A program made the translations under genes and the position numbers. Shown here piece after piece: positions 1-51,324 of a stretch of DNA of 51,324 nucleotides (positions within the stretch are counted from its first letter, which is position 1; the number at the start of each line of letters is the position of its first letter). Source of the DNA: Escherichia phage WaterSpirit; sequence record OR896833.1; one strand, written 5' to 3'. Below the pieces are notes generated by a model. It searched no databases and was not told the origin of the DNA. It saw only the letters and a list, made by a program, of their open reading frames with translations.

Positions 1-1569
1 ATGCTTATTTGGGAAGATTTAACAGCGGCGCAGAAACGCGCCATTAAGGAAATGAGCGAGCATTCATTCGAAAAGATGATTCGAATCTGGTTCCAGCTAC
101 TCCAGGGGCAAAAGTTTTTAGGTAACTGGCATTTCAGCTACCTGTGCAGCGAAGTAGAGAAAATCATCAAAGGCGAATCACAAAACGTGATTTTCAATAT
201 AACCCCTGGCAGTGGTAAAACCGAGATATTTTCGATCCATATGTCACCTTATGCGTCACTAAAAAGCAAGAAGGTGCGAAATCTGAATCTTTCGTTTAGT
301 GACGGACTTGTGCAGCAGAATAGCAACAGGATTAAGGAGATTATTGGATCTCCGGAATGGCAGGAACTATGGCCTGGCAAACTGGCTAAGGCCAGCGCAA
401 AAGACCTGATAGTCACTGAGAAAGGGAAAGTTAAATTGCAGGTTAATTCCCGCTCTATTGGTGGACAGGTAACTGGCTTGCGCGGCGGCTACATGGATGA
501 TGGCTTTACTGGTATGCTGGTTCTTGATGATCCAGATAAACCAGACGACCAGTTATCAAAGGTTAAGCGCGAAGCCGGACACATGCGCCTGAAAAACACC
601 GTGCGATCACGTCGAATGAAAGACACCACGCCGATTGTAATGGTTCAGCAGCGGCTACACGTCAATGATTCGACTTGGTTTATGACGAATGGCGGTATGG
701 GCGGCATCAAGTTTAAGGTCGTGAGCATTCCGGCGCTCGTTACCGAGGATTATCGGGAAACGTTGCCTGACTGGTTGAAACCTGAGTTTGACCGCGACGT
801 GTTAAGCAGCAAGCCCGTGTATATTGATGGCGTGGCGCATTACTCCTTCTGGCCTGCAAAGGAAAGCGCGGAGGAATTGCTTGCCCTGCGGAATGCAGAT
901 CCTTACACGTTCGCAAGCCAGTACCAGCAGCATCCTATCGCGCTTGGTGGAAACGTGTTTAAGGTGGAGTGGTTCCAATATTACGGCGGCGGGGATAGGG
1001 CAACCGTTCAGAAGCCAGATCGCTTTGAATACACATTCATTACCGTTGATACCGCTCAGAAAACAGGAGAACTTAACGACTATTCTGTGATCTGCTATTG
1101 GGGGATGTATAAAAACCGCGTTTACTTCATTGATGGCGTTCGCGGAAAGTGGGAAGCGCCGGAACTGGAAACAAATTTTGTAGCGTTCGTTAATCAATGC
1201 TGGAAGCGAAACAAGGAGTGCGGAACGTTGCGCCGCATACACGTAGAAGACAAATCATCGGGAACTGGCCTGATCCAGAGTGCAGCTAAAAAGTTGCCAA
1301 TTGCCATCAATCCGGTGCAGCGCGACAAGGACAAGGTAACGCGAGCTATGGACGCAGCGCCAGTAATGAAGGCTGGACGTGTGGCATTACCTGAATCACA
1401 CCCCATGCTTGATGAGATACTTTCAGAGGTTGCGGCTTTTACGTTCGATGATAGCCATCCACATGATGATATTGTCGACACACTGGTTGATGCCGTTAAC
1501 CTTGAAATGAATATGGCAGATGATCCGGTTGCTCGCATGAAAAAACTGGCAGGTCTACGCAATAAATAG
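1..1569 (+). CDS. Terminase large subunit
   Basis: 522-aa ORF directly upstream of the portal gene; P-loop-like GSGKT motif; small-terminase-like gene ends at 51312, so the two are adjacent in the circular map. Family assignment by position and motif only. Confidence 0.8.
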   Translation: MLIWEDLTAAQKRAIKEMSEHSFEKMIRIWFQLLQGQKFLGNWHFSYLCSEVEKIIKGESQNVIFNITPGSGKTEIFSIHMSPYASLKSKKVRNLNLSFSDGLVQQNSNRIKEIIGSPEWQELWPGKLAKASAKDLIVTEKGKVKLQVNSRSIGGQVTGLRGGYMDDGFTGMLVLDDPDKPDDQLSKVKREAGHMRLKNTVRSRRMKDTTPIVMVQQRLHVNDSTWFMTNGGMGGIKFKVVSIPALVTEDYRETLPDWLKPEFDRDVLSSKPVYIDGVAHYSFWPAKESAEELLALRNADPYTFASQYQQHPIALGGNVFKVEWFQYYGGGDRATVQKPDRFEYTFITVDTAQKTGELNDYSVICYWGMYKNRVYFIDGVRGKWEAPELETNFVAFVNQCWKRNKECGTLRRIHVEDKSSGTGLIQSAAKKLPIAINPVQRDKDKVTRAMDAAPVMKAGRVALPESHPMLDEILSEVAAFTFDDSHPHDDIVDTLVDAVNLEMNMADDPVARMKKLAGLRNK

Positions 1570-1585
1570 CACGAATTGCTAAAAG
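1567..1585 (+). promoter_or_regulatory. Conserved 18-bp element, GAATTGC variant (TAGCACGAATTGCTAAAAG); TAG is the terminase stop codon
   Basis: Direct read; followed by TATAAT at 1590-1595 at atypical 4-bp spacing, then a hairpin with T-run. Confidence 0.4.
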
Positions 1586-1596
1586 AAAGTATAATC

Positions 1597-1622
1597 AAGG
1601 CTGGATTTTTCCAGCCTTTTTT
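1597..1622 (+). terminator. Hairpin (GGCTGG/CCAGCC) plus T6, intrinsic terminator-like
   Basis: Inverted repeat with 6-nt loop followed by TTTTTT, between terminase and portal genes. Confidence 0.5.
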
Positions 1623-1637
1623 ATTAGGAGAATAATC

Positions 1638-2921
1638 ATGAGTGAGAAAAATAAAACCATAAAGTACGACGGGTACAACGATATTTTCAAGCGAAGCCAA
1701 AACCAACGAGTCGATCAGCCATTTTACATGCAAGGACTGGAACAGCGAACGCTTGCCGACTTTTACGCCGTTGATGGCATGGCAAAAAGAATCATCGACG
1801 TTGTGCCGGAAGAGATGGTGACGCCTGGGTTTAATATTGATGGCATAGAAGATGAGGCCGCTTTCCGCTCTATTTGGGATGAGAAGCGCCTTAATGCAAA
1901 AATCATTGATGCCCTGTGCTGGTCGCGATTGTTCGGTGGCGCTGCAATTGTGGCAATAGTCAACGACGGGAGAGCGTTAAAGTCAGCCGTCCGCGAAGGC
2001 GCAATGCTTGAAGACATCCGCGTATATGACCGCTTCCAGATCCGAGTAGAAAAACGTGAAACAAATCCCCGAAACGTCCGCTACGGTGAGCCAGTGCTTT
2101 ACACCATCCAACCTGGCGATGATATGCCGGAATATCAAGTACACTACACACGAATTTGTGTTATCGACGGTGAACGTATTCCTAACGCGCAGAGACGACG
2201 TAACGATGGATGGGGCGAGTCAATTCTCAATAAGCGGCTGATTGAGGCCATCGTTGATTACAACTATTGTGAAGAACTGGCGACACAGCTACTACGCCGC
2301 AAACAACAGGCGGTATGGAAAGCACGCGGACTGGCTGACCTGTGCGACGACAACGAAGGTGAACAGGCGGCACGCTTGCGACTAGCGCAGGTTGACGATG
2401 AAAGCGGTGTAGGCCGTGCAATCGGGATTGACGCGGAAGATGAAGAATACGACGTTCTTAATTCTGACATTTCAGGCGTGGATGCCTTCCTGGAGAAGAA
2501 ACTTGATCGTATTGTTTCCCTGTCAGGTATCCATGAAATCATTCTGAAAAATAAAAACGTCGGCGGCGTGAGCGCCAGTCAAAACACCGCGCTTGAAACG
2601 TTCTACAAACTGATCGAACGAAAACGCATTGAGGACTACAAGCCAATCCTGGAATTTCTCCTGCCGTTCCTGATCACTGAAAACGAGTGGAGCATCGACT
2701 TTGCGCCGTTGAGCGTGCCGAGCGATAAGGACGAGGCTGAAATCCTTAACAAAAATATTACTTCTCTGAAAGCAGCTATCGAAGGCCAATTTATTGACGC
2801 AGACGAAGCACGCGACACATTGCGAGCTATCGCGCCGAAAGTTAAACTGAAAGACACCAACAACATCAAATTGCCGGAGCCGGAGCCAGTGGAGCCGGAG
2901 CCAGGCACTGAGGGAGAATAA
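1638..2921 (+). CDS. Portal protein
   Basis: 427 aa, RBS AGGAG upstream, position immediately after the large terminase; acidic C-terminus. Confidence 0.8.
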   Translation: MSEKNKTIKYDGYNDIFKRSQNQRVDQPFYMQGLEQRTLADFYAVDGMAKRIIDVVPEEMVTPGFNIDGIEDEAAFRSIWDEKRLNAKIIDALCWSRLFGGAAIVAIVNDGRALKSAVREGAMLEDIRVYDRFQIRVEKRETNPRNVRYGEPVLYTIQPGDDMPEYQVHYTRICVIDGERIPNAQRRRNDGWGESILNKRLIEAIVDYNYCEELATQLLRRKQQAVWKARGLADLCDDNEGEQAARLRLAQVDDESGVGRAIGIDAEDEEYDVLNSDISGVDAFLEKKLDRIVSLSGIHEIILKNKNVGGVSASQNTALETFYKLIERKRIEDYKPILEFLLPFLITENEWSIDFAPLSVPSDKDEAEILNKNITSLKAAIEGQFIDADEARDTLRAIAPKVKLKDTNNIKLPEPEPVEPEPGTEGE

Positions 2922-2923
2922 TC

Positions 2924-3670
2924 ATGAAACGCGCCGTTAAACAATGGCGCTTTCCTGAAGCCAGCGAGCGGCAATTAAGCCGCTCAATTCAGGAGGCGAT
3001 CCGAGATCTGGTTGTGCTGATGCGCAGCCGGACAAAGGCAATGAAATTTGACGCAAGCGACGCAGAGATTAACGCGGCAGAGGATGAGATCAACAATCTG
3101 TCTACCGACTTAATCAGCGACATCGTTTCAAGTCTTCCGGCTATCGCACTGGCGATCTACAAATTCAATGCGCAGCAGTTTATTAACATCGCGCGCGCTA
3201 CTGGCGGCAAAGATAACGTAGCTGTCATTGTTCTGATCGCGGTCGGCACTAACGCACAAGAGGAATGGTATAGGACGTTATACGGTCAATGGATCGGACT
3301 TACTGAATCATCCCTGAGAAAGCTGTTTACTAACATCGTTTCTGACTGGTCAACAAATATACGCAGCGCCAACTTTCGAGGAAGCAGTGACAAACAGGTT
3401 AATGAACTGGCTGAGAAACGATTCGCCGTCTATAGTTCATGGGGAAAGACCAGGGCGGAAAATATGGTTGGCGCATGGAACAGTCGTCTAATGCGCCAGC
3501 GCCTTTATGATGCCGGAGTGTCTGCCTATTACTGGCACGGGATGTTAGACGAGCGCGAGCGATTGAAACACGTCCAGTGGGAAGGTAAACTGATTCGGCT
3601 GAGTGAAAACCATGTTTTCCCTGGCGAGGAATTTGGTTGTCGTTGTTGGGCTATTCCAAAATGGGATTAA
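2924..3670 (+). CDS. Head morphogenesis / minor head protein (Mu F / SPP1 gp7-like)
   Basis: 248 aa, start overlaps portal stop region (translational coupling); conserved position after portal. Confidence 0.5.
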   Translation: MKRAVKQWRFPEASERQLSRSIQEAIRDLVVLMRSRTKAMKFDASDAEINAAEDEINNLSTDLISDIVSSLPAIALAIYKFNAQQFINIARATGGKDNVAVIVLIAVGTNAQEEWYRTLYGQWIGLTESSLRKLFTNIVSDWSTNIRSANFRGSSDKQVNELAEKRFAVYSSWGKTRAENMVGAWNSRLMRQRLYDAGVSAYYWHGMLDERERLKHVQWEGKLIRLSENHVFPGEEFGCRCWAIPKWD

Positions 3671-3684
3671 CAGGAGACTAATTA

Positions 3685-4797
3685 ATGAAGGCAAAACAAA
3701 GGTTTGATAGTGTGCGCGTCAAAGCGCACTTTGACGATAACGGATTTTTAGTGGATCGCCCAATTGTGGCGCGTATCGGTTTGCAGGAGTACCAAACTCC
3801 TTTCGGCGTTCGACGTGAATTTCGCCCAGCGTCAGAGGTATTCAAGGCCGACTCCCTGGAGACGTTCGCAGGCAAGCCGATCACTATCGGGCATGTTACC
3901 GTCACGCCTGAGAACGCGGAAAAAGTGGTTGTTGGTTCCTGTGCTGGCGCTGGCGTTCCAAACGGGATCGGGGTAGAAGTGCCGTTAAGCATTTACTCTA
4001 AACGCGCGATTGACAGCGCGAAGAAGCGCGCCACTGCGGAAATCTCTGTGGGTTACACTTCCGTTGATATTGATAAGCCAGGCTGGGGAAATAATCAAAC
4101 AGGAGAATATATCTTTGAAGAAGATATGAAAGAAGATTGGAAACCGGATTCTCCTGATTGGGTTAAGTTCGATGCCATTCAGACGAACATCAGAGTTAAT
4201 CATATCGCGCTAGTTTTCCGTGGTCGTGCCGGAGTCGCTAAACTAAACCTTGATAGTGAGCAAGATTTTCCGTATAGTGACGAGGATATTTCAAACAAAG
4301 AGGATGAAAAAATGAACGTTAAAATTAAACTTGATGGAGCTGTAGAATTTGATGTGCCGAAAGAAGTTGCTGCGCACATTGACAACCTGAAAGCTGATGC
4401 CAAAGCTGAGAAAGACAAGGCTGCATCACTTGAGGCAGAGCGCGACGCATTGCAGGCTAAGGTTGATGGCATTCCGGCTAAGATTGAAGAAGCTGTGAAG
4501 CAGGCCAAAGCTGACGCAGAAGCGCACGCCGCGCTTGTTGCTGACGCTACAGAGATTGGCATCAAGTGCGACGGCCTGGACGCAAAAGCAATCAAAGTTG
4601 CTTACATCAAAGAGGTTACTGGTGCGGACGTATCAGACAAGGCTGACGCTTACATCGAAACCGCTTTCGATATTGCGAAGACTTCTGATAAAATGGCAGC
4701 GCAGAGACAAGCAGTTAAGGGTGACTCTTTCTGTTCCAATAAGGAAGACGAAGACAAGCCTCTTAATCCAAACGCTCGCTTTGCTAAACTGAAATAA
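3685..4797 (+). CDS. Putative head assembly protein (scaffold/protease-like, coiled-coil C-terminal half)
   Basis: 370 aa; Ala/Lys/Glu-rich heptad-like segment (AEKDKAASLEAERDALQAKVD...) typical of scaffolding proteins; position between portal and capsid genes. Confidence 0.4.
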   Translation: MKAKQRFDSVRVKAHFDDNGFLVDRPIVARIGLQEYQTPFGVRREFRPASEVFKADSLETFAGKPITIGHVTVTPENAEKVVVGSCAGAGVPNGIGVEVPLSIYSKRAIDSAKKRATAEISVGYTSVDIDKPGWGNNQTGEYIFEEDMKEDWKPDSPDWVKFDAIQTNIRVNHIALVFRGRAGVAKLNLDSEQDFPYSDEDISNKEDEKMNVKIKLDGAVEFDVPKEVAAHIDNLKADAKAEKDKAASLEAERDALQAKVDGIPAKIEEAVKQAKADAEAHAALVADATEIGIKCDGLDAKAIKVAYIKEVTGADVSDKADAYIETAFDIAKTSDKMAAQRQAVKGDSFCSNKEDEDKPLNPNARFAKLK

Positions 4798-4813
4798 TCA
4801 AAGGAGAAATAAA

Positions 4814-5323
4814 ATGGCTAAAATTGGAGCAAGTTACTTTGACGTAATGGCGCGCGCACTTCCTGGTCAGGTGTCTGACACTTCCGCTTATAACATCGAC
4901 GGCGCTTGCGTTCTTGACAAGGAAGACGGCATCCCAATCCTCGTTGGCGTGGCTGTTAAGCTAAAAGGCGTTGACTCAATGGGTAATAAGCTGATCGACG
5001 CTATTTCTGGTGGTGATGATGTTCCTTATGGCGTTGGCATCCGCTCGCACTTTCAAACCACGGCTGATAATGGGCGAATGGTTTATGAGGCTGGCGGCGG
5101 AATCAACGTTATGACCGAGGGCAGAGTCTGGATGGTTGGCGATGATTCTGATAAATCAAAAACTCCACAATATCGCAAGCCTGTGAAAATTGATGAAAAC
5201 ACTGGCAAGGTGAAAAGTGCTGGTGCCATCAATACGAACTGGATCTACACTGGAGATAAAACCACTTTTGGTACTGGTAGCGATTTGTTGACTTTGTTTG
5301 AAGTTCAAGTCTTCCCAAGCTAA
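4814..5323 (+). CDS. Putative head decoration / capsid accessory protein (paralog 1)
   Basis: 169 aa, strong RBS AAGGAGA; N-terminal similarity to next ORF (MAK...YNIDG...GVxV...W). Confidence 0.35.
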   Translation: MAKIGASYFDVMARALPGQVSDTSAYNIDGACVLDKEDGIPILVGVAVKLKGVDSMGNKLIDAISGGDDVPYGVGIRSHFQTTADNGRMVYEAGGGINVMTEGRVWMVGDDSDKSKTPQYRKPVKIDENTGKVKSAGAINTNWIYTGDKTTFGTGSDLLTLFEVQVFPS

Positions 5324-5328
5324 AATTA

Positions 5329-5354
5329 AGGCGCTCGCTTGAGCGCCTTTTTTT
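5329..5354 (+). terminator. Intrinsic terminator (AGGCGCTC-GCTT-GAGCGCCT + T7)
   Basis: Perfect 8-bp stem, 4-nt loop, T-run. Confidence 0.65.
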
Positions 5355-5374
5355 ATTATGTAAGGAGAAATGAG

Positions 5375-6157
5375 ATGGCTAAAGATTACTCATCTGTTAT
5401 GGGGCTTTCCTGTCCTGGATGCCTGGTTGATTCTACTCGCTACAACATTGATGGCACTGGAGTTTGCGGTTCTGAATCCATCATTGCTGGAAAGGTTGTT
5501 TTCTTTAAAGAAAGAGTTGAAGGTTACAACATATTTGTTGATCACAAAGAGGGTGATGCTGTGGTTGCTGGTGTTGCCATAATGAGCAATATCACGACAA
5601 CGGTTAACGAGGAAGACGGATACTCTGACTATAAGGAAGGAGATTCTATCAACATTTTAACAAGAGGGGTTGTATGGTGCTTAACTCAAACGATTGAGTC
5701 TGCGCCTGAACATGGCGATCTTGTTTATGTTAACAATGATGGCTTTGTAGCAAGTAGTGATGGGGATGAAATCGTCGATGGCTGGATTTTTACTGGTGAC
5801 TTTTACAAGTTTGATGAAACAATGAACATAGTCGGAGTCAGAATAACGCCGCTTCATCATAGAAAATACCTTCTTACTGGTGCGATCATTGAGGCCGAAA
5901 ATGGTTATGTAGAGGGAACAGAAACAATTGACAACGTTCAGCTAAAAGTAACCGTTGTTCCAACATGGGCTGACGACAAAACGGGGCAGTGGACGATTAC
6001 AAACGAGCAAGATCCAAAGGTTGCAAGCGTTAGTCGCACTGGTCTTGTAGTTCCTACTGGAGTAGGTGGTCATGTTAATGTTAACTGGACTGCAAACGAC
6101 GGTTCTGGAGTTGCTGATCAGTTTGACATAGTGTTCAGGAAAACAGTAGGCACTTAA
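5375..6157 (+). CDS. Putative head decoration protein with C-terminal Ig-like domain (paralog 2)
   Basis: 260 aa from ATG 5375 (RBS GGAGAA); N-terminal half paralogous to 4814-5323; C-terminal Big_2-like beta-rich segment. Confidence 0.35.
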   Translation: MAKDYSSVMGLSCPGCLVDSTRYNIDGTGVCGSESIIAGKVVFFKERVEGYNIFVDHKEGDAVVAGVAIMSNITTTVNEEDGYSDYKEGDSINILTRGVVWCLTQTIESAPEHGDLVYVNNDGFVASSDGDEIVDGWIFTGDFYKFDETMNIVGVRITPLHHRKYLLTGAIIEAENGYVEGTETIDNVQLKVTVVPTWADDKTGQWTITNEQDPKVASVSRTGLVVPTGVGGHVNVNWTANDGSGVADQFDIVFRKTVGT

Positions 6158-6206
6158 TGAATACCACAAAATAGATTTGCACCTTTAACCAAAAGTGCTA
6201 TCATGA

Positions 6207-6234
6207 GGCTGTTACTTGTTAACAGCCTTTTTTT
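6207..6234 (+). terminator. Hairpin (GGCTGTTAA/TTAACAGCC) plus T7 immediately upstream of major capsid gene
   Basis: 9-bp stem, 4-nt loop, T-run; could be terminator or mRNA-stabilising/processing hairpin. Confidence 0.5.
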
Positions 6235-6248
6235 ATAGGAGAAAAATC

Positions 6249-7223
6249 ATGACAAAGAAAAAATATGATGAGCTAGACGCTTCCATTGTGTCTAATCACC
6301 TGCAATTGCAAGGTATCAAGGGTGACGCTTCCGACATGGGTATTTGGACTGCGCAGGAGTTACACAAAATCCGATCCACTGCTTACGAAAAAGAGTACCC
6401 AGCGGGTTCTGCGCTTCGCGTCTTCCCTGTCACCAATGAACTGAGCGACACCGACAAAACTTTCGAGTATCAGACTTTTGATAAAGTTGGTTACGCGAAA
6501 ATTATTGCAGACTACACCGACGACCTGCCGACCGTTGACGCTCTTATGACTTCTGAGTTTGGCAAAGTGTTCCGCATGGGTAACGCTTTCCTGATCTCAA
6601 TTGACGAAATCAAAGCAGGTCAGCGAACTGGCAAAAGCCTTTCTACTCGCAAGGCTAACGCAGCGCAGAATGCACATGATCAGCTTATTAACTTCCTGGT
6701 TTTCAAAGGTTCCAAGCCTCATAAGATCGTTTCCGTTTTCGATCATCCAAACCTGACTAAAATCACGTCAAAAGGATGGCTGAGTAACGACGGAAACACC
6801 AAGTTTCCAGAAGTTGCAAGCGATGAACTGGAGACTGCAATCGAAACGATCGAGGAAGTAACCAAAGGTCAGCATCGCGCGACCAACATCCTGATTCCGC
6901 CGTCTATGCGTAAAGTCCTTACGGTTCGAATGGAAAATACCACTGAAAGCTATTTGGAATACTTCCAGAAGCAAAACGACGGTATCACCATCGACTCCAT
7001 TGCAGAGCTTGAGGATATTGACGGCAAAGGCACTAAAGGCTGCCTGGTTTACGAAAAAGATCCAATGAACATGAGTATTGAGATCCCGGAGGCATTCAAT
7101 ATGCTGCCTGCACAGCCGAAAGATCTGCATTTTAAAGTTCCTTGTACTTCAAAGTGCACTGGCCTTACAATTTACCGTCCGTTTACGATGGTTCTAATTA
7201 CTGGCTTGAAAAAGGCTGTGTAA
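6249..7223 (+). CDS. Major capsid protein
   Basis: 324 aa from ATG 6249 (RBS GGAGAAAAA); followed by a strong terminator; position and size typical; family not verified. Confidence 0.65.
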   Translation: MTKKKYDELDASIVSNHLQLQGIKGDASDMGIWTAQELHKIRSTAYEKEYPAGSALRVFPVTNELSDTDKTFEYQTFDKVGYAKIIADYTDDLPTVDALMTSEFGKVFRMGNAFLISIDEIKAGQRTGKSLSTRKANAAQNAHDQLINFLVFKGSKPHKIVSVFDHPNLTKITSKGWLSNDGNTKFPEVASDELETAIETIEEVTKGQHRATNILIPPSMRKVLTVRMENTTESYLEYFQKQNDGITIDSIAELEDIDGKGTKGCLVYEKDPMNMSIEIPEAFNMLPAQPKDLHFKVPCTSKCTGLTIYRPFTMVLITGLKKAV

Positions 7224-7234
7224 TTAGATAACAT

Positions 7235-7262
7235 GGGGAGCCTTAAGGGTTCCCCTTTTTAT
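7235..7262 (+). terminator. Intrinsic terminator (GGGGA..TCCCC + T5)
   Basis: GC stem followed by TTTTT directly after the capsid gene stop. Confidence 0.7.
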
Positions 7263-7278
7263 TTATGGAGTGCGCAAA

Positions 7279-7545
7279 ATGAGCAAAAATTTAAAACTTA
7301 AAGTAACTGGCGTTTGCATGATTATTATGGATGGTAAGCGTTATCATCCTGGTGATGAAATTGAAATTGAATCTGATCGCATTAATGATTCCGCAATTGA
7401 ATACCTGATCGCTCGCGGAGATGTGGAAGTTAAAGACAATTCAGAAATTAACGAGCAAATCAAGGAGAAAGCGGAGAAGAAGCGCAAAAAAGATCCTACC
7501 GAGGGTAAGAGCCGCAAAGAGCTAGAGGATGGCGGCGAATATTAA
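7279..7545 (+). CDS. Hypothetical protein (88 aa, Lys/Glu-rich C-terminus)
   Basis: ORF with RBS GGAG 8 nt upstream of ATG 7279. Confidence 0.4.
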
Positions 7546-7591
7546 TAATTGGGGCGCTTATGCGCCCCTTGTCACATCTGGAGAAAACAAA

Positions 7592-8011
7592 ATGGTAGAT
7601 GAATTTTACACAGACGCTGAAATCATGCAGCAAATCGTGAAGTTAGCGCCGCCAATGCAACAAGTTGATCCCGATTTAATTGTGGCATGGATTGAGCTTG
7701 CTAAAGAGTTTGTTTGCAAAAAGCGGTTTAAAAACTCATACCCTAAAGCGGTTGCGCTTTACACCTTGCACCTTATGACGTTGGACGGAGCTATGAAACA
7801 GGAAGGTGAGAGCGTGGAGAGTTACTCACGCCGTATTGCGTCGTTTTCCCTGACTGGAGAATTTAGTCAGACGTTTGACCGCGTGACCAATGACGCAAGC
7901 GGAAAGATGATCCGCCAGACACCGTGGGGAAAAATGTACGAGGCGCTAAACCGTAAGCATGGTGGCGGATTTGGCCTGGTAACTGGATTGCGCCGGAGGT
8001 GTTGCCGATGA
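7592..8011 (+). CDS. Putative head-tail connector/adaptor protein
   Basis: 139 aa from ATG 7592 (RBS GGAGAAAA); position between capsid and tail genes. Confidence 0.35.
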
Positions 8012-8379
8012 ACTACAATGAGATCGCACGATTGGCTACGGCTGGAATTAACTTTTTCAGCGATGGCGCTGGTGAGTTTAAGTGTATCACGCAACAGGGT
8101 AGCGTAGATATTGTGGGAGGCGAGGAAGTGGAGAAGCCGGAAATCAGTGTGATGATTAAAGGTCTTATACGGTCGCCTCGCACGCGTGAGGTGGACGGCG
8201 AAACAATCCGCGTAACTGACAAGCTGGGAGTTTTCACTAATTCCGTAGAAATTAAGAACGGGTATCATATTGATGTTGATGGTGAGCGTTATATCGTAGT
8301 TGAAGCGCGACCAGTCAGACAGACAAACATCACGGTCGCCTACAGGCCAATACTTAGGAGGGTTGCGGTACATGGCTAA
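8008..8379 (+). CDS. Putative head-tail joining protein
   Basis: 123 aa; RBS GGAGG 8 nt upstream; overlaps preceding stop (coupling). Confidence 0.35.
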
Positions 8380-8812
8380 CTACAAGATCAAGGAATTTCA
8401 CGGCGACATTGACCGCTGGATTAACGCCGTAAATGATGGTCTTGAGGATTGCATAGAATTGTTCGCCGTTAAGGTACACACAGATCTGGTAAGACGCTCG
8501 CCAGTTGATACGGGGCGCTATCGGGGAAACTGGCAGGTGACAGCAAATTCCCCGCCACTGTACGCACTGAATCAATATGATAAGCACGGAGATAAGACTA
8601 TTGCGGAAGGCAAGCGGGCAATCTTTGCCATCATGCGTGGAGGCGGCGCGGTAAGGTCGATTTATTTTTCCAATATGTTGATTTATGCTAACGCCCTAGA
8701 GTACGGGCATTCAAAGCAAGCGCCAGCGGGTGTGCTGGGAATTGTTGCAGCGAAGTTAAGAACGTATATAGCAGAAGCAATCAAAGAGTCGAGGAAAAAA
8801 AATGGACTATGA
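8372..8812 (+). CDS. Putative tail completion/neck protein (HK97 gp10-like)
   Basis: 146 aa from ATG 8372 (RBS AGGAGG); conserved position in lambda-like order. Confidence 0.4.
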   Translation: MANYKIKEFHGDIDRWINAVNDGLEDCIELFAVKVHTDLVRRSPVDTGRYRGNWQVTANSPPLYALNQYDKHGDKTIAEGKRAIFAIMRGGGAVRSIYFSNMLIYANALEYGHSKQAPAGVLGIVAAKLRTYIAEAIKESRKKNGL

Positions 8813-9200
8813 ATTGATGTTGGCAGCGCGCAAGGCGCTTGCTGGTGAATTTGAAAGCAGATTTAAAATCGCTTATGAAAACGTCGAGTTTGTACCGCCT
8901 GCCGATGGTTCTATGTGGTTGCGGTTCGATTATACAGAAGTTGACAAGGAGTTTTTCTCAATTGACCGTAGATGTGTTTCTTATATTGGGATGGTTCAGA
9001 TTGGCGTTATTATTCCTCCAGGCGCTGGATCTGACAAAGGTAGAAAACTTGCTAAAGAGATTGCCAGTTTTTTCTATGATGGTAAAATCTTAGAAACTGG
9101 CTATATTAGCGAAGGGGCGAAAGTCCATAAGCTACAAAAAAGTGAAACTGGTTGGTTGATTCCGATCAGGTTCTATGTTCGAATTGAAACAAAGGAGTAA
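8802..9200 (+). CDS. Putative tail terminator protein (U-like)
   Basis: 132 aa; position immediately before major tail gene. Confidence 0.35.
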   Translation: MDYELMLAARKALAGEFESRFKIAYENVEFVPPADGSMWLRFDYTEVDKEFFSIDRRCVSYIGMVQIGVIIPPGAGSDKGRKLAKEIASFFYDGKILETGYISEGAKVHKLQKSETGWLIPIRFYVRIETKE

Positions 9201-9206
9201 TTTACT

Positions 9207-9869
9207 ATGCACCTTCCTAACGGTTCTCAAATTTTTATTGAAAGCAATCGAGCTACTGATGTGCAAGCAACGGCTATTTCTAACGCAGCAGATCCTGTAT
9301 TTACAGTTGCATCAGGCGGCACTGAGTTTAAGAAAGGTGATTATGTAATTATCACTACTTCCTCATGGGGTAAGATGGTTGATCGCGTTCTTCGCGTCAA
9401 GCAGAATGGCGAAGAAACTAGCGTAACGCTTGAGGGTATTGATACTACAGATCAGAATATCTTCCCTTCCGGTGGTACTGCATCGTTTGCGAAAATCAAT
9501 TCATGGGTTGAAATTCCATGCGTTCAGGATCTGTCACAGGACGGCGGCGAACAGCAATATTACACTTATCAGTGTTTATCTGACGACCAGGAGCAGCAGC
9601 TACCAACATATAAAAGCGCGGTATCTCTTACCTACACTTTCGCGCATGAGTTCGATAATCCAATTTATCCATTGCTTCGAAAAGCTGATGAAGGAGGTGA
9701 GGTTACGGCGTTGCGAATGTTCGTTCCAAAGGCGAAAGAAATGCGTTGCTGGGCTGGTGTTCTTTCGTTTAACGAGATCCCGCAGACGACCGTCAACGAA
9801 ATGGAAACAGTTTCCCTTTCCGTTTCTCTGAAAGGTCGATTCACCTTCCTTCCTTCCGATGTTCAGTAA
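9207..9869 (+). CDS. Major tail (tube) protein
   Basis: 220 aa, RBS AAGGAG; followed by strong terminator; position before chaperone and tape measure. Confidence 0.55.
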   Translation: MHLPNGSQIFIESNRATDVQATAISNAADPVFTVASGGTEFKKGDYVIITTSSWGKMVDRVLRVKQNGEETSVTLEGIDTTDQNIFPSGGTASFAKINSWVEIPCVQDLSQDGGEQQYYTYQCLSDDQEQQLPTYKSAVSLTYTFAHEFDNPIYPLLRKADEGGEVTALRMFVPKAKEMRCWAGVLSFNEIPQTTVNEMETVSLSVSLKGRFTFLPSDVQ

Positions 9870-9875
9870 TTACAA

Positions 9876-9897
9876 GGGGGCGTTGCGCCCCTTTTTT
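9876..9897 (+). terminator. Intrinsic terminator (GGGGCG-TTG-CGCCCC + T6)
   Basis: 6-bp GC stem, T-run, directly after major tail gene. Confidence 0.7.
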
Positions 9898-9968
9898 CGT
9901 TCCTGTAGAATCTATCAAACAAGTCATTCAGACTTTTAACAAAAAATGCTATTTAAGGAGAAATTAAA

Positions 9969-10283
9969 ATGGCAAAGATGAAATTAACACTTGGCCCACT
10001 GCCGGACTTCAAGCTACCAGTAAACTTCGTTATGCCTGACGGTAGCGAACAGAAAATCATTTTCACCGTGAAGCACAAGAAAGCGACGGAAGTACAGGAG
10101 CTTTACCGGAAAGAGGGGATCAAAGATTCCGACTTTATCATGAACATTGCGACGGGTTGGGATCTTGAAGAAGAATTTAACCACGAAAACGCAAAACTGT
10201 TAGTCGATTATTACCCTGGGTCAGCGTTGGCGCTCGTTCAATCCTACTTAGGCGCTCTGGCTGGTCAGCGCGTAAAGGGTTAA
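9969..10283 (+). CDS. Tail assembly chaperone (G-like)
   Basis: 104 aa, RBS AAGGAGAAA; located between tail tube and tape measure genes; ends at slippery heptamer A_AAG_GGT followed by TAA. Confidence 0.5.
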   Translation: MAKMKLTLGPLPDFKLPVNFVMPDGSEQKIIFTVKHKKATEVQELYRKEGIKDSDFIMNIATGWDLEEEFNHENAKLLVDYYPGSALALVQSYLGALAGQRVKG

Positions 10284-10594
10284 GGCGCGCGGTTTACCTG
10301 TTTTACCAGAAGCCACCGACAGACGCAGAGCTTGAAGCGGTCGGATTAACACGCGCCGACTACGAAGGCGAGGAGCCGCCGGAGGTTATTTTCGATGAAA
10401 GCATGATGCAGTCATGGGATGTTTTTTGTGCAATGCAAACGCAGTGGAGAAGCGCCGGATCTGGTGCTTACGGATTTGACTATAATGTTTTGCCGATGTT
10501 GTTCAGAATCTATAAAATAGAAGATGAAGAAATGGCCTTAAACGATTTGCGAATCATGGAACAAAAAGCATTAGAAATGATGCACCAAAAATAG
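9969..10594 (+). CDS. Putative -1 frameshift fusion product of tail assembly chaperone (GT-like)
   Basis: -1 frame is open from 10169 to 10594; heptamer A_AAG_GGT at 10274-10280 lies immediately before the zero-frame stop; classic G/GT arrangement upstream of tape measure. Confidence 0.4.
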
Positions 10595-10601
10595 CAATCA
10601 A

Positions 10602-10623
10602 AGCGCCTACGGGCGCTTTTTTA
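10602..10623 (+). terminator. Hairpin (AGCGCC-TACG-GGCGCT) plus T-run
   Basis: Direct read after the T-frame stop. Confidence 0.5.
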
Positions 10624-10642
10624 ATATCTGGAGTAAATGAAC

Positions 10643-13567
10643 ATGGCTGATAAATACGCAGGCTTAACACTTGGCGTTGATGTGTCGCAGGTCACGAATG
10701 CTGTTAAATCATTGCAGCAGTTCAAGAAGGCCAACGACGACGCAAAGAGCAGCGTCGAGGGATTCGTTGATACTGAGGCAATCGCACGACAGCAGGCTAA
10801 ACAGCTTGCCGAGGAATTGCGCAGGCAGCGAGCGGAGTTTAGAAAAATTCAGGACTCCATTGATCCTACATCGGCAAAAATGGATAAGTTGCGACAAGCG
10901 GCATCACAGCTTGATTCCCTTTGGAAAAAAGGCGTAGTGCCGGATGATACTTTCTTTGAGCTTGGCGCTATCTTGGAAACGCAGCAGAATAAGCTGATCG
11001 CCACAAAGAAAGCATTAACCGAAGAAGGCCGAGCAGCGGCAGAGGAAGCGAAACAGAAAGCCCGTGCAGAGGCTGAGGCGCGTAAATTCATCTCTGCATT
11101 GCAACAGCAAGCTGAGGCAGCAGGGAAAACCAGAGAGGAATTGCTGGAGATTCGCGCCGCACAACTAGGGGTAAGTGCTGAGGCAGCGCCATTTATCTCG
11201 CAGATGAAAGCGCAGGATAAGCAAGCCCAAAAATTAGGCATCTCAATGGGACAATATCGGCAGGCTATGAGAATGCTTCCGGCGCAGATCACTGATGTTG
11301 TCACTTCGCTTGCTTCCGGCATGCCTGTATGGCTGGTTGCTATCCAGCAAGGGGGACAGATTAAGGACTCTTTCGGCGGAATCTCTAACACGTTCAAAGC
11401 GTTGTTGTCGTACCTTAATCCGGTAAATGTTGGCGTTGGTGCGCTTGTTGTTTCTCTGGGTGCTTTGGTGAAAGCGGGTTATGATTCCTACTCTTCGCAA
11501 CGAAACTTGCATGAGGCGTTAGTCCTTACTGGAGGTTATGCCGGAACTAACGCGGCGCAATTCGAAAAGATGGCGCAGGACATCAACAGTAGCACGAATG
11601 CAACGATTGGAAGTATCCGCAACATTGCAACCGAGCTTGCAAGATCCGGTAAGTTTACGATTACCCAAATCAGGGCAATCACCAAAACGACTGCGCAATG
11701 GTCAGCGGTAACGGGCGAATCAAGCGGAAAGATTACGGAATACTTTAACAAGATTGCTGATGATCCGGTCAAAGGTCTGGCTAAGCTAAACGAAGAATTT
11801 AACTTCCTGAAACAAGGCCAGCTAACCTATATCGCCGACCTTGAAAAAACCAGCGGCAAAACTGCGGCAGTAACACGGGCGACCGAGCTATTCGCCGATG
11901 TAATGGAGCAACGCCTTGCCAACCTTGCCGATTCGGCAACGCCGTTAGAAAAGATGTGGGACGACGTGCGCAAGTGGGCTTCTGACGCCTGGGGGTGGGT
12001 AGGCGATCACACAATTGGTGCGCTTAACCTGATCACTGACGTTGTGGCGGCAACGGTTGAGCAGGTTCGCTACTTGCTTAATCAGGGTGATATTCTGATC
12101 GGTGAGTTTGTTATTTCTGCCACTAAAGCGATGCAGAACATCCCAGGACTTAGCGGTGTTGGCGATGAATTTATCAAGCAGCAGCAGGAAATCATCGACA
12201 AGAGCAAGAAGGAAAACGAAGAACTGGCGAAGTCCATCGAAGAACGCGACGCGCGAGTCAGAAAGGGCGAGATGGGTTACATTGAAATGATGCGTGAACG
12301 CGCGGCTACAGAGCAGCAGTATTCAGAGAAGACGCGCGAAGCAATCAGGAAAGAGGCCGAAGAACTGGCGAAGCGTGACAAAGCACGTTCTCAAAAGGTC
12401 AAAGTGTCGGCTGGAGACAGGATTGAGGATCAGTATCAGCGAGACATTGTTGCACTGGAGACTCAATTGCGAGTATTGAAGGAGCACGAAACTGTCATTG
12501 CATCAATCAGCCAGCAGCGCCGGACGTTATGGACTGAGCAAGCAAAAATCCAGGTATTGCAGGAAGCATCACAGAAACGCCAGCTTACTGACGAAGAAAA
12601 AAGCATTATTGCCAACAAGGATAAGATCCTTTCGCTGGCAGAGCAGCGGGCTATACTTGGCGACCAGATCCAGTTGCAGGATACATCAATTAAATTCTTG
12701 CATCGTCAAAAGGAAACGCTTCAATCGCTTGAGCTACAGCAAAAAGGCATGAGCGACCGAGAGACGCAAAGGGAGCTTGAACGGCAACGCATCGTCACTG
12801 ACTGGCTGGCAAAAGGAGGTCAGCTTACTGATGCAAGACTCGCCGAGATGATTGATAAGATCAACGAAGTCTACGCAATGCAAGATGAGTTGAGCATGAA
12901 CTCAATCGCAGGGATTGAACGCTCTACGAAAAACTGGATTGATTCGGCTATGGATTTGGGCGGTCAATTTGGTAACGTAATGACCAACGCGTTAAACGGA
13001 ATCAGCGATCAGTTTGTGGAGCTATTGAGCACAGGAAAAAGCAGTTTTAAAGACTTTGCATCTTCAATCATCAAAATGATTATGAACATCATTACGCAGT
13101 TGAGTATTGCCTACGCAATTCAGGCAGCGATGGGATGGGTTAGCGGAAGTCCTAAAACTGGCGGCGGATCTGGTCAGTCATTCCCCGTTCCGTCATTCCG
13201 TCCTCGCGGCTTCTCTGATGGGGGTTACACTGGCGACGGCGGGAAATATGATGCGGCTGGCGTGGTTCACAAGGGTGAATTTGTCATGACGAAGGAGGCA
13301 ACGAAGCGGATCGGAGTCGGAAACCTTTACAAGCTGATGCGCGGTTATGCTAACGGCGGCGTGGTTGGTGGTTCCAGCTATAGCGGCGGTGGCATCAATG
13401 CTGGAGCGGCGCAATTCAATATCGGCGGGATTAGCGTTGATATTAACAACGGTAGCGATCCGAAAGGTATCGAAACTGGCGTTAAGATGATTTTCACCGA
13501 TATGATTAAACGTTCCTGTACGCAGGGCGGCGAAGTTTACGAATTTGTTATGAGCAAGCGAGGCTAA
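10643..13567 (+). CDS. Tail tape measure protein
   Basis: 974 aa from ATG 10643; long coiled-coil/Ala-Gln-rich protein with Gly-rich C-terminus; position before M/L/K/I/J. Confidence 0.9.
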   Translation: MADKYAGLTLGVDVSQVTNAVKSLQQFKKANDDAKSSVEGFVDTEAIARQQAKQLAEELRRQRAEFRKIQDSIDPTSAKMDKLRQAASQLDSLWKKGVVPDDTFFELGAILETQQNKLIATKKALTEEGRAAAEEAKQKARAEAEARKFISALQQQAEAAGKTREELLEIRAAQLGVSAEAAPFISQMKAQDKQAQKLGISMGQYRQAMRMLPAQITDVVTSLASGMPVWLVAIQQGGQIKDSFGGISNTFKALLSYLNPVNVGVGALVVSLGALVKAGYDSYSSQRNLHEALVLTGGYAGTNAAQFEKMAQDINSSTNATIGSIRNIATELARSGKFTITQIRAITKTTAQWSAVTGESSGKITEYFNKIADDPVKGLAKLNEEFNFLKQGQLTYIADLEKTSGKTAAVTRATELFADVMEQRLANLADSATPLEKMWDDVRKWASDAWGWVGDHTIGALNLITDVVAATVEQVRYLLNQGDILIGEFVISATKAMQNIPGLSGVGDEFIKQQQEIIDKSKKENEELAKSIEERDARVRKGEMGYIEMMRERAATEQQYSEKTREAIRKEAEELAKRDKARSQKVKVSAGDRIEDQYQRDIVALETQLRVLKEHETVIASISQQRRTLWTEQAKIQVLQEASQKRQLTDEEKSIIANKDKILSLAEQRAILGDQIQLQDTSIKFLHRQKETLQSLELQQKGMSDRETQRELERQRIVTDWLAKGGQLTDARLAEMIDKINEVYAMQDELSMNSIAGIERSTKNWIDSAMDLGGQFGNVMTNALNGISDQFVELLSTGKSSFKDFASSIIKMIMNIITQLSIAYAIQAAMGWVSGSPKTGGGSGQSFPVPSFRPRGFSDGGYTGDGGKYDAAGVVHKGEFVMTKEATKRIGVGNLYKLMRGYANGGVVGGSSYSGGGINAGAAQFNIGGISVDINNGSDPKGIETGVKMIFTDMIKRSCTQGGEVYEFVMSKRG

Positions 13568-13569
13568 TC

Positions 13570-13920
13570 ATGAAGCTGGAAAGATTCAAATGGTGCACGC
13601 AAACGCAAGGAGGCGGCGGAGCAATGACCACATCCAACAACGACAGGGAGGTCGTTTTTGGTAACGGATACACGCAAGTAGCATCCGGCGGATTTAACAC
13701 GGTGCGGCGAGAGTTTACCATCGTGTACGCCGGACGTGATTACAGGGAGGTGCTGAACTTTCTGCATAATCACAGATTAAAACCGTTTGTTTGGGAAATG
13801 CCGGACGGTCAATTGGGGTTATTCAGGGTGCAGGGAGGCAGCGTTGGCGCAACTCCGATTTCTGCAACCGTTCAGGAAGTCAAAGCTACTTTCACGGAGC
13901 AATTTACATCAATGGGATAA
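13570..13920 (+). CDS. Minor tail protein M-like
   Basis: 116 aa, start 3 nt after tape-measure stop; lambda-like order. Confidence 0.6.
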   Translation: MKLERFKWCTQTQGGGGAMTTSNNDREVVFGNGYTQVASGGFNTVRREFTIVYAGRDYREVLNFLHNHRLKPFVWEMPDGQLGLFRVQGGSVGATPISATVQEVKATFTEQFTSMG

Positions 13921-13926
13921 AACACA

Positions 13927-13950
13927 GGCCGCTTTTGTGCGGCCTTTTTA
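13927..13950 (+). terminator. Intrinsic terminator (GGCCGC-TTTTGT-GCGGCC + T5)
   Basis: Perfect 6-bp stem plus T-run between M and L genes. Confidence 0.6.
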
Positions 13951-13985
13951 TTGGTGTTACAATGCAGCAAACAGGAGGACTTATT

Positions 13986-14744
13986 ATGGCTGAAACAACC
14001 GGAAGACAAGATCTACATAACTGCTTACAAAGCCTGTATCCAGGAGAAATCATCACGCTTATTGAGATTGACGGAACGAAGTTTGGCGCTCGCGTTTACC
14101 GCTTACACGGCGAGAATATCCGCTACACGCCGGAAGAATTATTACAGGCGCAGCAAACAGGAATATTGCCACCGAAAGAAATTACTTTTCGTGGTGAGCA
14201 ATACGGGGCGCGACCGTTTGGAATCACCGGAATTAACTTTACCAGTAACGGAAAGGCAGACAAGCCGCAATTAATCTTGTCCAACCTTGATAGCCAGGTT
14301 AGCGCAATGATCCGAAATTACAACGGCATGATGCAGGCGAAAGTTACCATATACGTTATTCCGGCTGAATTGCTGGGCGAGGATGGGAACATCAAAGATG
14401 GTGCTTTCCGGCGAATGGTTTATTACATTGAGCGTCCTAGTCAGTTTAACCGAACTCTGGCAAAGTTTGACCTTACATCTCCATACGATATGGACGGAAT
14501 CATGATCCCGCCGCGAGTGACACAAAGCGTCTGCTATTGGGCGCAGCGTAACTGGTATCGCAGCGGTAAAGGTTGCAGCTATAACGGATCGCGAATGTTC
14601 GACAAAGACAACAATCCGGTAACTGATCCATCGCAAGACTTTTGCGCAGGAACGGTGAACGCGTGCAAACTTCGATTTGGCGCGGAAAACGAGCTTGATT
14701 TTGGCGGCGCACCAGTGGCAAGCCTGTTAAGGAGAAATCAATAA
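13986..14744 (+). CDS. Minor tail protein L-like
   Basis: 252 aa from ATG 13986 (RBS AGGAGGA); lambda gpL-like position and size. Confidence 0.7.
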   Translation: MAETTGRQDLHNCLQSLYPGEIITLIEIDGTKFGARVYRLHGENIRYTPEELLQAQQTGILPPKEITFRGEQYGARPFGITGINFTSNGKADKPQLILSNLDSQVSAMIRNYNGMMQAKVTIYVIPAELLGEDGNIKDGAFRRMVYYIERPSQFNRTLAKFDLTSPYDMDGIMIPPRVTQSVCYWAQRNWYRSGKGCSYNGSRMFDKDNNPVTDPSQDFCAGTVNACKLRFGAENELDFGGAPVASLLRRNQ

Positions 14745-15475
14745 TGATTAGTGCAAAGATTAAACTTGAAATAATGCAGCACGTTAAAGACGAATACCCG
14801 CGCGAGGCGTGCGGGGTTATCACTCAAAAATCGCGGGTACAGAAATATCACCGCATAACAAATGTGCATGATGATCCAGAAAATCACTTTGAAATGGATA
14901 CGATGGAATACGTCGAAGCGTGCGACAGTGGCGAGCTTATTGCTATTGTGCATTCACACACTGGAGATGGGGCAAGTACAATCCCAAGTGCGCACGACAC
15001 ATGTATGTGTGACGAAACAGGCGTATCATGGGTTATCGTTTCCTGGCCGGAAGGCGATATGCGAATAATAGAGCCGGAAACACGCCCACTGACTGGTCGC
15101 CCATGGTCGCTTGGTTCTTATGATTGCTGGGGGCTTGTTATGGCCTGGCACAAAGAGAATGGCGTAGAACTGAACGACTTCCGAAAGCCTTACGAATGGT
15201 GGAAGCCTGAATACGGCGAGAATCTATATGAGGAAAACTATCTGAAAGAGGGGTTCATACCAACCAATCAGGATCCGAAGGCAGGCGACATGGTGATTTT
15301 TCAGCTATCATCGCCAGTCTGGAATCACGCCGGAATATACTTAGGCAACAACCAGCTATTGCATCACGCTTTTGGTAAGCTATCAAAAATTGATCTGTAT
15401 TCAGGCTGGTATCAGGAACATGCGGTAATGGTATGTAGGCATAAGGATCTAAAATATGACATTGAAAACAATTAA
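14744..15475 (+). CDS. Tail assembly protein K-like (JAB/MPN + NlpC/P60-like)
   Basis: 243 aa; HSHTGDGASTIPSAHD metal-binding-like motif and Cys/His residues; position after L. Confidence 0.7.
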   Translation: MISAKIKLEIMQHVKDEYPREACGVITQKSRVQKYHRITNVHDDPENHFEMDTMEYVEACDSGELIAIVHSHTGDGASTIPSAHDTCMCDETGVSWVIVSWPEGDMRIIEPETRPLTGRPWSLGSYDCWGLVMAWHKENGVELNDFRKPYEWWKPEYGENLYEENYLKEGFIPTNQDPKAGDMVIFQLSSPVWNHAGIYLGNNQLLHHAFGKLSKIDLYSGWYQEHAVMVCRHKDLKYDIENN

Positions 15476-16055
15476 ATTATCGGGGTCGTTAGGCCGTCGT
15501 TTTGGTGTATTTCACAAATTAGCCGTTGACTCATACCCCGAAGCAATCCGCGCCCTTTCTTCACAGATTGAAGGATTCAAGGATTACATGCAAAGCGAGG
15601 TGGGATCGCGTATGCGTTACGCTGTTATTGTTGACGGCAAAGAGATTAGCCAGCATGACGATCGCACCTGGCAATGCGCGAAAGAGATCAGGATAATTCC
15701 AATTCCCACGGGGTCGAAGTCCGGCGGCCTGTTCCAATCCATCTTGGGTGTTACCATCATGGCAGTAGCAGTGGTTGCAACTGGCGGCGTAGCAGCAATG
15801 ATGGCTAGTTCGTTTGCATCGTCTGCTTTCCTTATGGGTGGTGCTATGGCATTGGGAGGAGTAACGCAAATGCTATCACCGCAACCAGGAGGGGCAAAAA
15901 TGCAGGCAACAGCCACAGAGAACAAACCGTCATATGCCTTTGGTGGGGCTGTAAACACTTCTGCGGCTGGCTATCCACTTCCAATACCTTACGGATTGCG
16001 CACCGTTGGTGGTGCGATCTGGTCGGCTGGAAGCTACGCGGAAGATAAAGCATAA
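15456..16055 (+). CDS. Tail assembly protein I-like
   Basis: 199 aa; Gly/Ala-rich hydrophobic C-terminal half typical of gpI; overlaps K end. Confidence 0.65.
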   Translation: MTLKTIKLSGSLGRRFGVFHKLAVDSYPEAIRALSSQIEGFKDYMQSEVGSRMRYAVIVDGKEISQHDDRTWQCAKEIRIIPIPTGSKSGGLFQSILGVTIMAVAVVATGGVAAMMASSFASSAFLMGGAMALGGVTQMLSPQPGGAKMQATATENKPSYAFGGAVNTSAAGYPLPIPYGLRTVGGAIWSAGSYAEDKA

Positions 16056-16063
16056 ACAAAAAG

Positions 16064-16089
16064 AGTCGCGCGTTGCGCGGCTTTTTTTT
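16064..16089 (+). terminator. Intrinsic terminator (8-bp stem with one G-U pair + T8)
   Basis: AGTCGCGC-GTT-GCGCGGCT followed by TTTTTTTT. Confidence 0.7.
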
Positions 16090-16101
16090 CGTCCGTATAA
16101 T
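16073..16101 (+). promoter_or_regulatory. Putative sigma70-like promoter for J (TTGCGC-17-TATAAT) overlapping the terminator
   Basis: -10 TATAAT at 16096-16101; -35-like TTGCGC 17 bp upstream. Confidence 0.3.
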
Positions 16102-16135
16102 GTAAACACGCAAATAGCACAAAAGGTAAAAAAAC

Positions 16136-19100
16136 ATGGCTAAAAATATTATAACTGGCAGTAAGGGTGGGTCGAAAAAACCTTACGTGCCTAAAGAGCT
16201 TGAAGATAACCTGATTTCAATAAACAAAATTAAAATCCTGCTTGCCGTATCCGATGGTGAGTGTGACGCGGATTTCTCATTACGTGATCTGTATCTTGAT
16301 GATGTTCCGGTTATCGCTGACGACGGAACTGTAAACTACCCAGGCGTTAAAGCAGAGTTTAGGCCAGGAACGCAGGATCAGGAATACATTCAGGGTTTTA
16401 CTGACACGTCAAACGAGGTGATCATCAATCGAGATTTGACTACAAATACGCCATATGTTTTGTCGGTAACGAATAAGACGCTTTCCGCAATACGCATCAA
16501 AATGCTAATGCCAGTGGGTATTAAGCAGGAGGATAACGGCGACTTGGTGGGCGTTACCGTTACATATGCAGTTGATATGGCGGTTGATGGTGATTCATAC
16601 AAAGAAGTAATGATCGACACCATTAACGGCAAGACGCGCACCGGATACGACCGTAGCCGACGCATTGACTTGCCGAAATTCAATGAGCGTGTTTTGCTTC
16701 GCGTTCGCCGCGTTACGCCTGACAGCACAACGTCGAAGGTTACAGACCTGATCCGCATACAGAGTTACGCCGAGGTAATTGATGCAAAATTCCGTTACCC
16801 TCTGACTGGGCTTGTTTACGTCGAGTTTGACAGCGAACTGTTCCCTAACCAGATCCCTAACATTTCAATTAAAAAGAAATGGAAGTTGATTCAGGTTCCC
16901 AGCAATTACGATCCTGTATCTCGTCGGTATTCTGGAACATGGGACGGAACATTTAAAAAAGCGTGGTCAAATAATCCGGCATGGGTTCTTTACGATTTGG
17001 TTACTAATCAGCGTTATGGACTTGATCAACGAGAATTGGGAATACAGATCGACAAGTGGAGTCTATACGAGGCTGGGGTGTATTGTGATCAGATGGTTCC
17101 AGATGGCAAGGGAGGAACAGAGCCGCGCTACCTATGCGATATGGTGATTCAAAGCCAGATTGAGGCTTATCAGCTTATTCGTGACATTTGCTCAATCTTC
17201 CGAGGAATGACTTTTTGGAATGGCGAGAGCTTGTCTGTAGTGGTGGATAAACCGCGCGAGCCATCATACATCTTTACAAACGACAACGTAATTAATGGAG
17301 ATTTTCAGTACACGAGCGCCAGCGAAAAGAGCATGTACACTCAATGCAACGTTACGTTTGACGATGAGCAAAACATGTATCAACAGGACGTTGAGGGCGT
17401 ATTTGACACTGAGGCGGCGTTACGTTTTGGCTACAATCCAACAAGTATCACGGCGATTGGTTGTACCCGTCGAAGCGAAGCGAATCGACGCGGACGCTGG
17501 ATACTGAAAACCAACCTGCGCAGCCAAACGGTAAACTTTGCCACCGGGCTGGAAGGGATGATCCCATCTATCGGTGACGTTATCGCGATTTCTGATAACT
17601 TCCTGAGCAGCAACTTAACGCTCAACCTATCAGGGCGCGTAATGGAAGTTTCCGGCTTGCAGGTATTCGTTCCGTTTAAGATTGACGCTAGACCAGGTGA
17701 TTTCATTATCATCAACAGACCGGACGGAAAACCAGTTAAGCGCACAATCTCAAAAGTCAGCGCGGACGGAAAAACCATTGAGTTAAACGTAGGGTTCGGA
17801 TTCGACGTAAAACCGGACACCGTATTTGCAATCGACCGAACAGACCTTGCGTTGCAACAGTACGTTGTAACAGGAATCAGCAAGGGTGACACTGAGGAAG
17901 AATTTACCTACTCGATTACGGCGGTTGAATACGATCCTAACAAATACGACGAAATTGATTATGGCGTAAACATTGATGATCGTCCGATCTCAATCGTGCA
18001 GCCGGACATCATGCAAGCACCGGAAAATGTTCAGGTGTCATCATACTCCCGTGTTGTCCAGGGTGTTAGCGTTGAGACGATGGTTGTGTCGTGGGATAAA
18101 GTGCCTTATGCGTCACTGTATGAAATGCAATGGCGAAAAGGTGATGGCAACTGGCTAAATACGCCGCGCACAGCGAACAAAGAGACGGAAGTAGAAGGAA
18201 TTTATTCAGGGAACTATCAAGTAAGGGTCAGATCTGTTTCAGCTTCCGGCAGTACATCAGCATGGTCGAAGATTGCAACAGCTTCCCTGACTGGTAAAGT
18301 TGGCGAGCCAGGCGCGCCAGTTAACTTAACCGCATCAGATAATGAAGTTTTCGGCATTCGTATTAAATGGGGCATGCCAGAAGGAAGCGGAGACACGGCC
18401 TACATTGAGCTTCACCAGTCGCCAGACGGAACGGTTGAAAACTCAAGCCTGTTAACGCTGATCCCATACCCGCAATATGAATACTGGCACAGTACACTAC
18501 CAGCGGGTCAAGTTGTCTGGTATAGAATCCGCAGCGTTGACAGAATCGGCAACGTTTCTAGCTGGACTGATTTTGTTCGTGGCATGGCATCAGATGATGT
18601 TGAATCTGTTTTAGGAGATATTCTTGATAAGATTTTTGATAGCGAAGCAGGGCAAGAAATCAAGGAGAACGCCATCGAAAGCGCGAACAAGATCAAAGAC
18701 CAGGCGCAGGCAATAATCCAGAACGCTTTGGCGATTGACGCTAACTTGAAATGGACGCGAGTACAGAACGGAAAGCGAAAGGCTGAATATGGTCATGCTG
18801 TTCAGTTGATCGCAAATGAGACTGAGGCGCGAGTAACTCAAATCGAAGAATTGAGGGCTTCAATTGATGGCGAGATAACATCAAGCATCAAGACAGTGCA
18901 GGAGGCAATCGCCACTGAATCAGAGACACGAGCAACTCAAATTCAGCAGCTTGATTCTAAATTCACAAAAGAAATTGACGGCGTGCGAAAGGATACTTCT
19001 GCAAGCATTAGCGATGTAAGGCAGACAATCACTAACGAGTCAGAAGCGCGAGCGCAAGCGGTACAACAGCTTGATGCAAAATTCACCAAAGAGATTAACG

Positions 19101-19714
19101 ATCTCAATGATGCAATCAAGGTTGACGTTGAGGCCAGCATTTCCGAAGTGAGACAAGCTATCGCCAACGAGGAGGAAGCGCGAGTACAAGCTGATCAGGC
19201 ATTAACAGCACGATTTGGAGACGTTGAATCTGCATTGGTTGAAAAGTTGGATTCTTGGGCGAGCGTTGATTCAGTTGGTGCTAAGTACGCTATGAAACTT
19301 GGCCTTACTTACAAAGGACAGCAGTACAGCGCAGGAATGGTAATGCAGCTTTCGCAGGGTTCATCCGGTCTTATCTCGCAAATTTTGTTTGATGCTAACA
19401 GGTTCGCCATTATGACTAGCTCTACTGGAGGGACTTTCACTTTGCCTTTCGTGGTTGAGAATAATCAGGTTTTCATTAATAGTCTTTTGGTGAAGAACGG
19501 ATCAATCACTAATGCGATGATTGGTAATGTGATTCAGTCAAACAACTTTGTTCAAAACCAGCAAGGATGGAGGCTTGATAAAAACGGAATCTTTGAGAAT
19601 TACGGATCAACGACAGGAGAAGGAGCTACTAAATTCACCAATGAGGGATTGAAGGTAAAAGATGCAAACGGAGTATTGAGGGTTGAAGTCGGAAGGATTA
19701 CCGGAAGCTGGTAA
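16136..19714 (+). CDS. Host specificity / central tail fibre protein J-like
   Basis: 1192 aa; size, position after I, internal ~40-aa tandem repeats near C-terminal third. Confidence 0.9.
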   Translation: MAKNIITGSKGGSKKPYVPKELEDNLISINKIKILLAVSDGECDADFSLRDLYLDDVPVIADDGTVNYPGVKAEFRPGTQDQEYIQGFTDTSNEVIINRDLTTNTPYVLSVTNKTLSAIRIKMLMPVGIKQEDNGDLVGVTVTYAVDMAVDGDSYKEVMIDTINGKTRTGYDRSRRIDLPKFNERVLLRVRRVTPDSTTSKVTDLIRIQSYAEVIDAKFRYPLTGLVYVEFDSELFPNQIPNISIKKKWKLIQVPSNYDPVSRRYSGTWDGTFKKAWSNNPAWVLYDLVTNQRYGLDQRELGIQIDKWSLYEAGVYCDQMVPDGKGGTEPRYLCDMVIQSQIEAYQLIRDICSIFRGMTFWNGESLSVVVDKPREPSYIFTNDNVINGDFQYTSASEKSMYTQCNVTFDDEQNMYQQDVEGVFDTEAALRFGYNPTSITAIGCTRRSEANRRGRWILKTNLRSQTVNFATGLEGMIPSIGDVIAISDNFLSSNLTLNLSGRVMEVSGLQVFVPFKIDARPGDFIIINRPDGKPVKRTISKVSADGKTIELNVGFGFDVKPDTVFAIDRTDLALQQYVVTGISKGDTEEEFTYSITAVEYDPNKYDEIDYGVNIDDRPISIVQPDIMQAPENVQVSSYSRVVQGVSVETMVVSWDKVPYASLYEMQWRKGDGNWLNTPRTANKETEVEGIYSGNYQVRVRSVSASGSTSAWSKIATASLTGKVGEPGAPVNLTASDNEVFGIRIKWGMPEGSGDTAYIELHQSPDGTVENSSLLTLIPYPQYEYWHSTLPAGQVVWYRIRSVDRIGNVSSWTDFVRGMASDDVESVLGDILDKIFDSEAGQEIKENAIESANKIKDQAQAIIQNALAIDANLKWTRVQNGKRKAEYGHAVQLIANETEARVTQIEELRASIDGEITSSIKTVQEAIATESETRATQIQQLDSKFTKEIDGVRKDTSASISDVRQTITNESEARAQAVQQLDAKFTKEINDLNDAIKVDVEASISEVRQAIANEEEARVQADQALTARFGDVESALVEKLDSWASVDSVGAKYAMKLGLTYKGQQYSAGMVMQLSQGSSGLISQILFDANRFAIMTSSTGGTFTLPFVVENNQVFINSLLVKNGSITNAMIGNVIQSNNFVQNQQGWRLDKNGIFENYGSTTGEGATKFTNEGLKVKDANGVLRVEVGRITGSW

Positions 19715-19740
19715 AAAAGGGGGCATAGCCCCCTTTAATT
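19713..19740. terminator. Bidirectional intrinsic terminator (A6-GGGGGC-ATA-GCCCCC-T-rich)
   Basis: Hairpin flanked by A-run and T-rich run between convergent J and minus-strand operon. Confidence 0.7.
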
Positions 19741-20355
19741 TTAATCATAGTGTGATGCATTTATAACCAAAACAGATGAAGCGGTGTAAATACCAACTGG
19801 GCCAGGAGTTTGTGCAACTTGCCTAGAGAAAGAATATACACCGTTGCCATACGCAGCAGCCTGAGATTCAAATATCATGAATCCACCTAAAGCCGGATTA
19901 GGAACAGAGTTTAACGCTGTCAGTGATGGCATTATGGCGCAAGGGTATCCCAAATTAACATCAAACGCGATCCCGCTTACGCCTACTTGCTTTGCATCTA
20001 GCGGCCTCATTTTTCCATGATAAACCATTTCACCATGAGCATTATAAAACGCTATGCCGTGACTACCTGGGGGAGTCACCATATTACTAAAAGCATAAAC
20101 AATAACCTCACCCTGATTATCAGATCTATCAAGTCTTATTGCGTGCCTTCCACCATTGTTAAATTGCGTGAATGATATGTATGATTTAGCGGTCAATCTA
20201 ACAAAGAAAAAACATACCCTATCAACAGTAATTGACGAAGTAAAAACGGTTCCAGTATTAGCAGATATTACGGCACGATCAATTAGATTAACCGGAGTGA
20301 AATCTGGGCTTAACCATAATGATCCGTCTGGTTTTTTTATGCTCATCCCGTACAT
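19741..20355 (-). CDS. Putative receptor-binding / distal tail protein (204 aa)
   Basis: ATG 20355 is 2 nt after upstream TGA (TGAtaATG); last gene of lipoprotein operon adjacent to J. Function inferred from position only. Confidence 0.3.
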   Translation of the reverse strand: MYGMSIKKPDGSLWLSPDFTPVNLIDRAVISANTGTVFTSSITVDRVCFFFVRLTAKSYISFTQFNNGGRHAIRLDRSDNQGEVIVYAFSNMVTPPGSHGIAFYNAHGEMVYHGKMRPLDAKQVGVSGIAFDVNLGYPCAIMPSLTALNSVPNPALGGFMIFESQAAAYGNGVYSFSRQVAQTPGPVGIYTASSVLVINASHYD

Positions 20356-20357
20356 TA

Positions 20358-20636
20358 TCACCCCCAAAAAGTATATATATATCTTGAATCAGATCCAGAA
20401 AGTCCACTCCATGTAACGGTGTCGCCACTTACTCCTAAGCTTGGTGCGCCAGGGTCGCCACCGCGCCAGGAATTCATGCCAACATATATTGCTTTCAATG
20501 ATTTACCTGGCGGCCTGTTTTGGTAAGTCTTGCTACCTGATGGCTGAGTGAATTTATCAAGAAAGAAAACAGGCGTTAAAAGTCCTGTAACTTCCCTTCC
20601 TCGATCGTCATATATTGCATAACCATATTGCGCCAT
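20358..20636 (-). CDS. Hypothetical protein (92 aa), Gly/Ser-rich
   Basis: ATG overlaps lipoprotein stop (TAATG coupling); RBS GAGGTG. Confidence 0.3.
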   Translation of the reverse strand: MAQYGYAIYDDRGREVTGLLTPVFFLDKFTQPSGSKTYQNRPPGKSLKAIYVGMNSWRGGDPGAPSLGVSGDTVTWSGLSGSDSRYIYTFWG

Positions 20637-20905
20637 TAATTACACCTCAAATCAATAAATTTACTTTCATTTTGCCAGCGGTTGATAAATTTAACTTCTT
20701 TATTGTCAACGCTCAACCTGTATTGCTTTTGGCTGAATCTGTTTTCGCGTACTGCATTAATTTTGACTTCATGGAATCCGTTAACAGGGAATGTTTTAAC
20801 GTTAAATTTTGCCGTGCAATCGATCTTTTTGAAGCCGCCAGTAGGCGACGATGCGCATCCGGTCAGAGCGGCTACGGTGGCGATAACTGCGATTAATTTT
20901 TTCAT
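20636..20905 (-). CDS. Lipoprotein, putative superinfection-exclusion (Cor/Llp-like by position)
   Basis: 89 aa; signal peptide with lipobox LTGC; strong RBS AAGGAGA; first gene of operon next to tail fibre genes. Confidence 0.55.
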   Translation of the reverse strand: MKKLIAVIATVAALTGCASSPTGGFKKIDCTAKFNVKTFPVNGFHEVKINAVRENRFSQKQYRLSVDNKEVKFINRWQNESKFIDLRCN

Positions 20906-20936
20906 CTTTGTATCTCCTTAGTTGTTGTTGTTTCCA

Positions 20937-20978
20937 ACTATACACGATCTTGAACATCGAGTTTAGCAAAAAGTGCTA
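20937..20978 (-). promoter_or_regulatory. 18-bp element (TAGCACTTTTTGCTAAAC) + 18-nt spacer + TATAGT, upstream of lipoprotein operon
   Basis: Minus-sense read of 20961-20978 matches the conserved element; TATAGT at 20937-20942 (minus sense). Confidence 0.4.
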
Positions 20979-21360
20979 TTTGTTTTTTCTGTTCTCGCTT
21001 GTTATCAAATTCACACCTCCTTAATTTTAGCGCAAAACTTAAACACCAACTGGACAAACAATAGACAGTAAAATCATCTATATACATAAAAAATAAAGAG
21101 TTTATTTATCTATGTATCTATATTTGTTTTTATTTGTTCTCTGTGTTTCATTGGGTTGTGGTGTGTAGCATGTTTGGTGAGTGTATTGATTTATGTAATT
21201 ACAGATGCTCACTGGGTATTGCATATGTATGTATAAAGCTGAGTAGATACGCGAACGCGAGAACAGAAAAATAACAACCTTGATATTCAATCACTTATAA
21301 TCAGATTTTGTTCTTAAGCCCAAAAGAAGCGTTTAGAAAACAGAAAAAACAAATCACCTA

Positions 21361-21388
21361 TTGACTAAACGCATCAAATAGCTAAAAT
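21361..21388 (+). promoter_or_regulatory. Sigma70-like early promoter (TTGACT-16-TAAAAT)
   Basis: Direct read; homologous to the promoter at 42457-42484. Confidence 0.55.
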
Positions 21389-21417
21389 GCAGGCATACCA
21401 ACCAATGAGGGCTAATC

Positions 21418-22479
21418 ATGAATAAATTTATGGCTTACACCAGCGCAGAAATGAGCAACGAGCTTTATCACGATCCAGAAGCATGGACGGCTGAATATGT
21501 TAGCGGTTCAAGTCTGGCAGAGATTTACAGCACTTGCCCTGCTGCCTGGAAGTTCAAGCCGCGCGACGATAAGAGCAAGGCGCTCGTTTTCGGTACGCAG
21601 TCGCATACCAACTTCGAAAGCAAGGAGCTATTTGATAAAACTTACCGCCGTGCGCCAGCGCCGGAAGACTTCAAAGAGTTGATCACAAGCCAAACGGCAT
21701 TGGCTGCAAAGCTGAAATCTTTTGGCCTGAAAGGGACAAGCGGAAAGACTTACCCCGACCTTATCAAAATGATGGTTGATTGTGGCGAAGACCTTAACAT
21801 CATGTGGTTAATCGACATGATCGCAGAAAGCCAGGCCAGAGCCGACGGCGTACAGTTAATCGACGCGAAAGATTACGATGCTTGCGTTGCAATGCGCCAG
21901 GTTTTGGAATCAATACCGGAGCATAACGCTTGTATGAACAGCACAACGGCGCAGCGTGAATTATCGCTGTTCGGTGAAATTAACGGCGTAAAAGTTAAAG
22001 TGCGATGCGACCATGTAGACGTAGTGAAAAACGTCACTGCAACGCTGATTGATGGTTATGATGAAAAAGGTCAGCCCATTTGTCGTGATATTGTTTATCC
22101 AGAAGCAGTGGTGATCACAGACTACAAAACAACAATGAGCGCAAATCCTATGGAGTTTATGCGACTGGCTTACAACCACGGTTATTATTTGAAAATGGCA
22201 CTGCAACATGATTTATTCAGGAAGGCATATCCAGATGAGAAGCGACCTGTAGTTATGCGCCTGTTAGCACAGGAGAAGAAGGAGCCTTATCTACCGCTGG
22301 CTTTCCGCATGAACAGCGAGCAATTGAAAATAGGCCGAGTCCAGTATGTTAGCGTGATCCAACAGTTTGCTATGTGCCAGCAGCATGACGTATGGCCTGC
22401 GTATTCAAACGGTGAGCCGGAAGTTTGCTTGGATACGCCGGAATTTGTGCGCCGACAGTTCAAGCAGTATTTGATTTAA
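21418..22479 (+). CDS. Recombination exonuclease (PD-(D/E)xK-type, RecE/YqaJ-like)
   Basis: 353 aa; ITDYKT motif region typical of this nuclease fold; followed by Erf-like and SSB genes. Confidence 0.55.
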   Translation: MNKFMAYTSAEMSNELYHDPEAWTAEYVSGSSLAEIYSTCPAAWKFKPRDDKSKALVFGTQSHTNFESKELFDKTYRRAPAPEDFKELITSQTALAAKLKSFGLKGTSGKTYPDLIKMMVDCGEDLNIMWLIDMIAESQARADGVQLIDAKDYDACVAMRQVLESIPEHNACMNSTTAQRELSLFGEINGVKVKVRCDHVDVVKNVTATLIDGYDEKGQPICRDIVYPEAVVITDYKTTMSANPMEFMRLAYNHGYYLKMALQHDLFRKAYPDEKRPVVMRLLAQEKKEPYLPLAFRMNSEQLKIGRVQYVSVIQQFAMCQQHDVWPAYSNGEPEVCLDTPEFVRRQFKQYLI

Positions 22480-22560
22480 ACCGCACAAATAGCTAAACAA
22501 ATGATTATCGCGGCGTTATAATGCGCCGCGTAGGTTAACTAAACACAGAAGGAAGATATT

Positions 22561-22845
22561 ATGAATCAGCAAGAAAACCAGGCTTACCAGGCAACCATCA
22601 ACCATGTTAAACGTTTCGTTGATAAAGTGACGATTGCTACACACGAATTGCTGTACCCGCTTAACATCAACGAAAGCGATGAAATGCGCCAGTACATCAA
22701 AGACGTTCTAACCGCCGCAAACAACCTGATTCTTGAAGCGACTCTCACCAAAAAGAGCGCGGAACATGTAAAAATGATGGACGCAGCAGCAGAAGATTAC
22801 ATGCGCCATATGACCGAACGTAGCAACGAACAGGAGGCCAAATAA
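22561..22845 (+). CDS. Hypothetical protein (94 aa)
   Basis: ORF with RBS GGAAG; stop overlaps next start. Confidence 0.4.
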
Positions 22846-23498
22846 TGCAGCTATCAGAAAAGTTTGATCTGGTTCTTCCGGCGTTACATAAAGCACGTTC
22901 AATGTTCGTGAAGGTCAAAAAAGACCGCCAGAACAGCCACCTAAAAAACCGTTACGCCACGCTGGACGCTGTACTTGATGCAATCACGCCAGCGTTGATG
23001 GACAACGACCTTATGTTAATGCAGGACGGTAGCCGCATCGAAAATAACACGCTGCGAGTAGAAACAACAGTAATGCACACATCAGGTCAGTGGGTGAAAT
23101 ATTTCTTTGACATCCCAATCGTGAAGAATGATCCGCAAGGCGTAGGTTCTGCTTTCACCTATGGGCGACGTTATGCGGCGGCGGCAGCGTTCGGTTTAAG
23201 CCAGGCTGACGACGATGCGCAAATCGCTGTTAAGTCTGCGAACGACTGGAAACGTGATCTTGATAAATGCGAGTCTGTACCTGAATTGCAGGAAACATTC
23301 AAGAAAGCATGGAGCGCAAGCGATCCAGCAAGTAAACAGGTCGTTAAGGAACACTACGAGAAACGAAAAGCAGAAATCGAAATCTGCGGCGCTCGCGGTT
23401 TTAATCCAGCGCAACCAAAAAAGAATCTTGCAAGTGATTCCGTTGACACCGCAAAACCTGAGCAAGTACAATCGGCTAACATCACCGATTTTGAATAA
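22845..23498 (+). CDS. Erf-like single-strand annealing protein
   Basis: 217 aa; Erf-family-like central region (RYATLDAVL...[12 protein letters not shown]); position between exonuclease and SSB. Confidence 0.6.
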
Positions 23499-23539
23499 AA
23501 ACGGGGCGCTTGCGCCCCATTTTCATAGGAGAAAACAAA

Positions 23540-23995
23540 ATGCACGTAGTCACAGGAACGATCCGAAAAGAGCCATACACAAAAGAAGGACAAAGCAACT
23601 CCGGCGCTTACAAGATGTATATTGTGGAATTGTCGGAGTCTATTAAAGACAGACAGAGTGGTGAACGGATATATTCAAACTATAGCGCAACGTTCTTCGC
23701 ATCAAGCGATGCAATGCGTCAGTGGTATGATAACGCTTTGCAGGTTGGTAAAGTCGTTTCCATCTCTGCGGAAGTTCTACGCATCAACCAGCGCGAGCAT
23801 AACGGTAACAACTACGTAACGTTGCAGATGGAACAACCACGACTGGTATTCAGCCAGCGCACCGAAGGACAGCAGCAACAGCAGAATCAAGGTGGATGGG
23901 GGCAACCACAACAGCAACAGCAACAAAATACTCAACAGCAACCACAGCAAAGCAATCAGCCGCCAATGAATTTTGACGACGACATCCCATTCTGA
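23540..23995 (+). CDS. ssb: Single-stranded DNA-binding protein
   Basis: 151 aa from ATG 23540 (RBS GGAGAAAA); Gln/Gly-rich linker and acidic tip DDDIPF characteristic of SSB. Confidence 0.8.
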   Translation: MHVVTGTIRKEPYTKEGQSNSGAYKMYIVELSESIKDRQSGERIYSNYSATFFASSDAMRQWYDNALQVGKVVSISAEVLRINQREHNGNNYVTLQMEQPRLVFSQRTEGQQQQQNQGGWGQPQQQQQQNTQQQPQQSNQPPMNFDDDIPF

Positions 23996-24004
23996 TAACA
24001 AAAA

Positions 24005-24030
24005 GCCCCGCATATGCGGGGCATTTTTTT
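24005..24030. terminator. Bidirectional intrinsic terminator (GCCCCGC-ATAT-GCGGGGC + T7)
   Basis: Perfect palindrome flanked by A-run and T-run between convergent operons. Confidence 0.75.
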
Positions 24031-24724
24031 AGTCTAACGTGGTTGGTTTGTTTACCAGTGCCGCTACAACCGCTTTTAGCTCGTCAATTTCTTTTCTCAT
24101 CTCCTCATTTTCCGCTTTCAGTTTCTTAACGTGGTGAATCAGTGGAACAGTGAGGCGGTCATACATAACGCCTTCCGCCACCATGCCATTACTTGAAGCA
24201 ATGGCAGGATCTTCTCCTTCTTGCAGCGGTCGCCAGTGAACGTACTCCGGCGCAACCTCTCCAACTTCCTCTGCAATCAGTCCGTACCATCCCCAATCTT
24301 TACGGTCGCTTTCACAAGTTGACCGATACCACACAGGACGCATTTCAAGCATCAGATCCGCATATTCATCAATAACCGATTCTACGCTGCACTTATAACG
24401 AGAAGAGGAAGTGGAGCGTAAAACTTGCGACACTCCAGCATTTGGATCAAGCCATAAGTTTGCTGATTGAGCGGTTGTGTTAAGATTAAATAAATAAAAT
24501 GCATCGTAACCAGTTAGGGGGTAAAAACTCCCACTATACCTTCCGCTATCCAACTCGGATGATAGATCAGTTTGTTTTAGATACGGTTTCAACTTATTGT
24601 CAACATCAGTAGTTGATGCTTTTCCGGCAACATCCTGTTTTATTGTCGAAACATCCTGTTTTATCGTAGAAACATCATTTTTCAGCTTCGTTATATCAGT
24701 AGGTATAACAGTTACTGTAGCCAT
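24029..24724 (-). CDS. Putative tail fibre-associated protein (231 aa) with C-terminal coiled coil
   Basis: N-terminal short repeats (DVSTIKQDVSTIKQDV), C-terminal heptad segment; downstream of tail fibre gene on same strand. Confidence 0.3.
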   Translation of the reverse strand: MATVTVIPTDITKLKNDVSTIKQDVSTIKQDVAGKASTTDVDNKLKPYLKQTDLSSELDSGRYSGSFYPLTGYDAFYLFNLNTTAQSANLWLDPNAGVSQVLRSTSSSRYKCSVESVIDEYADLMLEMRPVWYRSTCESDRKDWGWYGLIAEEVGEVAPEYVHWRPLQEGEDPAIASSNGMVAEGVMYDRLTVPLIHHVKKLKAENEEMRKEIDELKAVVAALVNKPTTLD

Positions 24725-24736
24725 TTCCTAACCCCC

Positions 24737-25015
24737 TTAAGCCCATTCTCTAATCGGCTGATCTAGCTCAACAACGTATCTGTTAAAAATTACAGCATCA
24801 AACTTATCATCAATGATTCGCACATTAACGAAATAGCCGTCGTTCTTTCGCGCAATCTCCTCGCCATCGTCAGATCGTGCAATTACTGTGTAAGTATTGC
24901 CGATTACATCTAGCAGGATTGCGTCCTGAATGTTTTCGTTTTCGTTCCATTCTATTCTTTCCAGAAAGGCGGAAAACTCCGCCTTGTCTACAAATTTCAG
25001 TGTTAAATCACGCAT
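24737..25015 (-). CDS. Hypothetical protein (92 aa)
   Basis: ATG overlaps tail fibre stop. Confidence 0.3.
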   Translation of the reverse strand: MRDLTLKFVDKAEFSAFLERIEWNENENIQDAILLDVIGNTYTVIARSDDGEEIARKNDGYFVNVRIIDDKFDAVIFNRYVVELDQPIREWA

Positions 25016-26979
25016 TATACAATTTCCCCCAATTGATGATCTGTTAGTGCCTTGTGCCAGATTCTCAAGTTTCTTATATGACCAAAAAGGTGTCTATCCC
25101 CGACTGCTGTCTGACCTGCAATTCTTATCGTAGTTGCCCCTCCTGTATTTTCCCACGTTGTCTTCGCTGGATTTGACAAAATGCCATTGTAACCAGCTTG
25201 GAAACTGCCATCTTTTTTTATCCTATATGCGGCCACGATCTTTTTTGGTGCTTGTCCAGGTGGAAATGATATTGGAGAGCCAAATTGAACATATGGCGTA
25301 CCTAGACTTTTTGGCACATTCCTGAATGCAAAAACAAAGGCACTATCCTTTGTCTTAAATCCACTTATATCATATATGCGCGGAGCGGCATTTGGAGCAA
25401 CAGACCAGTTTTTATTAACTTCAACAAGGCATGTTAAAGGTTTATCAAACATATTGTTTATGCACGGCATAGTCACCATGTCACTCGCCCTTGTTGCCGG
25501 AGTTCCATCAGTGATAACCAGAGACGAAGCAGATGATCCGTTTTCAACTTGGGCGGTAGCTATGGTCATAAATTGACCTGATGTAATATCCTGGCCTGCC
25601 CTTGCTATCATCTCAACGTGAGCATACATCTTTATATCTTCTGGTGCTCTATATGTACCCTGGAATAATACCCATCCACCTGATTCCTGCTTCACATCAT
25701 AAGTCAACTTATCTCCTCCAGTCACATCAAGAGTGACAAGATCTAACATCACGTCAGTTATAAATGTGTTTTCCTGCCCATCAGGATTTAGCTTGGAGAA
25801 TAGCAATCTTAACCTAACTGGTGAAGAATATTCCTCGCCGATTCTTGCGCGTATTGAGATAGTGCCATACTCACCATTCGCAACATCCACTACGCGAGAT
25901 GTACCAGTTGAAATTGCTGTGATCGGGCCAGTATCTTGACTTTCTTTATAAGTGAATTTAGCGGAAGTTATACCAAATTCATCTGTATAATCATCGGATA
26001 CGTCCAGTCTGTTTACGTTTCTATTCCATTTGTTCGGTGAATTGCTATTTATGAAGTTGTTTGTTCTCTGCCCTTCAATCAGCAATCCATCTCTTTCAAA
26101 ACGTGGTTCATCAATTTCTGCAACTGTAAAAACACCTGATTTGTTAATGTAAGTAGCGGTTGATGCTCGTTTAAACTTAACTATCTTGTCACCTGGCATC
26201 GTGATCTCATCGTCACCTATAACAATCTTTTTATATGACGGAGAGAATCCGGTAATCATATCCAGGGAGTCATTAAATGGTATCCACACGTCCGGCAACG
26301 GCTGCAATACATCTTTGTAAGGTTCTGCGGCCTGCTTTGCGTATTCCTCTGCTTTGTCGCGAGCATCCTCTGCGCCAGCCTTTGCAGTGTTCGCATCGTC
26401 ACGCGCAGTTTCAGCTCCTTTTCTTGCTGTTTCAGCGCCAGTCTTTGCAGTGTTTGCAGCGTCGCGCGCGGATTCAGCAGCAGCCTTTGCAGTATCAGCA
26501 CCTTTCTTGCTATTCTCTGCATTTGTTGCTCTTGTCTTCGCGTTATTCTCGCTAGTTTTAGCTGCCTTCTGGCTTGCTGCGGCTGCGTCAGCATTTGTCT
26601 TTACGTCTTCCTGAATCTTCTGTAGCTTATCCCAATCAAAATCCTTGATGATCTCAATAAATCCAGCAAGCTCCGACTCCTTTCCCATGTAGTAGCGCAA
26701 TGTTTCAGCTACGTCTTGCGCCAGGCCATCAACAGTTAACGAGTCATGAAGCAAGATTATGTAGTCTGAACGGGGAACAACAGCACCACCAGTGGTGATT
26801 GCTCGAATGCTAGTATCGTTGACCACTTCGGTGATAACTGCGGCCTGTAGCGGCTGAGTCAGAAAAATAATGGTTGCGCCGGAACGGATCAGCGTTAACT
26901 GCTCACGCCAGTTCGTACCGTAGCCAGTTATATAGCCTTGAGCGTCCATTGACGCTTGACCTTTGCGATAAATTGCCAT
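25015..26979 (-). CDS. Tail fibre protein
   Basis: 654 aa from ATG 26979 (RBS AGGAG, 9-nt spacer); Ala/Thr/Lys-rich repeat region near N-terminus, beta-rich C-terminal region. Confidence 0.55.
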   Translation of the reverse strand: MAIYRKGQASMDAQGYITGYGTNWREQLTLIRSGATIIFLTQPLQAAVITEVVNDTSIRAITTGGAVVPRSDYIILLHDSLTVDGLAQDVAETLRYYMGKESELAGFIEIIKDFDWDKLQKIQEDVKTNADAAAASQKAAKTSENNAKTRATNAENSKKGADTAKAAAESARDAANTAKTGAETARKGAETARDDANTAKAGAEDARDKAEEYAKQAAEPYKDVLQPLPDVWIPFNDSLDMITGFSPSYKKIVIGDDEITMPGDKIVKFKRASTATYINKSGVFTVAEIDEPRFERDGLLIEGQRTNNFINSNSPNKWNRNVNRLDVSDDYTDEFGITSAKFTYKESQDTGPITAISTGTSRVVDVANGEYGTISIRARIGEEYSSPVRLRLLFSKLNPDGQENTFITDVMLDLVTLDVTGGDKLTYDVKQESGGWVLFQGTYRAPEDIKMYAHVEMIARAGQDITSGQFMTIATAQVENGSSASSLVITDGTPATRASDMVTMPCINNMFDKPLTCLVEVNKNWSVAPNAAPRIYDISGFKTKDSAFVFAFRNVPKSLGTPYVQFGSPISFPPGQAPKKIVAAYRIKKDGSFQAGYNGILSNPAKTTWENTGGATTIRIAGQTAVGDRHLFGHIRNLRIWHKALTDHQLGEIV

Positions 26980-26997
26980 CTGTAATTTTCTCCTGTA

Positions 26998-27015
26998 TAG
27001 CACTTTTTGCTAATG
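26998..27015 (+). promoter_or_regulatory. Copy of the 18-bp element (TAGCACTTTTTGCTAATG) antisense to the tail fibre gene, just upstream of its RBS
   Basis: Direct read. Confidence 0.35.
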
Positions 27016-27044
27016 ACAACATTGAGAATAGCAGTTTTGCATGC

Positions 27045-27068
27045 AAAAAAAAACCCCGCGTAGCGGGG
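27045..27068 (-). terminator. Intrinsic terminator for primase operon (CCCCGC-GTA-GCGGGG + U9 on minus strand)
   Basis: A9 run on plus strand followed by hairpin. Confidence 0.7.
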
Positions 27069-27108
27069 TAAGCATAAAGGAAGTGATAACGATGGATTCG
27101 CGCTAATC

Positions 27109-28020
27109 TTATAAAAGCGATTCAGGCTTGTAAAGTTTTTTCTCAATGCCATTTTTGAAGTTTCCACCAATCGGCAGCATAACATCAAGGTTTCTTTCAT
27201 CGGCGGCGATTATTACATCACGATCATCTTTATGGCATACGACGCGCATCTTTCGATTTCCTTTGTATCTGTGGGCAACCATCTCAAGATTGTAGTTATT
27301 GTAGCACGTCCATACTTCTTGCCCCGTCGCAAGGTGCACATGCTGAGCATTTACCCAGTCAGTGCACAAATAGATCGTCTTATCTGTGCTACCAGTTACA
27401 ACAACCGATCCGCGCGTGTAATCCTTTGCCAGAAATGATTTATCGCCTTCCTCGGTGATAAAGAGAATATTGCACATCTCATCATCCACGCCGTCTTCGT
27501 GAACAAGTCGGCACGGAAGCGCGTGAATGTATCGCCCATCCTTAACGCCGCAATCGTAATGACCATCATCAGGCGGGTAGATTCCTTCAAATACGCTTAA
27601 AGGAGTGCGATCAAATTTAAGCGTCTTTGCCATTACTCTTTCACAGCATTCATGGCTGGCCTGCTTCCCGAAATTGTAGCCGGACGAGCGCGACGCTATC
27701 TTGTTAGCCTTTGCCACCACCTCGACCGGAACGAGGTTGAGCCAGTCGCCCAGCGTGTTAATTGCTTCGCTATAGCTTTCCCCGCGCAATCGCATAAACA
27801 ACCCGATCCCGCTATCGTTACCGCATACGTTGCAGATATTGCCGCCATCACCTTTCTTTGCGAGTTGGTTAGTCCAACGAGCGCGATCTTTGCCACCACA
27901 ATACAGGCACGGTTGATGCTTGCCATTAAAGAAAGATTGAGGCGCATTGCATAGTTTCATTAATGCAGTTTGCCACATTCCAAGCATACGCGGTAAAACT
28001 TCGTCTTTGTCGTAGTGCAT
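27109..28020 (-). CDS. DNA primase (zinc-ribbon + TOPRIM-like)
   Basis: 303 aa from ATG 28020 (RBS GAGGT); CxxC...CxxC zinc-binding motif followed by acidic TOPRIM-like segment. Confidence 0.55.
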   Translation of the reverse strand: MHYDKDEVLPRMLGMWQTALMKLCNAPQSFFNGKHQPCLYCGGKDRARWTNQLAKKGDGGNICNVCGNDSGIGLFMRLRGESYSEAINTLGDWLNLVPVEVVAKANKIASRSSGYNFGKQASHECCERVMAKTLKFDRTPLSVFEGIYPPDDGHYDCGVKDGRYIHALPCRLVHEDGVDDEMCNILFITEEGDKSFLAKDYTRGSVVVTGSTDKTIYLCTDWVNAQHVHLATGQEVWTCYNNYNLEMVAHRYKGNRKMRVVCHKDDRDVIIAADERNLDVMLPIGGNFKNGIEKKLYKPESLL

Positions 28021-28077
28021 TGTAAACCTCATACAAGAAAAAGCCTGGCAATGATAAACCACGCCAGGCAATTAACT

Positions 28078-28554
28078 TTAGCTATTTGTGCTTTTTGGTT
28101 CTTTGTAAAATATTCCGCCAGGTTCATAATCGCGCATCGTTACCACTCGCAACATCTCACGACGTTCGCAACGTGTAACAAGCGGCTTACCGTTTGAGTC
28201 GAATTTTAGATCCGGGCGACAGAATGATGCGCGATATCCTTTACAGCCATTATATTTGTAGTCATTATGCACGCGTTGTGCGCCCATCGCTGAAATCATC
28301 CCGCGCTTGCGCCACATATTTACAGTTTGCTGGGATACTCCCAATCGACGAGCCATATTTGCCACACCTCCGAAATACTCCAGAAGAATATCAAGGCGAG
28401 CGGTCAGTCCGGCTTTTACTTCTTCTTTCAGTATGTAATATCCGGTGCGCGGCTTGCGTGGCTTCTTGTCCTTGCCGCGTCGCGTTCCGTTGTTGCCGTT
28501 CAATGTTCTCTTGTCAATCTCACCAGTATAGGCCGCGATTCGCTTTTCTTTCAT
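28078..28554 (-). CDS. HTH DNA-binding protein (158 aa), basic N-terminus
   Basis: From ATG 28554 (RBS GAGGTG); helix-turn-helix-like segment VANMARRLGVSQQTVNMWRKRGMIS. Confidence 0.45.
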   Translation of the reverse strand: MKEKRIAAYTGEIDKRTLNGNNGTRRGKDKKPRKPRTGYYILKEEVKAGLTARLDILLEYFGGVANMARRLGVSQQTVNMWRKRGMISAMGAQRVHNDYKYNGCKGYRASFCRPDLKFDSNGKPLVTRCERREMLRVVTMRDYEPGGIFYKEPKSTNS

Positions 28555-28565
28555 TTTGCACCTCA

Positions 28566-28607
28566 TAGCACTTTTTGTTAAAAATAGCTTTTGAACGTGT
28601 GTATTAT
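28566..28607 (+). promoter_or_regulatory. 18-bp element + 18-nt spacer + TATTAT, upstream of helicase operon
   Basis: TAGCACTTTTTGTTAAAAA at 28566-28584; -10-like at 28602-28607. Confidence 0.4.
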
Positions 28608-28639
28608 ACACGCCTAATGGCTTATTAAAAGAGACAGTT

Positions 28640-30679
28640 ATGATTCCTAATATTGAAAAGCAGATAGCCGCTTTAGGTGAAGAAACGATCCGAAAAATAC
28701 AGGAGCGTTTCACGGTTGGCGATATTGTGCCATATCCTTACCAGGTTGTTGCATACACTGAGATCGCAAAGCGTATGCGCAATTATCAGCATCCATTCTT
28801 TATTAAAGCGTCAGTATCAGCAGGCAAAACATTGATGTTTGCAATGGTTGCGGCGCAATGCCGGAAAATGGGCTTGAAAATGATGGTATTGGCGCGACAG
28901 GCTGAAATTGTGGATCAGGATTCAGAGGAGATCACAAATCTCGGCGTGCCAAATTCCATTTATTGTGCCGGACTGAAAACAAAAAGCGCATACTTTCCTA
29001 TTGTGGTTGGTTCTGAGGGTACTGTAGTTAATGGCTTGTTTAAGTCACTTGGCGACTACGTGCCGCACGTTATCGGGATTGACGAGTGTCATCAAGTGGA
29101 TTGGGAAGACCTTGCCGACGCGATAGAGAATGATGAATCACTCATTCAAATGACGACAAAAAAGGGCGAGAAAGTAAAGAATCCAGATTACGACATCACG
29201 AACGCCCATGAGTGTGATGAATTCCTGATTGGGGAAGATGGCTTGCCAATGGAAGGAACAGGCCGGACACAGTACACCGTTATCATCATGGAAATGATGC
29301 GTCGTTGCAGGAAGGAATACGGTCACGAATTGCGTATATTTGGCATGACTGGATCGGAATTTCGCGGCGTGGTTCCAATCCTGGTTGAAGATAAAAAACA
29401 GAAAGGATTTTGGCGAGAACAGGTTACGAACATAGATACCAACTACCTGATCAAATTCGGTTCGGTCGTGCCAACTAATTTTGGCGACGTTGGCGATCTC
29501 GGTTATGACCTGTCAGAGTTCGAGGCATCCAGCGAGGACGGCGTTGCAGATTTTGACGCTAAAACGCTTCGCAAAATGGAACAGAAGATCCATGAAGAAG
29601 CCACCATGACTAAGCGCATCATGGAGAAGGTGCACGAAATATGTAAAAACCGTAACGGCGTATTGGTGACATGTGCAGGTGAAAGACATTGTAAAGAGGC
29701 GGCGGCAGCGTTGCCACCTGGCACGACTTACCGGATCATCACTGGCAAGACTGGCGACAACCAGCGTAAAGAATGGCTGAAAGAAGCATACGAGGGTAAA
29801 GTAAAATACATCTTCCAGGTGCAGGCGCTAACCACTGGCGTTAATGTGCCGTTTTGGGATACGTCGGTTATTCTGCGCAAGATTGGATCTCTTACGTTGC
29901 TGATTCAGCTTTTAGGTCGCGGTATGCGACTTCTTAAAAAGTGGCACAAAGAGCAGGGCTTTCATAAAGACGATCATCTTGTTTTGGATTTTTCCGGCAC
30001 GATGGACGAGTTAGGGGAGCTTTATTTCGATCCGATACTGGAGCAGGCACAGCATCAGAAGAGATTCAAAAACGGAAAAGATCCTAAGCCTTGCCCTGTA
30101 TGCAAGACGTTAAACAGCTATTACGCTCGACGTTGTATGCACGTAGACGAAAACGGAAACAGATGCGAATGGTTTTTCAAATACAAGATATGCGAGGATC
30201 GGATAGACCAGCGCACCAGAAAGGTTATCCATCACGGCTGTGGTACTAAGAATGATATTGCGGCCAGGGTGTGCAGGCATTGCGATGTGTCGCTTATTGA
30301 CCCTAACGAAAAGTTAAGCGGTAAGCACTACACAAAAAACGACTGGTTCCAGGTAAAATCTTTCTCGGTTGACATGACGAAAAATCAGAAAGGGATCATC
30401 TTCAATTATGAGCTTTCCGACGGCATCGACACATTCAGGGCGCGAGAGATATTTTTCCCTGAATCAGAAAGCCAGATTTGCAGGGATAAATGGCGTAGAG
30501 TCGCGTTAAAGCATATACCGGATCGCCGTATTGCTGGCATGGTGGCAAGCTATCGCAATGCAAGAAAAATCATGCAATATGCGAATCACATCATGCAGCC
30601 GTCGATGGTAACTCACCGCAAGACGAGTAAGGGCGAAGATAATCTATACAAGAAGGAGTTTAATTATGGCAATGACTGA
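28640..30679 (+). CDS. ATP-dependent DNA helicase (superfamily 2-like) with C-terminal Cys-rich zinc-finger region
   Basis: 679 aa; Walker A SAGKT, DECH box (GIDECHQ), multiple CxxC pairs in C-terminal third. Confidence 0.7.
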   Translation: MIPNIEKQIAALGEETIRKIQERFTVGDIVPYPYQVVAYTEIAKRMRNYQHPFFIKASVSAGKTLMFAMVAAQCRKMGLKMMVLARQAEIVDQDSEEITNLGVPNSIYCAGLKTKSAYFPIVVGSEGTVVNGLFKSLGDYVPHVIGIDECHQVDWEDLADAIENDESLIQMTTKKGEKVKNPDYDITNAHECDEFLIGEDGLPMEGTGRTQYTVIIMEMMRRCRKEYGHELRIFGMTGSEFRGVVPILVEDKKQKGFWREQVTNIDTNYLIKFGSVVPTNFGDVGDLGYDLSEFEASSEDGVADFDAKTLRKMEQKIHEEATMTKRIMEKVHEICKNRNGVLVTCAGERHCKEAAAALPPGTTYRIITGKTGDNQRKEWLKEAYEGKVKYIFQVQALTTGVNVPFWDTSVILRKIGSLTLLIQLLGRGMRLLKKWHKEQGFHKDDHLVLDFSGTMDELGELYFDPILEQAQHQKRFKNGKDPKPCPVCKTLNSYYARRCMHVDENGNRCEWFFKYKICEDRIDQRTRKVIHHGCGTKNDIAARVCRHCDVSLIDPNEKLSGKHYTKNDWFQVKSFSVDMTKNQKGIIFNYELSDGIDTFRAREIFFPESESQICRDKWRRVALKHIPDRRIAGMVASYRNARKIMQYANHIMQPSMVTHRKTSKGEDNLYKKEFNYGND

Positions 30680-31085
30680 TAAAGGTGACTATCTGGAGTT
30701 TTACGAAAGAGATCCAACAGATACACTAAAAGAAGAATCGCACCAGATAGGTGCGTTTCAATGGGTGACTTATGCTCATCCTGAATTGCTGGCCTGGCAT
30801 ACGAAAAACGAAGGAGACAAGGGAATCGCCACTGCAATGATGGATCAGCAAGCCGGACTCGTTAAGGGTGTGAGTGACTTCATCATCCTGATTGGATTAA
30901 AAGGCCGCTACCCGTTTGCGGCTATTGAAATGAAGCGCGTCAACAAGTCCGGCAAGGGGAAGGCTTCTCCGGTCAGCAAAGAGCAAAAAGCCTTCTTGCG
31001 CCGCGTGCGCGAGCTTGGCGGCTTCGCTGCCGTCACCTACGGTTACAAGCAATTCATGATCGCAGTTGATTACATGCTGAAATAG
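30666..31085 (+). CDS. VRR-NUC domain nuclease
   Basis: 139 aa; GxSDFIIL...E.K...G.G..S..Q pattern consistent with VRR-NUC/PD-(D/E)xK. Confidence 0.5.
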   Translation: MAMTDKGDYLEFYERDPTDTLKEESHQIGAFQWVTYAHPELLAWHTKNEGDKGIATAMMDQQAGLVKGVSDFIILIGLKGRYPFAAIEMKRVNKSGKGKASPVSKEQKAFLRRVRELGGFAAVTYGYKQFMIAVDYMLK

Positions 31086-31125
31086 CACTTTTTGTTAAAA
31101 CAGGCGCGATGGATTGCGCCATAAT
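31083..31125 (+). promoter_or_regulatory. 18-bp element (TAG = stop codon) + 19-nt hairpin spacer + CATAAT
   Basis: TAGCACTTTTTGTTAAAA 31083-31100; spacer hairpin GGCGCG/CGCGCC-like; CATAAT 31120-31125. Confidence 0.45.
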
Positions 31126-31157
31126 CAAATAAACAAGGAAATCGCGAGGATATTAAC

Positions 31158-31859
31158 GTGAAGAAAGAAATTGAAATCAGCTTTGAACAAATCGAACGAG
31201 AAACGTTTGTAGGTAATGCCCTAGCGACCGGAGGCCATTACCAGGCAGTTAAGTCAAATCAATATTTCAAAGTGACGGGCAACCGATATAACGGAAGCAA
31301 TACGCCGGACGTTGTGCGCGATTTATGGTCTACGCCATCAGAGCTTGTCGCATGGATGGAAAGCGAATATGGTGATTATGACATCGACGCGGCAGCAAGC
31401 AAAGATAATGCTGTATGCGAAAAATTCTACAGCAAGGAAACGAATTGCTTAAAGCGTTGGTGGGGTAGTAATAAGCACATCTGGCTTAATCCACCATACA
31501 GCAACATCACGCCATTCGTTAAGAAAGCGATTGAGCAGATGGAGCACAACAACCAGATCGACATGCTTTTACCATGCGACACATCAACAGGATGGTTTTA
31601 TGAAGCGCAACAGCACGCGGCGGAAATAATCTGGATCACTGGAGAAGTTTACAAAGAGGATGGAACAGAATATTCACGCACCGGACGCCTGGCGTTTACT
31701 TCCGCACTTACAGGTAAACCAGTACAGGGCAACAACAAAGGAAGCGTTATTTTCATCATGCGTGAACTGAAAGAAGGCGAGCATCAGAAAACGCGATACG
31801 TTAAAATCAGCGACATTTGCCCTTCCGTGGCAGAGCGTCGGGCAAGAAAGCGGAGTTAA
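31158..31859 (+). CDS. DNA N6-adenine methyltransferase (phage Dam-like)
   Basis: 233 aa, GTG start with RBS GAGGA; NPPY catalytic motif (WLNPPYSN). Confidence 0.65.
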   Translation: MKKEIEISFEQIERETFVGNALATGGHYQAVKSNQYFKVTGNRYNGSNTPDVVRDLWSTPSELVAWMESEYGDYDIDAAASKDNAVCEKFYSKETNCLKRWWGSNKHIWLNPPYSNITPFVKKAIEQMEHNNQIDMLLPCDTSTGWFYEAQQHAAEIIWITGEVYKEDGTEYSRTGRLAFTSALTGKPVQGNNKGSVIFIMRELKEGEHQKTRYVKISDICPSVAERRARKRS

Positions 31860-31863
31860 TATC

Positions 31864-32121
31864 ATGCAAAAAGAAAGAAGCGTTTATTTAAATGAGTGTG
31901 GCGAATGGTTGCTTTATCGCGCTATGGTTTGCGATGCGCTTGATAAAAACCCTAACGTGAAAAAGATGATTGATTGCGATCCGTGGGAATTTTCAAGCGC
32001 ATTGGATATGAGCTTTGAGGAGACAAAAAAACTCCCGCTTGAAAAATGGCATGAACAGATCAGAAATGACATGCAAGAATTTGTCGATTCGTGGAATTTT
32101 CAGCACGGAATGATCCATTAA
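31864..32121 (+). CDS. Hypothetical protein (85 aa)
   Basis: ORF 4 nt after methyltransferase stop. Confidence 0.4.
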   Translation: MQKERSVYLNECGEWLLYRAMVCDALDKNPNVKKMIDCDPWEFSSALDMSFEETKKLPLEKWHEQIRNDMQEFVDSWNFQHGMIH

Positions 32122-32164
32122 CAGCACTTTTTGTTAAAACGCCCGGCATTTTGTCGGGCATAAT
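32122..32164 (+). promoter_or_regulatory. 18-bp element (CAGCAC variant) + 19-nt hairpin spacer + CATAAT
   Basis: Spacer hairpin GCCCGGC-ATTTTGT-CGGGC; CATAAT 32159-32164. Confidence 0.45.
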
Positions 32165-32196
32165 TATTTCATCGAAACGAACATGAGGAAATGAAA

Positions 32197-32376
32197 ATGG
32201 TAGTATATAGCAAGAAAGCATTTGACCAGGCGCAACAAACAGCACGCGAGGCGGTAAAAGGTGGAACGAAAAACAATATGCAGCTTGATTGGGGCGCTGC
32301 AATGATTCTACTTCGCGTTGCATATGGTCACTACCCATTAGAATTTGCGGAGGTATATTATAAGCATGAAAGTTGA
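32197..32376 (+). CDS. Hypothetical protein (59 aa)
   Basis: RBS GAGG 8 nt upstream of ATG 32197. Confidence 0.3.
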   Translation: MVVYSKKAFDQAQQTAREAVKGGTKNNMQLDWGAAMILLRVAYGHYPLEFAEVYYKHES

Positions 32377-32608
32377 ACAAGGGCGTGAAGCAGTCTGGCA
32401 ACATATAAACGAAATGGGGATGGCTGACGACATAAAGAAGATCGCGCAATATTTCGATATTGCAGACATTAGCGTGATCGGAGGCGGCAAAATGACTTTC
32501 CTCAAGGAAAAGCCGCGCAAGATGGTGCGAGTTCCAGCCATACCAACAAAAATTGATTTCAAAGAGGCAATGGCTAAAATTCGAGAGCCTCGCAAATATT
32601 ATAAGTGA
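32366..32608 (+). CDS. Hypothetical protein (80 aa)
   Basis: RBS GGAGGT upstream of ATG 32366. Confidence 0.3.
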   Translation: MKVEQGREAVWQHINEMGMADDIKKIAQYFDIADISVIGGGKMTFLKEKPRKMVRVPAIPTKIDFKEAMAKIREPRKYYK

Positions 32609-32708
32609 GGATGGTTATCATGTGGCGCTTGTTTGTTCTACCGTTACCCGTTATCATTGCGACCGCTATCATATATAGTATCGTAATGCACCAATAGGAG
32701 AAAAAATC

Positions 32709-33827
32709 ATGAGTCAGAGCAAGATAACGGACGAGCAATTCACGCATGAGCGATTAAAGGGTAAGAGCTATCGTCAGATTGCTGAGGAATACGGCCTTAA
32801 CGTTCGTAGCGTCGAGCGCCGAGCGGCACGACTGGCAAAACAGGGTAAAATATCAACCATCGGAACTCCTGGTTTTGGTGTTCACGGTGAATCGGTCATG
32901 ACCGACAAAGAAGGTAACGTGATCGTCAAATGGACAAAGACCAGTAAGGACAAAGAGCAACTGGAAGCGTTGATGCGTGCAGCTATGGACGCTTTTACCG
33001 AAGAATTGCCGCGAGTAGATCCGACACCGGAAGAAGCGAGCGAATACAGCGAAAGCCTTGCCCTTTACCCCGTTTTTGATATGCACCTGGGAGCTATGGC
33101 GCACAAACACGAATGCGGCGAGAATTGGGATACTTCCACGGCTGAGAAAGTAATGAATGACTTTTTCGATTATGCTGTGGCCTGTGCACCGTTCAGCGAG
33201 AAAGCAGTGCTACTGATTGGGGGTGACATGCTTCATAGTGACGGCCTGGAAGCAGTAACGCCTGCAAGCGGTCACGTCCTGGATCAAGATAGCCGATACG
33301 CAAAATTGGTTTACGTGGCAATCCGCGCCGTCCGTCGTGCCATTGAGTTGATGCTCAAAAAACACAAAGAAGTAGAGATCCAGATAATTGAGGGAAACCA
33401 TGACCAAAGCGGCATGATCTGGTTACGTGCAGCTATGGCGGCGGCATATGAAAAAGAGCCGCGCGTTTACGTTGATGTATCGCCGCGAGTGGTTCACCAT
33501 ACGCAGTACGGAAAAACCTTCCTTGCATATCATCACGGTCACACCGTCCGCAAGCCGGAAACATTGCTAATGATGTGCGCGGCAGACTGGCGGGAGGACT
33601 TCGGCAACTCAAAAACGATGTATGCGCACGTAGGGCATTTTCATCATCAGACTGTAACAGAAACATCGCTCGGCATTGTTGAAGTACATAGCACGATGGC
33701 AGCTAAAGACGCATACGCCGCGCGAGGCGGTTGGCGTTCCCGTCGCCGTGCTGCGGTTATCATTTACGACAAAGAACACGGCGAAATCGGAAGATTTATG
33801 TTTTATCCTGAGATGGCAGAGAAATAA
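32709..33827 (+). CDS. HTH domain fused to calcineurin-like metallophosphoesterase
   Basis: 372 aa; N-terminal HTH-like SYRQIAEEYGLNVRSVERR; phosphoesterase motifs DxH (FDMH), GD (GGDMLH), GNHD, and His-rich HHGH/HVGHFHH. Confidence 0.5.
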   Translation: MSQSKITDEQFTHERLKGKSYRQIAEEYGLNVRSVERRAARLAKQGKISTIGTPGFGVHGESVMTDKEGNVIVKWTKTSKDKEQLEALMRAAMDAFTEELPRVDPTPEEASEYSESLALYPVFDMHLGAMAHKHECGENWDTSTAEKVMNDFFDYAVACAPFSEKAVLLIGGDMLHSDGLEAVTPASGHVLDQDSRYAKLVYVAIRAVRRAIELMLKKHKEVEIQIIEGNHDQSGMIWLRAAMAAAYEKEPRVYVDVSPRVVHHTQYGKTFLAYHHGHTVRKPETLLMMCAADWREDFGNSKTMYAHVGHFHHQTVTETSLGIVEVHSTMAAKDAYAARGGWRSRRRAAVIIYDKEHGEIGRFMFYPEMAEK

Positions 33828-33998
33828 ATGAAAGTACGTTGCACCAGAAACACATCTAAGCAATTGCCTTATACCGTCGGCCTGATTTACACGGCTGTAG
33901 CAATTCCTGGCGGCATGTATGAGATCCGCGACGGGCAAGGCAGTGCAATAATCGCACCATTACACGGCTATTACCTGACTTTTTCACCAGCAGAATAA
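33828..33998 (+). CDS. Small hypothetical protein (56 aa), below ORF-track cutoff
   Basis: ATG immediately after upstream TAA; ends before strong terminator. Confidence 0.25.
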   Translation: MKVRCTRNTSKQLPYTVGLIYTAVAIPGGMYEIRDGQGSAIIAPLHGYYLTFSPAE

Positions 33999-34020
33999 CC
34001 ATATAAAACATTAACTTATA

Positions 34021-34052
34021 AGGAGGCTTAATTTACAAGCCTCCTTTTTTTT
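34021..34052 (+). terminator. Intrinsic terminator (AGGAGGCTT-loop-AAGCCTCCT + T8)
   Basis: 9-bp stem plus T-run. Confidence 0.75.
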
Positions 34053-34122
34053 ATTTATTTTTTCAGCACAATGTTTAAAATGCAATCATCACTATTGACA
34101 TTTGAATAAAGAGGATCTAAAA

Positions 34123-34335
34123 ATGAAAGATTTTTTGAACGCTGCAACGTCAGGCACGGGTGGTGCATCAATCACTGGAGCAGTAACAGGACAAACTGCA
34201 ATTGCAATTGCCAGCTTCGTATTGATGGCTATTTTCGGCGTGTGGGGCGCTTATCTGCGGTGGCGTGATAGTAAAGCCTTCCAGAAGGCGCTTGATAGTG
34301 GTGACTTTAAAAAAGCAATTGAAATTAGGGGGTAA
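34123..34335 (+). CDS. Holin (single predicted TMD)
   Basis: 70 aa from ATG 34123 (RBS AGAGGA); hydrophobic segment IAIASFVLMAIFGVWGAYL, charged C-terminus; immediately upstream of endolysin. Confidence 0.5.
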   Translation: MKDFLNAATSGTGGASITGAVTGQTAIAIASFVLMAIFGVWGAYLRWRDSKAFQKALDSGDFKKAIEIRG

Positions 34336-34338
34336 ATA

Positions 34339-34827
34339 ATGAGCGCAAGAAATAGCGTCGTCGCCGTCGCCATCGGCGCTGCGCTTGCTCTTACTTCTCC
34401 ACTTCTTGAGGAAATCGAAGGGATCAGATACACGCCATATAAAGATATTGCCGGAGTCTGGACGGTATGCGCCGGAATCACCGGAAAAGATGTGATTATC
34501 GGCAAGACCTACACAAAGCGCGAATGCGATGCGCTACTGGCAAAACATATCAAGGTGGCGAAGGATGAAGTAGACAAGCGCGTGAAGGTTGAAATCCCAG
34601 CCACGATGAGAGCGGCGATGTATAGTTTCACTTTTAACGCTGGTGTGGGTGCATTCCGCAATTCGACAATGCTTAAACTGATTAATCAGGGCAGATTGCC
34701 GGAAGCGTGCCAGCAGTTATGGCGGTGGGATAAATTCACGAATCCTAAAACCGGAAAGAAAGAACGCTCTAAAGGTTTACGCAACCGTCGCGCGGTTGAG
34801 TTTAAATACTGCATGAGGGATCTGTAA
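34339..34827 (+). CDS. Endolysin (lysozyme, GH24-like)
   Basis: 162 aa; catalytic-region motif [23 protein letters not shown] typical of T4-type lysozymes. Confidence 0.8.
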
Positions 34828-35213
34828 TGAAACGAATCACAGCTATTGCACTGGCGGTTTTATTGTCCGGCTGTTCTGCTATAAGTCCAGTTGACCTACT
34901 GACCGGAAGTAAGCCAGATATTAGCGCCCAGGCTGGCGCGGAGAACGTGAAGCAGGCCGTTGGTATTACCGCAAAAAAAGACTCCAGCAGCAAGCAGGAA
35001 AACACCTTTAAAGAATCGAAGGTCGAAAAGGTGGATACATCCAGCAAGAAGACGGTTAAGGCATCAACCATTCAGGCCAATACCATCAATGCGGAAAAAA
35101 TCCATGTTGTGCAGGGTGATAACGGCAGATGGTACGACCCGATAATCGTATGTTTTGCCACATTCGCCGTAATGCTTGCTATCTACTTCTGGACAAAGAA
35201 AAAGGAGGCTTAA
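34827..35213 (+). CDS. Unimolecular spanin (lipoprotein with C-terminal TMD)
   Basis: 128 aa; lipobox LSGC at N-terminus and C-terminal hydrophobic segment IIVCFATFAVMLAIYFW; T1 gp11-type architecture. Confidence 0.6.
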   Translation: MKRITAIALAVLLSGCSAISPVDLLTGSKPDISAQAGAENVKQAVGITAKKDSSSKQENTFKESKVEKVDTSSKKTVKASTIQANTINAEKIHVVQGDNGRWYDPIIVCFATFAVMLAIYFWTKKKEA

Positions 35214-35230
35214 AGCCTCCTTTATTTTTA
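35203..35230. terminator. Bidirectional intrinsic terminator (AGGAGGCT-TAA-AGCCTCCT, flanked by A-run and T-run)
   Basis: Direct read between convergent lysis and early-left operons. Confidence 0.7.
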
Positions 35231-35446
35231 AGCATCAGGCCATTCGTGTGAATGATTTGTTAGCTTCTGGTTTTCCTGAAATTCAATATCATAATGACCA
35301 GCCATTACGCGTTTAGCCATTTCCTCAACATATCCGACAGCTTGCTCGTGAGTCCAGGAGTCGGCTGGGAATTTTGTAGGGATCTCAGTGGTAGTGCCGT
35401 TTTCATGTTTGATAATCAGCGCCACGGTAAAAAATTTGTTGCTCAT
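35228..35446 (-). CDS. Hypothetical protein (72 aa)
   Basis: ATG 35446 with RBS GAGGAAAACAAA. Confidence 0.35.
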   Translation of the reverse strand: MSNKFFTVALIIKHENGTTTEIPTKFPADSWTHEQAVGYVEEMAKRVMAGHYDIEFQENQKLTNHSHEWPDA

Positions 35447-35478
35447 TTTGTTTTCCTCATATTCGTTTCGATGAAACA

Positions 35479-35521
35479 AATATACCCGACTATAAGCCGG
35501 GCGTTTTAACAAAAAGTGCTA
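35479..35521 (-). promoter_or_regulatory. 18-bp element + 19-nt hairpin spacer + TATATT (minus sense)
   Basis: Minus-sense TAGCACTTTTTGTTAAAA at 35521-35504; TAG is stop of upstream gene. Confidence 0.45.
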
Positions 35522-35716
35522 TTCCATCCGCTTCACCGTAACCAGCAAGACACCATCATCATCACATAAATTGTGTTCGGAAGTGTCAAAGGCACGCATA
35601 TCCGATAAAAGCAGCGTAAGTAACGCATGAATGAAATCATCATGTGATATTGAATTTACGGCGCAAAATTTCAATATCTTGTCTATTAGACTTTGCTCCA
35701 AAGAGTTCATCATCAC
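35519..35716 (-). CDS. Hypothetical small protein (start uncertain)
   Basis: ORF overlapping the 3' end of 35640-36035; real start may be an internal ATG. Confidence 0.2.
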   Translation of the reverse strand: MMMNSLEQSLIDKILKFCAVNSISHDDFIHALLTLLLSDMRAFDTSEHNLCDDDGVLLVTVKRME

Positions 35717-36035
35717 TCATTTCTCCTATCCGTGCCATATCCCTTATCCATTCATTTTGCATTCCCTCAAAGGTGTAAAATTCGAATCCGAACGGCCTAC
35801 GGGCAGATCCGTCAATGCACCAAAATCTACCTTCAACGCCATCCAGATAACCAGCGCCCATCATTCTTGCGCAAAACTCTTTCGATAGCATGGAAGCGAA
35901 CATGCGCGGGGTGAATCCGGCCTGCTTCGCCAGGCGTTCACATTCTCTGTGCTGATAGATAAATTTTGCAATGTGCTGACGAGTAAACCAGTCGTAAGAC
36001 TCACACCATCTGTAGAGATCCAGAATGAACATCAT
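35640..36035 (-). CDS. Hypothetical protein (131 aa)
   Basis: ATG overlaps stop of upstream ATPase gene. Confidence 0.35.
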   Translation of the reverse strand: MMFILDLYRWCESYDWFTRQHIAKFIYQHRECERLAKQAGFTPRMFASMLSKEFCARMMGAGYLDGVEGRFWCIDGSARRPFGFEFYTFEGMQNEWIRDMARIGEMSDDELFGAKSNRQDIEILRRKFNIT

Positions 36036-37618
36036 TACCCCATTAACACAGGATTCACAAAAATAACACCATTAATAACACAAACGTAGTTTTTTTGCTC
36101 AAGCATCGGAAGCAGTTGCGATTCTATGCGCTTCATCACGCCAGCTTGCCCCAGGAAAGGTTTTACCTTGCGTGCTGCCTCATACAAAGCGCGGACATTC
36201 AATACGCCTTTATTTGCCTTACCGTGGCGGGTGATTAACTCAATCAGTTTTGACATCTCGGCATCATCACCAGCATAGCCGGACGCGTTCGCCGCGCTGA
36301 TATACGTTTTGCTCAATTCATGGAACATCAGCAAGGCTTCTTGCATCGTGTCAACGTCAATCTCTCTAGACTTTTGCGGGTATCCAGCAGGATTAAACCA
36401 ATTGCGTATCACATGCAGAACGGCAGCAATGCGGATCACCTGCTTATCCATTTTACCCAGCGCACCGCGTAGCATCGTATGCGAATACTTTCCGCCGTCG
36501 GCAAGATGCGGTTCCATATCCTGGCGTGCAATGTTCAGCACGCGCATTGCAGAACGGCTAACTTTCAGAGAAACGTTAATTTCGCTCATAATGTTATGCA
36601 CCAACTGAAAGTATTGCGCTTTCAATTCACCGTCTACTGGTTCGTAAGTTGAATCACCATTCTCATCAACAAATACACGCGTACCGATTAACGGCTGTTC
36701 GCGCACCAGTAGAAAACGCTCGCTTACACCGATGCCACGAGATCCTGCATCCATGATGCCATTAATGGTTTCATCCTGGGCGATAACACTCATACATCCA
36801 AGCGCAAAAAAACTCATGTTATTGTCTGCATTAGAACGGGCGATAGAAACATGGCCGTGATCCCATGCTTTTAACACAAGTTCGCTGTTAGTTTTGCGCT
36901 CGCTATTCGCGTAAGTCAGGCCAAGCAGACTGTTAATACTGGTTGCTTCATCAGAAATAACCGCGAAGTTTCCTTGTCTGTTATTTATCTTTGCTAATCC
37001 CTCTGGTGTGGTGTCGGAGACAGGGAAAACAACATCGCAAAGTTTGCTTAGTTTTTCTTCCAGATCTTCTTTTTCTTGATATAGAATCTCCATATCTGCG
37101 CCGGAGCGTTCGCTTTTCATCTCCTTTAGTAGTCCGGCAAGTTTTGCCTGTATCTTTTTTCGATCTTTCTTGCGTTGCTCGTTGATGCGATCAACCTCTG
37201 CAACCATAGGAGCAATAGCCAGACTGTTAATCGCGGATTTACCTGCCGACGGAGGCTGGCTTGTCACAACGTAAAGCGCGGTCGGCTGATCTGTTCCGTG
37301 GTAGTCAACTGTGAATCGACCAAGCATAGCGGCAGAAATACATCCGATAAAGTGCATGTAGGCCGATGATTCAGGGAATTGAACAGATCTCGCAAGATTG
37401 CGCGCCAGCTTACCAACTACATCAACATCATTCCCAAGTGAAATAACAGGGTAGCGGTCGTTACCGCCGTTAATATCTTCCACCTGGCCCCAATAGCTTG
37501 AAGATTGGCGGTATCCGTTGGCCTGAATGGATACACGAACAGGGGAAATACCTTGAGATTCGGCGGTTTCAATGATTTGTTTCGGTGATAACTGACTTGT
37601 TTCAAATGAAAAATTCAT
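36035..37618 (-). CDS. P-loop ATPase-like replication-associated protein (possibly DUF3987-type)
   Basis: 527 aa; Walker A-like PPSAGKS; strong RBS AGGAG; in early-left operon. Confidence 0.4.
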   Translation of the reverse strand: MNFSFETSQLSPKQIIETAESQGISPVRVSIQANGYRQSSSYWGQVEDINGGNDRYPVISLGNDVDVVGKLARNLARSVQFPESSAYMHFIGCISAAMLGRFTVDYHGTDQPTALYVVTSQPPSAGKSAINSLAIAPMVAEVDRINEQRKKDRKKIQAKLAGLLKEMKSERSGADMEILYQEKEDLEEKLSKLCDVVFPVSDTTPEGLAKINNRQGNFAVISDEATSINSLLGLTYANSERKTNSELVLKAWDHGHVSIARSNADNNMSFFALGCMSVIAQDETINGIMDAGSRGIGVSERFLLVREQPLIGTRVFVDENGDSTYEPVDGELKAQYFQLVHNIMSEINVSLKVSRSAMRVLNIARQDMEPHLADGGKYSHTMLRGALGKMDKQVIRIAAVLHVIRNWFNPAGYPQKSREIDVDTMQEALLMFHELSKTYISAANASGYAGDDAEMSKLIELITRHGKANKGVLNVRALYEAARKVKPFLGQAGVMKRIESQLLPMLEQKNYVCVINGVIFVNPVLMG

Positions 37619-37645
37619 TAAATCGACTCCTATTTGGTGCGGTGT

Positions 37646-37688
37646 ATGTTACCGCACCAATACTACCCTTATTTGTCAAAAAGTGCTA
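37646..37688 (-). promoter_or_regulatory. Variant 18-bp element (TAGCACTTTTTGACAAAT) + hairpin spacer, upstream of ATPase gene
   Basis: Minus-sense read; spacer hairpin GGTGCGGT/ACCGCACC; weak -10-like TAACAT. Confidence 0.3.
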
Positions 37689-37907
37689 TTTGATCCGCTC
37701 GATTGCAACCAGTAGGCGATCCGGCTGGCGGTCGCTGTAGCATTCTCCGGTTACATCATCCTTAAAAGTGAAGTAAAGCGACTTGTGATATGAATACCCA
37801 ATCAGCCAACCTTCCGCAGTTCTCTTTATTGGCCTGACAATATCGCCAGGCTTGAAAGTTGCAGTTGTGGCGTGAGTTACTTTATATCGGTATTCACTGC
37901 GGATCAT
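37686..37907 (-). CDS. Hypothetical protein (73 aa)
   Basis: ORF; stop TAG lies within the conserved element. Confidence 0.35.
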   Translation of the reverse strand: MIRSEYRYKVTHATTATFKPGDIVRPIKRTAEGWLIGYSYHKSLYFTFKDDVTGECYSDRQPDRLLVAIERIK

Positions 37908-38290
37908 GAATATTTGGCCTCAAAAAGATAAGAGTAACCAGCAGAGAATCCGACCTCCTCGCGGTAGAGCGTCCATCGGTCGCCGTCCTCATCGAAGACG
38001 TAACCAGCAACTGATCCAAGAACGCGACCCTGTTCGACCTGGTAACGCTTTCCAGCTTTAAAACTTTTTTTGGTTGCCATCCGGTGATCAACAAACGTAC
38101 ATAGAATCGTCTTTGCCTTGATAGTGCGGTATTCGTCCTGGTTGGCTGATTCCCACTTCGCGCCCTTAGCCAGCGCCTTAACCTGAAATTCCTCCATTTC
38201 GATCACGTCGTCGCTGCCAGCTACTTTTGTGTAAACAGTTTTATAGCGACCGTTCATCAATTTGTTGTCGGAATTGCGGATAACTTTCAT
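37904..38290 (-). CDS. Hypothetical protein (128 aa)
   Basis: ATG 38290 with RBS GGAGAAAA. Confidence 0.35.
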   Translation of the reverse strand: MKVIRNSDNKLMNGRYKTVYTKVAGSDDVIEMEEFQVKALAKGAKWESANQDEYRTIKAKTILCTFVDHRMATKKSFKAGKRYQVEQGRVLGSVAGYVFDEDGDRWTLYREEVGFSAGYSYLFEAKYS

Positions 38291-38322
38291 TTGATTTTCT
38301 CCAGTTGTTTTCGTTGAAACGC

Positions 38323-38365
38323 ATTATTCCCGACTCAAGGTCTGGCGTTTTAACAAAAAGTGCTA
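38323..38365 (-). promoter_or_regulatory. 18-bp element + 19-nt spacer + AATAAT (minus sense)
   Basis: Minus-sense TAGCACTTTTTGTTAAAA at 38365-38348; TAG is the methyltransferase-like gene stop. Confidence 0.4.
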
Positions 38366-39067
38366 TTTTGAGTTTGCCTCAAATACGGCGCGAGCAAATC
38401 CTCGCGGAGTGAGGGAGCGTATCATCTTTGTTCTGGATGATTTGCCACCAGTTTTAGCCCAGCCTGGGTTATCCTTCTCGGTTGGCAATACCAGTTTTCT
38501 CTGTGGAACGATAAAGCCGTTTCCAGTCCAAAGGCATGTTTTCTTAAAGTAGCAATCACGCGCCGGAATAATATCAGGGAAGTCTGGATGCTTATCATCT
38601 TCCGGCAGATAGCCAGCGTAATCGCACGGATGGAACGTATAATCAGGCTTTCGCCATAACGTTGACAACTTGCCAACCGGATTTTCGATCATGTAAGGAA
38701 CACCGAAATAATCAGCTATATCAGCCGCGATTCTGCAAGTGTCGGCGGCCTCATCCTGGAACGATGGATTCTCAAGGCGTTTTTTAGCCCAATGGCGAGA
38801 TCCGCTATTTGCAAGGTCAGTGCATGGTGGGAAGGCCATAATAAAATCAGGATTGCCCCACTCATTATTTATTGCCTTAACATAAAAAGCATCGTCAATC
38901 CAGACGTTAACGTATTCGATATTCTCATGCTTTATGCGCACTGACTGGTAATCACCGTGATCGCCACCGTCAGCATTAAAGCAAATGCACTTATAGCCAT
39001 TATCAGCCCAATCTTTAACGGCTTTACCAGATCCATCAAATAGGGAGAATATTAAACCTTTATACAT
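38363..39067 (-). CDS. DNA methyltransferase-like protein (C5-cytosine type, diverged)
   Basis: 234 aa from ATG 39067; FSLFDGSG (motif I-like), FPPCTDLANSG (PC motif), ENP (motif VI-like). Motif match is partial. Confidence 0.45.
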   Translation of the reverse strand: MYKGLIFSLFDGSGKAVKDWADNGYKCICFNADGGDHGDYQSVRIKHENIEYVNVWIDDAFYVKAINNEWGNPDFIMAFPPCTDLANSGSRHWAKKRLENPSFQDEAADTCRIAADIADYFGVPYMIENPVGKLSTLWRKPDYTFHPCDYAGYLPEDDKHPDFPDIIPARDCYFKKTCLWTGNGFIVPQRKLVLPTEKDNPGWAKTGGKSSRTKMIRSLTPRGFARAVFEANSK

Positions 39068-39077
39068 CGTCATTACC

Positions 39078-39302
39078 TCAAAACGGAAAACAGCGCGCAC
39101 AACCAGGATCGAAATCGCATCCACAATCATTAACAATCATAGTGGGATCTGCAAATATTGCGCTTGATTCAAGATCCATATCCATATCACCTAAAGCCTC
39201 ATCAAGAGTCTTAAATTTATATGCCACTTCAAGCGCCGCCTCTTTATTTAGTCCGGCATCTTCTGCCATTTGAAGGCGCTCAAAAAAACCGTCCTGACTC
39301 AT
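39078..39302 (-). CDS. Hypothetical acidic protein (74 aa) with C-terminal Cys cluster
   Basis: ORF; ATG overlaps upstream small ORF stop (ATGA). Confidence 0.35.
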   Translation of the reverse strand: MSQDGFFERLQMAEDAGLNKEAALEVAYKFKTLDEALGDMDMDLESSAIFADPTMIVNDCGCDFDPGCARCFPF

Positions 39303-39415
39303 CGCATAACTCCATTAATAACAGCCAAGATAATAGCCAGGCCAGCAGCAGTAACCAAAAATCCAACCGCGCCAATAATCGAATAAAAAAAGAAATCAAT
39401 AGCTTTATCTATCAT
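39299..39415 (-). CDS. Small hydrophobic protein (38 aa), below ORF-track cutoff
   Basis: RBS GAGGTGG; single predicted TMD; stop overlaps next ATG. Confidence 0.25.
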   Translation of the reverse strand: MIDKAIDFFFYSIIGAVGFLVTAAGLAIILAVINGVMR

Positions 39416-39457
39416 TTTCCACCTCATTTAAAAGGCGGCAAAACGCCGCCAGATTAA

Positions 39458-39685
39458 TTAAAGAGCGCGCCAACTTTGAATATAGAAAGCGTTTTCTTCC
39501 AGTAATTCTTTTACCTGATCTTTATTGTATTTGCGCACCTTACCGCCTGGATGGATACCAATAAGATAGCCGCCTTTGCCCTCGGTGATAGTGATTTGGC
39601 TAATTCCACAAGACTTATCAAGTTTTACAGCCACGCGGTGATGAGCGTCAATAGTTGACATAATGTTTAAAACTTTTGCTTTCAT
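39458..39685 (-). CDS. Hypothetical protein (75 aa)
   Basis: ORF in early-left operon. Confidence 0.35.
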   Translation of the reverse strand: MKAKVLNIMSTIDAHHRVAVKLDKSCGISQITITEGKGGYLIGIHPGGKVRKYNKDQVKELLEENAFYIQSWRAL

Positions 39686-39793
39686 TTAAATATCCTCAAT
39701 TGAAATATGAATGGCGTCGTGCTCTTTTTCCGTCGCCGCCGTAATGGTCATTTGCAACCGCCACCATCCAGGCATTTTTGAAAATAAATAGCC

Positions 39794-40006
39794 TCATTTC
39801 TTATTTTTCATCTTAAATTTATGGCCTGGAACACCAGCACCAATATATCCATCGTTGTATTCCATTAAATAAAGGTGAAGACCATTATCTGAAATTACAT
39901 GAGGATCTTCTTTGAGATTTCCCATTAGTGGATATTCTTTTTCGCGCGTGAATTTCCAAATTGAGTTATAAGTTTCTACGCATTTAAGTTTTAATTGCTT
40001 TGCCAT
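39794..40006 (-). CDS. Hypothetical protein (70 aa)
   Basis: ATG overlaps upstream stop. Confidence 0.35.
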   Translation of the reverse strand: MAKQLKLKCVETYNSIWKFTREKEYPLMGNLKEDPHVISDNGLHLYLMEYNDGYIGAGVPGHKFKMKNKK

Positions 40007-40203
40007 TAGATGATCTCCATGTATGTTTCAAAGCCATTTAACTTGAACAGGCCGTTTTCACATTTGCGAACGTTCCAAGTTAGCCCTGAGTGGTACGCCT
40101 CCATATCATCAAGGTCAATGGTGATTTCAGCACCTTTCTTAAACAAACCTTTTTCGTGAGACTTGTCGCGCTTGATAACCTTAACGTCAACCTGCGTTTC
40201 CAT
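40006..40203 (-). CDS. Hypothetical protein (65 aa)
   Basis: ATG 40203 with RBS GAGGAATTGAAA; 5' leader paralogous to that at 40701. Confidence 0.35.
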   Translation of the reverse strand: METQVDVKVIKRDKSHEKGLFKKGAEITIDLDDMEAYHSGLTWNVRKCENGLFKLNGFETYMEII

Positions 40204-40234
40204 TTTCAATTCCTCGTTCGTTGTCGATGCGCAT

Positions 40235-40277
40235 ACTATACCAATCAGCCGCGCATCGTTTTTAACAAAAAGTGCTA
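40235..40277 (-). promoter_or_regulatory. 18-bp element + hairpin spacer + TATAGT (minus sense)
   Basis: Minus-sense TAGCACTTTTTGTTAAAA 40277-40260; GATGCGC/GCGCATC stem with TATAGT in loop. Confidence 0.45.
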
Positions 40278-40559
40278 TTCTTCAATGATTCCGGTTAGCG
40301 ACACAATTGTGCCAGTCCGGCGGCGATAGCGGCGCATTACAACCGGAAGGTTTTCACCGCTTTGATGCCCGAAGCAGATCGGCATCATTCCATTTTCTGA
40401 ATACCATGCGTCAAACTCACGATCCCGCACTGGCCTGAATTGCCACGCGCAGATAAAGCCGTTTGCATCGCGCGTGATAAATTTATAAATGTTCGGCAAT
40501 TGTAGTTTGATGCCTTCGAAATCCACCTCGTCGCTATAGCTGCGAAACTTAAAACTCAT
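40275..40559 (-). CDS. Hypothetical protein (94 aa from internal ATG; ORF extends to 40610)
   Basis: RBS TGGAG 9 nt upstream of ATG 40559; stop TAG lies in the conserved element. Confidence 0.3.
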   Translation of the reverse strand: MSFKFRSYSDEVDFEGIKLQLPNIYKFITRDANGFICAWQFRPVRDREFDAWYSENGMMPICFGHQSGENLPVVMRRYRRRTGTIVSLTGIIEE

Positions 40560-40701
40560 AGTCAACAACTCCAAATTCATTGACGATTTGCGCCTTGTAG
40601 AATCCGCCATTTTTCGCCAGGTTGTAACAAGCGGCTACGGTTTCAAATTCGCGTGCTTCCGGCTGGCTGTTTTCGTGTTCCCAGGTAATCAGAGTAACCA
40701 T
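40549..40701 (-). CDS. Small hypothetical protein (50 aa), below ORF-track cutoff
   Basis: ATG 40701 preceded by the same leader/RBS module (GCGAGGATTTGAAA) as gene 40006-40203. Confidence 0.3.
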   Translation of the reverse strand: MVTLITWEHENSQPEAREFETVAACYNLAKNGGFYKAQIVNEFGVVDYEF

Positions 40702-40734
40702 TTTCAAATCCTCGCATTCGTTGTCGATGCGTGT

Positions 40735-40777
40735 AATGTACAGGAATACGAGGATTGAGTTTTAACAAAAAGTGCTA
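40735..40777 (-). promoter_or_regulatory. 18-bp element + 19-nt spacer + TACATT (minus sense)
   Basis: Minus-sense read of 40760-40777. Confidence 0.4.
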
Positions 40778-40778
40778 T

Positions 40779-41072
40779 TTAGTCCAGTAATTCGATTTCA
40801 CGTTCTCCAGTTAACGGATCTACAAGCCAGAATCCGAGCGGTTCGCCGTAAACACCGCCATAGAATCCAAGCGCCGCCAGATCTTCACCTTTAACGAATA
40901 CCAGGTTTCCGCTACGGCTTACGTGAGACACGTTAACGATAACCGGAAAGGTGCGATCCTTAAATGCAGGCATCAGGGCGTAACATCCTTTATTGAGCAA
41001 ACGTGCTTTGCGCTTTACTGGAATAGGTGCATTGATACGTGCCATCAGTTGATTCTCCCATACAGATCGCAA
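40779..41072 (-). CDS. Hypothetical protein (97 aa)
   Basis: ORF in early-left operon. Confidence 0.35.
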   Translation of the reverse strand: MRSVWENQLMARINAPIPVKRKARLLNKGCYALMPAFKDRTFPVIVNVSHVSRSGNLVFVKGEDLAALGFYGGVYGEPLGFWLVDPLTGEREIELLD

Positions 41073-41281
41073 ACTTCGTTGATAAAGCAGCGTTGCGCCT
41101 CCTTATCTTGTTTCTCAAACATCGCACGGCACTCATAGCGGTGATTATGCACAATGACTACAACCATATTTTCCTGCGCTAACGGGTGACGCGCGGACGC
41201 GTCGCAGATTGAAACATCCATACCCATCTCACGGGCTTTCTTGATCACATTAAGCATTTTTTCTTCTCCTGCAATAAGCAA
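41045..41281 (-). CDS. Hypothetical protein (78 aa)
   Basis: ORF in early-left operon. Confidence 0.3.
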   Translation of the reverse strand: MLIAGEEKMLNVIKKAREMGMDVSICDASARHPLAQENMVVVIVHNHRYECRAMFEKQDKEAQRCFINEVCDLYGRIN

Positions 41282-41511
41282 ACATCATTGATAAAATCAG
41301 CGCGGCCTTTAATGTTGCTGATGTGGAAAGTCTTTTCAGCGTACAGGCCATCACCTTCAATCACGATCATTACGCGAGTCGGTTTATTCACGGGCGCACA
41401 TGAAAAGAGTGGGCGCACCGGAAGAAATTTAGTAGTCACATCCAGGTTAGCCCTGGCCGCCCTGCAAAATGCCTCCGCCAGATCTAAATCATTTTCGGTA
41501 ATCACCGCCAT
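41245..41511 (-). CDS. Hypothetical protein (88 aa)
   Basis: ORF in early-left operon. Confidence 0.3.
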   Translation of the reverse strand: MAVITENDLDLAEAFCRAARANLDVTTKFLPVRPLFSCAPVNKPTRVMIVIEGDGLYAEKTFHISNIKGRADFINDVCLLQEKKKCLM

Positions 41512-41783
41512 TACTTCTTGATCTCCTCACTGATAAATTTCAGCACCCGGCGCAAGAAAACTTCGTTGTTGATAGTCGCTGGCAATTCTTCTTTCACCTC
41601 TTGCGGCAGATAGATATTGCCGTGCCAGGTCAAGCAATCGTAGTTGATACGATAAGAGCAAAGCCACTCGCAATCGTTATCTGCTTCCCAAATGCAGAGT
41701 TGCAGAACATCGCCTAAGTTCTCAACAGTCAGATCCAGACCGTGACGCTTAGCGAAATTGAAAGTGGTTTTGCTGATGTTCAT
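41511..41783 (-). CDS. Hypothetical protein (90 aa), first gene of early-left operon
   Basis: RBS GGAGATAGCAAATG. Confidence 0.35.
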   Translation of the reverse strand: MNISKTTFNFAKRHGLDLTVENLGDVLQLCIWEADNDCEWLCSYRINYDCLTWHGNIYLPQEVKEELPATINNEVFLRRVLKFISEEIKK

Positions 41784-41818
41784 TTGCTATCTCCTGAGCG
41801 GTTTGTTTCGATGTGTGT

Positions 41819-41861
41819 AATGTACCCGATCAGAATGATTCGGTTTTAACAAAAAGTGCTA
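41819..41861 (-). promoter_or_regulatory. 18-bp element + 19-nt spacer + TACATT (minus sense), upstream of early-left operon
   Basis: Minus-sense read of 41844-41861. Confidence 0.4.
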
Positions 41862-42456
41862 TTCCATGCCTGGTGCATTATTCCAGTTATTCCACGCTCA
41901 AAGAATAATCGGAATAAGTTGCTTAACTGTTAAATTGGTTAGTGTGATATGCGTTTACCAGGTTTTTCGATTGATTGCGTGTGTGATTAATCATGTGTGG
42001 CGGGGTGTATAGAAAGTAGTTGCCCTCTCGCCTCGTCCTGGTGGCGTCAGCAAACAGAAGCTGTTTATTTTGTTCGCGCGTGTTCGCGTTTCAGGGAGGC
42101 ATGTTTCCGCGCTGTTTTTCAATGTATTGCGAACGCAAAAAACAAAATAAATCCCTTATAATACATTGAAAATAAAGAATATTTATTTATGTGTATATTT
42201 ATGTGTTATTTCTTGTTAGCGTTGTTAGTGTGATATGTGATGGTTGCGGTGTCGCTTTGTTGGTATATATATGGATAGTTGCGCGCCTGGTGGAATGAGT
42301 ATGTATATATACTTTTATTGCGATATTGCGCTAACAGCGCGAACAGAAAGAAAACAAGCGGTAAAAACTTATTGAAAATCATGTGTTTATGTAGCGATTC
42401 TCTCAAAACGTCGGCAACGCGAACAGGCCGCGAACGTTATACGGACAAAATAAACA

Positions 42457-42484
42457 TTGACACGCATGAAATAGCACTTATAAT
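42457..42484 (+). promoter_or_regulatory. Near-consensus sigma70 early promoter (TTGACA-16-TATAAT)
   Basis: Direct read; spacer contains AAATAGCAC; drives early-right gene block. Confidence 0.65.
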
Positions 42485-42515
42485 GGCCTGCAACTGACCA
42501 ACAGGAGGAATGACA

Positions 42516-42977
42516 ATGAGTCAGAAAACATCGAAAGACTATTGCGACTGGTTGCGAGAGCTTGGGCGACGCCTTGCAAGCGGCGAGATTGTAGAGCATA
42601 AAATGTCAGTTCTCGACCTTGCCGGAATGTTAAACGGCGACGACTACTACAAGGTGACAAAGAATCAGGCATACAGCCGCACAATAATCAACCGTGTGCC
42701 GGAAGTGAAAGCGGTTGGAAAGGTGCGAATCAGAACGGAAGAAACGGAAGACGATAAGTTTTACGTTTTCAGCCTGAATCGCGACGTTAAGCGCAAGGTG
42801 ATCACGAGCGAAGACTTGCCAGCCGTCCAGGCAAAGGCGGTAGAAAAGTTCGCCGCTCGCATTCTTGCATCAATGCCAAACGTTACCGATATGCAAGGCG
42901 ATAAACTGGCTGGAGCTTGTGAAGGAATAAGCCGCTACCAGGAAATGATCCGCAATCTTGTTAACGAGGAGAAATGA
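42516..42977 (+). CDS. Hypothetical early protein (153 aa)
   Basis: RBS AGGAGG 7 nt upstream; first gene after the strong promoter. Confidence 0.4.
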   Translation: MSQKTSKDYCDWLRELGRRLASGEIVEHKMSVLDLAGMLNGDDYYKVTKNQAYSRTIINRVPEVKAVGKVRIRTEETEDDKFYVFSLNRDVKRKVITSEDLPAVQAKAVEKFAARILASMPNVTDMQGDKLAGACEGISRYQEMIRNLVNEEK

Positions 42978-42978
42978 A

Positions 42979-43242
42979 ATGAATAAGGCATTAATGGCGG
43001 TTTTTATGGCAACAGCATTCCTTACCGGATGTAATGGTGATGGTGCTTACGTCGATGCACAAATGGCTAACCCTGCCGATACTTACAACGTCAGAAAACT
43101 ATTTACAGTTGATGGTTGCGATGTGTACAGGTTCAGCGATAGCCGATACGTGTACTTTACCAACTGCCAGGGTAGCGCAAACTGGTCAACTAACGAAGGT
43201 AAGTCGGTTAGTCACTACCAGAACACAACAAACGTTAAATAG
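42979..43242 (+). CDS. Early lipoprotein (87 aa)
   Basis: RBS GAGGAGAAA; signal peptide with lipobox LTGC; two Cys pairs in mature part. Confidence 0.5.
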   Translation: MNKALMAVFMATAFLTGCNGDGAYVDAQMANPADTYNVRKLFTVDGCDVYRFSDSRYVYFTNCQGSANWSTNEGKSVSHYQNTTNVK

Positions 43243-43282
43243 CACTTTTTGTTAAAACTCAAAAACGATAACCAGTCATAAT
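43240..43282 (+). promoter_or_regulatory. 18-bp element (TAG = stop codon) + 19-nt spacer + CATAAT
   Basis: TAGCACTTTTTGTTAAAA 43240-43257; CATAAT 43277-43282. Confidence 0.45.
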
Positions 43283-43288
43283 ACACAC

Positions 43289-43484
43289 ATAGACGGGCGG
43301 CAAGGATTGCTGCGGGAGAGGAGCGACGCAGGGGCTTGATCGAAGTGTCAGGATTCCCAACCGTGAGGCCAGAACTATCACACTCGCCACCAGGCAGAAC
43401 GCTAGATAGGTCACTGAACTGAGGCTACCGACGAAGTGAAGCCCGTCACCAAAGATTAAACGGTTATTTATGTGAAAGGGGTTA
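43289..43484 (+). ncRNA. Candidate structured RNA / long structured 5' leader
   Basis: About 195 nt GC-rich non-coding segment between a promoter and the next RBS; long-range complementarity GACGGG (43292-43297) with CCCGTC (43442-43447) plus several local stems. Not verified by folding or homology. Confidence 0.25.
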
Positions 43485-43667
43485 ATGATGGATAAAATCA
43501 TCAAAATGAGCGAAGTCAAACCGGGAATGATGGTTAAGTTTGCTGGCAAATATCGCCTGGTGCTGGATAACTGCCGCAAAGAGAACATTCTCACCATTCG
43601 CGTTAACGGCAAGGCGCAGCTATTCGCCCCCAACGCAGATATTAATGTTGAGGTAAGAATTAAGTAA
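43485..43667 (+). CDS. Hypothetical protein (60 aa)
   Basis: RBS AAAGGGG upstream. Confidence 0.3.
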   Translation: MMDKIIKMSEVKPGMMVKFAGKYRLVLDNCRKENILTIRVNGKAQLFAPNADINVEVRIK

Positions 43668-43735
43668 TAATCCAGGCCGTAAAATCCGGCCTATAACCAG
43701 AAATAATTTTGTTAAACCAATCAGGAGAAAGCACC

Positions 43736-44626
43736 ATGTTAAAACTTGCTGACATTAAATTCCCGATCACCTTCCAATCAAAGGGAGTCGGACACTTCAT
43801 GTTTACCGATGAAAATACATGCACTAAGTTTAACGAATACGGAAAGCCTGATGTTTCATCAATGGAGATTGATCACTTCATTGATGCGCATAACAAGCAC
43901 TACAACTCGCTTAAAGACTACGGCTACGCAATGCCAGGATATACCAGCCTCCACTACAAGCCATATAAAGGCCAGGTGTTACCAGTGCGCTCGCCGGAAC
44001 GCGCAGAGATTCCGATGGTCGAGATGAAAACATGCGACTATAAAAAGCTGTGGTGCTTAAACGTGGACAATATCAAGTATCCGATCACGTTCCGAGCCAC
44101 TGGTGATAGCACGATAACATATACATCAAGAGATAACGGCGTTTATAGCGATGGTCAGAAATCAGAGCTAAAAGTTGATTTCTTTGTTAATGGTCACAAT
44201 AGATTCAACCCACACAATGAAAAAGATAAGGTGTACTACGTGGAAGACATTACAAAACACTTATTTGGAGAAACACCATTCGGCGGCGGGAAGACGTCAA
44301 TTCAGAAAATAATTGGCGAGGAGATCCACAAAGCGGCTAACGAAATAAAAGCGCCTGGAGGCTGGCGTATTGATAAGAGCGCCTTTGCCAATCAAGAAAT
44401 CTTAACGCAGGGAGCAATTGAAGACATGCCAGTTGCAGCCACTCTAAAAGGAGTCCAGCTTGATGATGGTTCATGGTATGAACTAACTGCGAAACCAAAG
44501 ACGATTGAGATTCATGATGATGTTGTTATCCTTCTGCTTCACTATGGCAGCGCAAAAAACCGGACTGTTGCGGGTGAGATCAGCATCAAGCGCGGAACGA
44601 TGGTTAAGTGGAAGGTGAAGATTTGA
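43736..44626 (+). CDS. Hypothetical protein with internal tandem domain duplication (296 aa)
   Basis: RBS CAGGAG 8 nt upstream of ATG 43736; repeated segment D(I/N)K(F/Y)PITF...F(I/V)(D/N)(A/G)HN at aa ~5-60 and ~120-180. Confidence 0.45.
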   Translation: MLKLADIKFPITFQSKGVGHFMFTDENTCTKFNEYGKPDVSSMEIDHFIDAHNKHYNSLKDYGYAMPGYTSLHYKPYKGQVLPVRSPERAEIPMVEMKTCDYKKLWCLNVDNIKYPITFRATGDSTITYTSRDNGVYSDGQKSELKVDFFVNGHNRFNPHNEKDKVYYVEDITKHLFGETPFGGGKTSIQKIIGEEIHKAANEIKAPGGWRIDKSAFANQEILTQGAIEDMPVAATLKGVQLDDGSWYELTAKPKTIEIHDDVVILLLHYGSAKNRTVAGEISIKRGTMVKWKVKI

Positions 44627-44702
44627 GTTTGCTCACTGCGGCGACGTGCGCCGCATGGATCGGATTGTTTGTCTACCTGTTTAGCTTTTATTGAGGTGAG
44701 AG

Positions 44703-44855
44703 ATGGCTACCTGGATTTTACTGATTCTTATGATTGATGGCGGCGTTGACCATATTGAAATGAATAGCCAGCAATCTTGCATTGAGGCACGAGAGCAGAT
44801 CAAGAACAACAACAGGTTTTATGCTTACACTCACACGCTATGTATTAAGAAATAG
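44703..44855 (+). CDS. Small hydrophobic protein (50 aa), below ORF-track cutoff
   Basis: Strong RBS GAGGTGAGAG; N-terminal TMD (WILLILMIDGG); stop TAG inside the conserved element. Confidence 0.3.
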   Translation: MATWILLILMIDGGVDHIEMNSQQSCIEAREQIKNNNRFYAYTHTLCIKK

Positions 44856-44894
44856 CACGAATTGTTAAAACTCAAATGTGGGGCCAGGTATAAT
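44853..44894 (+). promoter_or_regulatory. 18-bp element, GAATTG variant + 18-nt spacer + TATAAT
   Basis: TAGCACGAATTGTTAAAA 44853-44870; TATAAT 44889-44894 within GGCC/GGCC hairpin loop. Confidence 0.45.
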
Positions 44895-44924
44895 GGCCTC
44901 ACTTTCAACGAAGGAGATAAAACG

Positions 44925-45143
44925 ATGTACATTAACAAGAAGATGAAATGCGTTTCCGTTGGCTATGGTTGCGCTGGCATGTTTAAGCCTGGCGAAATCT
45001 ATACGGCGCAAAAACTGAAATCATCAACCGGATCTTTTTACGTGAGCAATAGCAAGGGGCATCGCATGTTTCTTAACGGTGGTGAAGGAACGAAGGTTAT
45101 GGCGCACGCTATGGTAATTGCTGAATTTGAGGAAGTGAAATAA
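44925..45143 (+). CDS. Hypothetical protein (72 aa)
   Basis: RBS AAGGAGA upstream of ATG 44925. Confidence 0.35.
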   Translation: MYINKKMKCVSVGYGCAGMFKPGEIYTAQKLKSSTGSFYVSNSKGHRMFLNGGEGTKVMAHAMVIAEFEEVK

Positions 45144-45325
45144 TGGATGATTTTACTCGGATTGTTCTCTGTTGGATTTTGTTTCTTTTTGCCTGGCTTA
45201 TCTACTGTGCGAAATATAAATTCAGACTGAGCTATGATAATTCATTTGTTATGGCTTGCTTCAGTGTTCCAGGATGGATCATTTTACTTTTAGCTACTGC
45301 TGAATACATTCATAAAACATTTTAA
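45143..45325 (+). CDS. Small membrane protein (60 aa)
   Basis: Two hydrophobic segments. Confidence 0.3.
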   Translation: MDDFTRIVLCWILFLFAWLIYCAKYKFRLSYDNSFVMACFSVPGWIILLLATAEYIHKTF

Positions 45326-45335
45326 GGATTAATAT

Positions 45336-45878
45336 ATGAAAAAATACACTTTCGAACTATGGGGCAAGAAATACGAATTAATGACCAGCAAGCCGATTGT
45401 TATCGTTGATCTTGATGGCACGCTATCGGACGGATCGCATCGTTTGCACTTGTTGCCAACGGAAAACTTGCACCTTACTGAATCGTGGAGCGAATTTAAC
45501 AGGGCAGCCGCCGGAGATTCACCTATTAAGAGCACGATCGCGGTTATTAACGGTTTATGGGTATCAGGATTCGCCGTCATTATCCTGACCGGACGCAGCG
45601 ACGAAGTTCGCTATGAAACATGCAAATGGTTGAATGAGAACGGAGTGAAGTTTGACGAAATCATCATGCGCCGCCAGGAGGATAACCGAAAGGATACGGT
45701 TATTAAAGAAGAAGCCTTGCGCGCTATTGGCCTGGACAATATCGTTTGCGCCTTTGACGATTCCGCGAACGTGGTGAAGCACTTCCGTAACCTGGGGATC
45801 ACAACCTATCAGGTAACGGAATATGACAAGCCACACGCTCACCTGCAATCTCACGGCGTGGAGGAGTTGCAGAAATGA
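45336..45878 (+). CDS. HAD-superfamily phosphatase (polynucleotide 3'-phosphatase-like)
   Basis: 180 aa; HAD motif I DLDGTLSDG near N-terminus; small size typical of phage Pnk phosphatase domains. Confidence 0.5.
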   Translation: MKKYTFELWGKKYELMTSKPIVIVDLDGTLSDGSHRLHLLPTENLHLTESWSEFNRAAAGDSPIKSTIAVINGLWVSGFAVIILTGRSDEVRYETCKWLNENGVKFDEIIMRRQEDNRKDTVIKEEALRAIGLDNIVCAFDDSANVVKHFRNLGITTYQVTEYDKPHAHLQSHGVEELQK

Positions 45879-46084
45879 TCCTGAATGTAGCATATGCTAA
45901 CCCTCGCGGCTGCAATATATACGGCTTTAAGGTTGGCGCGATGGTCAACGCCAGGATAAACGAAAAAGGCGTATTAGTTGTCAAGTCACCTAAAACTGGC
46001 ATGGATATGCGCATCAAGGAGAACGGCGGAAGATTGTTTATCAGGTCAATGTCTGGTCAAACGCTCGCAACGTTCACCAAATAG
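45875..46084 (+). CDS. Hypothetical protein (69 aa)
   Basis: Start overlaps upstream stop (ATGA). Confidence 0.3.
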   Translation: MILNVAYANPRGCNIYGFKVGAMVNARINEKGVLVVKSPKTGMDMRIKENGGRLFIRSMSGQTLATFTK

Positions 46085-46125
46085 CACGAATTGCAAAAAA
46101 CAGATCATCGGGCTTGCTTTATAGT
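46082..46125 (+). promoter_or_regulatory. 18-bp element, GAATTGC variant + 19-nt spacer + TATAGT
   Basis: TAGCACGAATTGCAAAAAA 46082-46100; TATAGT 46120-46125 in loop of GGGCTT/AAGCCC hairpin. Confidence 0.45.
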
Positions 46126-46187
46126 AAGCCCATCAACAACGAAAGAGGAAAGCATCATGTTGTTACAGCAGACGAGGAGACGAAGAA

Positions 46188-46457
46188 ATGACACGCAAAA
46201 TTGAAATATTCCAGGCCATAGACAGAATCGACATGAGGGATTCACTATTCGCTATTGAGTCCATTGATGGCGAAGACGTCGCCTACAACGTAGAGCTGGA
46301 TGAATACAGCTTCGACTGTGTGCGCAAAAAGTTTGCAGATAAAATTGCTATGCAAGGCCGATGCTTGCATAAAGACTCAAGCATAGAGCCTAGACGAAGC
46401 GACATGATTAATCCAAAACTTGTTGAGACTATTACTTTTGTGGAGAGCAGAAAATGA
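46188..46457 (+). CDS. Hypothetical protein (89 aa)
   Basis: ORF; stop overlaps next start. Confidence 0.3.
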   Translation: MTRKIEIFQAIDRIDMRDSLFAIESIDGEDVAYNVELDEYSFDCVRKKFADKIAMQGRCLHKDSSIEPRRSDMINPKLVETITFVESRK

Positions 46458-47044
46458 AAAGAGACATCATTATCCTGAATGGGCCACCTGGAGTGGGAAA
46501 GGACACCATTGCGGCATACCTTACCGGACACCGATACCCAGCAGTTAAGGCATCATTCAAACAGCCAATGTTCGATATTGCGTTCTCCATGCTTGGCGTG
46601 TGCCGATACGATGAATTTATGGACTTGTACAACGACCGGGAACAGAAAGAGAAGCCTCAAGTTATTTTGGGCGGCAAGTCACCGCGACAGTTCATGATCT
46701 GGATTAGCGAGGAGGTCATGAAGCCAGCATTTGGGGATCAGTATTTCGGCCGTCGCATGGTTGAAGAGATTCACGAGATGTACCGAGATTTGGCAGTTGT
46801 GATCAGCGATGGGGGATTCACCGAAGAAATAAAGCCACTGATTAAAGCAGGTCACAAAGTGCACATTTGCCGACTGCATCGCGAGGGGTACACGTTCGAT
46901 GGCGACTCGCGAAACTATATCGACATGGGCGACTATCATCACCGCCTCAAGCATTACGATTTCACGTTGCACGATGGCGAGCCAGAAAAGACGGTAGAGG
47001 AAATCATCGAAACCGTGCAGTGGTATTTCACAAAAATCAAATAG
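46454..47044 (+). CDS. P-loop kinase (nucleotide or polynucleotide kinase-like)
   Basis: 196 aa; Walker A GPPGVGKDT near N-terminus. Confidence 0.5.
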   Translation: MKRDIIILNGPPGVGKDTIAAYLTGHRYPAVKASFKQPMFDIAFSMLGVCRYDEFMDLYNDREQKEKPQVILGGKSPRQFMIWISEEVMKPAFGDQYFGRRMVEEIHEMYRDLAVVISDGGFTEEIKPLIKAGHKVHICRLHREGYTFDGDSRNYIDMGDYHHRLKHYDFTLHDGEPEKTVEEIIETVQWYFTKIK

Positions 47045-47084
47045 CACGAATTGCTAAACGCGGGGCGCAATGCTCCGCTATAAT
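47042..47084 (+). promoter_or_regulatory. 18-bp element, GAATTGC variant + 19-nt spacer + TATAAT
   Basis: TAGCACGAATTGCTAAAC 47042-47059; TATAAT 47079-47084 inside CGGGG/CCCCG hairpin. Confidence 0.45.
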
Positions 47085-47115
47085 TTACCCCGTTCAGTAA
47101 ACATAGGAATCAACA

Positions 47116-47517
47116 ATGTTAGAGCTTAACAATATCCGCACCGGAACAAAATTTCGCGTAACCTGGGCAGACGAAAAATGCGGCCTTCGTCGTGGTGAGA
47201 TTGTAACCGCCCAATCCCGTTACATCGGCAGACTGGAGAACTACAAGCGCCCACGCATTAAATTCGGCTACATCATCACCGATAGCCTGGGATTTGACAA
47301 TTACGTGATCAAGTCCAGCACCGGAATCATCGCAGACCTTAAGCGAATCCGCAACCATCGCGGCTGCCACGTAAAGACCATGAAAACTCCATTCCAGAAT
47401 GCCAGATACGATGCGCGACGTATGCGCCGACTTGCTCGCAACGCCTGTAAGTTCAAGAAGACTGGCGATGATTTTTACAAAACCTACCAGGGGATCGCGC
47501 GCAATGCTGGCAAATAA
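47116..47517 (+). CDS. Hypothetical basic protein (133 aa)
   Basis: ORF, Arg/Lys-rich. Confidence 0.35.
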   Translation: MLELNNIRTGTKFRVTWADEKCGLRRGEIVTAQSRYIGRLENYKRPRIKFGYIITDSLGFDNYVIKSSTGIIADLKRIRNHRGCHVKTMKTPFQNARYDARRMRRLARNACKFKKTGDDFYKTYQGIARNAGK

Positions 47518-47616
47518 CGTCGATTCGACTAATCCAAAGCCGCCATTTGATTTTCATAAGGCGATGGCTGTGATACTATTCGTTCTGTTAATTTTTCACT
47601 GTTTGAGGTTTGGATT

Positions 47617-47868
47617 ATGGTTATCAATGCACTAAAGCGGCTTATTCGTCCAGAATACAGGATCGTATGTTGCACTGAATGCAAGGTTTACTATCTGCAA
47701 CGTCGTAGCACCTGGCGCGGTCGCTGGGAATATCTGACAGAGGATTCATTCGGCCTGTTAGCTATGGAGTTTGCCCGATACAGTTCGGCGGCAATGTATG
47801 CGAAAACAGCGCACCGATTCCGCAAATCACGCCTTCGTTTGCTTGTTGTTAATAAGTGCGATGTATAG
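47617..47868 (+). CDS. Hypothetical protein (83 aa) with CxxC motif
   Basis: RBS GAGGTT upstream. Confidence 0.3.
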   Translation: MVINALKRLIRPEYRIVCCTECKVYYLQRRSTWRGRWEYLTEDSFGLLAMEFARYSSAAMYAKTAHRFRKSRLRLLVVNKCDV

Positions 47869-47876
47869 GATCACGA

Positions 47877-48056
47877 ATGAAGATAGCAATTATCACTTTT
47901 ATTGCCCTTATCGCTGGTTGCTACCTTGCTTATAATTATAGCGGCATTGTTGAGTCAATCGGCGGGTTGATTATCTTCATGGCTGGCGGTTATGCTGGAT
48001 ATTGTGACGGATTCGAAAACGGAAAGCGTTATGTGCTGACCGGAAAGAAAAAGTAA
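47877..48056 (+). CDS. Small membrane protein (59 aa)
   Basis: Two hydrophobic segments. Confidence 0.3.
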   Translation: MKIAIITFIALIAGCYLAYNYSGIVESIGGLIIFMAGGYAGYCDGFENGKRYVLTGKKK

Positions 48057-48100
48057 AACACGCGCCGCCGCAAGGTGGCGTTTTCTATAGGAGAAAGAAA

Positions 48101-48391
48101 ATGGCAACTATGCGCAAAATGCTTATCAATGGCTTTGAAAGAGAAATTCGCCGTCGAGGCTGGGATGATTCTAAAAATTCACCTTACACTATCAATCGCG
48201 GAGATTATAAATCAGTTCGACATTTTGCACGATGCCTGGCTGGATGCTACGACCTGGAGCATCCTTTCCCGTTCATGAACGAAACTCTAACAGAAATGAT
48301 GGAAGAGGCCGCAACTCAAGATCGCCCACTGACGCAACATGATTTTGATGAGTTTGCGCACTGGGAAATCGAATGTGCGCTATATAAATAG
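48101..48391 (+). CDS. Hypothetical protein (96 aa)
   Basis: RBS GGAGAAAGAAA; stop TAG inside the conserved element. Confidence 0.35.
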   Translation: MATMRKMLINGFEREIRRRGWDDSKNSPYTINRGDYKSVRHFARCLAGCYDLEHPFPFMNETLTEMMEEAATQDRPLTQHDFDEFAHWEIECALYK

Positions 48392-48431
48392 CACTTTTTG
48401 TTAAAACCAGCTTCGGCTGGTTTTGTATTAT
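48389..48431 (+). promoter_or_regulatory. 18-bp element + 19-nt hairpin spacer + TATTAT
   Basis: TAGCACTTTTTGTTAAAA 48389-48406; CCAGC-TTCG-GCTGG hairpin + TTTTG; TATTAT 48426-48431. Confidence 0.45.
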
Positions 48432-48461
48432 ATGCGCATCGACAACAGAGGAGGCCGGAAC

Positions 48462-48647
48462 ATGGCAACGCTGACAGTTAAAACAAAATTTTCCGTTATG
48501 AAGTTCGAATGTGAGCAATACAATTACAAGAAAGGTGGCAGCTTCGGAACGCTGGTTACATACGACAAAGAAGGTCGACAACTTGAAGTGGTGACAATAG
48601 GTAATGCGCTAGGCGGCGAGAATCCACAATTTCAGTTTGAGGGATAA
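48462..48647 (+). CDS. Hypothetical protein (61 aa)
   Basis: RBS GAGGAGG upstream of ATG 48462. Confidence 0.3.
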   Translation: MATLTVKTKFSVMKFECEQYNYKKGGSFGTLVTYDKEGRQLEVVTIGNALGGENPQFQFEG

Positions 48648-48650
48648 GTG

Positions 48651-48899
48651 ATGAAAGATAAAAGTTTTGTAGGCCATGTTCGCGTTAAGTTAATCAATGT
48701 TGACTATCGTCCAGATCCAGAATCACCTACATTGCGCGAGTGGGCTGGATTCGAAAATGGAAAGGAAATGGTAGTAGAGCTTTACAAAGACGGTGAGATG
48801 TGGGCTATGGCTGGCGTTAACCGTAGCGGCGAATTTGGCGAAGTGAAGGAAACAGATTGGTTTAGTTTGACAAACGAAGAAGCGGAGATTATCGAATGA
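48651..48899 (+). CDS. Hypothetical protein (82 aa)
   Basis: RBS GAGGGA upstream. Confidence 0.3.
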   Translation: MKDKSFVGHVRVKLINVDYRPDPESPTLREWAGFENGKEMVVELYKDGEMWAMAGVNRSGEFGEVKETDWFSLTNEEAEIIE

Positions 48900-49204
48900 T
48901 TACGATCAACCTTTCAGAAGAGCAAGCGCGAATTATGTTAGCGGCCTTTGGTTGGCGAGATGATAACGGTATTCAGGCAACGGTTAAAATTCCTGAGTCT
49001 GTAGCGCGTGAAGTTTTTAACCAGCTTGAACACGCATTTGTTCCCGCTGGTTCTGATCAGGCAGAAACAGCGGCATGGTTTGGTGAGAATGGCTACCGAG
49101 ATCAGCAGATTGAGGACTGGAAGCGAAAGAATGAAAGCATGGAGTCGGCATTTGCTGATTACGTTCAATCAGTTGCAAATCATGTATCGGAGAAATACAA
49201 ATGA
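48896..49204 (+). CDS. Hypothetical protein (102 aa)
   Basis: Start overlaps upstream stop (ATGA). Confidence 0.35.
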   Translation: MITINLSEEQARIMLAAFGWRDDNGIQATVKIPESVAREVFNQLEHAFVPAGSDQAETAAWFGENGYRDQQIEDWKRKNESMESAFADYVQSVANHVSEKYK

Positions 49205-49515
49205 TTTACATTCACTACTACCAAATCGGAACAAACGAGAACAAAAAAGAGCATCGCTTCATTCATGATGATTTTGACAAGGCAAAGGCGCAGCAACAGG
49301 TTTTAGGCGGTGTCATTCAGGCTTTTGAGCCTGTAGAAGATATTGAGCACCGCGATCATTTAAAAGATATTGTCATTGATGAGATCTCTTGCTTGATTGA
49401 CGATATGACAAATCACGGCCCTGGTTCCCCGTGGGAAGATGCAGGATCTGTAACGTGGGACAAGGCAAAAGTTAAGACGCTAAACAACTTTCGGGAGATT
49501 CTCGACGGTTTTTAA
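49201..49515 (+). CDS. Hypothetical protein (104 aa)
   Basis: Start overlaps upstream stop (ATGA). Confidence 0.35.
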   Translation: MIYIHYYQIGTNENKKEHRFIHDDFDKAKAQQQVLGGVIQAFEPVEDIEHRDHLKDIVIDEISCLIDDMTNHGPGSPWEDAGSVTWDKAKVKTLNNFREILDGF

Positions 49516-49585
49516 TTAAAAACACATAGCCGCTAGAGAGCCTCAATAGCATTCTAACGAGCTATTTTTTAAGTAAGGTGATTTT

Positions 49586-49714
49586 ATGGGTGAGTACAAA
49601 CAGCCTTCGCAGTGGTGCAAAGAGAAGCAGGAGGAAGCACTGGAGCGCGGAGATGTAGAAGAAGCTATGAACTATTTCAAACTTGCGGAAGAATGGAAGG
49701 GGAGAGGATACTGA
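49586..49714 (+). CDS. Small hypothetical protein (42 aa), below ORF-track cutoff
   Basis: RBS AAGGTG; stop overlaps next ATG (TGATG). Confidence 0.25.
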   Translation: MGEYKQPSQWCKEKQEEALERGDVEEAMNYFKLAEEWKGRGY

Positions 49715-49944
49715 TGTTCGGCATGAATGAGGCGCAATTCAACGCAGCTAAACGCCAGGCTAAAAAGTGCGGCGAGGCGATGAAAGCGGATGTAGAAAAG
49801 CGCGGGAAGTATGTTGATGAAGTAATGAAGAGCATCATTGCAGAGCACTACCAACCAATCGCGCCAATGTTGACGATCACGCAATTTATCTGGCTGTGCG
49901 GTTACTTGCGCGGGAGGTGGGGTAATGCTTTCGACCGCGAATGA
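49714..49944 (+). CDS. Hypothetical protein (76 aa)
   Basis: ORF from ATG 49714. Confidence 0.3.
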   Translation: MFGMNEAQFNAAKRQAKKCGEAMKADVEKRGKYVDEVMKSIIAEHYQPIAPMLTITQFIWLCGYLRGRWGNAFDRE

Positions 49945-50075
49945 TTGACAACGTTGTCATGATTGGATAGCATCAATCCCGTAAACGTAAGAGCGGCCTT
50001 GCTGCCGAACGCGTGACGCGATAGTCACAAACAACGGCGCTATGCTGGGACACTGTAAGACGTAGCGCCTTTTTT
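49945..50075 (+). promoter_or_regulatory. Palindromic operator-like site (TGACAACGTTGTCA) within TTGACA element, followed by hairpin + T6
   Basis: Perfect 14-bp palindrome at 49946-49959; GGCGCTA/TAGCGCC stem at 50036-50069 followed by TTTTTT. Confidence 0.3.
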
Positions 50076-50089
50076 ACGGAGCAAATAAA

Positions 50090-50323
50090 ATGCAAAAGTT
50101 CAAACTTACAATTGCCTTTCGCGATGAGGTCATTCATCCTTTCTACGGTAGCTTTGATAAATGCTTTACGGTAGAAGTCACAGAAAATCAGCTTAATGGT
50201 GATGATACGTGTATTTCTATCGGTGATGTTGCCTACCCGATTCATAATATTACTTGCATTAAGCGTGAGGTTATCGCCAGTGATTTACAAGGTGAAACTA
50301 ACGATTCGACGGATGGGGCGTAA
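50090..50323 (+). CDS. Hypothetical protein (77 aa)
   Basis: ORF from ATG 50090. Confidence 0.3.
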   Translation: MQKFKLTIAFRDEVIHPFYGSFDKCFTVEVTENQLNGDDTCISIGDVAYPIHNITCIKREVIASDLQGETNDSTDGA

Positions 50324-50461
50324 TTGCTCATCTTGCAAACAAGATTTTGAATGTGAGGTTGCGGCCTTTAATGCAGAGCACGCCGTTAACCTTGCAAAAC
50401 GCCTTTCAGGTGCGAATCCTGAAACACATCAATTTTCCATTAACTTTGTAAAGGAAATGTC

Positions 50462-50704
50462 ATGAGTACGTTACTATTTGTTTTAAGTTATATCCTCACC
50501 TTTATTGCTGGCGCATTTGCATGGGGATGCCTGACGTCAGTCGCAATAGCTCATCTTGCACGTAAAGGCAAGGCGGCGTTTGCCATTTACTCAAGCAAGG
50601 ATGAGAAATGGCATGTTCGCGGTCGATACCTGCGGATCGGACAGGAAATTCACAAGCACATCAAAGCAATGGACGGAAAAGTGGAATACAAATTGCTTGA
50701 GTGA
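50462..50704 (+). CDS. Small membrane protein (80 aa)
   Basis: N-terminal hydrophobic segments. Confidence 0.3.
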   Translation: MSTLLFVLSYILTFIAGAFAWGCLTSVAIAHLARKGKAAFAIYSSKDEKWHVRGRYLRIGQEIHKHIKAMDGKVEYKLLE

Positions 50705-50713
50705 CGAAAAACA

Positions 50714-50738
50714 GCCCGCCTTTATGGCGGGTTTTTTA
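50714..50738 (+). terminator. Intrinsic terminator (CCCGCC-TTTAT-GGCGGG + T6)
   Basis: Direct read after the early-right gene block. Confidence 0.6.
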
Positions 50739-50790
50739 TTGCCTGTTATTTGCTATAATGATGCCCTGTTATCAAAAAGGAGAAATGATT

Positions 50791-51312
50791 ATGGCACGCA
50801 ATCCTGAGCCAGTAGTGAAGGTTCAAAACTTCAAGGAACTATATAACAAGAAATACGGAGATATTGTCACCGTGCAGGCCAGCAGCCGATACACACCGGA
50901 ACAGATTTTCGATCTGGCTGTGCGTTACTTCACCTGGGCAGAACAAAACCACATCCAGGCGGCAGAAACGGCATCTTTCCAGGGCGATGTGTATGAAAGC
51001 AAAGTGCATAAGCCGCGAGTGTTTACGCTGACCGGATTTTCTTTGTTTTCCGGTATCTCTGACAGCAACATCCAGAGACTGCGAAAACTCCCAGGTTACA
51101 GCGATGTTATGGCGTTTATTGATTCCGTTGTATTTGAGCAAAAATTTCAGCTTGCCGCTCACAACATGATTAACCCTGGCTTAATCGGCAAAGAGATCGG
51201 AATAGACAAGCCAGCAAGCATCAACGTTGAGGCCACGGCTGATTCCAGCATCGAATCCGTGACGGCTGAGGAAGTGCGCGAGGCTGTACGCGATATTCTG
51301 GATAATATCTAA
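50791..51312 (+). CDS. Terminase small subunit
   Basis: 173 aa from ATG 50791 (RBS AAGGAG); segment FTLTGFSLFSGISDSNIQR resembles the small-terminase HTH region; adjacent to the large terminase in the circular map. Confidence 0.6.
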   Translation: MARNPEPVVKVQNFKELYNKKYGDIVTVQASSRYTPEQIFDLAVRYFTWAEQNHIQAAETASFQGDVYESKVHKPRVFTLTGFSLFSGISDSNIQRLRKLPGYSDVMAFIDSVVFEQKFQLAAHNMINPGLIGKEIGIDKPASINVEATADSSIESVTAEEVREAVRDILDNI

Positions 51313-51324
51313 TGGTGGTGTTTT

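Follow-up and report, generated by a model that had tools for sequence, protein, structure and literature searches.

Introduction

What kind of promoter is formed by a short element that recurs at a nearly fixed distance from a -10-like hexamer, and which protein would read it? This question was raised by Escherichia phage WaterSpirit (OR896833.1), a Warwickvirus (Drexlerviridae) with 99% identity to phage MatMar, for which an earlier note had listed eight plus-strand copies of an 18-bp element and proposed a phage-specific promoter class. In the present study, the element was followed through the window, which is the whole stretch of 51,324 nucleotides, and through other phages. The sequences suggest that ~20 promoters carry a candidate MarA/SoxS/Rob site instead of a -35, by which phage expression would be wired to the antibiotic-stress regulon.

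Results

The eight plus-strand copies (28566, 31083, 32122, 43240, 44853, 46082, 47042 and 48389) were confirmed, together with their hexamers (CATAAT three times, TATAAT twice, TATAGT once and TATTAT twice), which lie 18-20 nt after the 18-mer, that is, 19-21 nt after its 15-nt core. The distance of 22 bp from TTGTTA/TTGCTA to the -10 was also correct. The positions of the copies stood and three sequences needed small corrections, as 32122 reads CAGCAC, 44853 reads GAATTGTTAAAA and 46082 reads GAATTGCAAAA. The list itself was real but partial, since 13 more copies are present, giving, over the two strands, 21 copies of ATAGCAC(TTTTT/GAATT)G(T/C)TAAA (Table 1). An element search allowing ≤3 mismatches gave 16 matches in the window vs 0.14 expected by chance, and the marbox IUPAC pattern with ≤1 mismatch gave 20 vs 2.26 expected. 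A -10-like hexamer stands 19-21 nt 3' of the core in 18 of the 21 copies (46082 included), and at this gap in 17/20 marbox-pattern sites vs a background of 0.06 per site. All promoter-like copies are oriented towards the gene downstream.

Table 1. Copies of the element in the window, with their candidate promoter-hairpin cassettes
Copy	Span	Strand	Element; -10	Hairpin	Predicted start	Context
28566	28566..28614	+	28566-28583; TATTAT 28602-28607	28597-28613, -10 in loop	~28614	Helicase gene (28640-30679) downstream; faces Cro-like regulator gene 28554<-28078 on opposite strand
31083	31083..31132	+	31083-31100; CATAAT 31120-31125	31103-31120, in spacer	A31132	TAG = stop of 30666-31085; Dam methyltransferase gene (31158-31859) downstream
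32122	32122..32171	+	32122-32139 (CAGCAC...); CATAAT 32159-32164	32141-32159, adjoining -10	A32171	Leader AUCGAAACGAA; before small genes 32191-32376 and 32366-32608
43240	43240..43289	+	43240-43257; CATAAT 43277-43282	Not significant	A43289	TAG = stop of 42979-43242
44853	44853..44901	+	44853-44870 (GAATT variant); TATAAT 44889-44894	44878-44902, -10 in loop		Indel vs MatMar ends at 44850
46082	46082..46132	+	46082-46099 (GAATTGCAAAA variant, gap 21); TATAGT 46120-46125	46110-46131, -10 in loop		Gene 46188-46457 downstream; MatMar indel from 46155
47042	47042..47091	+	47042-47059; TATAAT 47079-47084	47060-47078, terminator-like, adjoining -10		TAG = stop of dNMP kinase gene 46454-47044; gene 47116-47517 downstream
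48389	48389..48438	+	48389-48406; TATTAT 48426-48431	48407-48420, CCAGC-ttcg-GCTGG, A4 and T4 flanks	A48438	Hairpin resembles bidirectional terminator
41861	41812..41861	-	41861-41844; TACATT 41824-41819		A41812	First cassette of leftward early operon; gene 41783<-41511 downstream
40777	40728..40777	-	40777-40760; TACATT 40740-40735			Right boundary repeat of 503-bp unit absent from MatMar
40277	40228..40277	-	40277-40260; TATAGT 40240-40235	40258-40225, containing -10		Left boundary repeat of the same 503-bp unit
38365	38316..38365	-	38365-38348; AATAAT 38328-38323			TAG = stop of methyltransferase gene 39136<-38363; gene 38290<-37904 downstream
37688	37639..37688	-	37688-37671 (TTGACAAAT variant); TAACAT 37651-37646	37658-37636, -10 in loop		Helicase/ATPase gene 37618<-36035 downstream
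35521	35472..35521	-	35521-35504; TATATT 35484-35479	35502-35484, terminator-like, adjoining -10	A35472	Leader AUCGAAACGAA
28093	28044..28093	-	GCACAAATAGCTAAA variant; TATCAT 28056-28051	Intrinsic terminator 28069-28043, -10 in loop, then TTTTT		Primase gene downstream; terminator ends regulator gene
22481	22481..22530	+	GCACAAATAGCTAAA variant; TATAAT 22517-22522	22509-22530, -10 in loop; compensating stem differences between orthologous promoters		erf recombinase gene downstream
20978	20930..20978	-	20978-20961; TATAGT 20942-20937			Leftward membrane/cor-like genes 20905<-19741 downstream
9951	9902..9951	-	9951-9934 (TAGCAT...); extended -10 TGaTAGATT 9914-9909			Antisense-oriented, late region; runs into terminator behind major tail gene; adjoins SD of plus-strand gene 9969
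1567	1567..1584	+	Not class II geometry; TATAAT just 6 nt downstream, then terminator			TAG = stop of large terminase gene
6200	6183..6200	-	Degenerate reverse copy (TTTTGG); qualifying -10 absent			Adjoins major head gene SD
26998	26998..27015	+	..GCTAATG; -10 absent at class II spacing			Adjoins SD of minus-strand tail protein gene 27003<-25015

The typical unit runs in the order stop codon, element, GC-rich hairpin, -10, short conserved leader, SD and ATG. Among 36 promoters of the window and T1, the -10 columns were T31, A36, T28, A23, A23 and T36, where A2 and T6 were imposed by the hexamer selection. In the same set, G stands at -14 in 28 promoters, and C-A, the predicted start, is found 7 nt 3' of the hexamer in 24. 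The spacer hairpins described before are real, as a hairpin lies within the spacer or surrounds the -10 in 28 of the 36 promoters (78%) at z < -1.5 (Mann-Whitney P = 5e-9 vs random segments; mean z -2.9), with stems that vary with compensation between orthologous promoters. Several hairpins with T-rich 3' sequence scored terminator-like, and termination or attenuation is a plausible role for the hairpins, in line with the termination suggested earlier.

These features could also be read as an RNA or non-promoter DNA signal, such as an RNase E/RNase III site with a protective hairpin, or a roadblock, in which the hexamer is only loop or U-tract. Many cassettes do lie between co-oriented genes, so that element and hairpin would occur in read-through RNA, and the terminator-like hairpins fit this reading. 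So do the copies without a -10 (1567+ and 26998+) and those directly beside an SD. We consider it highly improbable, because the hexamer columns match the sigma70 -10 consensus, with the -14 G and the C-A start at canonical distance; cassettes also stand first in operons that should receive no co-directional transcription from upstream (41861-, 28566+); the hairpin moves while the element-to-hexamer distance is fixed; and Rfam gave zero family matches across the window.

The published marbox consensus for MarA/SoxS/Rob is GCAHWWWWTGYYAAA. The commonest copy, GCACTTTTTGTTAAA, agrees with it at 15/15 positions and the GAATT variant at 14/15, and the unselected 5' flank of the element is A 93%, T 88% and A 95% in 566 contexts. 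In E. coli micF (ACAGCACTGAATGTCAAAAC) there are 20 nt from the core to the -10. The same gap is the commonest in the phages (13/20 window sites, 15/22 in T1 and 460/566 distinct contexts of IMG/VR relatives). Class II promoters are defined by a forward marbox overlapping the -35 with its centre at ~-41; the phage marbox is forward, centred at ~-40.5 to -41.5, in place of the -35 hexamer. No -35 was found at 17-bp spacing (mean TTGACA match 1.83/6), and experimentally mapped Salmonella class II promoters have a mean -35 match of 1.9. The proposal of a non-canonical, factor-dependent promoter class is very probably right. A second geometry occurs in some T4-like phages (KP15, CfP1, EBPL), in which the marbox lies one helical turn farther (gap 31-32, centre ~-52.5), and a forward marbox at -52 is active in vitro.

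The likeness to micF-type class II promoters of E. coli and Salmonella thus covers the forward marbox with GCAC distal to the -10, its place and distance, the lack of a recognisable -35 and an ordinary sigma70 -10 hexamer. Unlike the degenerate, single sites of the host, the phage sites number ~20 in 50 kb and are nearly identical and close to consensus; each candidate site sits in a cassette, together with a stem-loop and conserved leader, and an upstream stop codon is often inside the marbox. The much greater uniformity of the phage copies counts against the marbox reading, since recombination or gene conversion among cassettes could yield it without binding. Furthermore, the class II model leaves unexplained the 3/21 copies that have no -10 at the class II distance and the four copies that adjoin the SD of opposite-strand genes (two of them also without a -10).

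The architecture had been thought undescribed, but it places a consensus marbox in micF class II geometry within a composite unit that corresponds to the promoter-early stem-loop (PeSL) cassette of the T4-like phages phi1 and RB49 (Arbiol et al. 2010, PMC2839356; Comeau et al. 2014, PMC4122927). Both activities, promoter and terminator, have been measured for PeSLs, which were previously reported in T4-like myoviruses only. The RB49 layout is TTGACA, hairpin (17 nt), TATAAT, ACACACATACCGAAACGAA and GGAG. Both kinds of cassette have a stem-loop that either overlaps the -10 or fills the interval from the upstream box to it, flank small genes of unknown function, bound indels and share a homologous -10/leader (ACACACAT(A)CCGAAACGAA ... 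GGAG). The RB49 cassettes differ in having consensus TTGACA at 17 bp, where those of the window have a marbox at class II distance, and no marbox was found in 30 kb of RB49 sequence. In Klebsiella phage KP15, a GenBank feature ('Putative middle promoter; discovered using MEME') is the same cassette, with its hairpin, -10 and CACACATCGAAACGAAAC leader; unlike the window units, it begins 3' of the marbox, which went unrecognised, the gap is 32 and there is a -35-like hexamer, TTGCAA.

The resemblance to RB49 would also suit RNA polymerase acting alone, with TTAAAA as a degenerate -35 at an 18-19 bp spacer, aided by UP-like T5/A4 tracts and the -14 G, while the invariant ATAGCAC would be kept by inter-cassette recombination or another use, e.g. 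as stop codon. PeSLs share their -10 and leader with our cassettes and are strong promoters without added factor, TTGTTGACA of RB49 aligns with TTGTTAAAA, and the -10 hexamers are good. The earlier note had the TAG usually as the upstream stop, which applies to six of its eight copies (the ORF ahead of 28566 would make a seventh but seems spurious) and, for plausible upstream genes, to 12/21 copies in the window; in T1, however, it applies to just 5/20. Selection for factor-free activity would be expected to give a 17-bp spacer, whereas 460/566 contexts have a gap equivalent to 19 bp; the second spacing class, one helical turn off, fits a bound activator and not a -35 hexamer; and GCAC, 7 nt and YAAA are kept across phage families whose helicases are 44-65% identical, while neighbouring spacers diverge freely. 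Polymerase alone is therefore improbable as the explanation.

Discussion

The earlier note had proposed a phage factor, but a host protein is more likely, because no MarA-like protein is encoded and the cassette occurs in phages without a detectable common regulator. A search of the phage by tblastn with MarA/SoxS/Rob gave a best E of 0.64, and HMM 0.88. Three possible phage DNA binders were examined (a single winged helix, an all-beta fold and a Cro-like HTH), and hhalign of DUF7174 and the winged-helix protein against MarA/SoxS/Rob gave probabilities of 0.1-0.4%. The window and podovirus Skarpretter have in common only replication/modification enzymes and one 80-aa protein.

An activator of unrecognised fold encoded by the phage, immediate-early or virion-borne, could nevertheless bind TAGCA-N5-TG(C/T)TA in a MotA-like manner, the marbox likeness being coincidence or mimicry. 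T4 middle promoters have a MotA box (TGCTT-type) centred at -30, ~12 bp from the -10, and MotA and AsiA are phage-encoded. They resemble the window promoters in having an activator box for the -35 (sigma appropriation by MotA/AsiA), keeping the sigma70 -10 and serving prereplicative genes, and differ in that our element is centred at ~-41 with another sequence and no MotA/AsiA counterpart was recognised in the phage. In favour of such an activator, the 5-bp near-dyad inside the element may be readable by a dimeric protein, a winged-helix-like protein is encoded, the 80-aa protein (unknown function) also occurs in Skarpretter, and a conserved Cro/C2-like HTH protein is encoded beside a cassette and shares 65% identity with the homologue of a relative, against 49% for the helicases. 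In addition, the one perfect consensus sigma70 promoter of the whole window (42457-42484), with an ATAGCAC half-element in its spacer, drives the DUF7174 gene and could supply an immediate-early factor. On the other side, the flanks (AAA-TAGCAC ... TAAAA) lack symmetry, the dyad but not the marbox is broken in the commonest copy (TGTTA), and the strict orientation relative to the -10 fits a monomeric, asymmetric binder. T1, Veterinaerplatzvirus and a record labelled PsgS01F have no near-consensus early-region sigma70 promoter to make the factor first. The Cro-like, winged-helix and DUF7174 proteins had zero matches in Skarpretter, the 80-aa protein did not turn up among the T4-like carriers listed, and the Cro-like recognition helix diverges (SQQTVNMWRK vs TPQAVEEWFK) while the element is invariant. 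We regard a phage activator as unlikely.

We find it moderately probable, judging from sequence, that these are host-activator-dependent promoters on mobile PeSL-type promoter-terminator cassettes, with the marbox replacing the -35. A monomeric AraC-type activator of the host would bind GCAC...YAAA. This may be constitutive Rob before any phage protein is made, MarA or SoxS under stress, or RamA in Klebsiella or Salmonella. It would substitute for the sigma70 region 4/-35 contact and bring sigma70 RNA polymerase to a -10 that often has G at -14; transcription would begin at the C-A ~7 nt 3' of the hexamer. The stem-loop may insulate the units from one another, as it would terminate or attenuate read-through; in some cassettes this might work in both directions, with the marbox A4 and T-rich -10 serving as its flanks. 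Counted against a host activator were, among other points, the dimer-readable near-dyad, the 42457-42484 promoter, and TTAAAA as a weak, possible -35 that aligns with the TTGACA of RB49 PeSLs. Without an inducer Rob is mostly sequestered and inactive, and unstressed cells contain little MarA or SoxS, so basal activator levels might not be enough to drive ~20 promoters.

Carriage of the cassette is not limited to T1-like phages, and in this sense it is not phage-specific. It is present in T1 (22 sites), a Klebsiella webervirus (17), Veterinaerplatzvirus (16), Skarpretter (9 marbox sites, 7 with a -10) and some T4-like Klebsiella, Citrobacter and Enterobacter phages, including Matisse with an identical leader, so that carriers span sipho-, podo- and myoviruses. 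About 1000 phage records have the core, with host labels in Enterobacterales, barring labels shown or suspected wrong; phages of hosts without these activators were sampled by one distant Vibrio myovirus, which makes this weak comparative support. The ~80-nt repeats may also be sites at which recombination reshuffles small early genes. The 503-bp indel vs MatMar corresponds to a single unit from cassette to cassette, and two further indels adjoin cassettes.

Results

The phage of the window is a T1-like siphovirus that showed 99.3% identity (6-kb segment compared) to Escherichia phage MatMar, which is classified in Drexlerviridae, Tempevirinae, Warwickvirus. In this genome, the 18-mer TAGCACTTTTTGTTAAAA and its GAATT variant were present at all of the plus-strand positions listed in the earlier note (8/8), but the family is bigger than that list, with 21 copies across both strands. 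When up to 3 mismatches were allowed, 16 matches to the element were obtained in the window, where 0.14 were expected; extended by the A in front of it, the element is ATAGCACTTTTTGTTAAAA. A -10-like hexamer (at least 4/6 matches, A2 and T6 required) was indeed found at a fixed distance, namely at a gap of 19-21 nt from the 15-nt core of the element in 17/20 copies that follow the IUPAC pattern, and in 18/21 once the copy at 46082 was added, the chance being 0.06 per site. The TAG of the element, which had been described as the usual stop codon of the upstream gene, has this role in 12/21 window copies but in merely 5/20 copies of T1. Overall, the earlier observation was confirmed and its interpretation was partly supported. 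Recombination between the cassettes, each made up of stop codon, element, hairpin, -10, leader, Shine-Dalgarno (SD) sequence and ATG, could contribute to the uniformity of the copies.

The binding site of MarA, SoxS and Rob (marbox) has the consensus 5'-GCAHWWWWTGYYAAA-3' (PMC6900184), in which the recognition elements GCAC (A site) and YAAA (B site) stand 7 nt apart (A and B sites from PMC9638938). This consensus was matched at 15/15 positions by eleven window copies and at 14/15 by nine more, compared with 2.26 expected by chance, the match of the GAATT variant of the element being 14/15. The class II promoters of this regulon are known from the literature to carry a forward marbox over the -35 position, centred at about -41 (reported centres -41 and -41.5, with micF at -41.5), and to be without a recognisable -35. 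The micF promoter of E. coli, read directly, has ACAGCACTGAATGTCAAAAC, with 20 nt separating the core from the -10 hexamer TAGAAT. The same forward orientation, with GCAC distal and AAA proximal to the -10, was found in 18/18 window copies having a -10 and in 526/566 contexts of IMG/VR relatives; the remaining three window copies (1567+, 6200- and 26998+) have no -10 at class II spacing. As in micF, a gap of 20 nt is the mode (13/20 sites in the window, 15/22 in T1 and 460/566 distinct contexts from about 1 Mb of IMG/VR T1-like loci). The phage marbox overlaps the -35 position, and its centre is at about -40.5, given a predicted start 7 nt after the hexamer. Furthermore, at 17-bp spacing the phage promoters agree with TTGACA at a mean of 1.83/6 positions, and mapped Salmonella class II promoters have a mean of 1.9. 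In sequence, the phage cassettes are alike to class II promoters in the consensus marbox, its orientation, its centre over the -35 position and the missing -35.

The core promoter was examined in 36 hexamer-aligned promoters. We found a G at -14 in 28/36 and a C-A dinucleotide, with the A seven nt past the hexamer as expected of a sigma70 start, in 24/36; after the start comes a partly conserved leader, AUCGA(A/C)AACGA, and then the SD sequence and the start codon. Because of the hexamer, the G at -14, the C-A start and the leader, the cassettes are very probably sigma70 promoters with an activator site in place of the -35. The statement that they lack canonical sigma70 geometry was correct, as TTGTTA/TTGCTA lies 22 bp from the -10. 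With this distance, and with matches not above those of shuffled sequences (27 canonical promoter-like matches in 34-51 kb against 32.9 in shuffles, i.e. no excess), the canonical reading was ruled out as the main logic. It is quite improbable that RNA polymerase alone uses these promoters. The suggestion of non-canonical, factor-dependent promoters stood in so far as promoters with an activator site are favoured, but a phage factor is less favoured than a host factor.

A sigma70 promoter with a 12/12 consensus match occurs just once in the window, at 42457-42484 (+), TTGACA-16-TATAAT, and drives the DUF7174 gene (42510-42977). An ATAGCAC half-element (42471-42477) lies in its spacer, directly upstream of the -10, and the promoter has no conserved counterpart in T1 or in the other relatives examined. 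In many cassettes, that with 22517-22530 among them, the stretch from the -10 to the predicted start is GC-rich because the 3' arm of the hairpin is formed there. One example, TATAATGCGCCGCG, resembles the rrnB P1 discriminator, and sensitivity to ppGpp/DksA or supercoiling is a possibility for such stretches.

The GC-rich hairpins that had been noticed in the spacers were borne out by folding, with z < -1.5 in 28/36 promoters of the window and T1; the mean minimum free energy of these 36 was -10.6 kcal/mol versus -5.6 kcal/mol for random segments (P = 5e-9). Two types of stem-loop occur: in one the -10 is enclosed in the loop, and in the other the stem is in the spacer and adjoins the -10, three of the latter being scored as terminator-like. 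At the primase gene, the upstream hairpin forms a complete intrinsic terminator whose loop contains the -10. Among the orthologous erf promoters, the stems are wholly different yet still pair (CGCGGCGT/GCGCCGCG, TGAGGTGT/GCACCTCA and TGCGGTGT/TCACCGCA), and therefore the structure is under selection. No Rfam family was matched in the window. That the element is a signal at the RNA level is very improbable.

The cassettes were compared with the promoter-early stem-loops (PeSLs) of the T4-like phages phi1 and RB49. The layout of a PeSL comprises an upstream stop codon, an AT-rich region, an upstream box, a stem-loop that either separates the boxes or covers the -10, an SD sequence and ATG, and PeSLs have been shown in experiments to act both as promoters and as terminators (PMC2839356). 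In the window, an SD sequence with a start codon was found within 120 nt of the core in 17/21 copies, at 53-63 nt in 14 of those, and the stem-loop occurs in both of the positions known from PeSLs. The PeSLs of RB49, read directly, have the order TAAAAAGTTG-TTGACA-hairpin (17 nt)-TATAAT-ACACACATACCGAAACGAA...GGAG, so that the -10 and leader are common to both (ACACACATCGAAAC... in the phage cassettes and ACACACATACCGAAACGAA in RB49). However, RB49 has a true -35, TTGACA, at 17 bp, whereas the window cassettes have the marbox instead; a search of 30 kb of RB49 gave no marbox. Of the consensus sigma70 -35 and -10 boxes that characterize PeSLs, the cassettes thus have the -10 but not the -35, and since a marbox stands in its stead, they are treated as a PeSL variant and not as a typical member. 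In addition, PeSLs have been proposed to mark the boundaries of indels, and the window cassettes do likewise: 503 bp (40195-40697) absent from MatMar are exactly one cassette-to-cassette unit, and two further indels relative to MatMar adjoin the cassettes at 44853 and 46082. An 89-nt module of the T4-like phage Matisse showed 75-81% identity to T1-like cassettes over up to 97% of its length. The MotA-dependent middle promoters of T4 were not matched, as the MotA box is centred at -30, 11-13 bp from the -10, and the element of the window is centred at about -41, 19-21 nt from the -10.

The cassette is carried by Drexlerviridae (including Klebsiella weberviruses), Skarprettervirus and some T4-like phages, the latter being phages of Klebsiella, Citrobacter and Enterobacter. 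There are 22 sites in T1 (18 with a -10), 16 in a Veterinaerplatzvirus, 17 in the Klebsiella webervirus Sparks and 9 in the podovirus Skarpretter (7 with a -10). In the T4-like phages KP15 (NC_014036.1 56480-56580), CfP1 and EBPL, the marbox is shifted upstream by one helical turn, to a gap of 31-32 and a centre at about -52.5. Two spacing classes one turn apart would be expected of a bound activator. Activation in vitro has been reported for a forward marbox at -52 (PMC6900184), and the KP15-type spacing was compared with this published result, the position of the zwf core promoter being ambiguous from sequence alone; supplementary table S3 of PMC12052159 is without site sequences. A terminator hairpin lies between marbox and -10 in KP15, CfP1 and EBPL, a -35-like TTGCAA is also present in KP15, and Matisse has the gap-20 form of the cassette.

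The core was found in about 1000 phage records, the host labels of which are Enterobacterales bar those demonstrably or probably wrong. 'Pseudomonas phage PsgS01F' (PP134917.1), which has 15 marboxes, was considered as a natural test case for a host that lacks MarA or Rob. However, over the 12-kb segment compared it was 100% identical to Escherichia phage vB_EcoS_UALMA_PCEc3, to which it is equal in length (44,679 bp); therefore, the host label is unreliable and the test was void. About 20 'Campylobacter phage' records (MG0656xx) are T1-like phages 83-84% identical to the window, and their host labels, like that of PsgS01F, are probably wrong. Vibrio phage K196 showed no marbox enrichment, which counts as weak evidence because it is a single and distant myovirus. 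The proteins common to Skarpretter and the window are only RecE, Erf, primase, helicase, VRR-NUC, two methyltransferases and one 80-aa protein. The last (32366-32608, +; phrog_2817) is the sole non-enzymatic one; it occurs in about 850 phage records, with genomes of 44-62 kb among the matches listed, and was absent among the T4-like records listed.

A phage-encoded factor could also activate the promoters, and the window does encode a Cro/YdaS-like HTH protein (28078-28554). No homologue of MarA, SoxS or Rob was detected in the window by tblastn (best E 0.64) and HMM (0.88) searches of all six frames, and the candidate regulators were likewise negative when scanned with Pfam and PHROGs. Two proteins with T1 homologues annotated as HTH-like were rejected on their AlphaFold models: that of 35640-36035 is a single winged-helix-like fold (pLDDT 87) with no significant PDB match, that of 37904-38290 is all-beta, and PDB sequence searches were empty. 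DUF7174 was tried as an AraC-type activator and showed no link (hhalign probability 0.1%). Furthermore, no near-consensus sigma70 promoter from which a phage activator might be expressed first was found in the early regions of T1 and two relatives. A phage-encoded activator is considered unlikely. The lack of a phage homologue and of an early sigma70 promoter, the spread across families, the host labels and the helical-turn spacing together favour a conserved host factor. The genes marA, soxS and rob are all present in E. coli K-12. We suggest that Rob, the obvious choice given its constitutive synthesis, would act at time zero and MarA, SoxS or RamA under stress; such activation by the host is, as judged from the genomes, the probable if by no means certain mode of these promoters, and the basal activity of Rob may or may not be sufficient to drive them.

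Four reverse copies lie 0-3 nt from the SD sequence of a gene on the opposite strand, and the same arrangement was seen in T1 (15083-, 18847- and 36447+) at the genes of the major head protein, tape-measure chaperone and Cro-like regulator. It is possible that these copies are an antisense promoter, a roadblock or an mRNA leader element.

Reverse copies of the element adjoining a Shine-Dalgarno sequence in the window
Feature	Coordinates	Strand	Gene on the opposite strand
Reverse copy near SD	6183-6200	-	Major head protein
Reverse copy near SD	9934-9951	-	Tape-measure chaperone
Reverse copy near SD	26998-27015	+	Tail protein
Reverse copy near SD	28566-28583	+	Cro-like regulator

A single palindromic TATTATA within 28597-28613 accommodates the -10 hexamers of both the helicase promoter (TATTAT, +) and the regulator gene (TATAAT, -), and therefore the two divergent promoters should exclude each other; T1 has overlapping divergent -10 hexamers too, at about 36480. 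In the copy where the large terminase gene ends (1567-1640), a TATAAT stands only 6 nt past the marbox, which does not fit class II geometry, and is followed by a strong terminator, GGCTGGA-ttttt-CCAGCC-TTTTTT. The AT-rich region of about 600 bp at 41862-42456, which lies between divergent early operons, is without convincing genes and has repeated GCGAAC/GTTCGC words. In T1, the genome ends lie at the corresponding position, and the region may therefore contain the pac site or terminal region.

Discussion

In the present study, the host-activator reading was extended to the phages at large. It is possible, though on balance doubtful, that mobile marbox cassettes put the early and middle transcription of about 1000 sequenced enterobacterial phages under the host antibiotic-stress activators MarA, SoxS, Rob and RamA. 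If this is true, phage genes would be expressed with a strength and timing that depend on bile salts, salicylate, oxidants or clinical mutations with raised levels of MarA or RamA, and the infection programme of a major group of coliphages and Klebsiella phages, among them the weberviruses, which are candidates for phage therapy, would be coupled to the efflux, porin and multidrug-resistance regulon. The cassettes would also spread stress-regulon wiring between unrelated phage families and offer a route for interconversion of constitutive (TTGACA) and activator-dependent (marbox) forms. Moreover, the PeSL concept would be widened from T4-like myoviruses to siphoviruses and podoviruses, and T1-like phages would have their first promoter map. 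As an extension, a phage product could block the recognition of the sigma70 -35, by which the host would be shut off and the promoters without a -35 spared.

The impression that the architecture is undescribed did not hold, since class II marbox geometry (micF) and the PeSL layout are both already in the literature. What appears to be new is the putative class II marbox promoter on a PeSL-type cassette in phage genomes. Full-text literature searches for the motif, for marbox with phage, and for promoters or starts of Drexlerviridae gave no description of this promoter class; the genome papers of T1 and Rtp and Martin et al. 1999 were beyond the search, and an earlier mention in subscription papers is possible. 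Searches on Rob, MarA or SoxS with phage infection found nothing relevant. The T1 GenBank record has merely a handful of promoters predicted by PePPER, none of them labelled as this class. In the record of KP15, the hairpin and -10 part of the cassette is annotated as "putative middle promoter; discovered using MEME", and the marbox lies outside that feature.

Follow-up and report, generated by a model that had tools for sequence, protein, structure and literature searches.

A putative binding-site array of lineage-variable short repeats in the two divergent control regions of the T1-like Escherichia phage WaterSpirit, with the DUF7174 protein as candidate binder

The window analysed here (OR896833.1, 51,324 bp) is the complete genome of Escherichia phage WaterSpirit, a T1-like coliphage (Drexlerviridae, Tempevirinae, Warwickvirus) opened at the large terminase gene; over a 2-kb test stretch the genome is 98.5-99% identical to Escherichia phages BEBK14 and MatMar. 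T1 is a classical coliphage, and T1-like phages are common contaminants of laboratories and fermentations. No defined replication origin, initiator or early regulator of T1-like phages was found in the literature, and a recent re-annotation of phage TLS names among its open questions what the intergenic repeats do (PMC11447400). Comparisons were made with named phages and with 57 related loci from IMG/VR, 36 of which hold the whole control region discussed below; a scan of IMG/VR with the first rightward gene product (gp1) alone gave one locus. Individual loci are cited by number, L014 being phage tonn.

At 42 kb, a leftward and a rightward operon diverge from an intergenic region that contains the features listed in Table 1. 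The rightward promoter P_R is kept by relatives of WaterSpirit, and an A-rich, UP-like tract (ACAAAATAAACA) abuts its TTGACA, placing A/T-rich sequence at -40 to -60; the match to an UP element consists of the A-tract alone, the G/C-rich GCGAAC words lying farther upstream. The region is bounded on the left by a copy of a 21-nt repeat of the Drexlerviridae, which is likely to be a leftward promoter element. In the middle lies a C-poor, T-rich core. In most of the related loci that reach the control region, GC content within the flank upstream of the helicase gene, taken up to 10 kb, is lowest in this core. The TATAAT at the left edge of the core has no -35 hexamer at a distance of 16-18 bp and is kept in tonn, L019 and L068; judged from its sequence, it may be a promoter. 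Rfam models searched against 41400-42900 gave no match at E <= 1. No perfect match to the IHF consensus was found in either control region of this genome, while a perfect IHF site lies at the core edge in L016, L020 and tonn. GC skew mirrors the direction of transcription only and is therefore uninformative about an origin. In the MatMar record (OR896829, 41089-41722, equivalent to about 41866-42499 here), four small CDS annotated as hypothetical proteins lie inside the control region, across the repeats and the skewed core, and probably arose as errors of annotation.

Table 1. Coordinates of the control-region features and of the proteins considered as binders (WaterSpirit, OR896833.1)
Feature	Coordinates	Strand	Details
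Divergent intergenic region	41784-42509 (727 bp)		leftward operon from 41783, rightward operon from 42510
21-nt Drexlerviridae repeat copy	41845-41865	-	ATAGCACTTTTTGTTAAAA; bounds the 42-kb region
Second lineage-specific repeat set and G-block	41860-42030	.	TTATTCC ~41860-41926; G-block ~41999-42016
Left arm, inverted CGCGAAC pair	42072-42077 and 42082-42087	-	spacing 10 bp
Single copy, then A-tract	42129-42134	+	TGCGAACG; in loop of inverted repeat I4
TATAAT, perfect	42157-42162	+	left edge of core
C-poor, T-rich core	42172-42330	+	8% C, 45% T; holds the genome's most T+G-skewed 150-bp windows
Right arm, best conserved block	42331-42366	+	AACAGCGCGAACAGAAAGAAAACAAGCGG; GCGAAC at 42339
Promoter-proximal direct CGCGAAC pair	42419-42435	+	11 bp apart; centres ~-69 and ~-58 from the predicted P_R start
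P_R, consensus sigma-70 promoter	42457-42484	+	TTGACA, 16-nt spacer, TATAAT; 12/12 positions
gp1, DUF7174	42510-42977	+	E = 2.5e-50; first gene downstream of P_R
Left arm, 21-kb region	20983-20996	-	inverted GAGAACAGAAAAAA
Core, 21-kb region	21095-21235	+	8% C, 48% T; same orientation as the 42-kb core
Right arm, 21-kb region	21250-21265	+	CGCGAAC then CGAGAACA, 8 bp apart; tonn: GAGAGAACAGGGGAACAAG
Cro-like HTH protein	28078-28554	-	adjoins primase gene; phrog_2856
DNA-repair exonuclease family protein	32709-33827	+	phrog_704, E = 3e-148; weak N-terminal HTH, below threshold

A sequence-only reading of this DNA had singled out the hexamer GCGAAC as a candidate operator array. Its positions are exact, namely 42129, 42339, 42419 and 42430 on the given strand and, as GTTCGC, 42072 and 42082; the related copies that it placed in a second control region are also present (GCGAACGCGAGAACAGAAAAA from 21251 and inverted GAGAACAGAAAAAA), and its expectation of about 0.5 chance copies was of the right order of magnitude, the genome-wide frequency giving 0.26-0.27. 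The proposed comparison with shuffled sequence had a divided outcome. Genome-wide, GCGAAC is not enriched (36 copies versus 32.6 +/- 6.4 in shuffles); six copies fell within 370 bp in 3 of 20,000 random placements of 36 sites. Two of the 2,080 hexamers are, however, more clustered than GCGAAC, so that the cluster alone is marginal after post-hoc correction. The enrichment holds for the heptamer CGCGAAC within the control regions: five of the six GCGAAC copies of the 42-kb region and a copy at 21250 have this form, so that half of its 12 genome copies lie in the two control regions. These together span 1,238 bp, and CGCGAAC is the top-ranked 7-mer in them (Poisson p = 1.3e-8; about 1e-4 after Bonferroni correction). 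The looser word CG-N-GAAC has eight of its 25 genome copies there. The GCGAAC copies are asymmetric 6-8-mers without dyad symmetry, and none overlaps the -35 or -10 of P_R; the nearest ends 21 bp upstream of the -35 hexamer, and the remaining copies flank the T-rich core at no more than 400 bp from P_R.

One of the copies is enclosed by a perfect 13-bp inverted repeat, I4 (TTTTCAATGTATT / AATACATTGAAAA, 42116-42128 / 42160-42172). The possibility of a conserved hairpin was dropped because the left arm of I4 is neither conserved nor compensated in tonn. The record of Jahat_MG145 ends exactly at the centre of I4 and has the right arm of I4 annotated as a repeat_region.

The control region at 21 kb is a paralogue of the one at 42 kb (alignment A1 of 41830-42520 with 20940-21425, 69% mean column identity), and gene conversion could therefore spread variants between the two. 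Both have the same order of elements, beginning with a leftward 21-nt repeat and inverted copies (TTTTGTTCGCGC / TTCTGTTCTCGC), continuing with an A-tract, a TATA-like element and the C-poor, T-rich core, and ending with direct copies in a conserved block (GCGCGAACAGAAAGAAAACAA / GCGAGAACAGAAAAATAACAA), an A-rich tract and a rightward promoter with the spacer sequence CGCATnAAATAGC in both regions. Both also have copies some 60-70 bp upstream of a consensus sigma-70 promoter. Exact CGCGAAC occurs only once in the 21-kb region of this genome. No other 150-bp windows of the genome are as T+G-skewed as the two cores (70-73% T+G, 8% C), which have the same orientation. Each core is preceded by a conserved TATA(A/T)AT-ACAT element; both may be transcribed or form an unusual DNA structure.

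Exact GCGAAC is not conserved in other Warwickvirus species or in the relatives compared. Analogous arrays do stand at homologous positions, for example in T1. Common to the lineages is only an AAC(A/G) core, whose 5' flank differs by lineage. In tonn and L019 the left arm has GTTCAC/GTTACC and the right arm GTGAACAG/GGTAACG; in all, their array has GTGAACA twice and GGTAAC twice. In tonn the column of the 42129 copy reads GAAAACG, the 28-bp stretch that holds the 42419 copy is lacking, and the 42430 copy is GGTAAC; the conserved right-arm block aligns with GCGTGAACAGAAAAATAACAG in tonn and with GCGAGAACAGAAAAATAACAACC in the 21-kb control region of WaterSpirit. The same alignment columns are occupied by (G)ATAACA(G) repeats in L020, L068, L016 and L064, with GTTATC three times in the left arm of L020. 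TLS has GTGAACACGTGAACAG and GGAAC, and also carries the GTGAACAG of tonn. In T1, all six genome copies of TGTAACA lie in its two control regions (p ~6e-15); T1 also has GATTAACA. The dominant repeat of the 36 full loci is often of the form NNN-AAC-A (CGAAACAA, AGAACAA, GTAAACA), and T1-group loci have CTAGACAA instead.

The repeated 7-mers of a 42-kb region are shared with the 21-kb region of their own genome about twice as often as with those of other genomes (mean 7.3 versus 3.6), a value that none of 5,000 permutations reached, with relatedness ignored and with little contribution from WaterSpirit. Across phages and in both regions, the spacing between copies and the -35 hexamer downstream of them is constant; some of the promoter-adjacent AACA copies are the ends of A-tracts phased at about 10-11 bp. 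Conserved positions, lineage-specific words and a word common within each genome are together the pattern expected for a phage-encoded reader protein. On these sequence comparisons, the GCGAAC copies are probably the version in this phage of short sites, NNN-AAC-(A/G), that are read by such a protein.

A natural recombinant bears on which protein this might be. L068 (IMGVR_UViG_3300045988_025133) has a backbone of the tonn type: the terminase small subunit (TerS) is nearly identical, the Cro-like HTH protein and the C-terminus of the helicase each differ at one residue, and the homologue of the exonuclease is identical over its first 90 residues. Leftward of the arms, L068 also shares the GTAATC repeats and the G-block with tonn. 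It diverges from tonn from the left-arm column rightwards and has there an L020-like module of arms, core, promoter and gp1, with four copies of GATAACA and a gp1 of another clade (29% identical to that of tonn, 60% to that of L020). The array therefore travels with gp1 and not with the Cro-like HTH protein, the exonuclease HTH, the winged HTH of the helicase or TerS, and the control region behaves as an exchangeable cassette. None of those four covaries with the repeats in L068. The sequence-only reading was right about a non-random, positionally conserved array in both control regions. It was incomplete on the context, and it finds no support in its two candidate binders, the Cro-like protein and the N-terminus of the exonuclease family protein, the HTH matches of which fall below threshold. 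Since gp1 adjoins the repeats, their joint change may reflect the linkage of a single recombination module and not co-evolution; it rests mainly on L068, and the gp1 clades of L020 and of L016 and L064 differ while their repeats, (G)ATAACA(G), are similar.

The DUF7174 protein gp1 is the product of the first gene after P_R in TLS, in the Rtp-like phage MSK and, by a weak match, in T1. No literature on the family was found. The AlphaFold2 model of gp1 (71 sequences, mean pLDDT 87) consists of H1-S1-H2-H3 and a beta hairpin followed by two long helices, a topology predicted to represent a winged helix that ends in a helical hairpin; gp1 has the look of a DNA-binding protein. A Foldseek search with this model gave no significant match in the PDB and, in BFVD, only uncharacterised T1-like relatives; the replication initiator RepE was among the best fold matches of gp1. 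The family-invariant residues Y53, R55 and R60 are located in, or directly after, the predicted recognition helix. From the exchange in L068 and the predicted fold, gp1 is probably a better candidate binder than either of the HTH proteins proposed before.

The primary reading, adopted tentatively and with somewhat less than even confidence, is that of an array of sites bound by gp1 with transcriptional feedback on the divergent early promoters; we infer all three of its elements, namely protein binding, gp1 as the binder and the transcriptional output. Host RNA polymerase would fire P_R immediately on infection and gp1 would be made, after which gp1 would occupy the pair at -58/-69, the copy at 42339 and, beyond the T-rich core, the inverted pair at 42072/42082, as well as the GAGAACA/CGCGAAC sites of the 21-kb control region. 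The C-terminal helical hairpin of gp1 could pair or bridge molecules, and bridging between sites would wrap or loop the core and feed back on the divergent early promoters as an early shut-off or a switch. Copies of the -58/-69 type at consensus promoters in both control regions fit transcriptional feedback. Against the gp1 reading, a perfect consensus promoter needs no activator, and AACA copies that end phased A-tracts could act without a protein. As a kind of element, the array is an undescribed example of something familiar, a putative, ordinary short-repeat binding-site array; together with DUF7174 as a specific candidate binder, it makes the question of the TLS repeats directly testable.

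Among the alternatives, an operator array bound by the Cro-like protein or by the N-terminal HTH of the exonuclease family protein is distinctly unlikely. The former does have a Cro-type HTH (similar to Cro structures 5w8y and 3bd1, E ~2e-3 to 5e-3) and belongs to a family annotated as transcriptional regulators, its recognition helix differs among WaterSpirit, TLS and T1 as do the repeats, and the lambdoid phages likewise have multiple Cro/CI sites in a divergent early control region. Their operators, however, are dyad-symmetric 17-mers at the -35 and -10, whereas the sites here are not dyad-symmetric, lie off the core promoter hexamers, extend across 370 bp on both sides of a non-coding core and do not vary with the Cro-like protein, which differs by a single residue between tonn and L068 while the 42-kb repeats differ. 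The exonuclease HTH fails by the same comparison and by its subthreshold scores. Only a little less improbable is that there is no dedicated phage binder and that the copies are UP-like or phased A-tract architecture, sites for host factors, or remnants of duplication and gene conversion. This would accord with the conservation of AAC(A) alone, with the many copies that end A-tracts phased at about 10-11 bp upstream of promoters, with conversion between paralogous regions and with the marginal statistics of the hexamer after multiple testing; but G/C-rich flanks such as CGCG are not A-tracts, the lineage-specific flanks speak against a single host factor, and the joint shift of several copies to one word per lineage (CGCGAAC six times here, TGTAACA six times in T1) is hard to obtain without selection by a shared reader. 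TorR, OmpR, ArcA, PurR, DnaA and Fur were considered as readers by informal comparison with their consensus sequences, and none fits. The least probable alternative, to which very little weight is given, is that the repeats are recognition elements for TerS (50701-51312) flanking a pac cleavage site. In phage P1, hexamer clusters flank the pac cleavage site, and SPP1 has the arrangement pacL-pacC-pacR; the array resembles them in having hexamer clusters on both sides of a central region near the mapped packaging start of relatives. The record of T1 begins within this intergenic region, with a 2.8-kb terminal repeat annotated from position 1, that of XY3 begins at the equivalent of about 42013, the PhageTerm terminus of MSK (36862) maps to the equivalent place between the left repeat cluster and the AT-rich core, and the pac site of TLS was restriction-mapped to the equivalent intergenic region (PMC11447400). 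The termini of T1, TLS, XY3 and MSK thus fall in one intergenic region, about 30-60 bp or more left of the array, with the probable cleavage zone (~42000-42030) only 30-60 bp from the left arm. In contrast to a pac site, of which a single one per genome is expected, the same array design is present at 20983-21265, where there is no such G-block, and in L068 the arms were replaced while TerS, the left repeats and the G-block stayed of the tonn type. The left zone has lineage-specific repeat words of its own (TTATTCC in WaterSpirit and T1, GTAATC in tonn, ACCGATTGGTCTA in TLS, ATTGCA in MSK), which the conserved G-block then follows. Record starts and the PhageTerm terminus of relatives mark 41860-42030 as the probable pac zone, and L068 ties pac recognition to this zone and not to the GCGAAC array; judged from these alignments, pac recognition and cleavage probably occur in this zone, a neighbour of the array and not part of it, and the analysis thereby separates the two.

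A replication origin is the alternative with the most in its favour, possible although on balance unlikely. The repeats would be iterons flanking an unwinding core, and an initiator would melt the T-rich core and load the replicative helicase and the P4-type primase; the initiator would be either gp1, as a protein like plasmid Rep, or the C-terminal winged HTH of the DUF3987 helicase (36035-37618), and each control region would be an origin, or both together a pair like ori/crr of P4. This reading is compatible with autoregulation. Origin function and autoregulation coexist in iteron plasmids, and SaPI origins are a further example of an iteron origin with an adjacent, autoregulated winged-helix initiator. 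As in iteron origins, short repeats spaced by roughly a helical turn (10, 11 and 8 bp) stand in two mutually inverted sets, and between these lies the part of the genome with the lowest GC content and the strongest strand skew; this design occurs at two loci. The likeness to ori2 of the F plasmid with RepE and to pPS10 with RepA is that two repeat sets flank an A+T-rich core, copies lie beside the promoter of the adjacent gene, and that gene encodes a winged helix, as predicted for gp1, which has RepE among its best fold matches. The differences are that gp1 has one winged-helix domain and a helical hairpin instead of two winged-helix domains and no detectable sequence homology, that the repeats here are of 6-8 bp instead of about 19-22 bp, and that neither DnaA sites nor perfect IHF sites were seen in the control regions here. 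In P4, the type I iterons of ori and crr (TGTTCACC, reverse complement GGTGAACA) are spaced 9-11 bp apart in both orientations at two loci, and the alpha primase-helicase binds them through its C-terminal domain. The arrays of this family are alike in orientation, in the spacing of about 10-11 bp and in the two loci; the GTGAACAG of tonn and TLS resembles the P4 iteron, with the octamer core GTGAACA(G) in these variants, and the N-terminal primase part of alpha has a homologue in the primase of WaterSpirit (27109-28071, minus strand; 23% identity over 263 aa, E = 1e-10). Unlike P4, this genome has the word CGCGAACAG, which shares GAACAG with P4 (6 of the 9 bases of GGTGAACAG), and it has a separate helicase (DUF3987/SF6) and primase; no homologue of the origin-binding domain of alpha was found among the ORFs of the genome (best phmmer E = 2). 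The DUF3987 helicase has no homology to P4 alpha, and a PDB sequence search with it gave nothing. The DUF3987 family consists of predicted SF6 replicative helicases that end in a winged HTH (PMC4889955), but tonn and L068, with their different repeats, have a helicase C-terminus that is the same except for one residue. The re-annotation of TLS found no iterons and proposed no origin (PMC11447400). A stronger form of this alternative, a shade less probable again, is that both control regions are origins and DUF7174 is an unrecognised, rapidly diversifying initiator and autoregulator; if it is true, then repeats, core, promoter and gp1 constitute one portable module of specificity, which phages exchange by recombination. 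The core downstream of the conserved TATAAT might be transcribed to aid opening or priming.

The 21-nt repeat aaATAGCACnnnTTGnTAAAA, already known from TLS (PMC11447400), is a further repeated element of these genomes. It is similar to the GCGAAC-type repeats in being family-wide, in having one copy at the boundary of the 42-kb region and in that its ATAGCAC core sits in the spacer of P_R, and differs in that its 20 dispersed copies have a highly conserved sequence, whereas the GCGAAC-type repeats are limited to the two control regions and vary by lineage. In this genome the 20 copies (ATAGCACnnnTTGnTAAA, 0.46 expected) are mostly oriented with local transcription, at sites including 1566, 28565, 31082, 35505, 40261, 41845, 43239 and 48388; those at 6184 (-), 9935 (-) and 26997 (+) are oriented against the neighbouring genes. 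The rightward promoters at 42457-42484 and 21377-21404 have a common spacer, CGCAT-N-AAATAGC, in which ATAGC(AC), the core of the 21-nt repeat, is found, an overlap which hints that the 21-nt repeat itself may be a promoter-spacer and -10 element. Another repeat, a tandem of two 63-bp copies that are 75% identical (26369-26494), lies within a leftward 662-aa ORF (25015-27003) homologous to the tail fibre gene of tonn and TLS. About 20 GenBank records numbered MG0656xx, 'Campylobacter phage A14b' and C4 among them, are given as phages of Campylobacter jejuni. They match this coliphage at 80-86% identity and are probably mislabelled or contaminant genomes.

Follow-up and report, generated by a model that had tools for sequence, protein, structure and literature searches.

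A conserved, probably structured RNA at the putative 5′ end of an early transcript in Escherichia phage WaterSpirit and unrelated phages

What is encoded in a GC-rich gap that lies directly behind a promoter-like sequence in a coliphage genome, and could it be an RNA in its own right? The question was raised by one locus in the genome of Escherichia phage WaterSpirit (OR896833.1), of which the whole stretch of 51,324 nt, here called the window, was analyzed. The window represents a Drexlerviridae coliphage (Tempevirinae, Warwickvirus-like) and is about 99% identical to BEBK14 and swan01 around the locus. A preliminary description made from the DNA letters alone had proposed that the segment between a promoter and the next gene (43289-43484) carries no credible ORF and is a candidate for a structured non-coding RNA or riboregulatory leader. 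The gap of 242 nt in which it lies, between the plus-strand ORFs 42958-43242 and 43485-43667, was indeed found to be non-coding and GC-richer than its surroundings, with a G+C content of 0.59 at 43300-43399 compared with 0.37 at 43200-43299 and 0.36 at 43450-43549. The long-range complementarity that had been noticed between GACGGG (43292-43297) and CCCGTC (43442-43447) is present and extends to 7 bp (43292-43298 with 43441-43447). The resulting helix, GACGGGC/GCCCGUC, closes a domain of 156 nt at 43292-43447 on the plus strand, hereafter the RNA element, which ends about 37 nt before the next gene. A full scan of the window with the covariance model detected one copy at 147 bits, while the next best match reached 12 bits. 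The features of the locus are as follows.

43239-43257, plus strand: 21-nt Drexlerviridae repeat ATAGCACTTTTTGTTAAAA, upstream part of a promoter-like unit; 11 full copies in the window; match to the TLS/T1 repeat aaATAGCACnnnTTGnTAAAA (PMC11447400).
43277-43282, plus strand: -10 hexamer CATAAT, read from the sequence; putative start site at about 43287-43289.
43292-43298, plus strand: 5′ strand of P1, GACGGGC, pairing with 43441-43447; 7 of 7 pairs with double changes.
43299-43311, plus strand: P2 hairpin GGCA-AGGAU-UGCU with the invariant AGGA loop; loop the same in all sequences, stem swapped entirely in homologue L033 (AGCUAUA-AGGA-UAUAGCU).
43312-43325, plus strand: 5′ strand of P3a (GC), invariant purine loop GGGAGA, 5′ strand of P3b (GGAGC) and junction G; long-range helix in RNAalifold.
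43326-43366, plus strand: P4 (ACG / CGU) around P5, which comprises GGGG..UCCC and the hairpin CUUGAU-CGAAGU-GUCAGG, then the invariant AACCGUGA; compensations in P5b.
43367-43421, plus strand: variable arm P6a/P6b with the P7 hairpin (GCC-ACCA-GGC), flanked by the invariant CACU and AGAACGC; covarying.
43422-43440, plus strand: invariant block AGGCUACCGACGAAG (3′ strand of P3b, loop GACGAA, 3′ strand of P3a), then linker UGAA; varies only as Y at 43426 and R at 43435.
43441-43447, plus strand: 3′ strand of P1, GCCCGUC, complementary to the 5′ strand.
43448-43484, plus strand: G-poor, A/C/U-rich linker (ACCAAAGAUUAAAC...) and Shine-Dalgarno (SD) sequence GGGG at 43478-43481; loose ACC...UUAAC / UUAAAC / UCAAC motif in most clades.
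43485-43667, plus strand: first downstream gene, 60 aa, PHROG 8121 (E = 3.5e-33), function unknown; missing in BabyEgg, Jahat and haarsle together with the RNA interior.

The promoter class to which CATAAT had been assigned is real. Full copies of ATAGCACTTTTTGTTAAAA occur 11 times in the window (plus strand: 28574, 31091, 32130, 43248 and 48397; minus strand: 41853, 40769, 40269, 38357, 35513 and 9943), each is followed about 20 nt downstream by a -10-like hexamer, often with a GC-rich hairpin in the spacer, and these units are presumably active promoters. Behind the hexamer stands a short conserved leader (ACACACAUCGAAACAAAC...SD); the leaders of the other copies are short and unstructured. 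The 21-nt repeat aaATAGCACnnnTTGnTAAAA has been described for TLS, T1 and Rtp, where it normally lies about 76 nt from the start codon and where its function is listed as an open question (PMC11447400). At 43239-43257, aaATAGCACnnnTTGnTAAAA is situated upstream of a gene and in the orientation in which transcription proceeds, as in other Drexlerviridae repeat units. The distance to the ATG is 246 nt instead of the usual 76 nt or so, because the leader is filled by the 156-nt RNA domain. In every clade of homologues P1 begins 7-10 nt after a -10 hexamer, which is often part of a full sigma-70 promoter (e.g. TTGACA-18-TATTAT in Dhillonvirus and TTGACA-17-TATAGT in homologue L016), and the RNA should therefore form the 5′ end of the transcript, with the start sites predicted from the promoters. 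Additionally, a consensus-perfect sigma-70 promoter (TTGACA-16-TATAAT, 42457-42484, plus strand) stands 0.8 kb upstream of the RNA element, where the genes diverge, and is probably the main rightward early promoter.

Taken by itself, the sequence at 43285-43490 folds no better than its shuffled versions (MFE z = +0.81; an equal or better energy in 159 of 200 shuffles), and it is through comparative evidence, not through this sequence alone, that the predicted element stands above chance. RNAalifold already gave the long-range helices on a MAFFT alignment. The ends were mis-registered in that alignment, which was replaced by a hand-made structural alignment padded with N (A5, in which 19 distinct sequences fill 168 columns). 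In this alignment, which was built with the structure in mind and represents about six independent lineages, 96.1% of the cells in a model of 47 pairs and nine helices are standard pairs, as opposed to 77.9 ± 0.9% in column shuffles, none of 500 of which reached the observed value, and to 29-42% when the partners were slid by one to three columns. Both sides had changed in 28 of the 47 pairs compared with 18.6 in shuffles, and the covariation score was 0.48 compared with 0.15. G-U pairs, which would be C-A on the opposite strand, place the RNA on the plus strand.

According to the model, P1 closes a junction of P1, P2 and P3, followed by a conserved 6x6 purine internal loop and by an inner three-way junction with P4-P5 and P6-P7; a P1-closed junction with conserved unpaired bases is an aptamer-like fold. 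About 65 positions are invariant and most of these are unpaired: the AGGA of the P2 loop, GGGAGA/GACGAA of the 6x6 loop, AACCGUGA, CACU, AGAACGC and ACCGACGA. The support is robust for P1, for which at least five unrelated sequences occur across the clades, all of them complementary; for P6b, with three to five pair types at each of five variable positions; for P6a and P7, which both covary; for P2, owing to the full stem swap in L033; and for P5b, with three lineage-specific compensations (C-G to U-A in L033, G-C to A-U in KMI8 and an A-to-U rescue in Lumpael). In P3a, the outer pair alone displays four pair types (G-C, A-U, U-A and G-U). Two helices are provisional. P3b shows one A-U/G-C switch, which coincides with the main clade split, and the same two-state pattern is seen in many unrelated column pairs; P4 is invariant throughout and hence shows no covariation. 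An all-against-all search for additional covarying column pairs (pseudoknots) was swamped by such clade-linked two-state columns.

The preliminary description had singled out missing covariation among homologues as telling against its proposal. Covariation was found, RNAalifold recovers the long-range helices, and with homologues in at least five phage lineages and strong covariation in P1, P2, P5b, P6a, P6b and P7 the proposal of a structured RNA holds. As far as comparative sequence evidence reaches, a conserved folded RNA at the very start of an early phage transcript is thereby confirmed as a real observation.

A coding function of the same stretch was considered as well. The minus-strand ORF at 43259-43633 had been called spurious, and this judgement is upheld: the ORF is the stop-poor complement of a purine-rich strand, lies antisense to the conserved RNA and overlaps the genuine 60-aa gene on the plus strand. 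An ORF of 28 aa on the plus strand (43336-43422) lacks its start codon in Dhillonvirus. The spacing between invariant blocks differs by 1 nt among clades (14 vs 15 nt and 19 vs 20 nt); therefore any reading frame, on either strand, would be shifted, and the element is not coding. In addition, the substitution pattern is compensatory and the reading frame is not conserved among homologues. Small CDSs of a 'hypothetical protein' are annotated inside the element in HeidiAbel_Bas97 (record L002, 1549-1668) and in other GenBank records; these are probably mis-annotations.

The distribution of the element was determined by BLAST and by pattern scans. A core of about 150 nt was detected by BLAST in 171 of 50,697 GenBank phage records, about 134 of them Dhillonvirus and about 20 of the Warwickvirus/Hanrivervirus type; the remainder includes PHB17 (Changchunvirus), Klebsiella phage KMI8, the Murrayvirus Lumpael, which is a P22-like podovirus by its tail genes, the Sortsnevirus IME279, and HeidiAbel_Bas97 with its relatives. 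Several records labelled as 'Campylobacter', 'Acinetobacter' or 'Pseudomonas' phages among the BLAST matches are likewise Dhillonvirus-like. With the pattern scans, a further 22 contigs from IMG/VR and 15 from metagenomes (39-52 kb) were identified, and all of these were confirmed by the covariance model at 146-174 bits. Within the Drexlerviridae the element is patchy and occurs in a subset only, it is apparently universal in Dhillonvirus, and its core is near-identical across unrelated phage genera. No copy was found in 5,426 E. coli genomes or in plasmids, and the only true match of an exact-pattern scan of 185,579 species genomes was one probably mis-binned phage contig. When the pattern scans of IMG/VR, the 185,579 species genomes and the metagenomes were loosened, no new lineage appeared; apart from the one mis-binned phage contig, the extra matches were chance matches rejected by the covariance model. 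The contig QFQS01000013.1 (42.7 kb), in which the element scores 162 bits, has been assigned to a Cereibacter sphaeroides MAG; it has the look of a Sortsnevirus-type enterobacterial phage and is probably mis-binned. On the genomes covered by these searches, the element is confined to phages.

An Infernal search against Rfam, which the preliminary description had suggested as a check, was negative. With Rfam 15 (4227 families) no match at the gathering score was obtained anywhere in the window, and at E<=10 only noise was returned for the window and for the Dhillonvirus and HeidiAbel copies. The CsrB/CsrC/Rsm models of Rfam did not match, and no tRNA or tmRNA was predicted by ARAGORN. The literature, searched by topic and by sequence string, contained no description of the element, the sole string match being a CRISPR-type guide target. 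Some resemblances were followed up and rejected. A tRNA-like acceptor end (7-bp P1 plus ACCA) is suggested by ACC(A/U) after P1 in many clades, but not in all; a boxA-like tail (CUUUAAC) lacks GCUC and is too loosely conserved. Two short strings in the element resemble the Vc2 c-di-GMP-I aptamer, but an identity with the c-di-GMP-I class is given no support by cmscan. By its sequence and predicted fold, the element is an undescribed RNA family and belongs to the wide, familiar group of structured leader RNAs or ncRNAs of phages.

The first ORF behind the element begins 38-48 nt after the ACCGACGAAG block in nearly all variants and 28 nt after it in one, and the linkers and ribosome binding sites of Dhillonvirus and PHB17 resemble the enhancer/RBS of T7 gene 10 (GGAGATATAC). 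The first ORFs themselves are mutually unrelated and fall into different PHROGs of unknown function, with one Kil-like septation inhibitor among them (phrog_2055, E = 1.8e-23; first gene after the element at about 5075-5225 of L013, a 30-kb viral contig). When the window was compared with the complete genomes of EP23 and Lumpael, a Dam methylase was the sole protein that all three shared; therefore a dedicated phage protein partner is unlikely. Given unrelated downstream genes in the different clades and, apart from Dam, no co-occurring phage protein, the partner of the RNA is probably a host component. Two other genes of the window were noted. Homologues of a 90-aa ORF (41511-41783, minus strand; 36-60% identity) are situated no more than about 2.5 kb away from the element in Lumpael, PHB17 and KMI8, and none was found in the genome of the Dhillonvirus EP23. 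A polynucleotide kinase/phosphatase-like gene, so annotated in phage tunus, is located 1.9 kb downstream in the same gene string (45336-45878, plus strand).

In the window's own lineage the element appears as an accessory module. When the region 43180-43760 was aligned with BabyEgg, Jahat_MG145 and haarsle, the same repeat and -10 hexamer were found to be followed only by a 7-bp hairpin, GGGCGGC...GUCGCCC, which resembles P1 of the Murrayvirus-type element and has a homologue of the window's 305-aa gene directly behind it. The additional module of the window comprises the RNA interior, the 60-aa ORF, a hairpin (43673-43693) and a truncated repeat (43704-43716). The state of these three phages is either a natural interior-deletion allele or the ancestral one. 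Since close relatives do without the interior, phages of this lineage do not need it to grow on laboratory E. coli. The truncated repeat lies within the transcript, where AGAAATAATTTTGTTAAAC at 43695-43716 is 17/18 identical to the T7 gene 10 leader TAGAAATAATTTTGTTTAAC; it looks like a recombination scar that may double as an A/U-rich translational enhancer for the 305-aa gene.

Which function would account for such an RNA? Orphan RNAs of this size with much invariant loop and junction sequence have usually proved to be ribozymes, riboswitches or specific binders of core machines. The evidence favors a specific interaction of the RNA with a conserved host component, because the loops are invariant, no phage partner is apparent, the element is restricted to phages and does not depend on which gene follows. 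Such a gene-agnostic position would be expected for a general machine, for instance RNA polymerase, more than for a signal specific to one gene. Our leading guess, which is tentative and stands well below an even chance, is by analogy a cis-acting leader that would modify host RNA polymerase in the manner of HK022 put. Host RNA polymerase would make the early phage transcript with the element as its extreme 5′ end, the 156-nt domain would fold during transcription, and the approximately 65 invariant loop and junction bases would bind the conserved host component. An RNA-only anti-pausing or antitermination effect on the transcribing polymerase, as exerted by HK022 put, Bacillus EAR and Tn916 canT, might be the outcome, and transcripts headed by the element would then pass intrinsic or Rho terminators and reach the genes beyond them.

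The gene order of Dhillonvirus is consistent with such an antiterminator. There, the element lies in the region of divergent promoters, at the head of a same-strand operon that spans 10 kb or more, in which p44 and p43 are followed, about 0.7 kb downstream, by a strong intrinsic terminator (GGCCCGC-ATATTA-GCGGGCC plus a T run, 7 G-C pairs) that is conserved in EP23 (L014, 6347-6328, minus strand) and WFI (L003, 2322-2341). No promoter-like site was found in Dhillonvirus between this terminator and the genes for nuclease, DNA polymerase A, helicase and methylase. In the window, plus-strand terminator-like sites lie downstream at 47060, 48062 and 50713. Several points argue against antitermination, however. 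The interior is absent from BabyEgg, Jahat and haarsle, which keep the promoter; the element and the 60-aa ORF look like a self-contained inserted module; and long-range read-through is less needed in the window because it holds at least 11 promoters of the same class. Moreover, the 2.5 kb downstream of the element in Lumpael contain no predicted terminator, the terminator-like sites predicted downstream in PHB17 and KMI8 are weak, and P3b and P4, the organizers of the core, rest on invariant bases and one clade-linked switch.

The first alternative, doubtful in our estimation, is a stable RNA acting in trans, in which the promoter and the RNA would be a cassette with the RNA as payload; it would be cut from the mRNA in the A/U-rich linker and would sequester or mimic a host factor (CsrA, an RNase or an immune sensor) as a decoy or sponge. 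An accessory element that is patchy in the Drexlerviridae and still has a near-identical core across unrelated genera follows a pattern typical of horizontally exchanged host-manipulation modules, and a compact RNA with a GC-rich P1 closure, a defined 5′ end and no phage partner protein would suit this role. For CsrA in particular, the P2 loop reads CAGGAUG, CAGGACG or CAAGGAU and three to four further GGA motifs lie within 60 nt; the loop agrees with the CsrB repeat consensus, CAGGA(U/C/A)G, and fits the CsrA SELEX motif. Against a trans-acting RNA stands the lack of a terminator after the element in any clade, as it is always joined to an ORF via a short linker and a strong RBS. The sponge variant is further weakened by L033, in which one GGA motif (CAGGAUU) is replaced by a compensated stem change and pairing, not the motif, was therefore selected, as well as by the unmatched CsrB/CsrC/Rsm models and by the fact that most invariant bases are left unexplained by CsrA sites.

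For the broader statement that a portable, phage-exclusive RNA, moving between unrelated phage families as a cassette with its promoter, reprograms a host machine on its own, be it as an RNA-only antiterminator with a fold unlike that of put or as a decoy or sponge that captures a host regulator or an immune sensor, the chances are in our view slightly short of even.

A regulated leader is an unlikely reading. Here, an aptamer-like domain would bind a host protein (ribosome/30S, CsrA or RNase E) or a small molecule, and P1 together with the linker would set the translation or decay of the first gene or genes. The riboswitch-like build, with P1 closing multi-helix junctions, invariant loops, covarying stems and variable peripheral hairpins, is in line with this, as are the short and nearly constant distance from P1 to the SD sequence, the likeness of the linker to the translational enhancer/RBS of T7 gene 10, the display of the SD-like AGGA and GGAGAGG in loops, and the Kil-like toxic protein encoded by one downstream gene, whose dose would matter. 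However, aptamer models remained unmatched in three clades, the downstream genes are functionally unrelated and no conserved expression platform was recognized: no terminator follows P1, and complementarity of the P1 3′ strand to the SD sequence was seen by inspection in some clades only, with no conserved alternative pairing recognized across them. The element is also absent from cellular genomes, while to our knowledge every riboswitch class known in phages occurs in cellular genomes, too.

Less probable still, and in our opinion very unlikely, is a purely physical stabilizer or insulator, in which P1, in the way of the T7 phi10 5′ stem-loop, would keep RppH/RNase E from attacking the 5′ end and the interior would have no specific partner. 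P1 lies within a few nucleotides of the predicted start in all clades, the relatives that lack the interior have a simple 5′ hairpin in this position, and the T7 gene 10 leader shows the same order of 5′ hairpin, A/U-rich enhancer and SD sequence. For this purpose a hairpin alone would suffice, so that P1 and the hairpin of the relatives are explained but not the invariant interior; about 65 loop and junction bases were kept while the stems turned over completely, and therefore a specific interaction is demanded. Finally, a function other than as RNA, namely as a gene for a small protein in either orientation or as a site acting at the DNA level (for instance an origin or a recombination site), is suggested by the two overlapping ORFs with the small annotated CDSs and by the adjoining primase or helicase genes in Dhillonvirus and HeidiAbel, and is extremely improbable given the 1-nt length differences and the start codon absent in Dhillonvirus, the variation in compensating stem positions with G-U pairs valid on the plus strand only and, for an essential origin, the lack of the element in viable close relatives.

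The element resides in well-studied and tractable phages of E. coli K-12 (the BASEL Dhillonvirus phages, Bas97 and the tunus/Warwickvirus group), in which its function is directly testable, and natural 'interior-deleted' relatives can serve as controls. Should RNA polymerase be its target, coliphages would have a second RNA-only antiterminator, unrelated in structure to the first, and it would be explained how Dhillonvirus passes the terminator before its replication genes; if it is a decoy, it would be an added RNA-based tool for host takeover or anti-defence. The annotation of several GenBank records that place small CDSs inside the element would be corrected as well.

Among the known systems, CsrB/RsmZ-type sponges share with the element an AGGA or CAGGAUG in a short hairpin loop and an enrichment of GGA; the element differs in having one invariant loop site with an otherwise unrelated core, in not being a stand-alone gene and in the absent Rfam match. 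Riboswitch aptamers such as c-di-GMP-I are similar in size, in the P1-closed multi-helix junction, in invariant loops and junctions with covarying stems and in the 5′ UTR site, but no model matches the element, an expression platform is not recognizable, the downstream genes are incoherent and bacterial genomes contain no copies. The T7 phi10/gene 10 leader has the same layout of 5′ stem-loop, A/U-rich enhancer and strong SD sequence, to which the linker/RBS of Dhillonvirus and PHB17 and the window's next gene come close; in T7, a simple 21-nt hairpin stands where the element has its conserved 156-nt domain.

RNA-only antiterminators of mobile elements are diverse in size and fold; for canT, a fragment of 452 nt was used in assays, and EAR is a further case (PMC11658703). 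Bacillus EAR and Tn916 canT, larger RNAs with several helices, are situated close to the start of long operons with internal terminators (PMC11658703), a layout matched by that of Dhillonvirus. They differ from the element in their Firmicutes hosts and unrelated sequences, and no EAR match was obtained in the Rfam search. EAR is an Rfam family. HK022 put, of about 70 nt, consists of two stem-loops arranged in a V shape (PMC9378689). The element differs from put with its 156 nt, nine helices, terminal helix P1 and two junctions, and it is present once per genome whereas put is present twice. Membership in the put family was rejected on account of size and architecture; the two RNAs are not similar in sequence or structure, and the covariance model (R1, filters off) scored at most 7.3 bits on HK022 27600-30100 (PL/PR region). 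With put the element has in common that a phage encodes it as part of a nascent transcript, directly behind an early sigma-70 promoter as in the case of putL (a predicted promoter here), that unpaired bases are conserved, that probably no phage protein is needed, that the identity of the downstream gene seems immaterial and that host RNA polymerase is the sole polymerase available.

What the first reader, a model, noticed from the sequence alone, without database searches (positions are those of the whole stretch)
43736..44626. Early protein built from two tandem copies of an uncharacterised domain
The 296-aa product contains an internal duplication, DIKFPITFQSKG...EIDHFIDAHNKHYN versus NIKYPITFRATG...KVDFFVNGHNRFNP, also visible at the DNA level (about 43750-43790 versus 44088-44125). 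I could not assign a family from sequence alone. Its early expression and accessory position make a host-takeover or anti-defence role plausible.
Basis: partly seen in the sequence, partly recalled or inferred. Interest (0 to 1): 0.5.

Follow-up and report, generated by a model that had tools for sequence, protein, structure and literature searches.

The report
Orphan two-repeat early phage protein
A T1-like phage gene encodes a protein with two diverged copies of a small, undescribed domain followed by an SH3-like barrel; the repeat is real and the family stays in one variable slot of T1-like genomes, but no function has been tested.

Summary
The window is a nearly complete T1-like (Drexlerviridae) phage genome. 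The ORF at 43736-44626 is a real, constrained gene (dN/dS 0.14-0.32).

The internal duplication is confirmed at protein level. Residues 1-66 and 108-172 each match, end to end, a profile built only from single-copy relatives (3e-17 and 1e-26). The claimed DNA-level repeat is not above chance.

The architecture is N1, conserved disordered linker, N2, variable linker, C. Phage T1 has one N copy and one metagenomic relative has three. N and C also occur alone or fused to other unknown modules, always in the same operon slot upstream of the PNK phosphatase gene.

Only 57 clusters match among 1.84 billion representatives.

The best reading is a non-enzymatic modular binding protein, with a conserved anchor and variable recognition modules, transcribed from a perfect sigma-70 promoter. 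An anti-defence or takeover role is plausible but untested.

The parts
42457..42484 (+). Perfect consensus sigma-70 promoter (TTGACA, 16 nt, TATAAT) at the head of the rightward operon that contains the gene
   Evidence: (12 of 12 matches) and the sequence. Its function is inferred, not shown.
43723..43728 (+). Ribosome-binding site AGGAGA, 7 nt upstream of the ATG
   Evidence: Sequence.
43736..44626 (+). Coding sequence, 296 aa plus stop. Soluble, pI 7.7, no transmembrane segment.
   Evidence: dN/dS is 0.14-0.32 in all segments.
43736..43981 (+). N1, the first copy of the repeated domain (aa 1-82). This type carries HNKHYNSLKDYGYAMPGY and an extra strand.
   Evidence: Single-copy HMM hit on aa 1-66, 3e-17. 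pLDDT about 80-90. Forms its own clade. dN/dS 0.25.
43982..44053 (+). Linker L1 (aa 83-106). Predicted disordered, rich in Pro, Glu and Lys, but conserved.
   Evidence: pLDDT below 50 for aa 84-103. dN/dS 0.14.
44054..44269 (+). N2, the second copy of the repeated domain (aa 107-178). This type carries HNxxNPxN....YY, as in single-copy relatives.
44270..44392 (+). Linker L2 (aa 179-219). Low-confidence helix; replaced by unrelated sequence in close relatives such as BEBK14.
   Evidence: pLDDT below 50 for aa 180-218. Alignment. dN/dS 0.32 with saturated dS.
44393..44623 (+). C domain (aa 220-296). All-beta SH3-like barrel and the most conserved part of the family.
44703..44855 (+). Downstream 50-aa gene (phrog_5579). 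A frequent immediate neighbour and possible partner.
   Evidence: Follows the target in 17 of 26 related loci at 46-100% identity. In T1 its start overlaps the target's stop at 3389. The functional link is inferred only.

Best explanation
The gene encodes a soluble, non-enzymatic, modular binding protein of the T1-like early and accessory gene arm.

**Proposed mechanism (inferred).** The highly conserved C-terminal SH3-like barrel anchors the protein to one conserved partner, either a host or a phage macromolecule. The N-terminal approximately 65-aa modules are fast-diverging recognition units. They are joined by flexible linkers, and their number (0-3) and type set the valency or specificity. 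Here one N1-type and one N2-type module are present. The protein would act stoichiometrically by bridging, sequestering or blocking its targets early in infection, for host manipulation or counter-defence.

**Shown.** The gene is real and constrained. There are three folded domains with disordered linkers. Domains are duplicated and shuffled at one syntenic locus. There is no similarity to any enzyme or characterised family.

**Inferred.** Timing of expression, a binding mode of action, and the anchor/recognition division of labour.
For: - The gene is real: dN/dS is 0.14-0.32 in every segment, and there is a good RBS with a conserved MLKL start.
- There are three confident small domains separated by linkers with pLDDT below 50; pTM of 0.33 indicates no fixed packing between domains.
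- No catalytic family or motif was found in Pfam, NCBIfam, PHROG function labels, PADLOC or PDB sequences.
- The domains are only about 65-77 aa. The C domain has an SH3-like barrel fold, which is typically a binding module.
- Conservation is asymmetric. The C domain is 69-73% identical between subfamilies, where the large terminase is about 64%, while the N domain is only 29-42% identical.
- N copy number is 1 (T1), 2 (window) or 3 (P0013), with independent double-N proteins in other lineages.
- N and C occur alone or fused to other unknown modules, always in the same operon slot of roughly 50-kb T1-like contigs.
- In the two loci examined where N is fused to a foreign module, a stand-alone C-domain gene lies in the same operon. 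This argues that the two domains work together but are separable.
- A perfect sigma-70 promoter heads the operon.
Against: - There is no experimental or comparative link to any partner, host pathway or defence system.
- 'Binding protein' is partly an argument from the absence of enzyme signatures.
- The protein is near neutral (pI 7.7), which gives no hint of a nucleic-acid mimic or binder.
- Some phages carry a C domain with no detectable N domain in the stretch examined (Motto and L029), so C does not always need N.
- In phage haarsle, N1 carries an in-frame TGA, so N1 may be dispensable.
- Early timing is inferred from position and promoter only.
Confidence: 0.4

Rival explanations
1. The protein is a nucleic-acid- or ribosome-binding regulator. 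Its small barrels, which resemble EF-P domain I, KOW, Sm and Tudor domains, would bind RNA, DNA or the translation/transcription machinery to control phage or host gene expression.
Confidence: 0.2
2. This is the first reader's specific idea: a dedicated inhibitor, or a decoy or trigger, of a bacterial anti-phage defence system. Duplication of the N module would broaden the range of defence proteins recognised.
For: - The distribution is patchy: 228 records against 850 with a related terminase.
- The locus shows module shuffling and N-domain divergence.
- The gene sits in a strongly promoted arm of small genes.
- Precedent: Gp54 of the T1-like phage Bas11 is a small, non-essential SH3-like beta-barrel protein that binds and triggers CapRel, and its authors suggest it may inhibit another defence (PMC11578894).
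- Drexlerviridae differ widely and inexplicably in sensitivity to immunity systems (PMC8594841).
Against: No homology was found to any characterised anti-defence protein. dN/dS is well below 1 everywhere, with no sign of positive selection at this crude level. The very high conservation of the C domain across subfamilies is atypical for a protein in an arms race. There are no phenotype data.
Confidence: 0.15
3. The duplication has no functional meaning. The working unit is one N plus C, as in T1, and N1 is a tolerated passenger acquired by recombination that is decaying in some lineages.
For: - The phrog_7116 profile and the T1 prototype equal N2 + C.
- Phage haarsle has an in-frame TGA at codon 52 of N1, and its gene is annotated from an internal start as the 196-aa P0214.
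- JLBYU16 matches only aa 107-296.
- N1 evolves faster than N2 (dN/dS 0.25 against 0.14).
Against: N1 is still under purifying selection and is intact in at least 166 retrieved proteins. The disordered L1 linker attached to it is as constrained as N2 (0.14). N1-type modules also exist as the only N domain of other proteins such as P0228. Multi-N architectures arose more than once (P0231, P0234, P0242, P0013).
Confidence: 0.1
4. The protein is a sponge for a small-molecule immune signal. Conserved His, Asn and aromatic residues of the N module (HNxxNPxN....YY) would form a ligand pocket, and tandem copies would raise capacity.
For: The only evidence is the pattern of conserved polar and aromatic residues after the helix and the small size of the modules.
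Against: There is no similarity to the known sponges that sequester immune-signalling nucleotides (Tad1, Tad2, Acb2), judging by the absence of any Pfam, PDB or fold match. The motif differs between N1 and N2. Oligomeric state is unknown.
Confidence: 0.05

Closest known systems
PHROG 7116 (function unknown), prototype phage T1 AZS32503.1 (161 aa; MK213796 2904..3389)
   Same: True homologues. The profile aligns end to end with aa 107-295 (E = 7.8e-80). The genomic slot is the same, upstream of the PNK phosphatase gene. The C domain is 73% identical.
   Different: The prototype has one N module. The window protein adds an N1-type module and a conserved 24-aa linker, and has a longer, unrelated N2-C linker. 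No member has a known function.
EF-P domain I, eIF5A N-domain and KOW-type 'translation protein SH3-like' barrels
   Different: There is no sequence homology (hhalign probability 0.2%; no PDB profile hit). EF-P domains II and III are absent. The resemblance is shared with Sm, Tudor, SH3b and FeoA barrels, so it says little about function.
Gp54 of phage Bas11 (66 aa, CapRel-SJ46 trigger; PMC11578894)
   Same: A small, non-enzymatic beta-barrel protein of unknown function, distantly SH3-like, from a T1-like phage, which acts by direct protein binding.
Tandem Tudor-like and Sm-like small barrels (for example Spindlin)
Stand-alone SH3 protein of the Drexlerviridae lysis module (PMC13164509)
   Same: Another SH3-type small protein recently noted in T1-like phages.
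   Different: That protein is recognised by InterPro and Foldseek as SH3 and sits next to the lysis genes. The C domain here has no Pfam hit and sits in the early arm.

Membership tests
PHROG 7116 (uncharacterised T1-like phage protein) | Significant full-length match to the family profile | tested here: met
   E = 7.8e-80, 267.9 bits. aa 107-295 cover profile positions 1-173 of 173, and a second stretch matches N1.
PHROG 7116 (uncharacterised T1-like phage protein) | Same genomic slot as other members: rightward small-gene operon upstream of the PNK phosphatase and dNMP kinase genes | tested here: met
   Synteny in 26 related loci and in distant metagenomic members.
SH3-like small beta-barrel fold (C domain) | Structural superposition with known SH3-like, KOW or Sm barrels | tested here: met
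EF-P / eIF5A family | Sequence homology to EF-P domain I | tested here: not met
   hhalign of the C-domain profile (A4) against E. coli EF-P gives probability 0.2%. HMM searches against PDB sequences find no EF-P hit.
EF-P / eIF5A family | Three-domain tRNA-shaped architecture with OB-fold domains II and III | tested here: not met
   Only one barrel of this type is present. The rest of the protein is the N modules and disordered linkers.
Tudor / Sm-like barrels (N domain) | Significant structural match | tested here: inconclusive
Any Pfam, NCBIfam or PADLOC family | Profile match at or near the curated threshold | tested here: not met
   No hits for the window protein at E up to 1-10. None of 49 diverse family members hits a Pfam family below E = 0.015.
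Characterised anti-defence proteins | Homology to a protein with demonstrated anti-defence activity | tested here: inconclusive
Characterised anti-defence proteins | Protection of phage against a defined defence system | not testable with these tools
   Requires plating assays.
Gp54-Bas11-like CapRel triggers | Sequence or close structural similarity to Gp54 of Bas11 | tested here: not met

The most novel reading that the evidence does not exclude
The approximately 65-aa N module is a new protein fold and family. Together with the SH3-like C module it would define a new class of 'beads-on-a-string' phage effectors confined to one recombination-prone slot of T1-like genomes. The number and type of N modules would set which host factors or immune proteins are captured, and the conserved C barrel would deliver them to, or block, a conserved cellular machine.
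Probability: 0.2. Interest if true: 0.65.

Novelty: new member of a known kind. Interest (0 to 1): 0.35.

Why it matters
T1-like phages are common laboratory, industrial and therapeutic coliphages, and about half of their genes have no known function.

This analysis turns one 'hypothetical protein' into a defined object:
- two autonomous domains with clear boundaries;
- a confident structural model of a module with no solved relative;
- a locus where the modules are duplicated, split and re-fused.

That makes concrete experiments possible, including domain-wise pull-downs, deletions and swaps between phages that differ in sensitivity to host immunity. If the anchor-plus-recognition model holds, the family would be a compact natural system for studying how phages retarget a binding protein by module duplication. 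If no phenotype is found, it remains an ordinary orphan gene.

Tried and rejected
- **DNA-level repeat.** Rejected. The best match is 13 nt, 365 of 1000 codon shuffles reach it, and no repeat lies in the N1/N2 register.
- **Known family by sequence.** Pfam, NCBIfam, PADLOC and PDB chain sequences were searched with the whole-family, N-domain and C-domain profiles. Nothing was found; the cytochrome c3 hits at E about 0.3 are chance.
- **Foldseek of the full model against the PDB.** No hit below E = 0.1.
- **MazG-like guess for the partner domain of P0252.** No PDB or Pfam support, only unknown PHROGs.
- **Partner domains of fusion proteins as function clues.** All fall in PHROGs of unknown function: 24212, 2831, 21078, 15124 and 1972.
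- **Hairpin after the stop codon (44636-44656) as a terminator.** Folding z-score is -1.0, there is no T-run, and the terminator scan did not call it.
- **Third protein search with a diverse alignment.** It returned only close double-repeat proteins in the listed top 120, so it added no distant members.
- **Literature.** No paper on this family or on T1-like early transcription was found in the searchable library. The Silas et al. accessory-gene screen contains none of the T1-like or Drexlerviridae search terms tried. RAZR trigger Gp77 is an Erf-like recombinase and is unrelated.
- **Membrane or secreted protein.** Rejected; the maximum 19-residue hydropathy is 0.76.

Full report
**What the window is.** The 51.3-kb window is essentially a complete genome of a T1-like siphovirus of the family Drexlerviridae.
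- The 2.5 kb around the finding matches 258 phage records. The best is Escherichia phage BEBK14 (Tempevirinae, Warwickvirus) at 95% identity over 84% of the query.
- The large terminase at 1-1569 is 100% identical in protein to that of phage Jahat_MG145. The region around the finding matches Jahat over only 65% of its length at 92% identity, so the small-gene arm is mosaic.

**The observation.** The ORF is as described: ATG at 43736, AGGAGA 7 nt upstream, stop at 44624-44626, 296 aa. The internal duplication is real at the protein level.
- Local alignment of aa 2-54 with 108-157 scores 75, against 28.2 +/- 4.6 (maximum 50) for 2000 shuffles.
- BLASTP of the two halves gives E = 2e-07.
- The strongest test used a profile built only from 23 relatives that carry a single copy. 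It matches the window protein twice over its whole length, at aa 1-66 (3e-17) and aa 108-172 (1e-26).
The best DNA match is the 13-nt stretch encoding the shared PITF motif, reached by 365 of 1000 codon shuffles. The repeat finder finds nothing in that register.
- The two copies are 29% identical.

**It is a real gene.** Eight double-repeat sequences from GenBank and IMG/VR loci were compared. Pooled Nei-Gojobori dN/dS values are 0.25 (N1), 0.14 (linker L1), 0.14 (N2), 0.32 (linker L2, with saturated dS) and 0.19 (C). The product is soluble with no hydrophobic segment, and has a pI of 7.7.

**Anatomy.** AlphaFold2 with a 28-sequence alignment gives three confident domains.
- N1 is aa 1-80, N2 is about aa 105-178, and C is aa 220-296.
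- The segments between them, aa 84-103 and 180-218, have pLDDT below 50. pTM is 0.33, so there is no fixed arrangement between domains.
- Both N copies show the same order of short strands followed by one helix. That helix ends in the conserved HN motif.
- The C domain is a seven-stranded all-beta unit.
The alignment has invariant E229, P232, A235, T236, K238, G239 and V240, plus a nearly invariant ISIKRGT.

**Family and distribution.** There is no Pfam, NCBIfam or PADLOC match. The only named family is PHROG 7116, of unknown function. Its 173-position profile equals N2 + C (aa 107-295, E = 7.8e-80).
- tblastn against about 50,700 phage records finds the family in 228 records, all T1-like phages. 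Their listed hosts are mainly Escherichia, Shigella, Salmonella and Citrobacter.
- A related large terminase occurs in 850 records. Of these, 395 are Klebsiella phages, and none of them has a detectable copy.
- Among 5.8 billion clustered proteins there are 321-401 hits, all unnamed or 'hypothetical'. The closest is 93% identical.
- Among 1.84 billion 50%-identity representatives, a family profile finds only 57 clusters.

**Modularity.**
- Phage T1 (161 aa) and JMPW1 (168 aa) have one N module plus C.
- The window and at least 166 of the retrieved proteins have two N modules. One metagenomic protein, P0013 (374 aa), has three.
- Other lineages hold independently arranged double-N proteins: P0231, P0234, P0242, P0243 and P0258.
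- The C domain occurs alone (for example Motto_66, 81 aa) or behind unrelated N-terminal parts (P0255, P0264, P0265, P0268).
- The N domain occurs alone (P0247, P0250) or in front of unrelated C-terminal parts (P0248, P0252, P0254, P0267).
- All partner parts fall in PHROGs of unknown function, and none has a Pfam match.
- Every distant variant whose contig was long enough to judge sits on a T1-like contig (three of about 50 kb, one of 26.5 kb). Each lies in the same rightward small-gene operon between the divergent control region and the terminase genes, and in two of the four a PNK phosphatase gene lies downstream.
- In the two loci where N is fused to a foreign module (L028, L031), a separate C-domain gene lies in the same operon. 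This Rosetta-stone pattern suggests that N and C cooperate but are separable.
- In a neighbour-joining tree, the N1 copies and the N2 copies form separate clades, with single-copy forms between them. The extra copy of P0013 groups with an N2 variant. The tree is weakly resolved. It fits an old duplication or a fusion of two already diverged paralogues better than a recent in-place duplication.

**Structure comparisons.**
- The full model has no Foldseek match in the PDB below E = 0.1.
- hhalign of a 34-sequence C-domain profile against E. coli EF-P gives probability 0.2%. Profile searches of PDB sequences find nothing.
- The N-domain profile also finds nothing among PDB sequences.
- On present evidence the repeated module has no characterised relative by sequence or by structure.

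**Conservation asymmetry.** Between the window (Tempevirinae-like) and T1 or JMPW1 (Tunavirinae), the C domain is 73% and 69% identical. The N modules are 29-42% identical. The large terminase is about 64% identical to T1-type phages. The disordered L1 linker is as constrained as N2 (dN/dS 0.14), which suggests a functional linear motif. L2 is replaced wholesale in close relatives such as BEBK14.

**Context and expression.**
- A 12/12 consensus sigma-70 promoter (TTGACA, 16 nt, TATAAT) lies at 42457-42484. It is followed by an RBS and the first gene of the rightward operon.
- The target is the fourth gene of that operon. Downstream are a 50-aa gene, several small genes, the PNK phosphatase gene and the dNMP kinase gene.
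- The 50-aa gene (phrog_5579) directly follows the target in 17 of 26 related loci, and overlaps its stop codon in T1. It is a candidate partner, on weak evidence.
- Early expression is therefore plausible but inferred. I found no transcript data for T1-like phages.

**Most likely mechanism.** I propose a non-enzymatic modular binding protein.
- The conserved SH3-like C barrel would anchor it to a conserved partner.
- The rapidly diverging N modules, on flexible linkers, would provide variable recognition. Duplication would add valency or a second specificity.
- The purpose would be host manipulation or counter-defence early in infection.
- I hold this at about 0.4.
- The shown steps are the domain anatomy, the constraint, the modular shuffling and the absence of enzyme signatures. 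The binding mode, the division of labour and the timing are inferred.

**Rivals.**
- A nucleic-acid or ribosome-binding regulator, suggested by the kinds of barrels matched (0.2).
The analogy is Gp54 of Bas11, a small SH3-like protein of a T1-like phage that binds CapRel (PMC11578894). Another point in its favour is the unexplained variation of Drexlerviridae in sensitivity to immunity systems (PMC8594841).
- A functionally neutral extra N1 module (0.1). Support comes from the in-frame TGA in N1 of phage haarsle and from relatives that match only aa 107-296.
- A small-molecule sponge (0.05).

**Novelty and score.**
- The window protein is a new member (at most 93% identical to anything known) of a family that is catalogued but wholly uncharacterised. 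The double-repeat architecture itself is already common in databases.
- The family as a whole lies far from anything characterised. Its repeated module may be a new fold.
- Nothing yet shows an unusual mechanism, so interest is moderate at 0.35.
- The most novel reading not excluded is a new class of beads-on-a-string phage effectors with a new recognition fold. I give that about 0.2 probability.

Noticed in passing
window 44925-45143 (+), 72-aa ORF two genes downstream: Residues 19-56 match every blade of the designed 'Cake' beta-propeller proteins in the PDB (summed E = 2e-14 for Cake9). The ORF also has a weak PHROG 9122 hit. It may be a single propeller-blade-like unit that oligomerises.
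   Followed up: partly
L011 (Escherichia phage haarsle, IMGVR_UViG_2974510867_000001) 1758-2639, codon 52: There is an in-frame TGA inside the N1 module of the haarsle homologue. GenBank annotates only a 196-aa product from an internal start (P0214). This is either decay of N1 or a sequencing error.
   Followed up: partly
P0013 (374 aa, metagenomic; alignment A1 columns 87-160): This relative carries three N modules. The inserted middle copy groups with the N2-type copy of P0207, which indicates further module gain by recombination.
   Followed up: partly
window 42457-42484 (+): A perfect 12/12 sigma-70 consensus promoter (TTGACA, 16 nt, TATAAT) heads the rightward small-gene operon. It faces a leftward gene block across a roughly 400-bp gap that contains only short, presumably spurious ORFs.
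   Followed up: partly
window 42979-43242 (+), 87-aa ORF: The N-terminus MNKALMAVFMATAFLTGC looks like a lipoprotein signal with a lipobox cysteine. It matches PHROG 6360 and 902 (unknown function) and is annotated in one relative as DUF4884. This early lipoprotein is a candidate surface or exclusion factor.
   Followed up: no
window 44703-44855 (+), 50-aa ORF (phrog_5579): A short protein with a hydrophobic N-terminus directly follows the target gene in 17 of 26 related loci and overlaps its stop codon in T1. It may be a functional partner.
   Followed up: partly
L002 (phage T1 MK213796) 2344-2832, and L003 (phage Motto) 2274-2492: By eye, the gene just upstream of the T1 homologue also contains an internal duplication (KIKLLSNGGY... 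and KVRLLSNGGY...). Motto_65 looks like a single copy of that unit. Tandem small-domain duplication may be a general habit of this gene arm.
   Followed up: no
window 1-1569 compared with 43000-45500: The large terminase is 100% identical in protein to phage Jahat_MG145, but the region around the finding matches Jahat over only 65% of its length at 92% identity. This indicates recent recombination in the small-gene arm.
   Followed up: no
phage collection hits: About 12-21 records named 'Campylobacter phage' (host C. jejuni) and one 'Pseudomonas phage Motto' are typical T1-like coliphage genomes carrying this family. The host labels look doubtful.
   Followed up: no

Follow-up and report, generated by a model that had tools for sequence, protein, structure and literature searches.

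At positions 45336-47044 of the 51,324-nucleotide sequence of Escherichia phage WaterSpirit, a T1-like coliphage (OR896833.1; hereafter "the window"), a HAD phosphatase and a P-loop kinase are encoded by separate genes with two small open reading frames (ORFs) between them. A preliminary description likened the two proteins to the halves of polynucleotide kinase-phosphatase (Pnkp), used by T4 in tRNA repair, and named a dNMP kinase as an alternative identity for the second. Is this a split end-healing enzyme, a pair of nucleotide-metabolism enzymes, or two genes that happen to lie close together? All four ORFs are present as first described:

45336-45878, plus strand: HAD phosphatase gene, 180 amino acids, with the DLDGTL motif at residues 25-30
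45875..46084, plus strand: ORF69, 69 amino acids; its start overlaps the phosphatase stop as ATGA
46188..46457, plus strand: ORF89, 89 amino acids, PHROG 25318; its stop overlaps the kinase start as ATGA
46454..47044, plus strand: P-loop kinase gene, 196 amino acids, with the motif GPPGVGKDT

The phosphatase and the kinase are encoded by genuine genes rather than chance ORFs, since an indexed search returned 507 homologs of the former and 279 of the latter (E ≤ 1e-3), and both are annotated in close relatives at 80 to 95% DNA identity. An exhaustive search with the kinase profile reached 4026 cluster representatives. The early cluster in which both genes lie consists of small accessory ORFs. 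ORF69 has no match in Pfam, PHROG, or NCBIfam, and an NCBIfam search of all four ORFs gave none above threshold. Equal-length ORFs do occur in other phages: bas04_0072 of FritzSarasin lies in the position equivalent to ORF69, and CDS0011 of BabyEgg, the counterpart in length of ORF89, lies directly 5′ of the kinase gene. ORF69 is part of a variable cassette region that separates the phosphatase and kinase genes.

A coupled phosphatase-kinase pair

The two genes form an evolutionarily coupled pair with a fixed phosphatase-to-kinase order, often translationally coupled and occasionally fused. Of 80 kinase loci, 71 have the phosphatase gene upstream in the same orientation, a figure that overstates the number of independent events because the loci are phylogenetically related. 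Profile matches of the two proteins lie 0 to 10 bp apart in 14 of the 80. The kinase is found downstream in 38 of 77 phosphatase loci, many with a 3-bp gap. Three clusters of fusion proteins (403, 413, and 461 amino acids) extend down to 37% identity while having conserved linker motifs in common, and one fusion has an identical sequence in contigs from two samples.

These observations bear out the earlier proposal that the genes are a functional pair, interrupted here by small ORFs. They also weigh on the alternative that these are two functionally separate early genes, merely syntenic within related phages. Such independence would account for the several lineages that have each gene without the other, and for separations of up to about 2.2 kb occupied by unrelated small ORFs or by an HNH endonuclease. 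However, the fusions persist even at 37% identity, in Kagunavirus-like, Webervirus-like, and other contigs the two genes touch or overlap, order and strand are identical in every locus that has both, and in Vequintavirinae the kinase family is independently paired with a HAD of another, unrelated family. We therefore regard independence as improbable.

Family placement and genomic context

The 180-residue protein belongs to the Pnkp 3′-phosphatase family as a stand-alone form with a complete catalytic set, and the corresponding activity is predicted. It matches Pfam HAD_PNKP (PF25109) with 76.6 bits (cut-off 27.6) over profile positions 3-140 of 143, and its nearest structures are Pnkp phosphatase domains. 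Its D25-L-D27-G-T29 aligns to the DVDGT of T4 Pnkp, where Asp165 is the nucleophile and Asp167 the acid-base (PMC3592404), while T85, K124, and D141/D142 align to T4 Ser211, Lys258, and Asp277/Asp278 (HMMER alignment to 1ltq). The subfamily alignment shows no variation in the D25-T29 motif or at K124, D141, and D142; at position 85 it has only Ser or Thr. D25 is thus predicted to act as nucleophile and D27 as acid-base, with T85 and K124 contacting the phosphate and D141/D142 binding Mg2+. The Pfam score, the 1ltq alignment, and the nearest structures agree with the resemblance to the phosphatase half of Pnkp noted in the preliminary description.

Unlike the C-terminal 3′-phosphatase domain of T4 Pnkp/PseT (1ltq, 5uj0) and Capnocytophaga Pnkp1 (4xrp), the window phosphatase stands alone, without a Pnk kinase domain. 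It bears a subfamily-specific insert, HRLHLLPTENLHLTESWSEFNRAAAGDSPI. Relative to these enzymes, it adds about 14 residues between motifs I and II (HRL..PTENL..ESW.EFN..GDSPI), together with an extra N-terminal β-hairpin and a conserved C-terminal tail.

The T4 gp1 dNMP-kinase fold family includes the 196-residue protein as a divergent member, for which dNMP kinase activity is predicted. Searches of PDB sequences with the single kinase sequence and with a profile HMM gave generic P-loop matches only, so that a fold comparison was needed; the nearest solved structure is T4 gp1 dNMP kinase. The protein also matches PHROG 139 (3.7e-50) and, by hhalign, T4 gp1 itself (E 3.7e-5), and the annotation of the T1 record gives a 99% HHpred match to T4 DNK. 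Its conserved motifs are GPPGxGKDT, SFKxPMF, DRxxKE, SPRxFMIWISE, DGGF..E, and RLHRxGxxFxGDSRNY. Between strands 2 and 3 of the structural model, helices 37-60, 62-65, 77-93, and 97-108 would form the helical acceptor-binding domain. Compared with gp1 (DNK; PDB 1dek/1del), the kinase has 16% identity, is 45 residues shorter, and reads GVGKDT rather than SGKDT in the P-loop (hhalign alignment) and, in an alignment by eye, DGGF..E rather than PDTRQDHE. The kinase-family HMM does not reach gp1 directly. A further difference is that window-type kinase genes are coupled to, or fused with, a phosphatase gene.

The kinase is not of the Pnk type. Pnk enzymes have an essential Asp-x-x-Arg downstream of the P-loop (35-DDYR-38 in T4, 38-DFCR-41 in Cth; PMC3902929), whereas a 32-sequence alignment of the kinase family contains no i/i+3 column pair in which both D and R reach 50%; after strand 2, it has an invariant S34-F35-K36. 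There is also no profile or fold proximity to Pnk kinase domains: T4 Pnkp (1ltq) is not among the top 60 structural neighbors, although 1ltq is in the library. The earlier reading of this protein as the Pnk half of a split enzyme is thus abandoned, and the dNMP kinase that was offered as its alternative becomes the predicted identity, in line with the gp1 structure and the PHROG 139 and hhalign matches.

Each gene is also found alone, adjoining genes for nrdB, dATP/dGTP diphosphohydrolase, ThyX, and thymidylate synthase. In Krischvirus MIZ6, a stand-alone HAD (46% identity) overlaps the nrdB stop within td-nrdA-nrdB and scores 157.6 bits on the HAD-subfamily profile, compared with 60.3 for MIZ6 PseT. 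MIZ6 also encodes a complete Pnkp, as a distinct gene adjoining that of an RNA ligase, in contrast to the window phage, which lacks a ligase. The phosphatase gene is overlapped by a dGTP_diPhyd_N gene (about 116 bits) in T7-like contigs, and ThyX is close to it in a marine contig. In phi-A318, a nucleoside 2-deoxyribosyltransferase-like gene overlaps the kinase gene on its upstream side.

Three Vequintavirinae genera have, after the kinase gene and overlapping it, a gene for an unrelated HAD, with thymidylate synthase next in line; two of these genera also have RNR genes. The same kinase-HAD pair is present in a Vibrio myovirus. This pair (rV5 gp099/gp100 type) shares with the window its kinase family (PHROG 139-like) and motifs and its overlapping-gene coupling to a HAD phosphatase, but it differs in HAD family, in a larger insert between motifs I and II, and in its reversed order (kinase, then HAD) within a thymidylate-synthase/RNR cluster. 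The Vequintavirinae HAD (PHROG 420) has a DxDxT motif and a weak resemblance to NT5C; we considered it as a divergent Pnkp-type HAD and ruled this out (hhalign E 0.083).

In some podoviruses, which lack the HAD, a metallophosphoesterase gene lies upstream of the kinase gene and an ATP-dependent DNA ligase gene on its other side, an arrangement that also fits DNA end processing. We do not claim that this metallophosphoesterase shares a family with the PHROG-704 protein of the window, since their BLASTP match is not significant (E 0.40) and their PHROGs differ (221 and 704).

Taken across several unrelated phage groups, the genomic context favors deoxynucleotide metabolism over tRNA repair. The search for a ligase agrees with the preliminary description, which saw no RNA ligase in the window. 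None is annotated in the well-curated FritzSarasin genome, and Pfam and PHROG searches of the larger unassigned window ORFs, including those encoding proteins of 372 (PHROG-704, "DNA repair exonuclease"), 305 (PHROG 7116, which assigns no function), and 208 amino acids, turned up no domain of a ligase or nucleotidyltransferase. Scans of the window found no tRNA genes and nothing in Rfam. Of the suggested T4-type tRNA repair by two Pnkp halves, the Pnkp-family phosphatase and the functional pairing therefore stand, but the kinase is not Pnk, the RNA ligase partner of T4 Pnkp has no counterpart, and, unlike T4 Pnkp, the orthologs of the window phosphatase adjoin nucleotide-metabolism genes.

A proposed role in deoxynucleotide salvage, and its rivals

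Lytic phages that rework or reuse the deoxynucleotides of their host bring their own dNMP kinase, dNMP phosphatase, or both, T7 gp1.7 being one example. We favor, with a probability of about 0.55, the reading that the phosphatase and kinase are a coupled early deoxynucleotide-salvage pair acting on host-DNA breakdown products, with substrates assigned to both enzymes entirely from homology and context. The starting point would be the breakdown of the host chromosome by T1-like phages and reuse of its nucleotides; both T1 and TLS break down host DNA and recycle its nucleotides (PMC11447400). Expressed from the early rightward gene cluster, the kinase would use ATP to convert 5′-dNMPs to dNDPs, with K16, D17, and T18 in the P-loop, R140, R143, and R153 in the lid, and Arg/Lys-rich helices (K36, R62, K65, and R78) binding the acceptor phosphate. 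The phosphatase would strip a phosphomonoester from deoxynucleotide-level substrates by way of an aspartyl-phosphate on D25, with D27 as acid-base, T85/K124 on the phosphate, and Mg2+ at D141/D142. By family precedent, its putative substrate is the 3′-phosphate on dNp, pdNp, or short 3′-P-ended fragments, and the mononucleotide 3′-dTMP is also a substrate of the T4 Pnkp phosphatase (PMC3592404). Removal of this phosphate may allow breakdown products to enter the kinase/NDK route, or may shape the dNMP pool. ORF69 and ORF89 would have entered an originally two-gene operon at a later stage.

A nucleotide-supply role for the pair has been independently proposed in the KanT1 paper (PMC13164509). 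Functional analogy is also provided by the T7 gp1.7 nucleotide kinase and the T5 deoxynucleotidase Dmp, whose role is stated in PMC12265719, although their protein families are unrelated to the window pair. Several points weigh against salvage, the podovirus arrangement above among them. The nearest characterized relatives of the phosphatase are polynucleotide end-healing enzymes, and the combination of HAD and P-loop kinase mirrors PNKP; if the phosphatase is a nucleotidase acting on 5′-dNMPs, it would seem to work against the dNMP kinase beside it; and the kinase has both its by-eye motif differences from gp1 and an HMM that does not detect gp1 directly. PBS2 and SPO1 are phages with a nucleotide-substitution pathway. 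A pathway of this type was provisionally set aside for the window phage and its relatives because they encode Dam/Dcm-type methylases and nothing indicates non-canonical bases.

The best surviving rival, which we nonetheless consider unlikely, is that the pair is a third, independently assembled polynucleotide kinase-phosphatase. The HAD would clear 3′-phosphates and the gp1-like kinase would phosphorylate the 5′-OH of broken DNA (or RNA); as the phage has no ligase, sealing would fall to a host ligase such as LigA. The phosphatase is clearly of the Pnkp type, with all catalytic residues present, and the fusion of HAD_PNKP to a P-loop kinase, together with operon coupling, recapitulates the architecture of T4 Pnkp. 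The natural fusions also have the domain order of mammalian PNKP (FHA-phosphatase-kinase), that is, phosphatase and then kinase. In the HAD-less podoviruses, the kinase and its two neighbors represent the three activities that Clostridium thermocellum Pnkp (CthPnkp) combines as kinase-metallophosphoesterase-ligase, whereas the window has separate genes. Furthermore, the fusion gene and many Drexlerviridae pairs adjoin a PHROG-704 "DNA repair exonuclease" gene (PMC13164509). In contrast to both mammalian PNKP and CthPnkp, the window kinase lies outside the Pnk clade and lacks DxxR, and polynucleotide substrates are hypothetical. A bolder form of this idea, which we rate slightly lower, is that the pair and its fusions constitute a third independently evolved class, in which a gp1-fold kinase lacking the canonical Asp general base would act on 5′-OH DNA ends and the HAD on 3′-phosphates, so that a ligase-less phage could repair nicks made by defenses or nucleases via host LigA.

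A counter-defense role appears less probable still. Here the chemistry would be that of the salvage pair, selected to remove dNMP alarm molecules (e.g., m6-dAMP) or to avoid triggering defenses that sense nucleotide pools. E. coli PUA-Cal-HAD is reportedly triggered by m6-dAMP from phage-driven chromosome degradation (PMC12871103), and Clover reportedly senses pool changes caused by phage Dmp and NrdAB (PMC12265719). Host DNA is degraded by T1-like phages (PMC11447400), and the location of both genes among early accessory ORFs would suit such a function. However, the case is purely circumstantial, the searched passages of PMC12871103 and PMC12265719 mention neither these genes nor Drexlerviridae, and conservation as broad as that of the pair is more in keeping with a core metabolic function than with an accessory anti-defense gene.

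Thousands of phage genomes have a gene labeled "polynucleotide kinase" that contains no kinase domain, and its true partner is a gp1-type nucleotide kinase. Treating them as one coupled module, fused in some cases, corrects this widespread annotation and defines a testable unit. The pair provides candidate enzymes for the host-DNA recycling of T1-like phages; according to the TLS paper (PMC11447400), the genes behind host-DNA degradation had not been identified. As host defenses are reported to sense dNMPs or changes in dNTP pools, phage enzymes that handle breakdown nucleotides may decide whether these defenses fire. Should the end-healing reading be true, the pair would represent a new enzyme architecture for nucleic-acid end healing.

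Putative boundary and promoter signals

Three further features accompany the pair:

42457..42484, plus strand: candidate early promoter, TTGACA-16-TATAAT, a perfect sigma-70 consensus (pattern match only)
46080..46094, plus strand: first copy of the 15-mer AATAGCACGAATTGC, including the ORF69 TAG stop codon
47040..47078, plus strand: second 15-mer copy, which overlaps the stop codon of the kinase gene, and a GC-rich hairpin

The candidate promoter lies upstream of the rightward small-gene cluster that holds both enzymes; the total of promoter-like sites in the region is not above that in shuffles. A literature search with the 15-mer returned a single unrelated paper. The hairpin (47060-47078) is terminator-like and lies 3′ of the second 15-mer copy, and together they probably mark the 3′ boundary of the unit. 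Across Drexlerviridae loci, the kinase stop is likewise overlapped by the 15-mer motif.

Phosphatase and kinase

The preliminary description placed a HAD phosphatase and a P-loop kinase on either side of two small ORFs, and this layout was recovered with the same coordinates, sizes and motifs:

45336-45878, +, HAD phosphatase, 180 aa, DLDGTL
45875-46084, +, first small ORF (ORF69), 69 aa
46188-46457, +, second small ORF (ORF89), 89 aa
46454-47044, +, P-loop kinase, 196 aa, GPPGVGKDT

ATGA stop/start overlaps join the HAD to ORF69 and ORF89 to the kinase. Relatives of the region are T1-like coliphages (Drexlerviridae, Tempevirinae/Warwickvirus-type; 80-95% DNA identity), whose complete genomes are similar in length to the 51.3-kb window, and homologs of the HAD and of the kinase number hundreds to thousands.

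The HAD protein matches Pfam HAD_PNKP at 76.6 bits (cut-off 27.6) and PHROG 415 at 1.3e-66. The only significant matches in a sequence search of solved structures were Pnkp1 (4xrp) and the phosphatase domain of T4 Pnkp (5uj0, 1ltq). In T4 Pnkp, Asp165 is the nucleophile, Asp167 the acid-base, Ser211 and Lys258 contact the phosphate, and Asp278 binds Mg2+ (PMC3592404). The window counterparts are D25, D27, T85, K124 and D141/D142, which are kept across the HAD family. From these residues and matches, the protein is predicted to be a genuine Pnkp-type phosphatase, as the preliminary description had it. "Polynucleotide kinase", a common annotation of the HAD gene in relatives, is a misnomer because the protein is phosphatase-only. 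The stand-alone HAD subfamily is set apart by an insert (HRL..PTENL..ESW.EFN..GDSPI) that PseT-type domains lack.

Pfam, NCBIfam and PDB sequence and profile searches recognized the P-loop alone in the kinase. Among PHROGs it matches family 139, "dNMP kinase", at 3.7e-50; its family profile aligns with T4 gp1, the deoxynucleoside monophosphate kinase (DNK), over the N-terminal half (hhalign, E 3.7e-5), and the curated T1 record gives its ortholog a 99% HHpred match to T4 DNK. An Asp-x-x-Arg motif after the P-loop is essential and common to RNA-repair Pnk enzymes (PMC3902929). No conserved D-x-x-R occurs anywhere in our 32-sequence kinase alignment, where the corresponding residues are S34-F35-K36 without variation. 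The kinase thus lacks the Pnk signature and resembles gp1 in fold and profile, and its predicted activity is of the dNMP type. Of the two assignments first offered for it, the Pnk half falls and the dNMP-kinase alternative gains ground.

Gene order and fusions

The HAD and kinase genes are linked. We searched 80 viral contigs fetched through the kinase with HMMs of both proteins; in 71 of them, the HAD gene precedes the kinase on the same strand. Among HAD-fetched loci, the kinase lies downstream in 38 of 77, many with a 3-bp gap. Because the loci share ancestry, these counts are not independent events. The smallest gaps between the profile matches, 0-10 bp, occur at 14 loci (chiefly on contigs of 44-45 kb), and the largest reach about 2.2 kb. 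T1 has 487 bp, and the 588 bp of the window is mid-range. In Klebsiella Weberviruses, one tblastn match spans both annotations. An exhaustive profile search also recovered fusion proteins in which a HAD_PNKP domain is N-terminal and a kinase domain of the window's family C-terminal. They form three clusters (403, 413 and 461 aa) with common linker motifs and divergence down to 37% identity; one cluster has an identical sequence encoded in contigs from two independent samples.

Given the conserved order, short gaps and fusions, the two genes seem to descend from an adjacent HAD-then-kinase operon that became fused in one lineage and was split by small-ORF insertions in that of the window. The interval holds an HNH endonuclease gene in T1 (locus L090, 3018-3512) and four to six small ORFs in BabyEgg and FritzSarasin. 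Endonuclease or endonuclease VII annotations also lie under the HAD match in other relatives (tonijn and Buco). This suggests that homing endonucleases and small ORFs insert preferentially at the junction.

In near-identical relatives (homologs P0121, P0137, P0148 and P0134), the HAD protein is often 236-264 aa, with an additional C-terminal module of ~57 aa (SIKITKRARFVGSKDSLVNASF...DGDFVNAE) fused in frame. Compared with these over 45336-46084, the window HAD ends at 180 aa and is followed by the unrelated ORF69; small modules have apparently been swapped or fused at this junction.

A proposed nucleotide-salvage role and its rivals

We consider the coupled pair somewhat more probably than not (roughly 55%) to serve nucleotide salvage or pool processing. 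Gene context favors mononucleotides as its substrates. The kinase family, with identical motifs, also occurs without a Pnkp-type HAD. In three Vequintavirinae genera (Mydovirus, Seunavirus and Vequintavirus), a ~200-aa HAD overlaps the kinase downstream and is itself followed by thymidylate synthase, with RNR genes at the locus in two of the three; Vibrio phage S4-7, a myovirus, has the same kinase and overlapping HAD pair (L086 3998-5198, L091 2998-4198, L092 2998-4199, L093 2992-4225). This second HAD is PHROG 420, with intact DxDxT (GIDVDxT) and DD (DDR) motifs and weak resemblance to NT5C deoxyribonucleotidase. By hhalign, it shows no relationship to the Pnkp type; thus, the kinase family has acquired a phosphatase partner on two or more independent occasions. 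Most records call both PHROG 420 pair members "hypothetical".

The HAD subfamily of the window keeps similar company. Krischvirus MIZ6 has a stand-alone HAD (L089 4998-5474; 46% identity to that of the window) that overlaps the nrdB stop within td-nrdA-nrdB and is translationally coupled to nrdB. The family HMM scores it at 157.6 bits versus 60.3 for the PseT of MIZ6, which encodes a separate full Pnkp adjoining RNA ligase. In T7-like contigs, a dATP/dGTP diphosphohydrolase-domain gene (dGTP_diPhyd_N, about 116 bits) overlaps the HAD downstream and is translationally coupled to it (L129 5992-6797; L142 4693-7001). In a marine contig, ThyX is near the HAD. In phi-A318, a nucleoside 2-deoxyribosyltransferase-like gene overlaps the kinase upstream. 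T4 Pnkp phosphatase also takes the mononucleotide 3'-dTMP (PMC3592404), and T1 and TLS break down host DNA and recycle its nucleotides, with the degradation genes not assigned (PMC11447400).

A novel bipartite end-healing enzyme is unlikely, though several observations speak for it. The nearest characterized HAD relatives all act on polynucleotide ends, and the fusions reproduce the PNKP architecture by joining a HAD_PNKP domain to a P-loop kinase. Podovirus contigs lacking the HAD have the kinase flanked by a PHROG-221 metallophosphoesterase on one side and an ATP-dependent DNA ligase on the other (L043 959-3579, also L044-L046, L050 and L051; L087 2588-5675), and after the fusion gene comes a "DNA repair exonuclease" gene of PHROG-704, a family also represented in the window (32709-33827). 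These neighborhoods discriminate weakly between the readings because they are general DNA-metabolism modules. The RNA-repair scenario of the preliminary description finds no support: the kinase is predicted to be gp1-type, and the window has no RNA ligase, as already remarked, and no DNA ligase or tRNA genes. Counter-defense as the primary role, with the same chemistry, is very unlikely. Mere synteny is equally hard to credit; the conserved order and the three fusion clusters bear out a functionally linked split pair.

Both genes were already annotated, and a 2026 paper noted their co-occurrence and suggested nucleotide supply (PMC13164509). In the literature searched, we found neither the cross-lineage coupling evidence, including fusions, nor the independent pairing with a second HAD family, nor "PNK" as the phosphatase-only partner of a gp1-type kinase.

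The T7-like podovirus order without a HAD is endonuclease VII, metallophosphoesterase, kinase and ligase, the ligase start abutting the kinase stop. The PHROG-704 protein of the window (372 aa, +) has an N-terminal HTH match and, by eye, metallophosphoesterase-like motifs (DMHLG, EGNHD), with no match to Pfam Metallophos. In an unrelated ~60-kb phage contig, its counterpart is immediately downstream of a HAD-kinase fusion (L003 9340-10500).

A repeated 15-mer and neighboring features

The 15-mer AATAGCACGAATTGC (core of AAATAGCACGAATTGY-AAA) occurs four times in the window, where chance predicts 0.28 copies. Every copy overlaps an ORF's TAG stop codon, in one case that of the kinase:

1565-1579, +, 15-mer copy
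44851-44865, +, 15-mer copy
46080-46094, +, 15-mer copy
47040-47054, +, 15-mer copy

Downstream of each come a short hairpin rich in GC and a hexamer resembling TATAAT. The 15-mer is family-wide in Drexlerviridae, where it tracks gene orientation and marks the kinase stop codon, and is present at 94 of the 170 loci fetched; T1 (locus L090), for example, has it at 1896, 2416 and 4083. Another reading frame through it gives ORFs ending ...NSTNC. It carries no annotation in the T1 record, and our literature search found no report of it. Its role may be to punctuate transcription or to mark a cassette boundary.

By eye, ORF89 resembles several small early-region ORFs in related contigs (MK.Q.F.A.D.IDG..SLF...; e.g., L020 8700-8933 and 10890-11153); these may all be small early proteins of one paralogous family. 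A 305-aa ORF (43709-44626, +) immediately upstream of the cluster has no Pfam match. It seems to be internally duplicated (IKFPITFQSKG... and IKYPITFRATG...), and PHROG 7116 matches it in two stretches. A perfect sigma-70 consensus promoter match (TTGACA, 16 nt, TATAAT; 42457-42484, +) heads the rightward small-early-gene cluster, directly before a DUF7174 gene (42510-42977).
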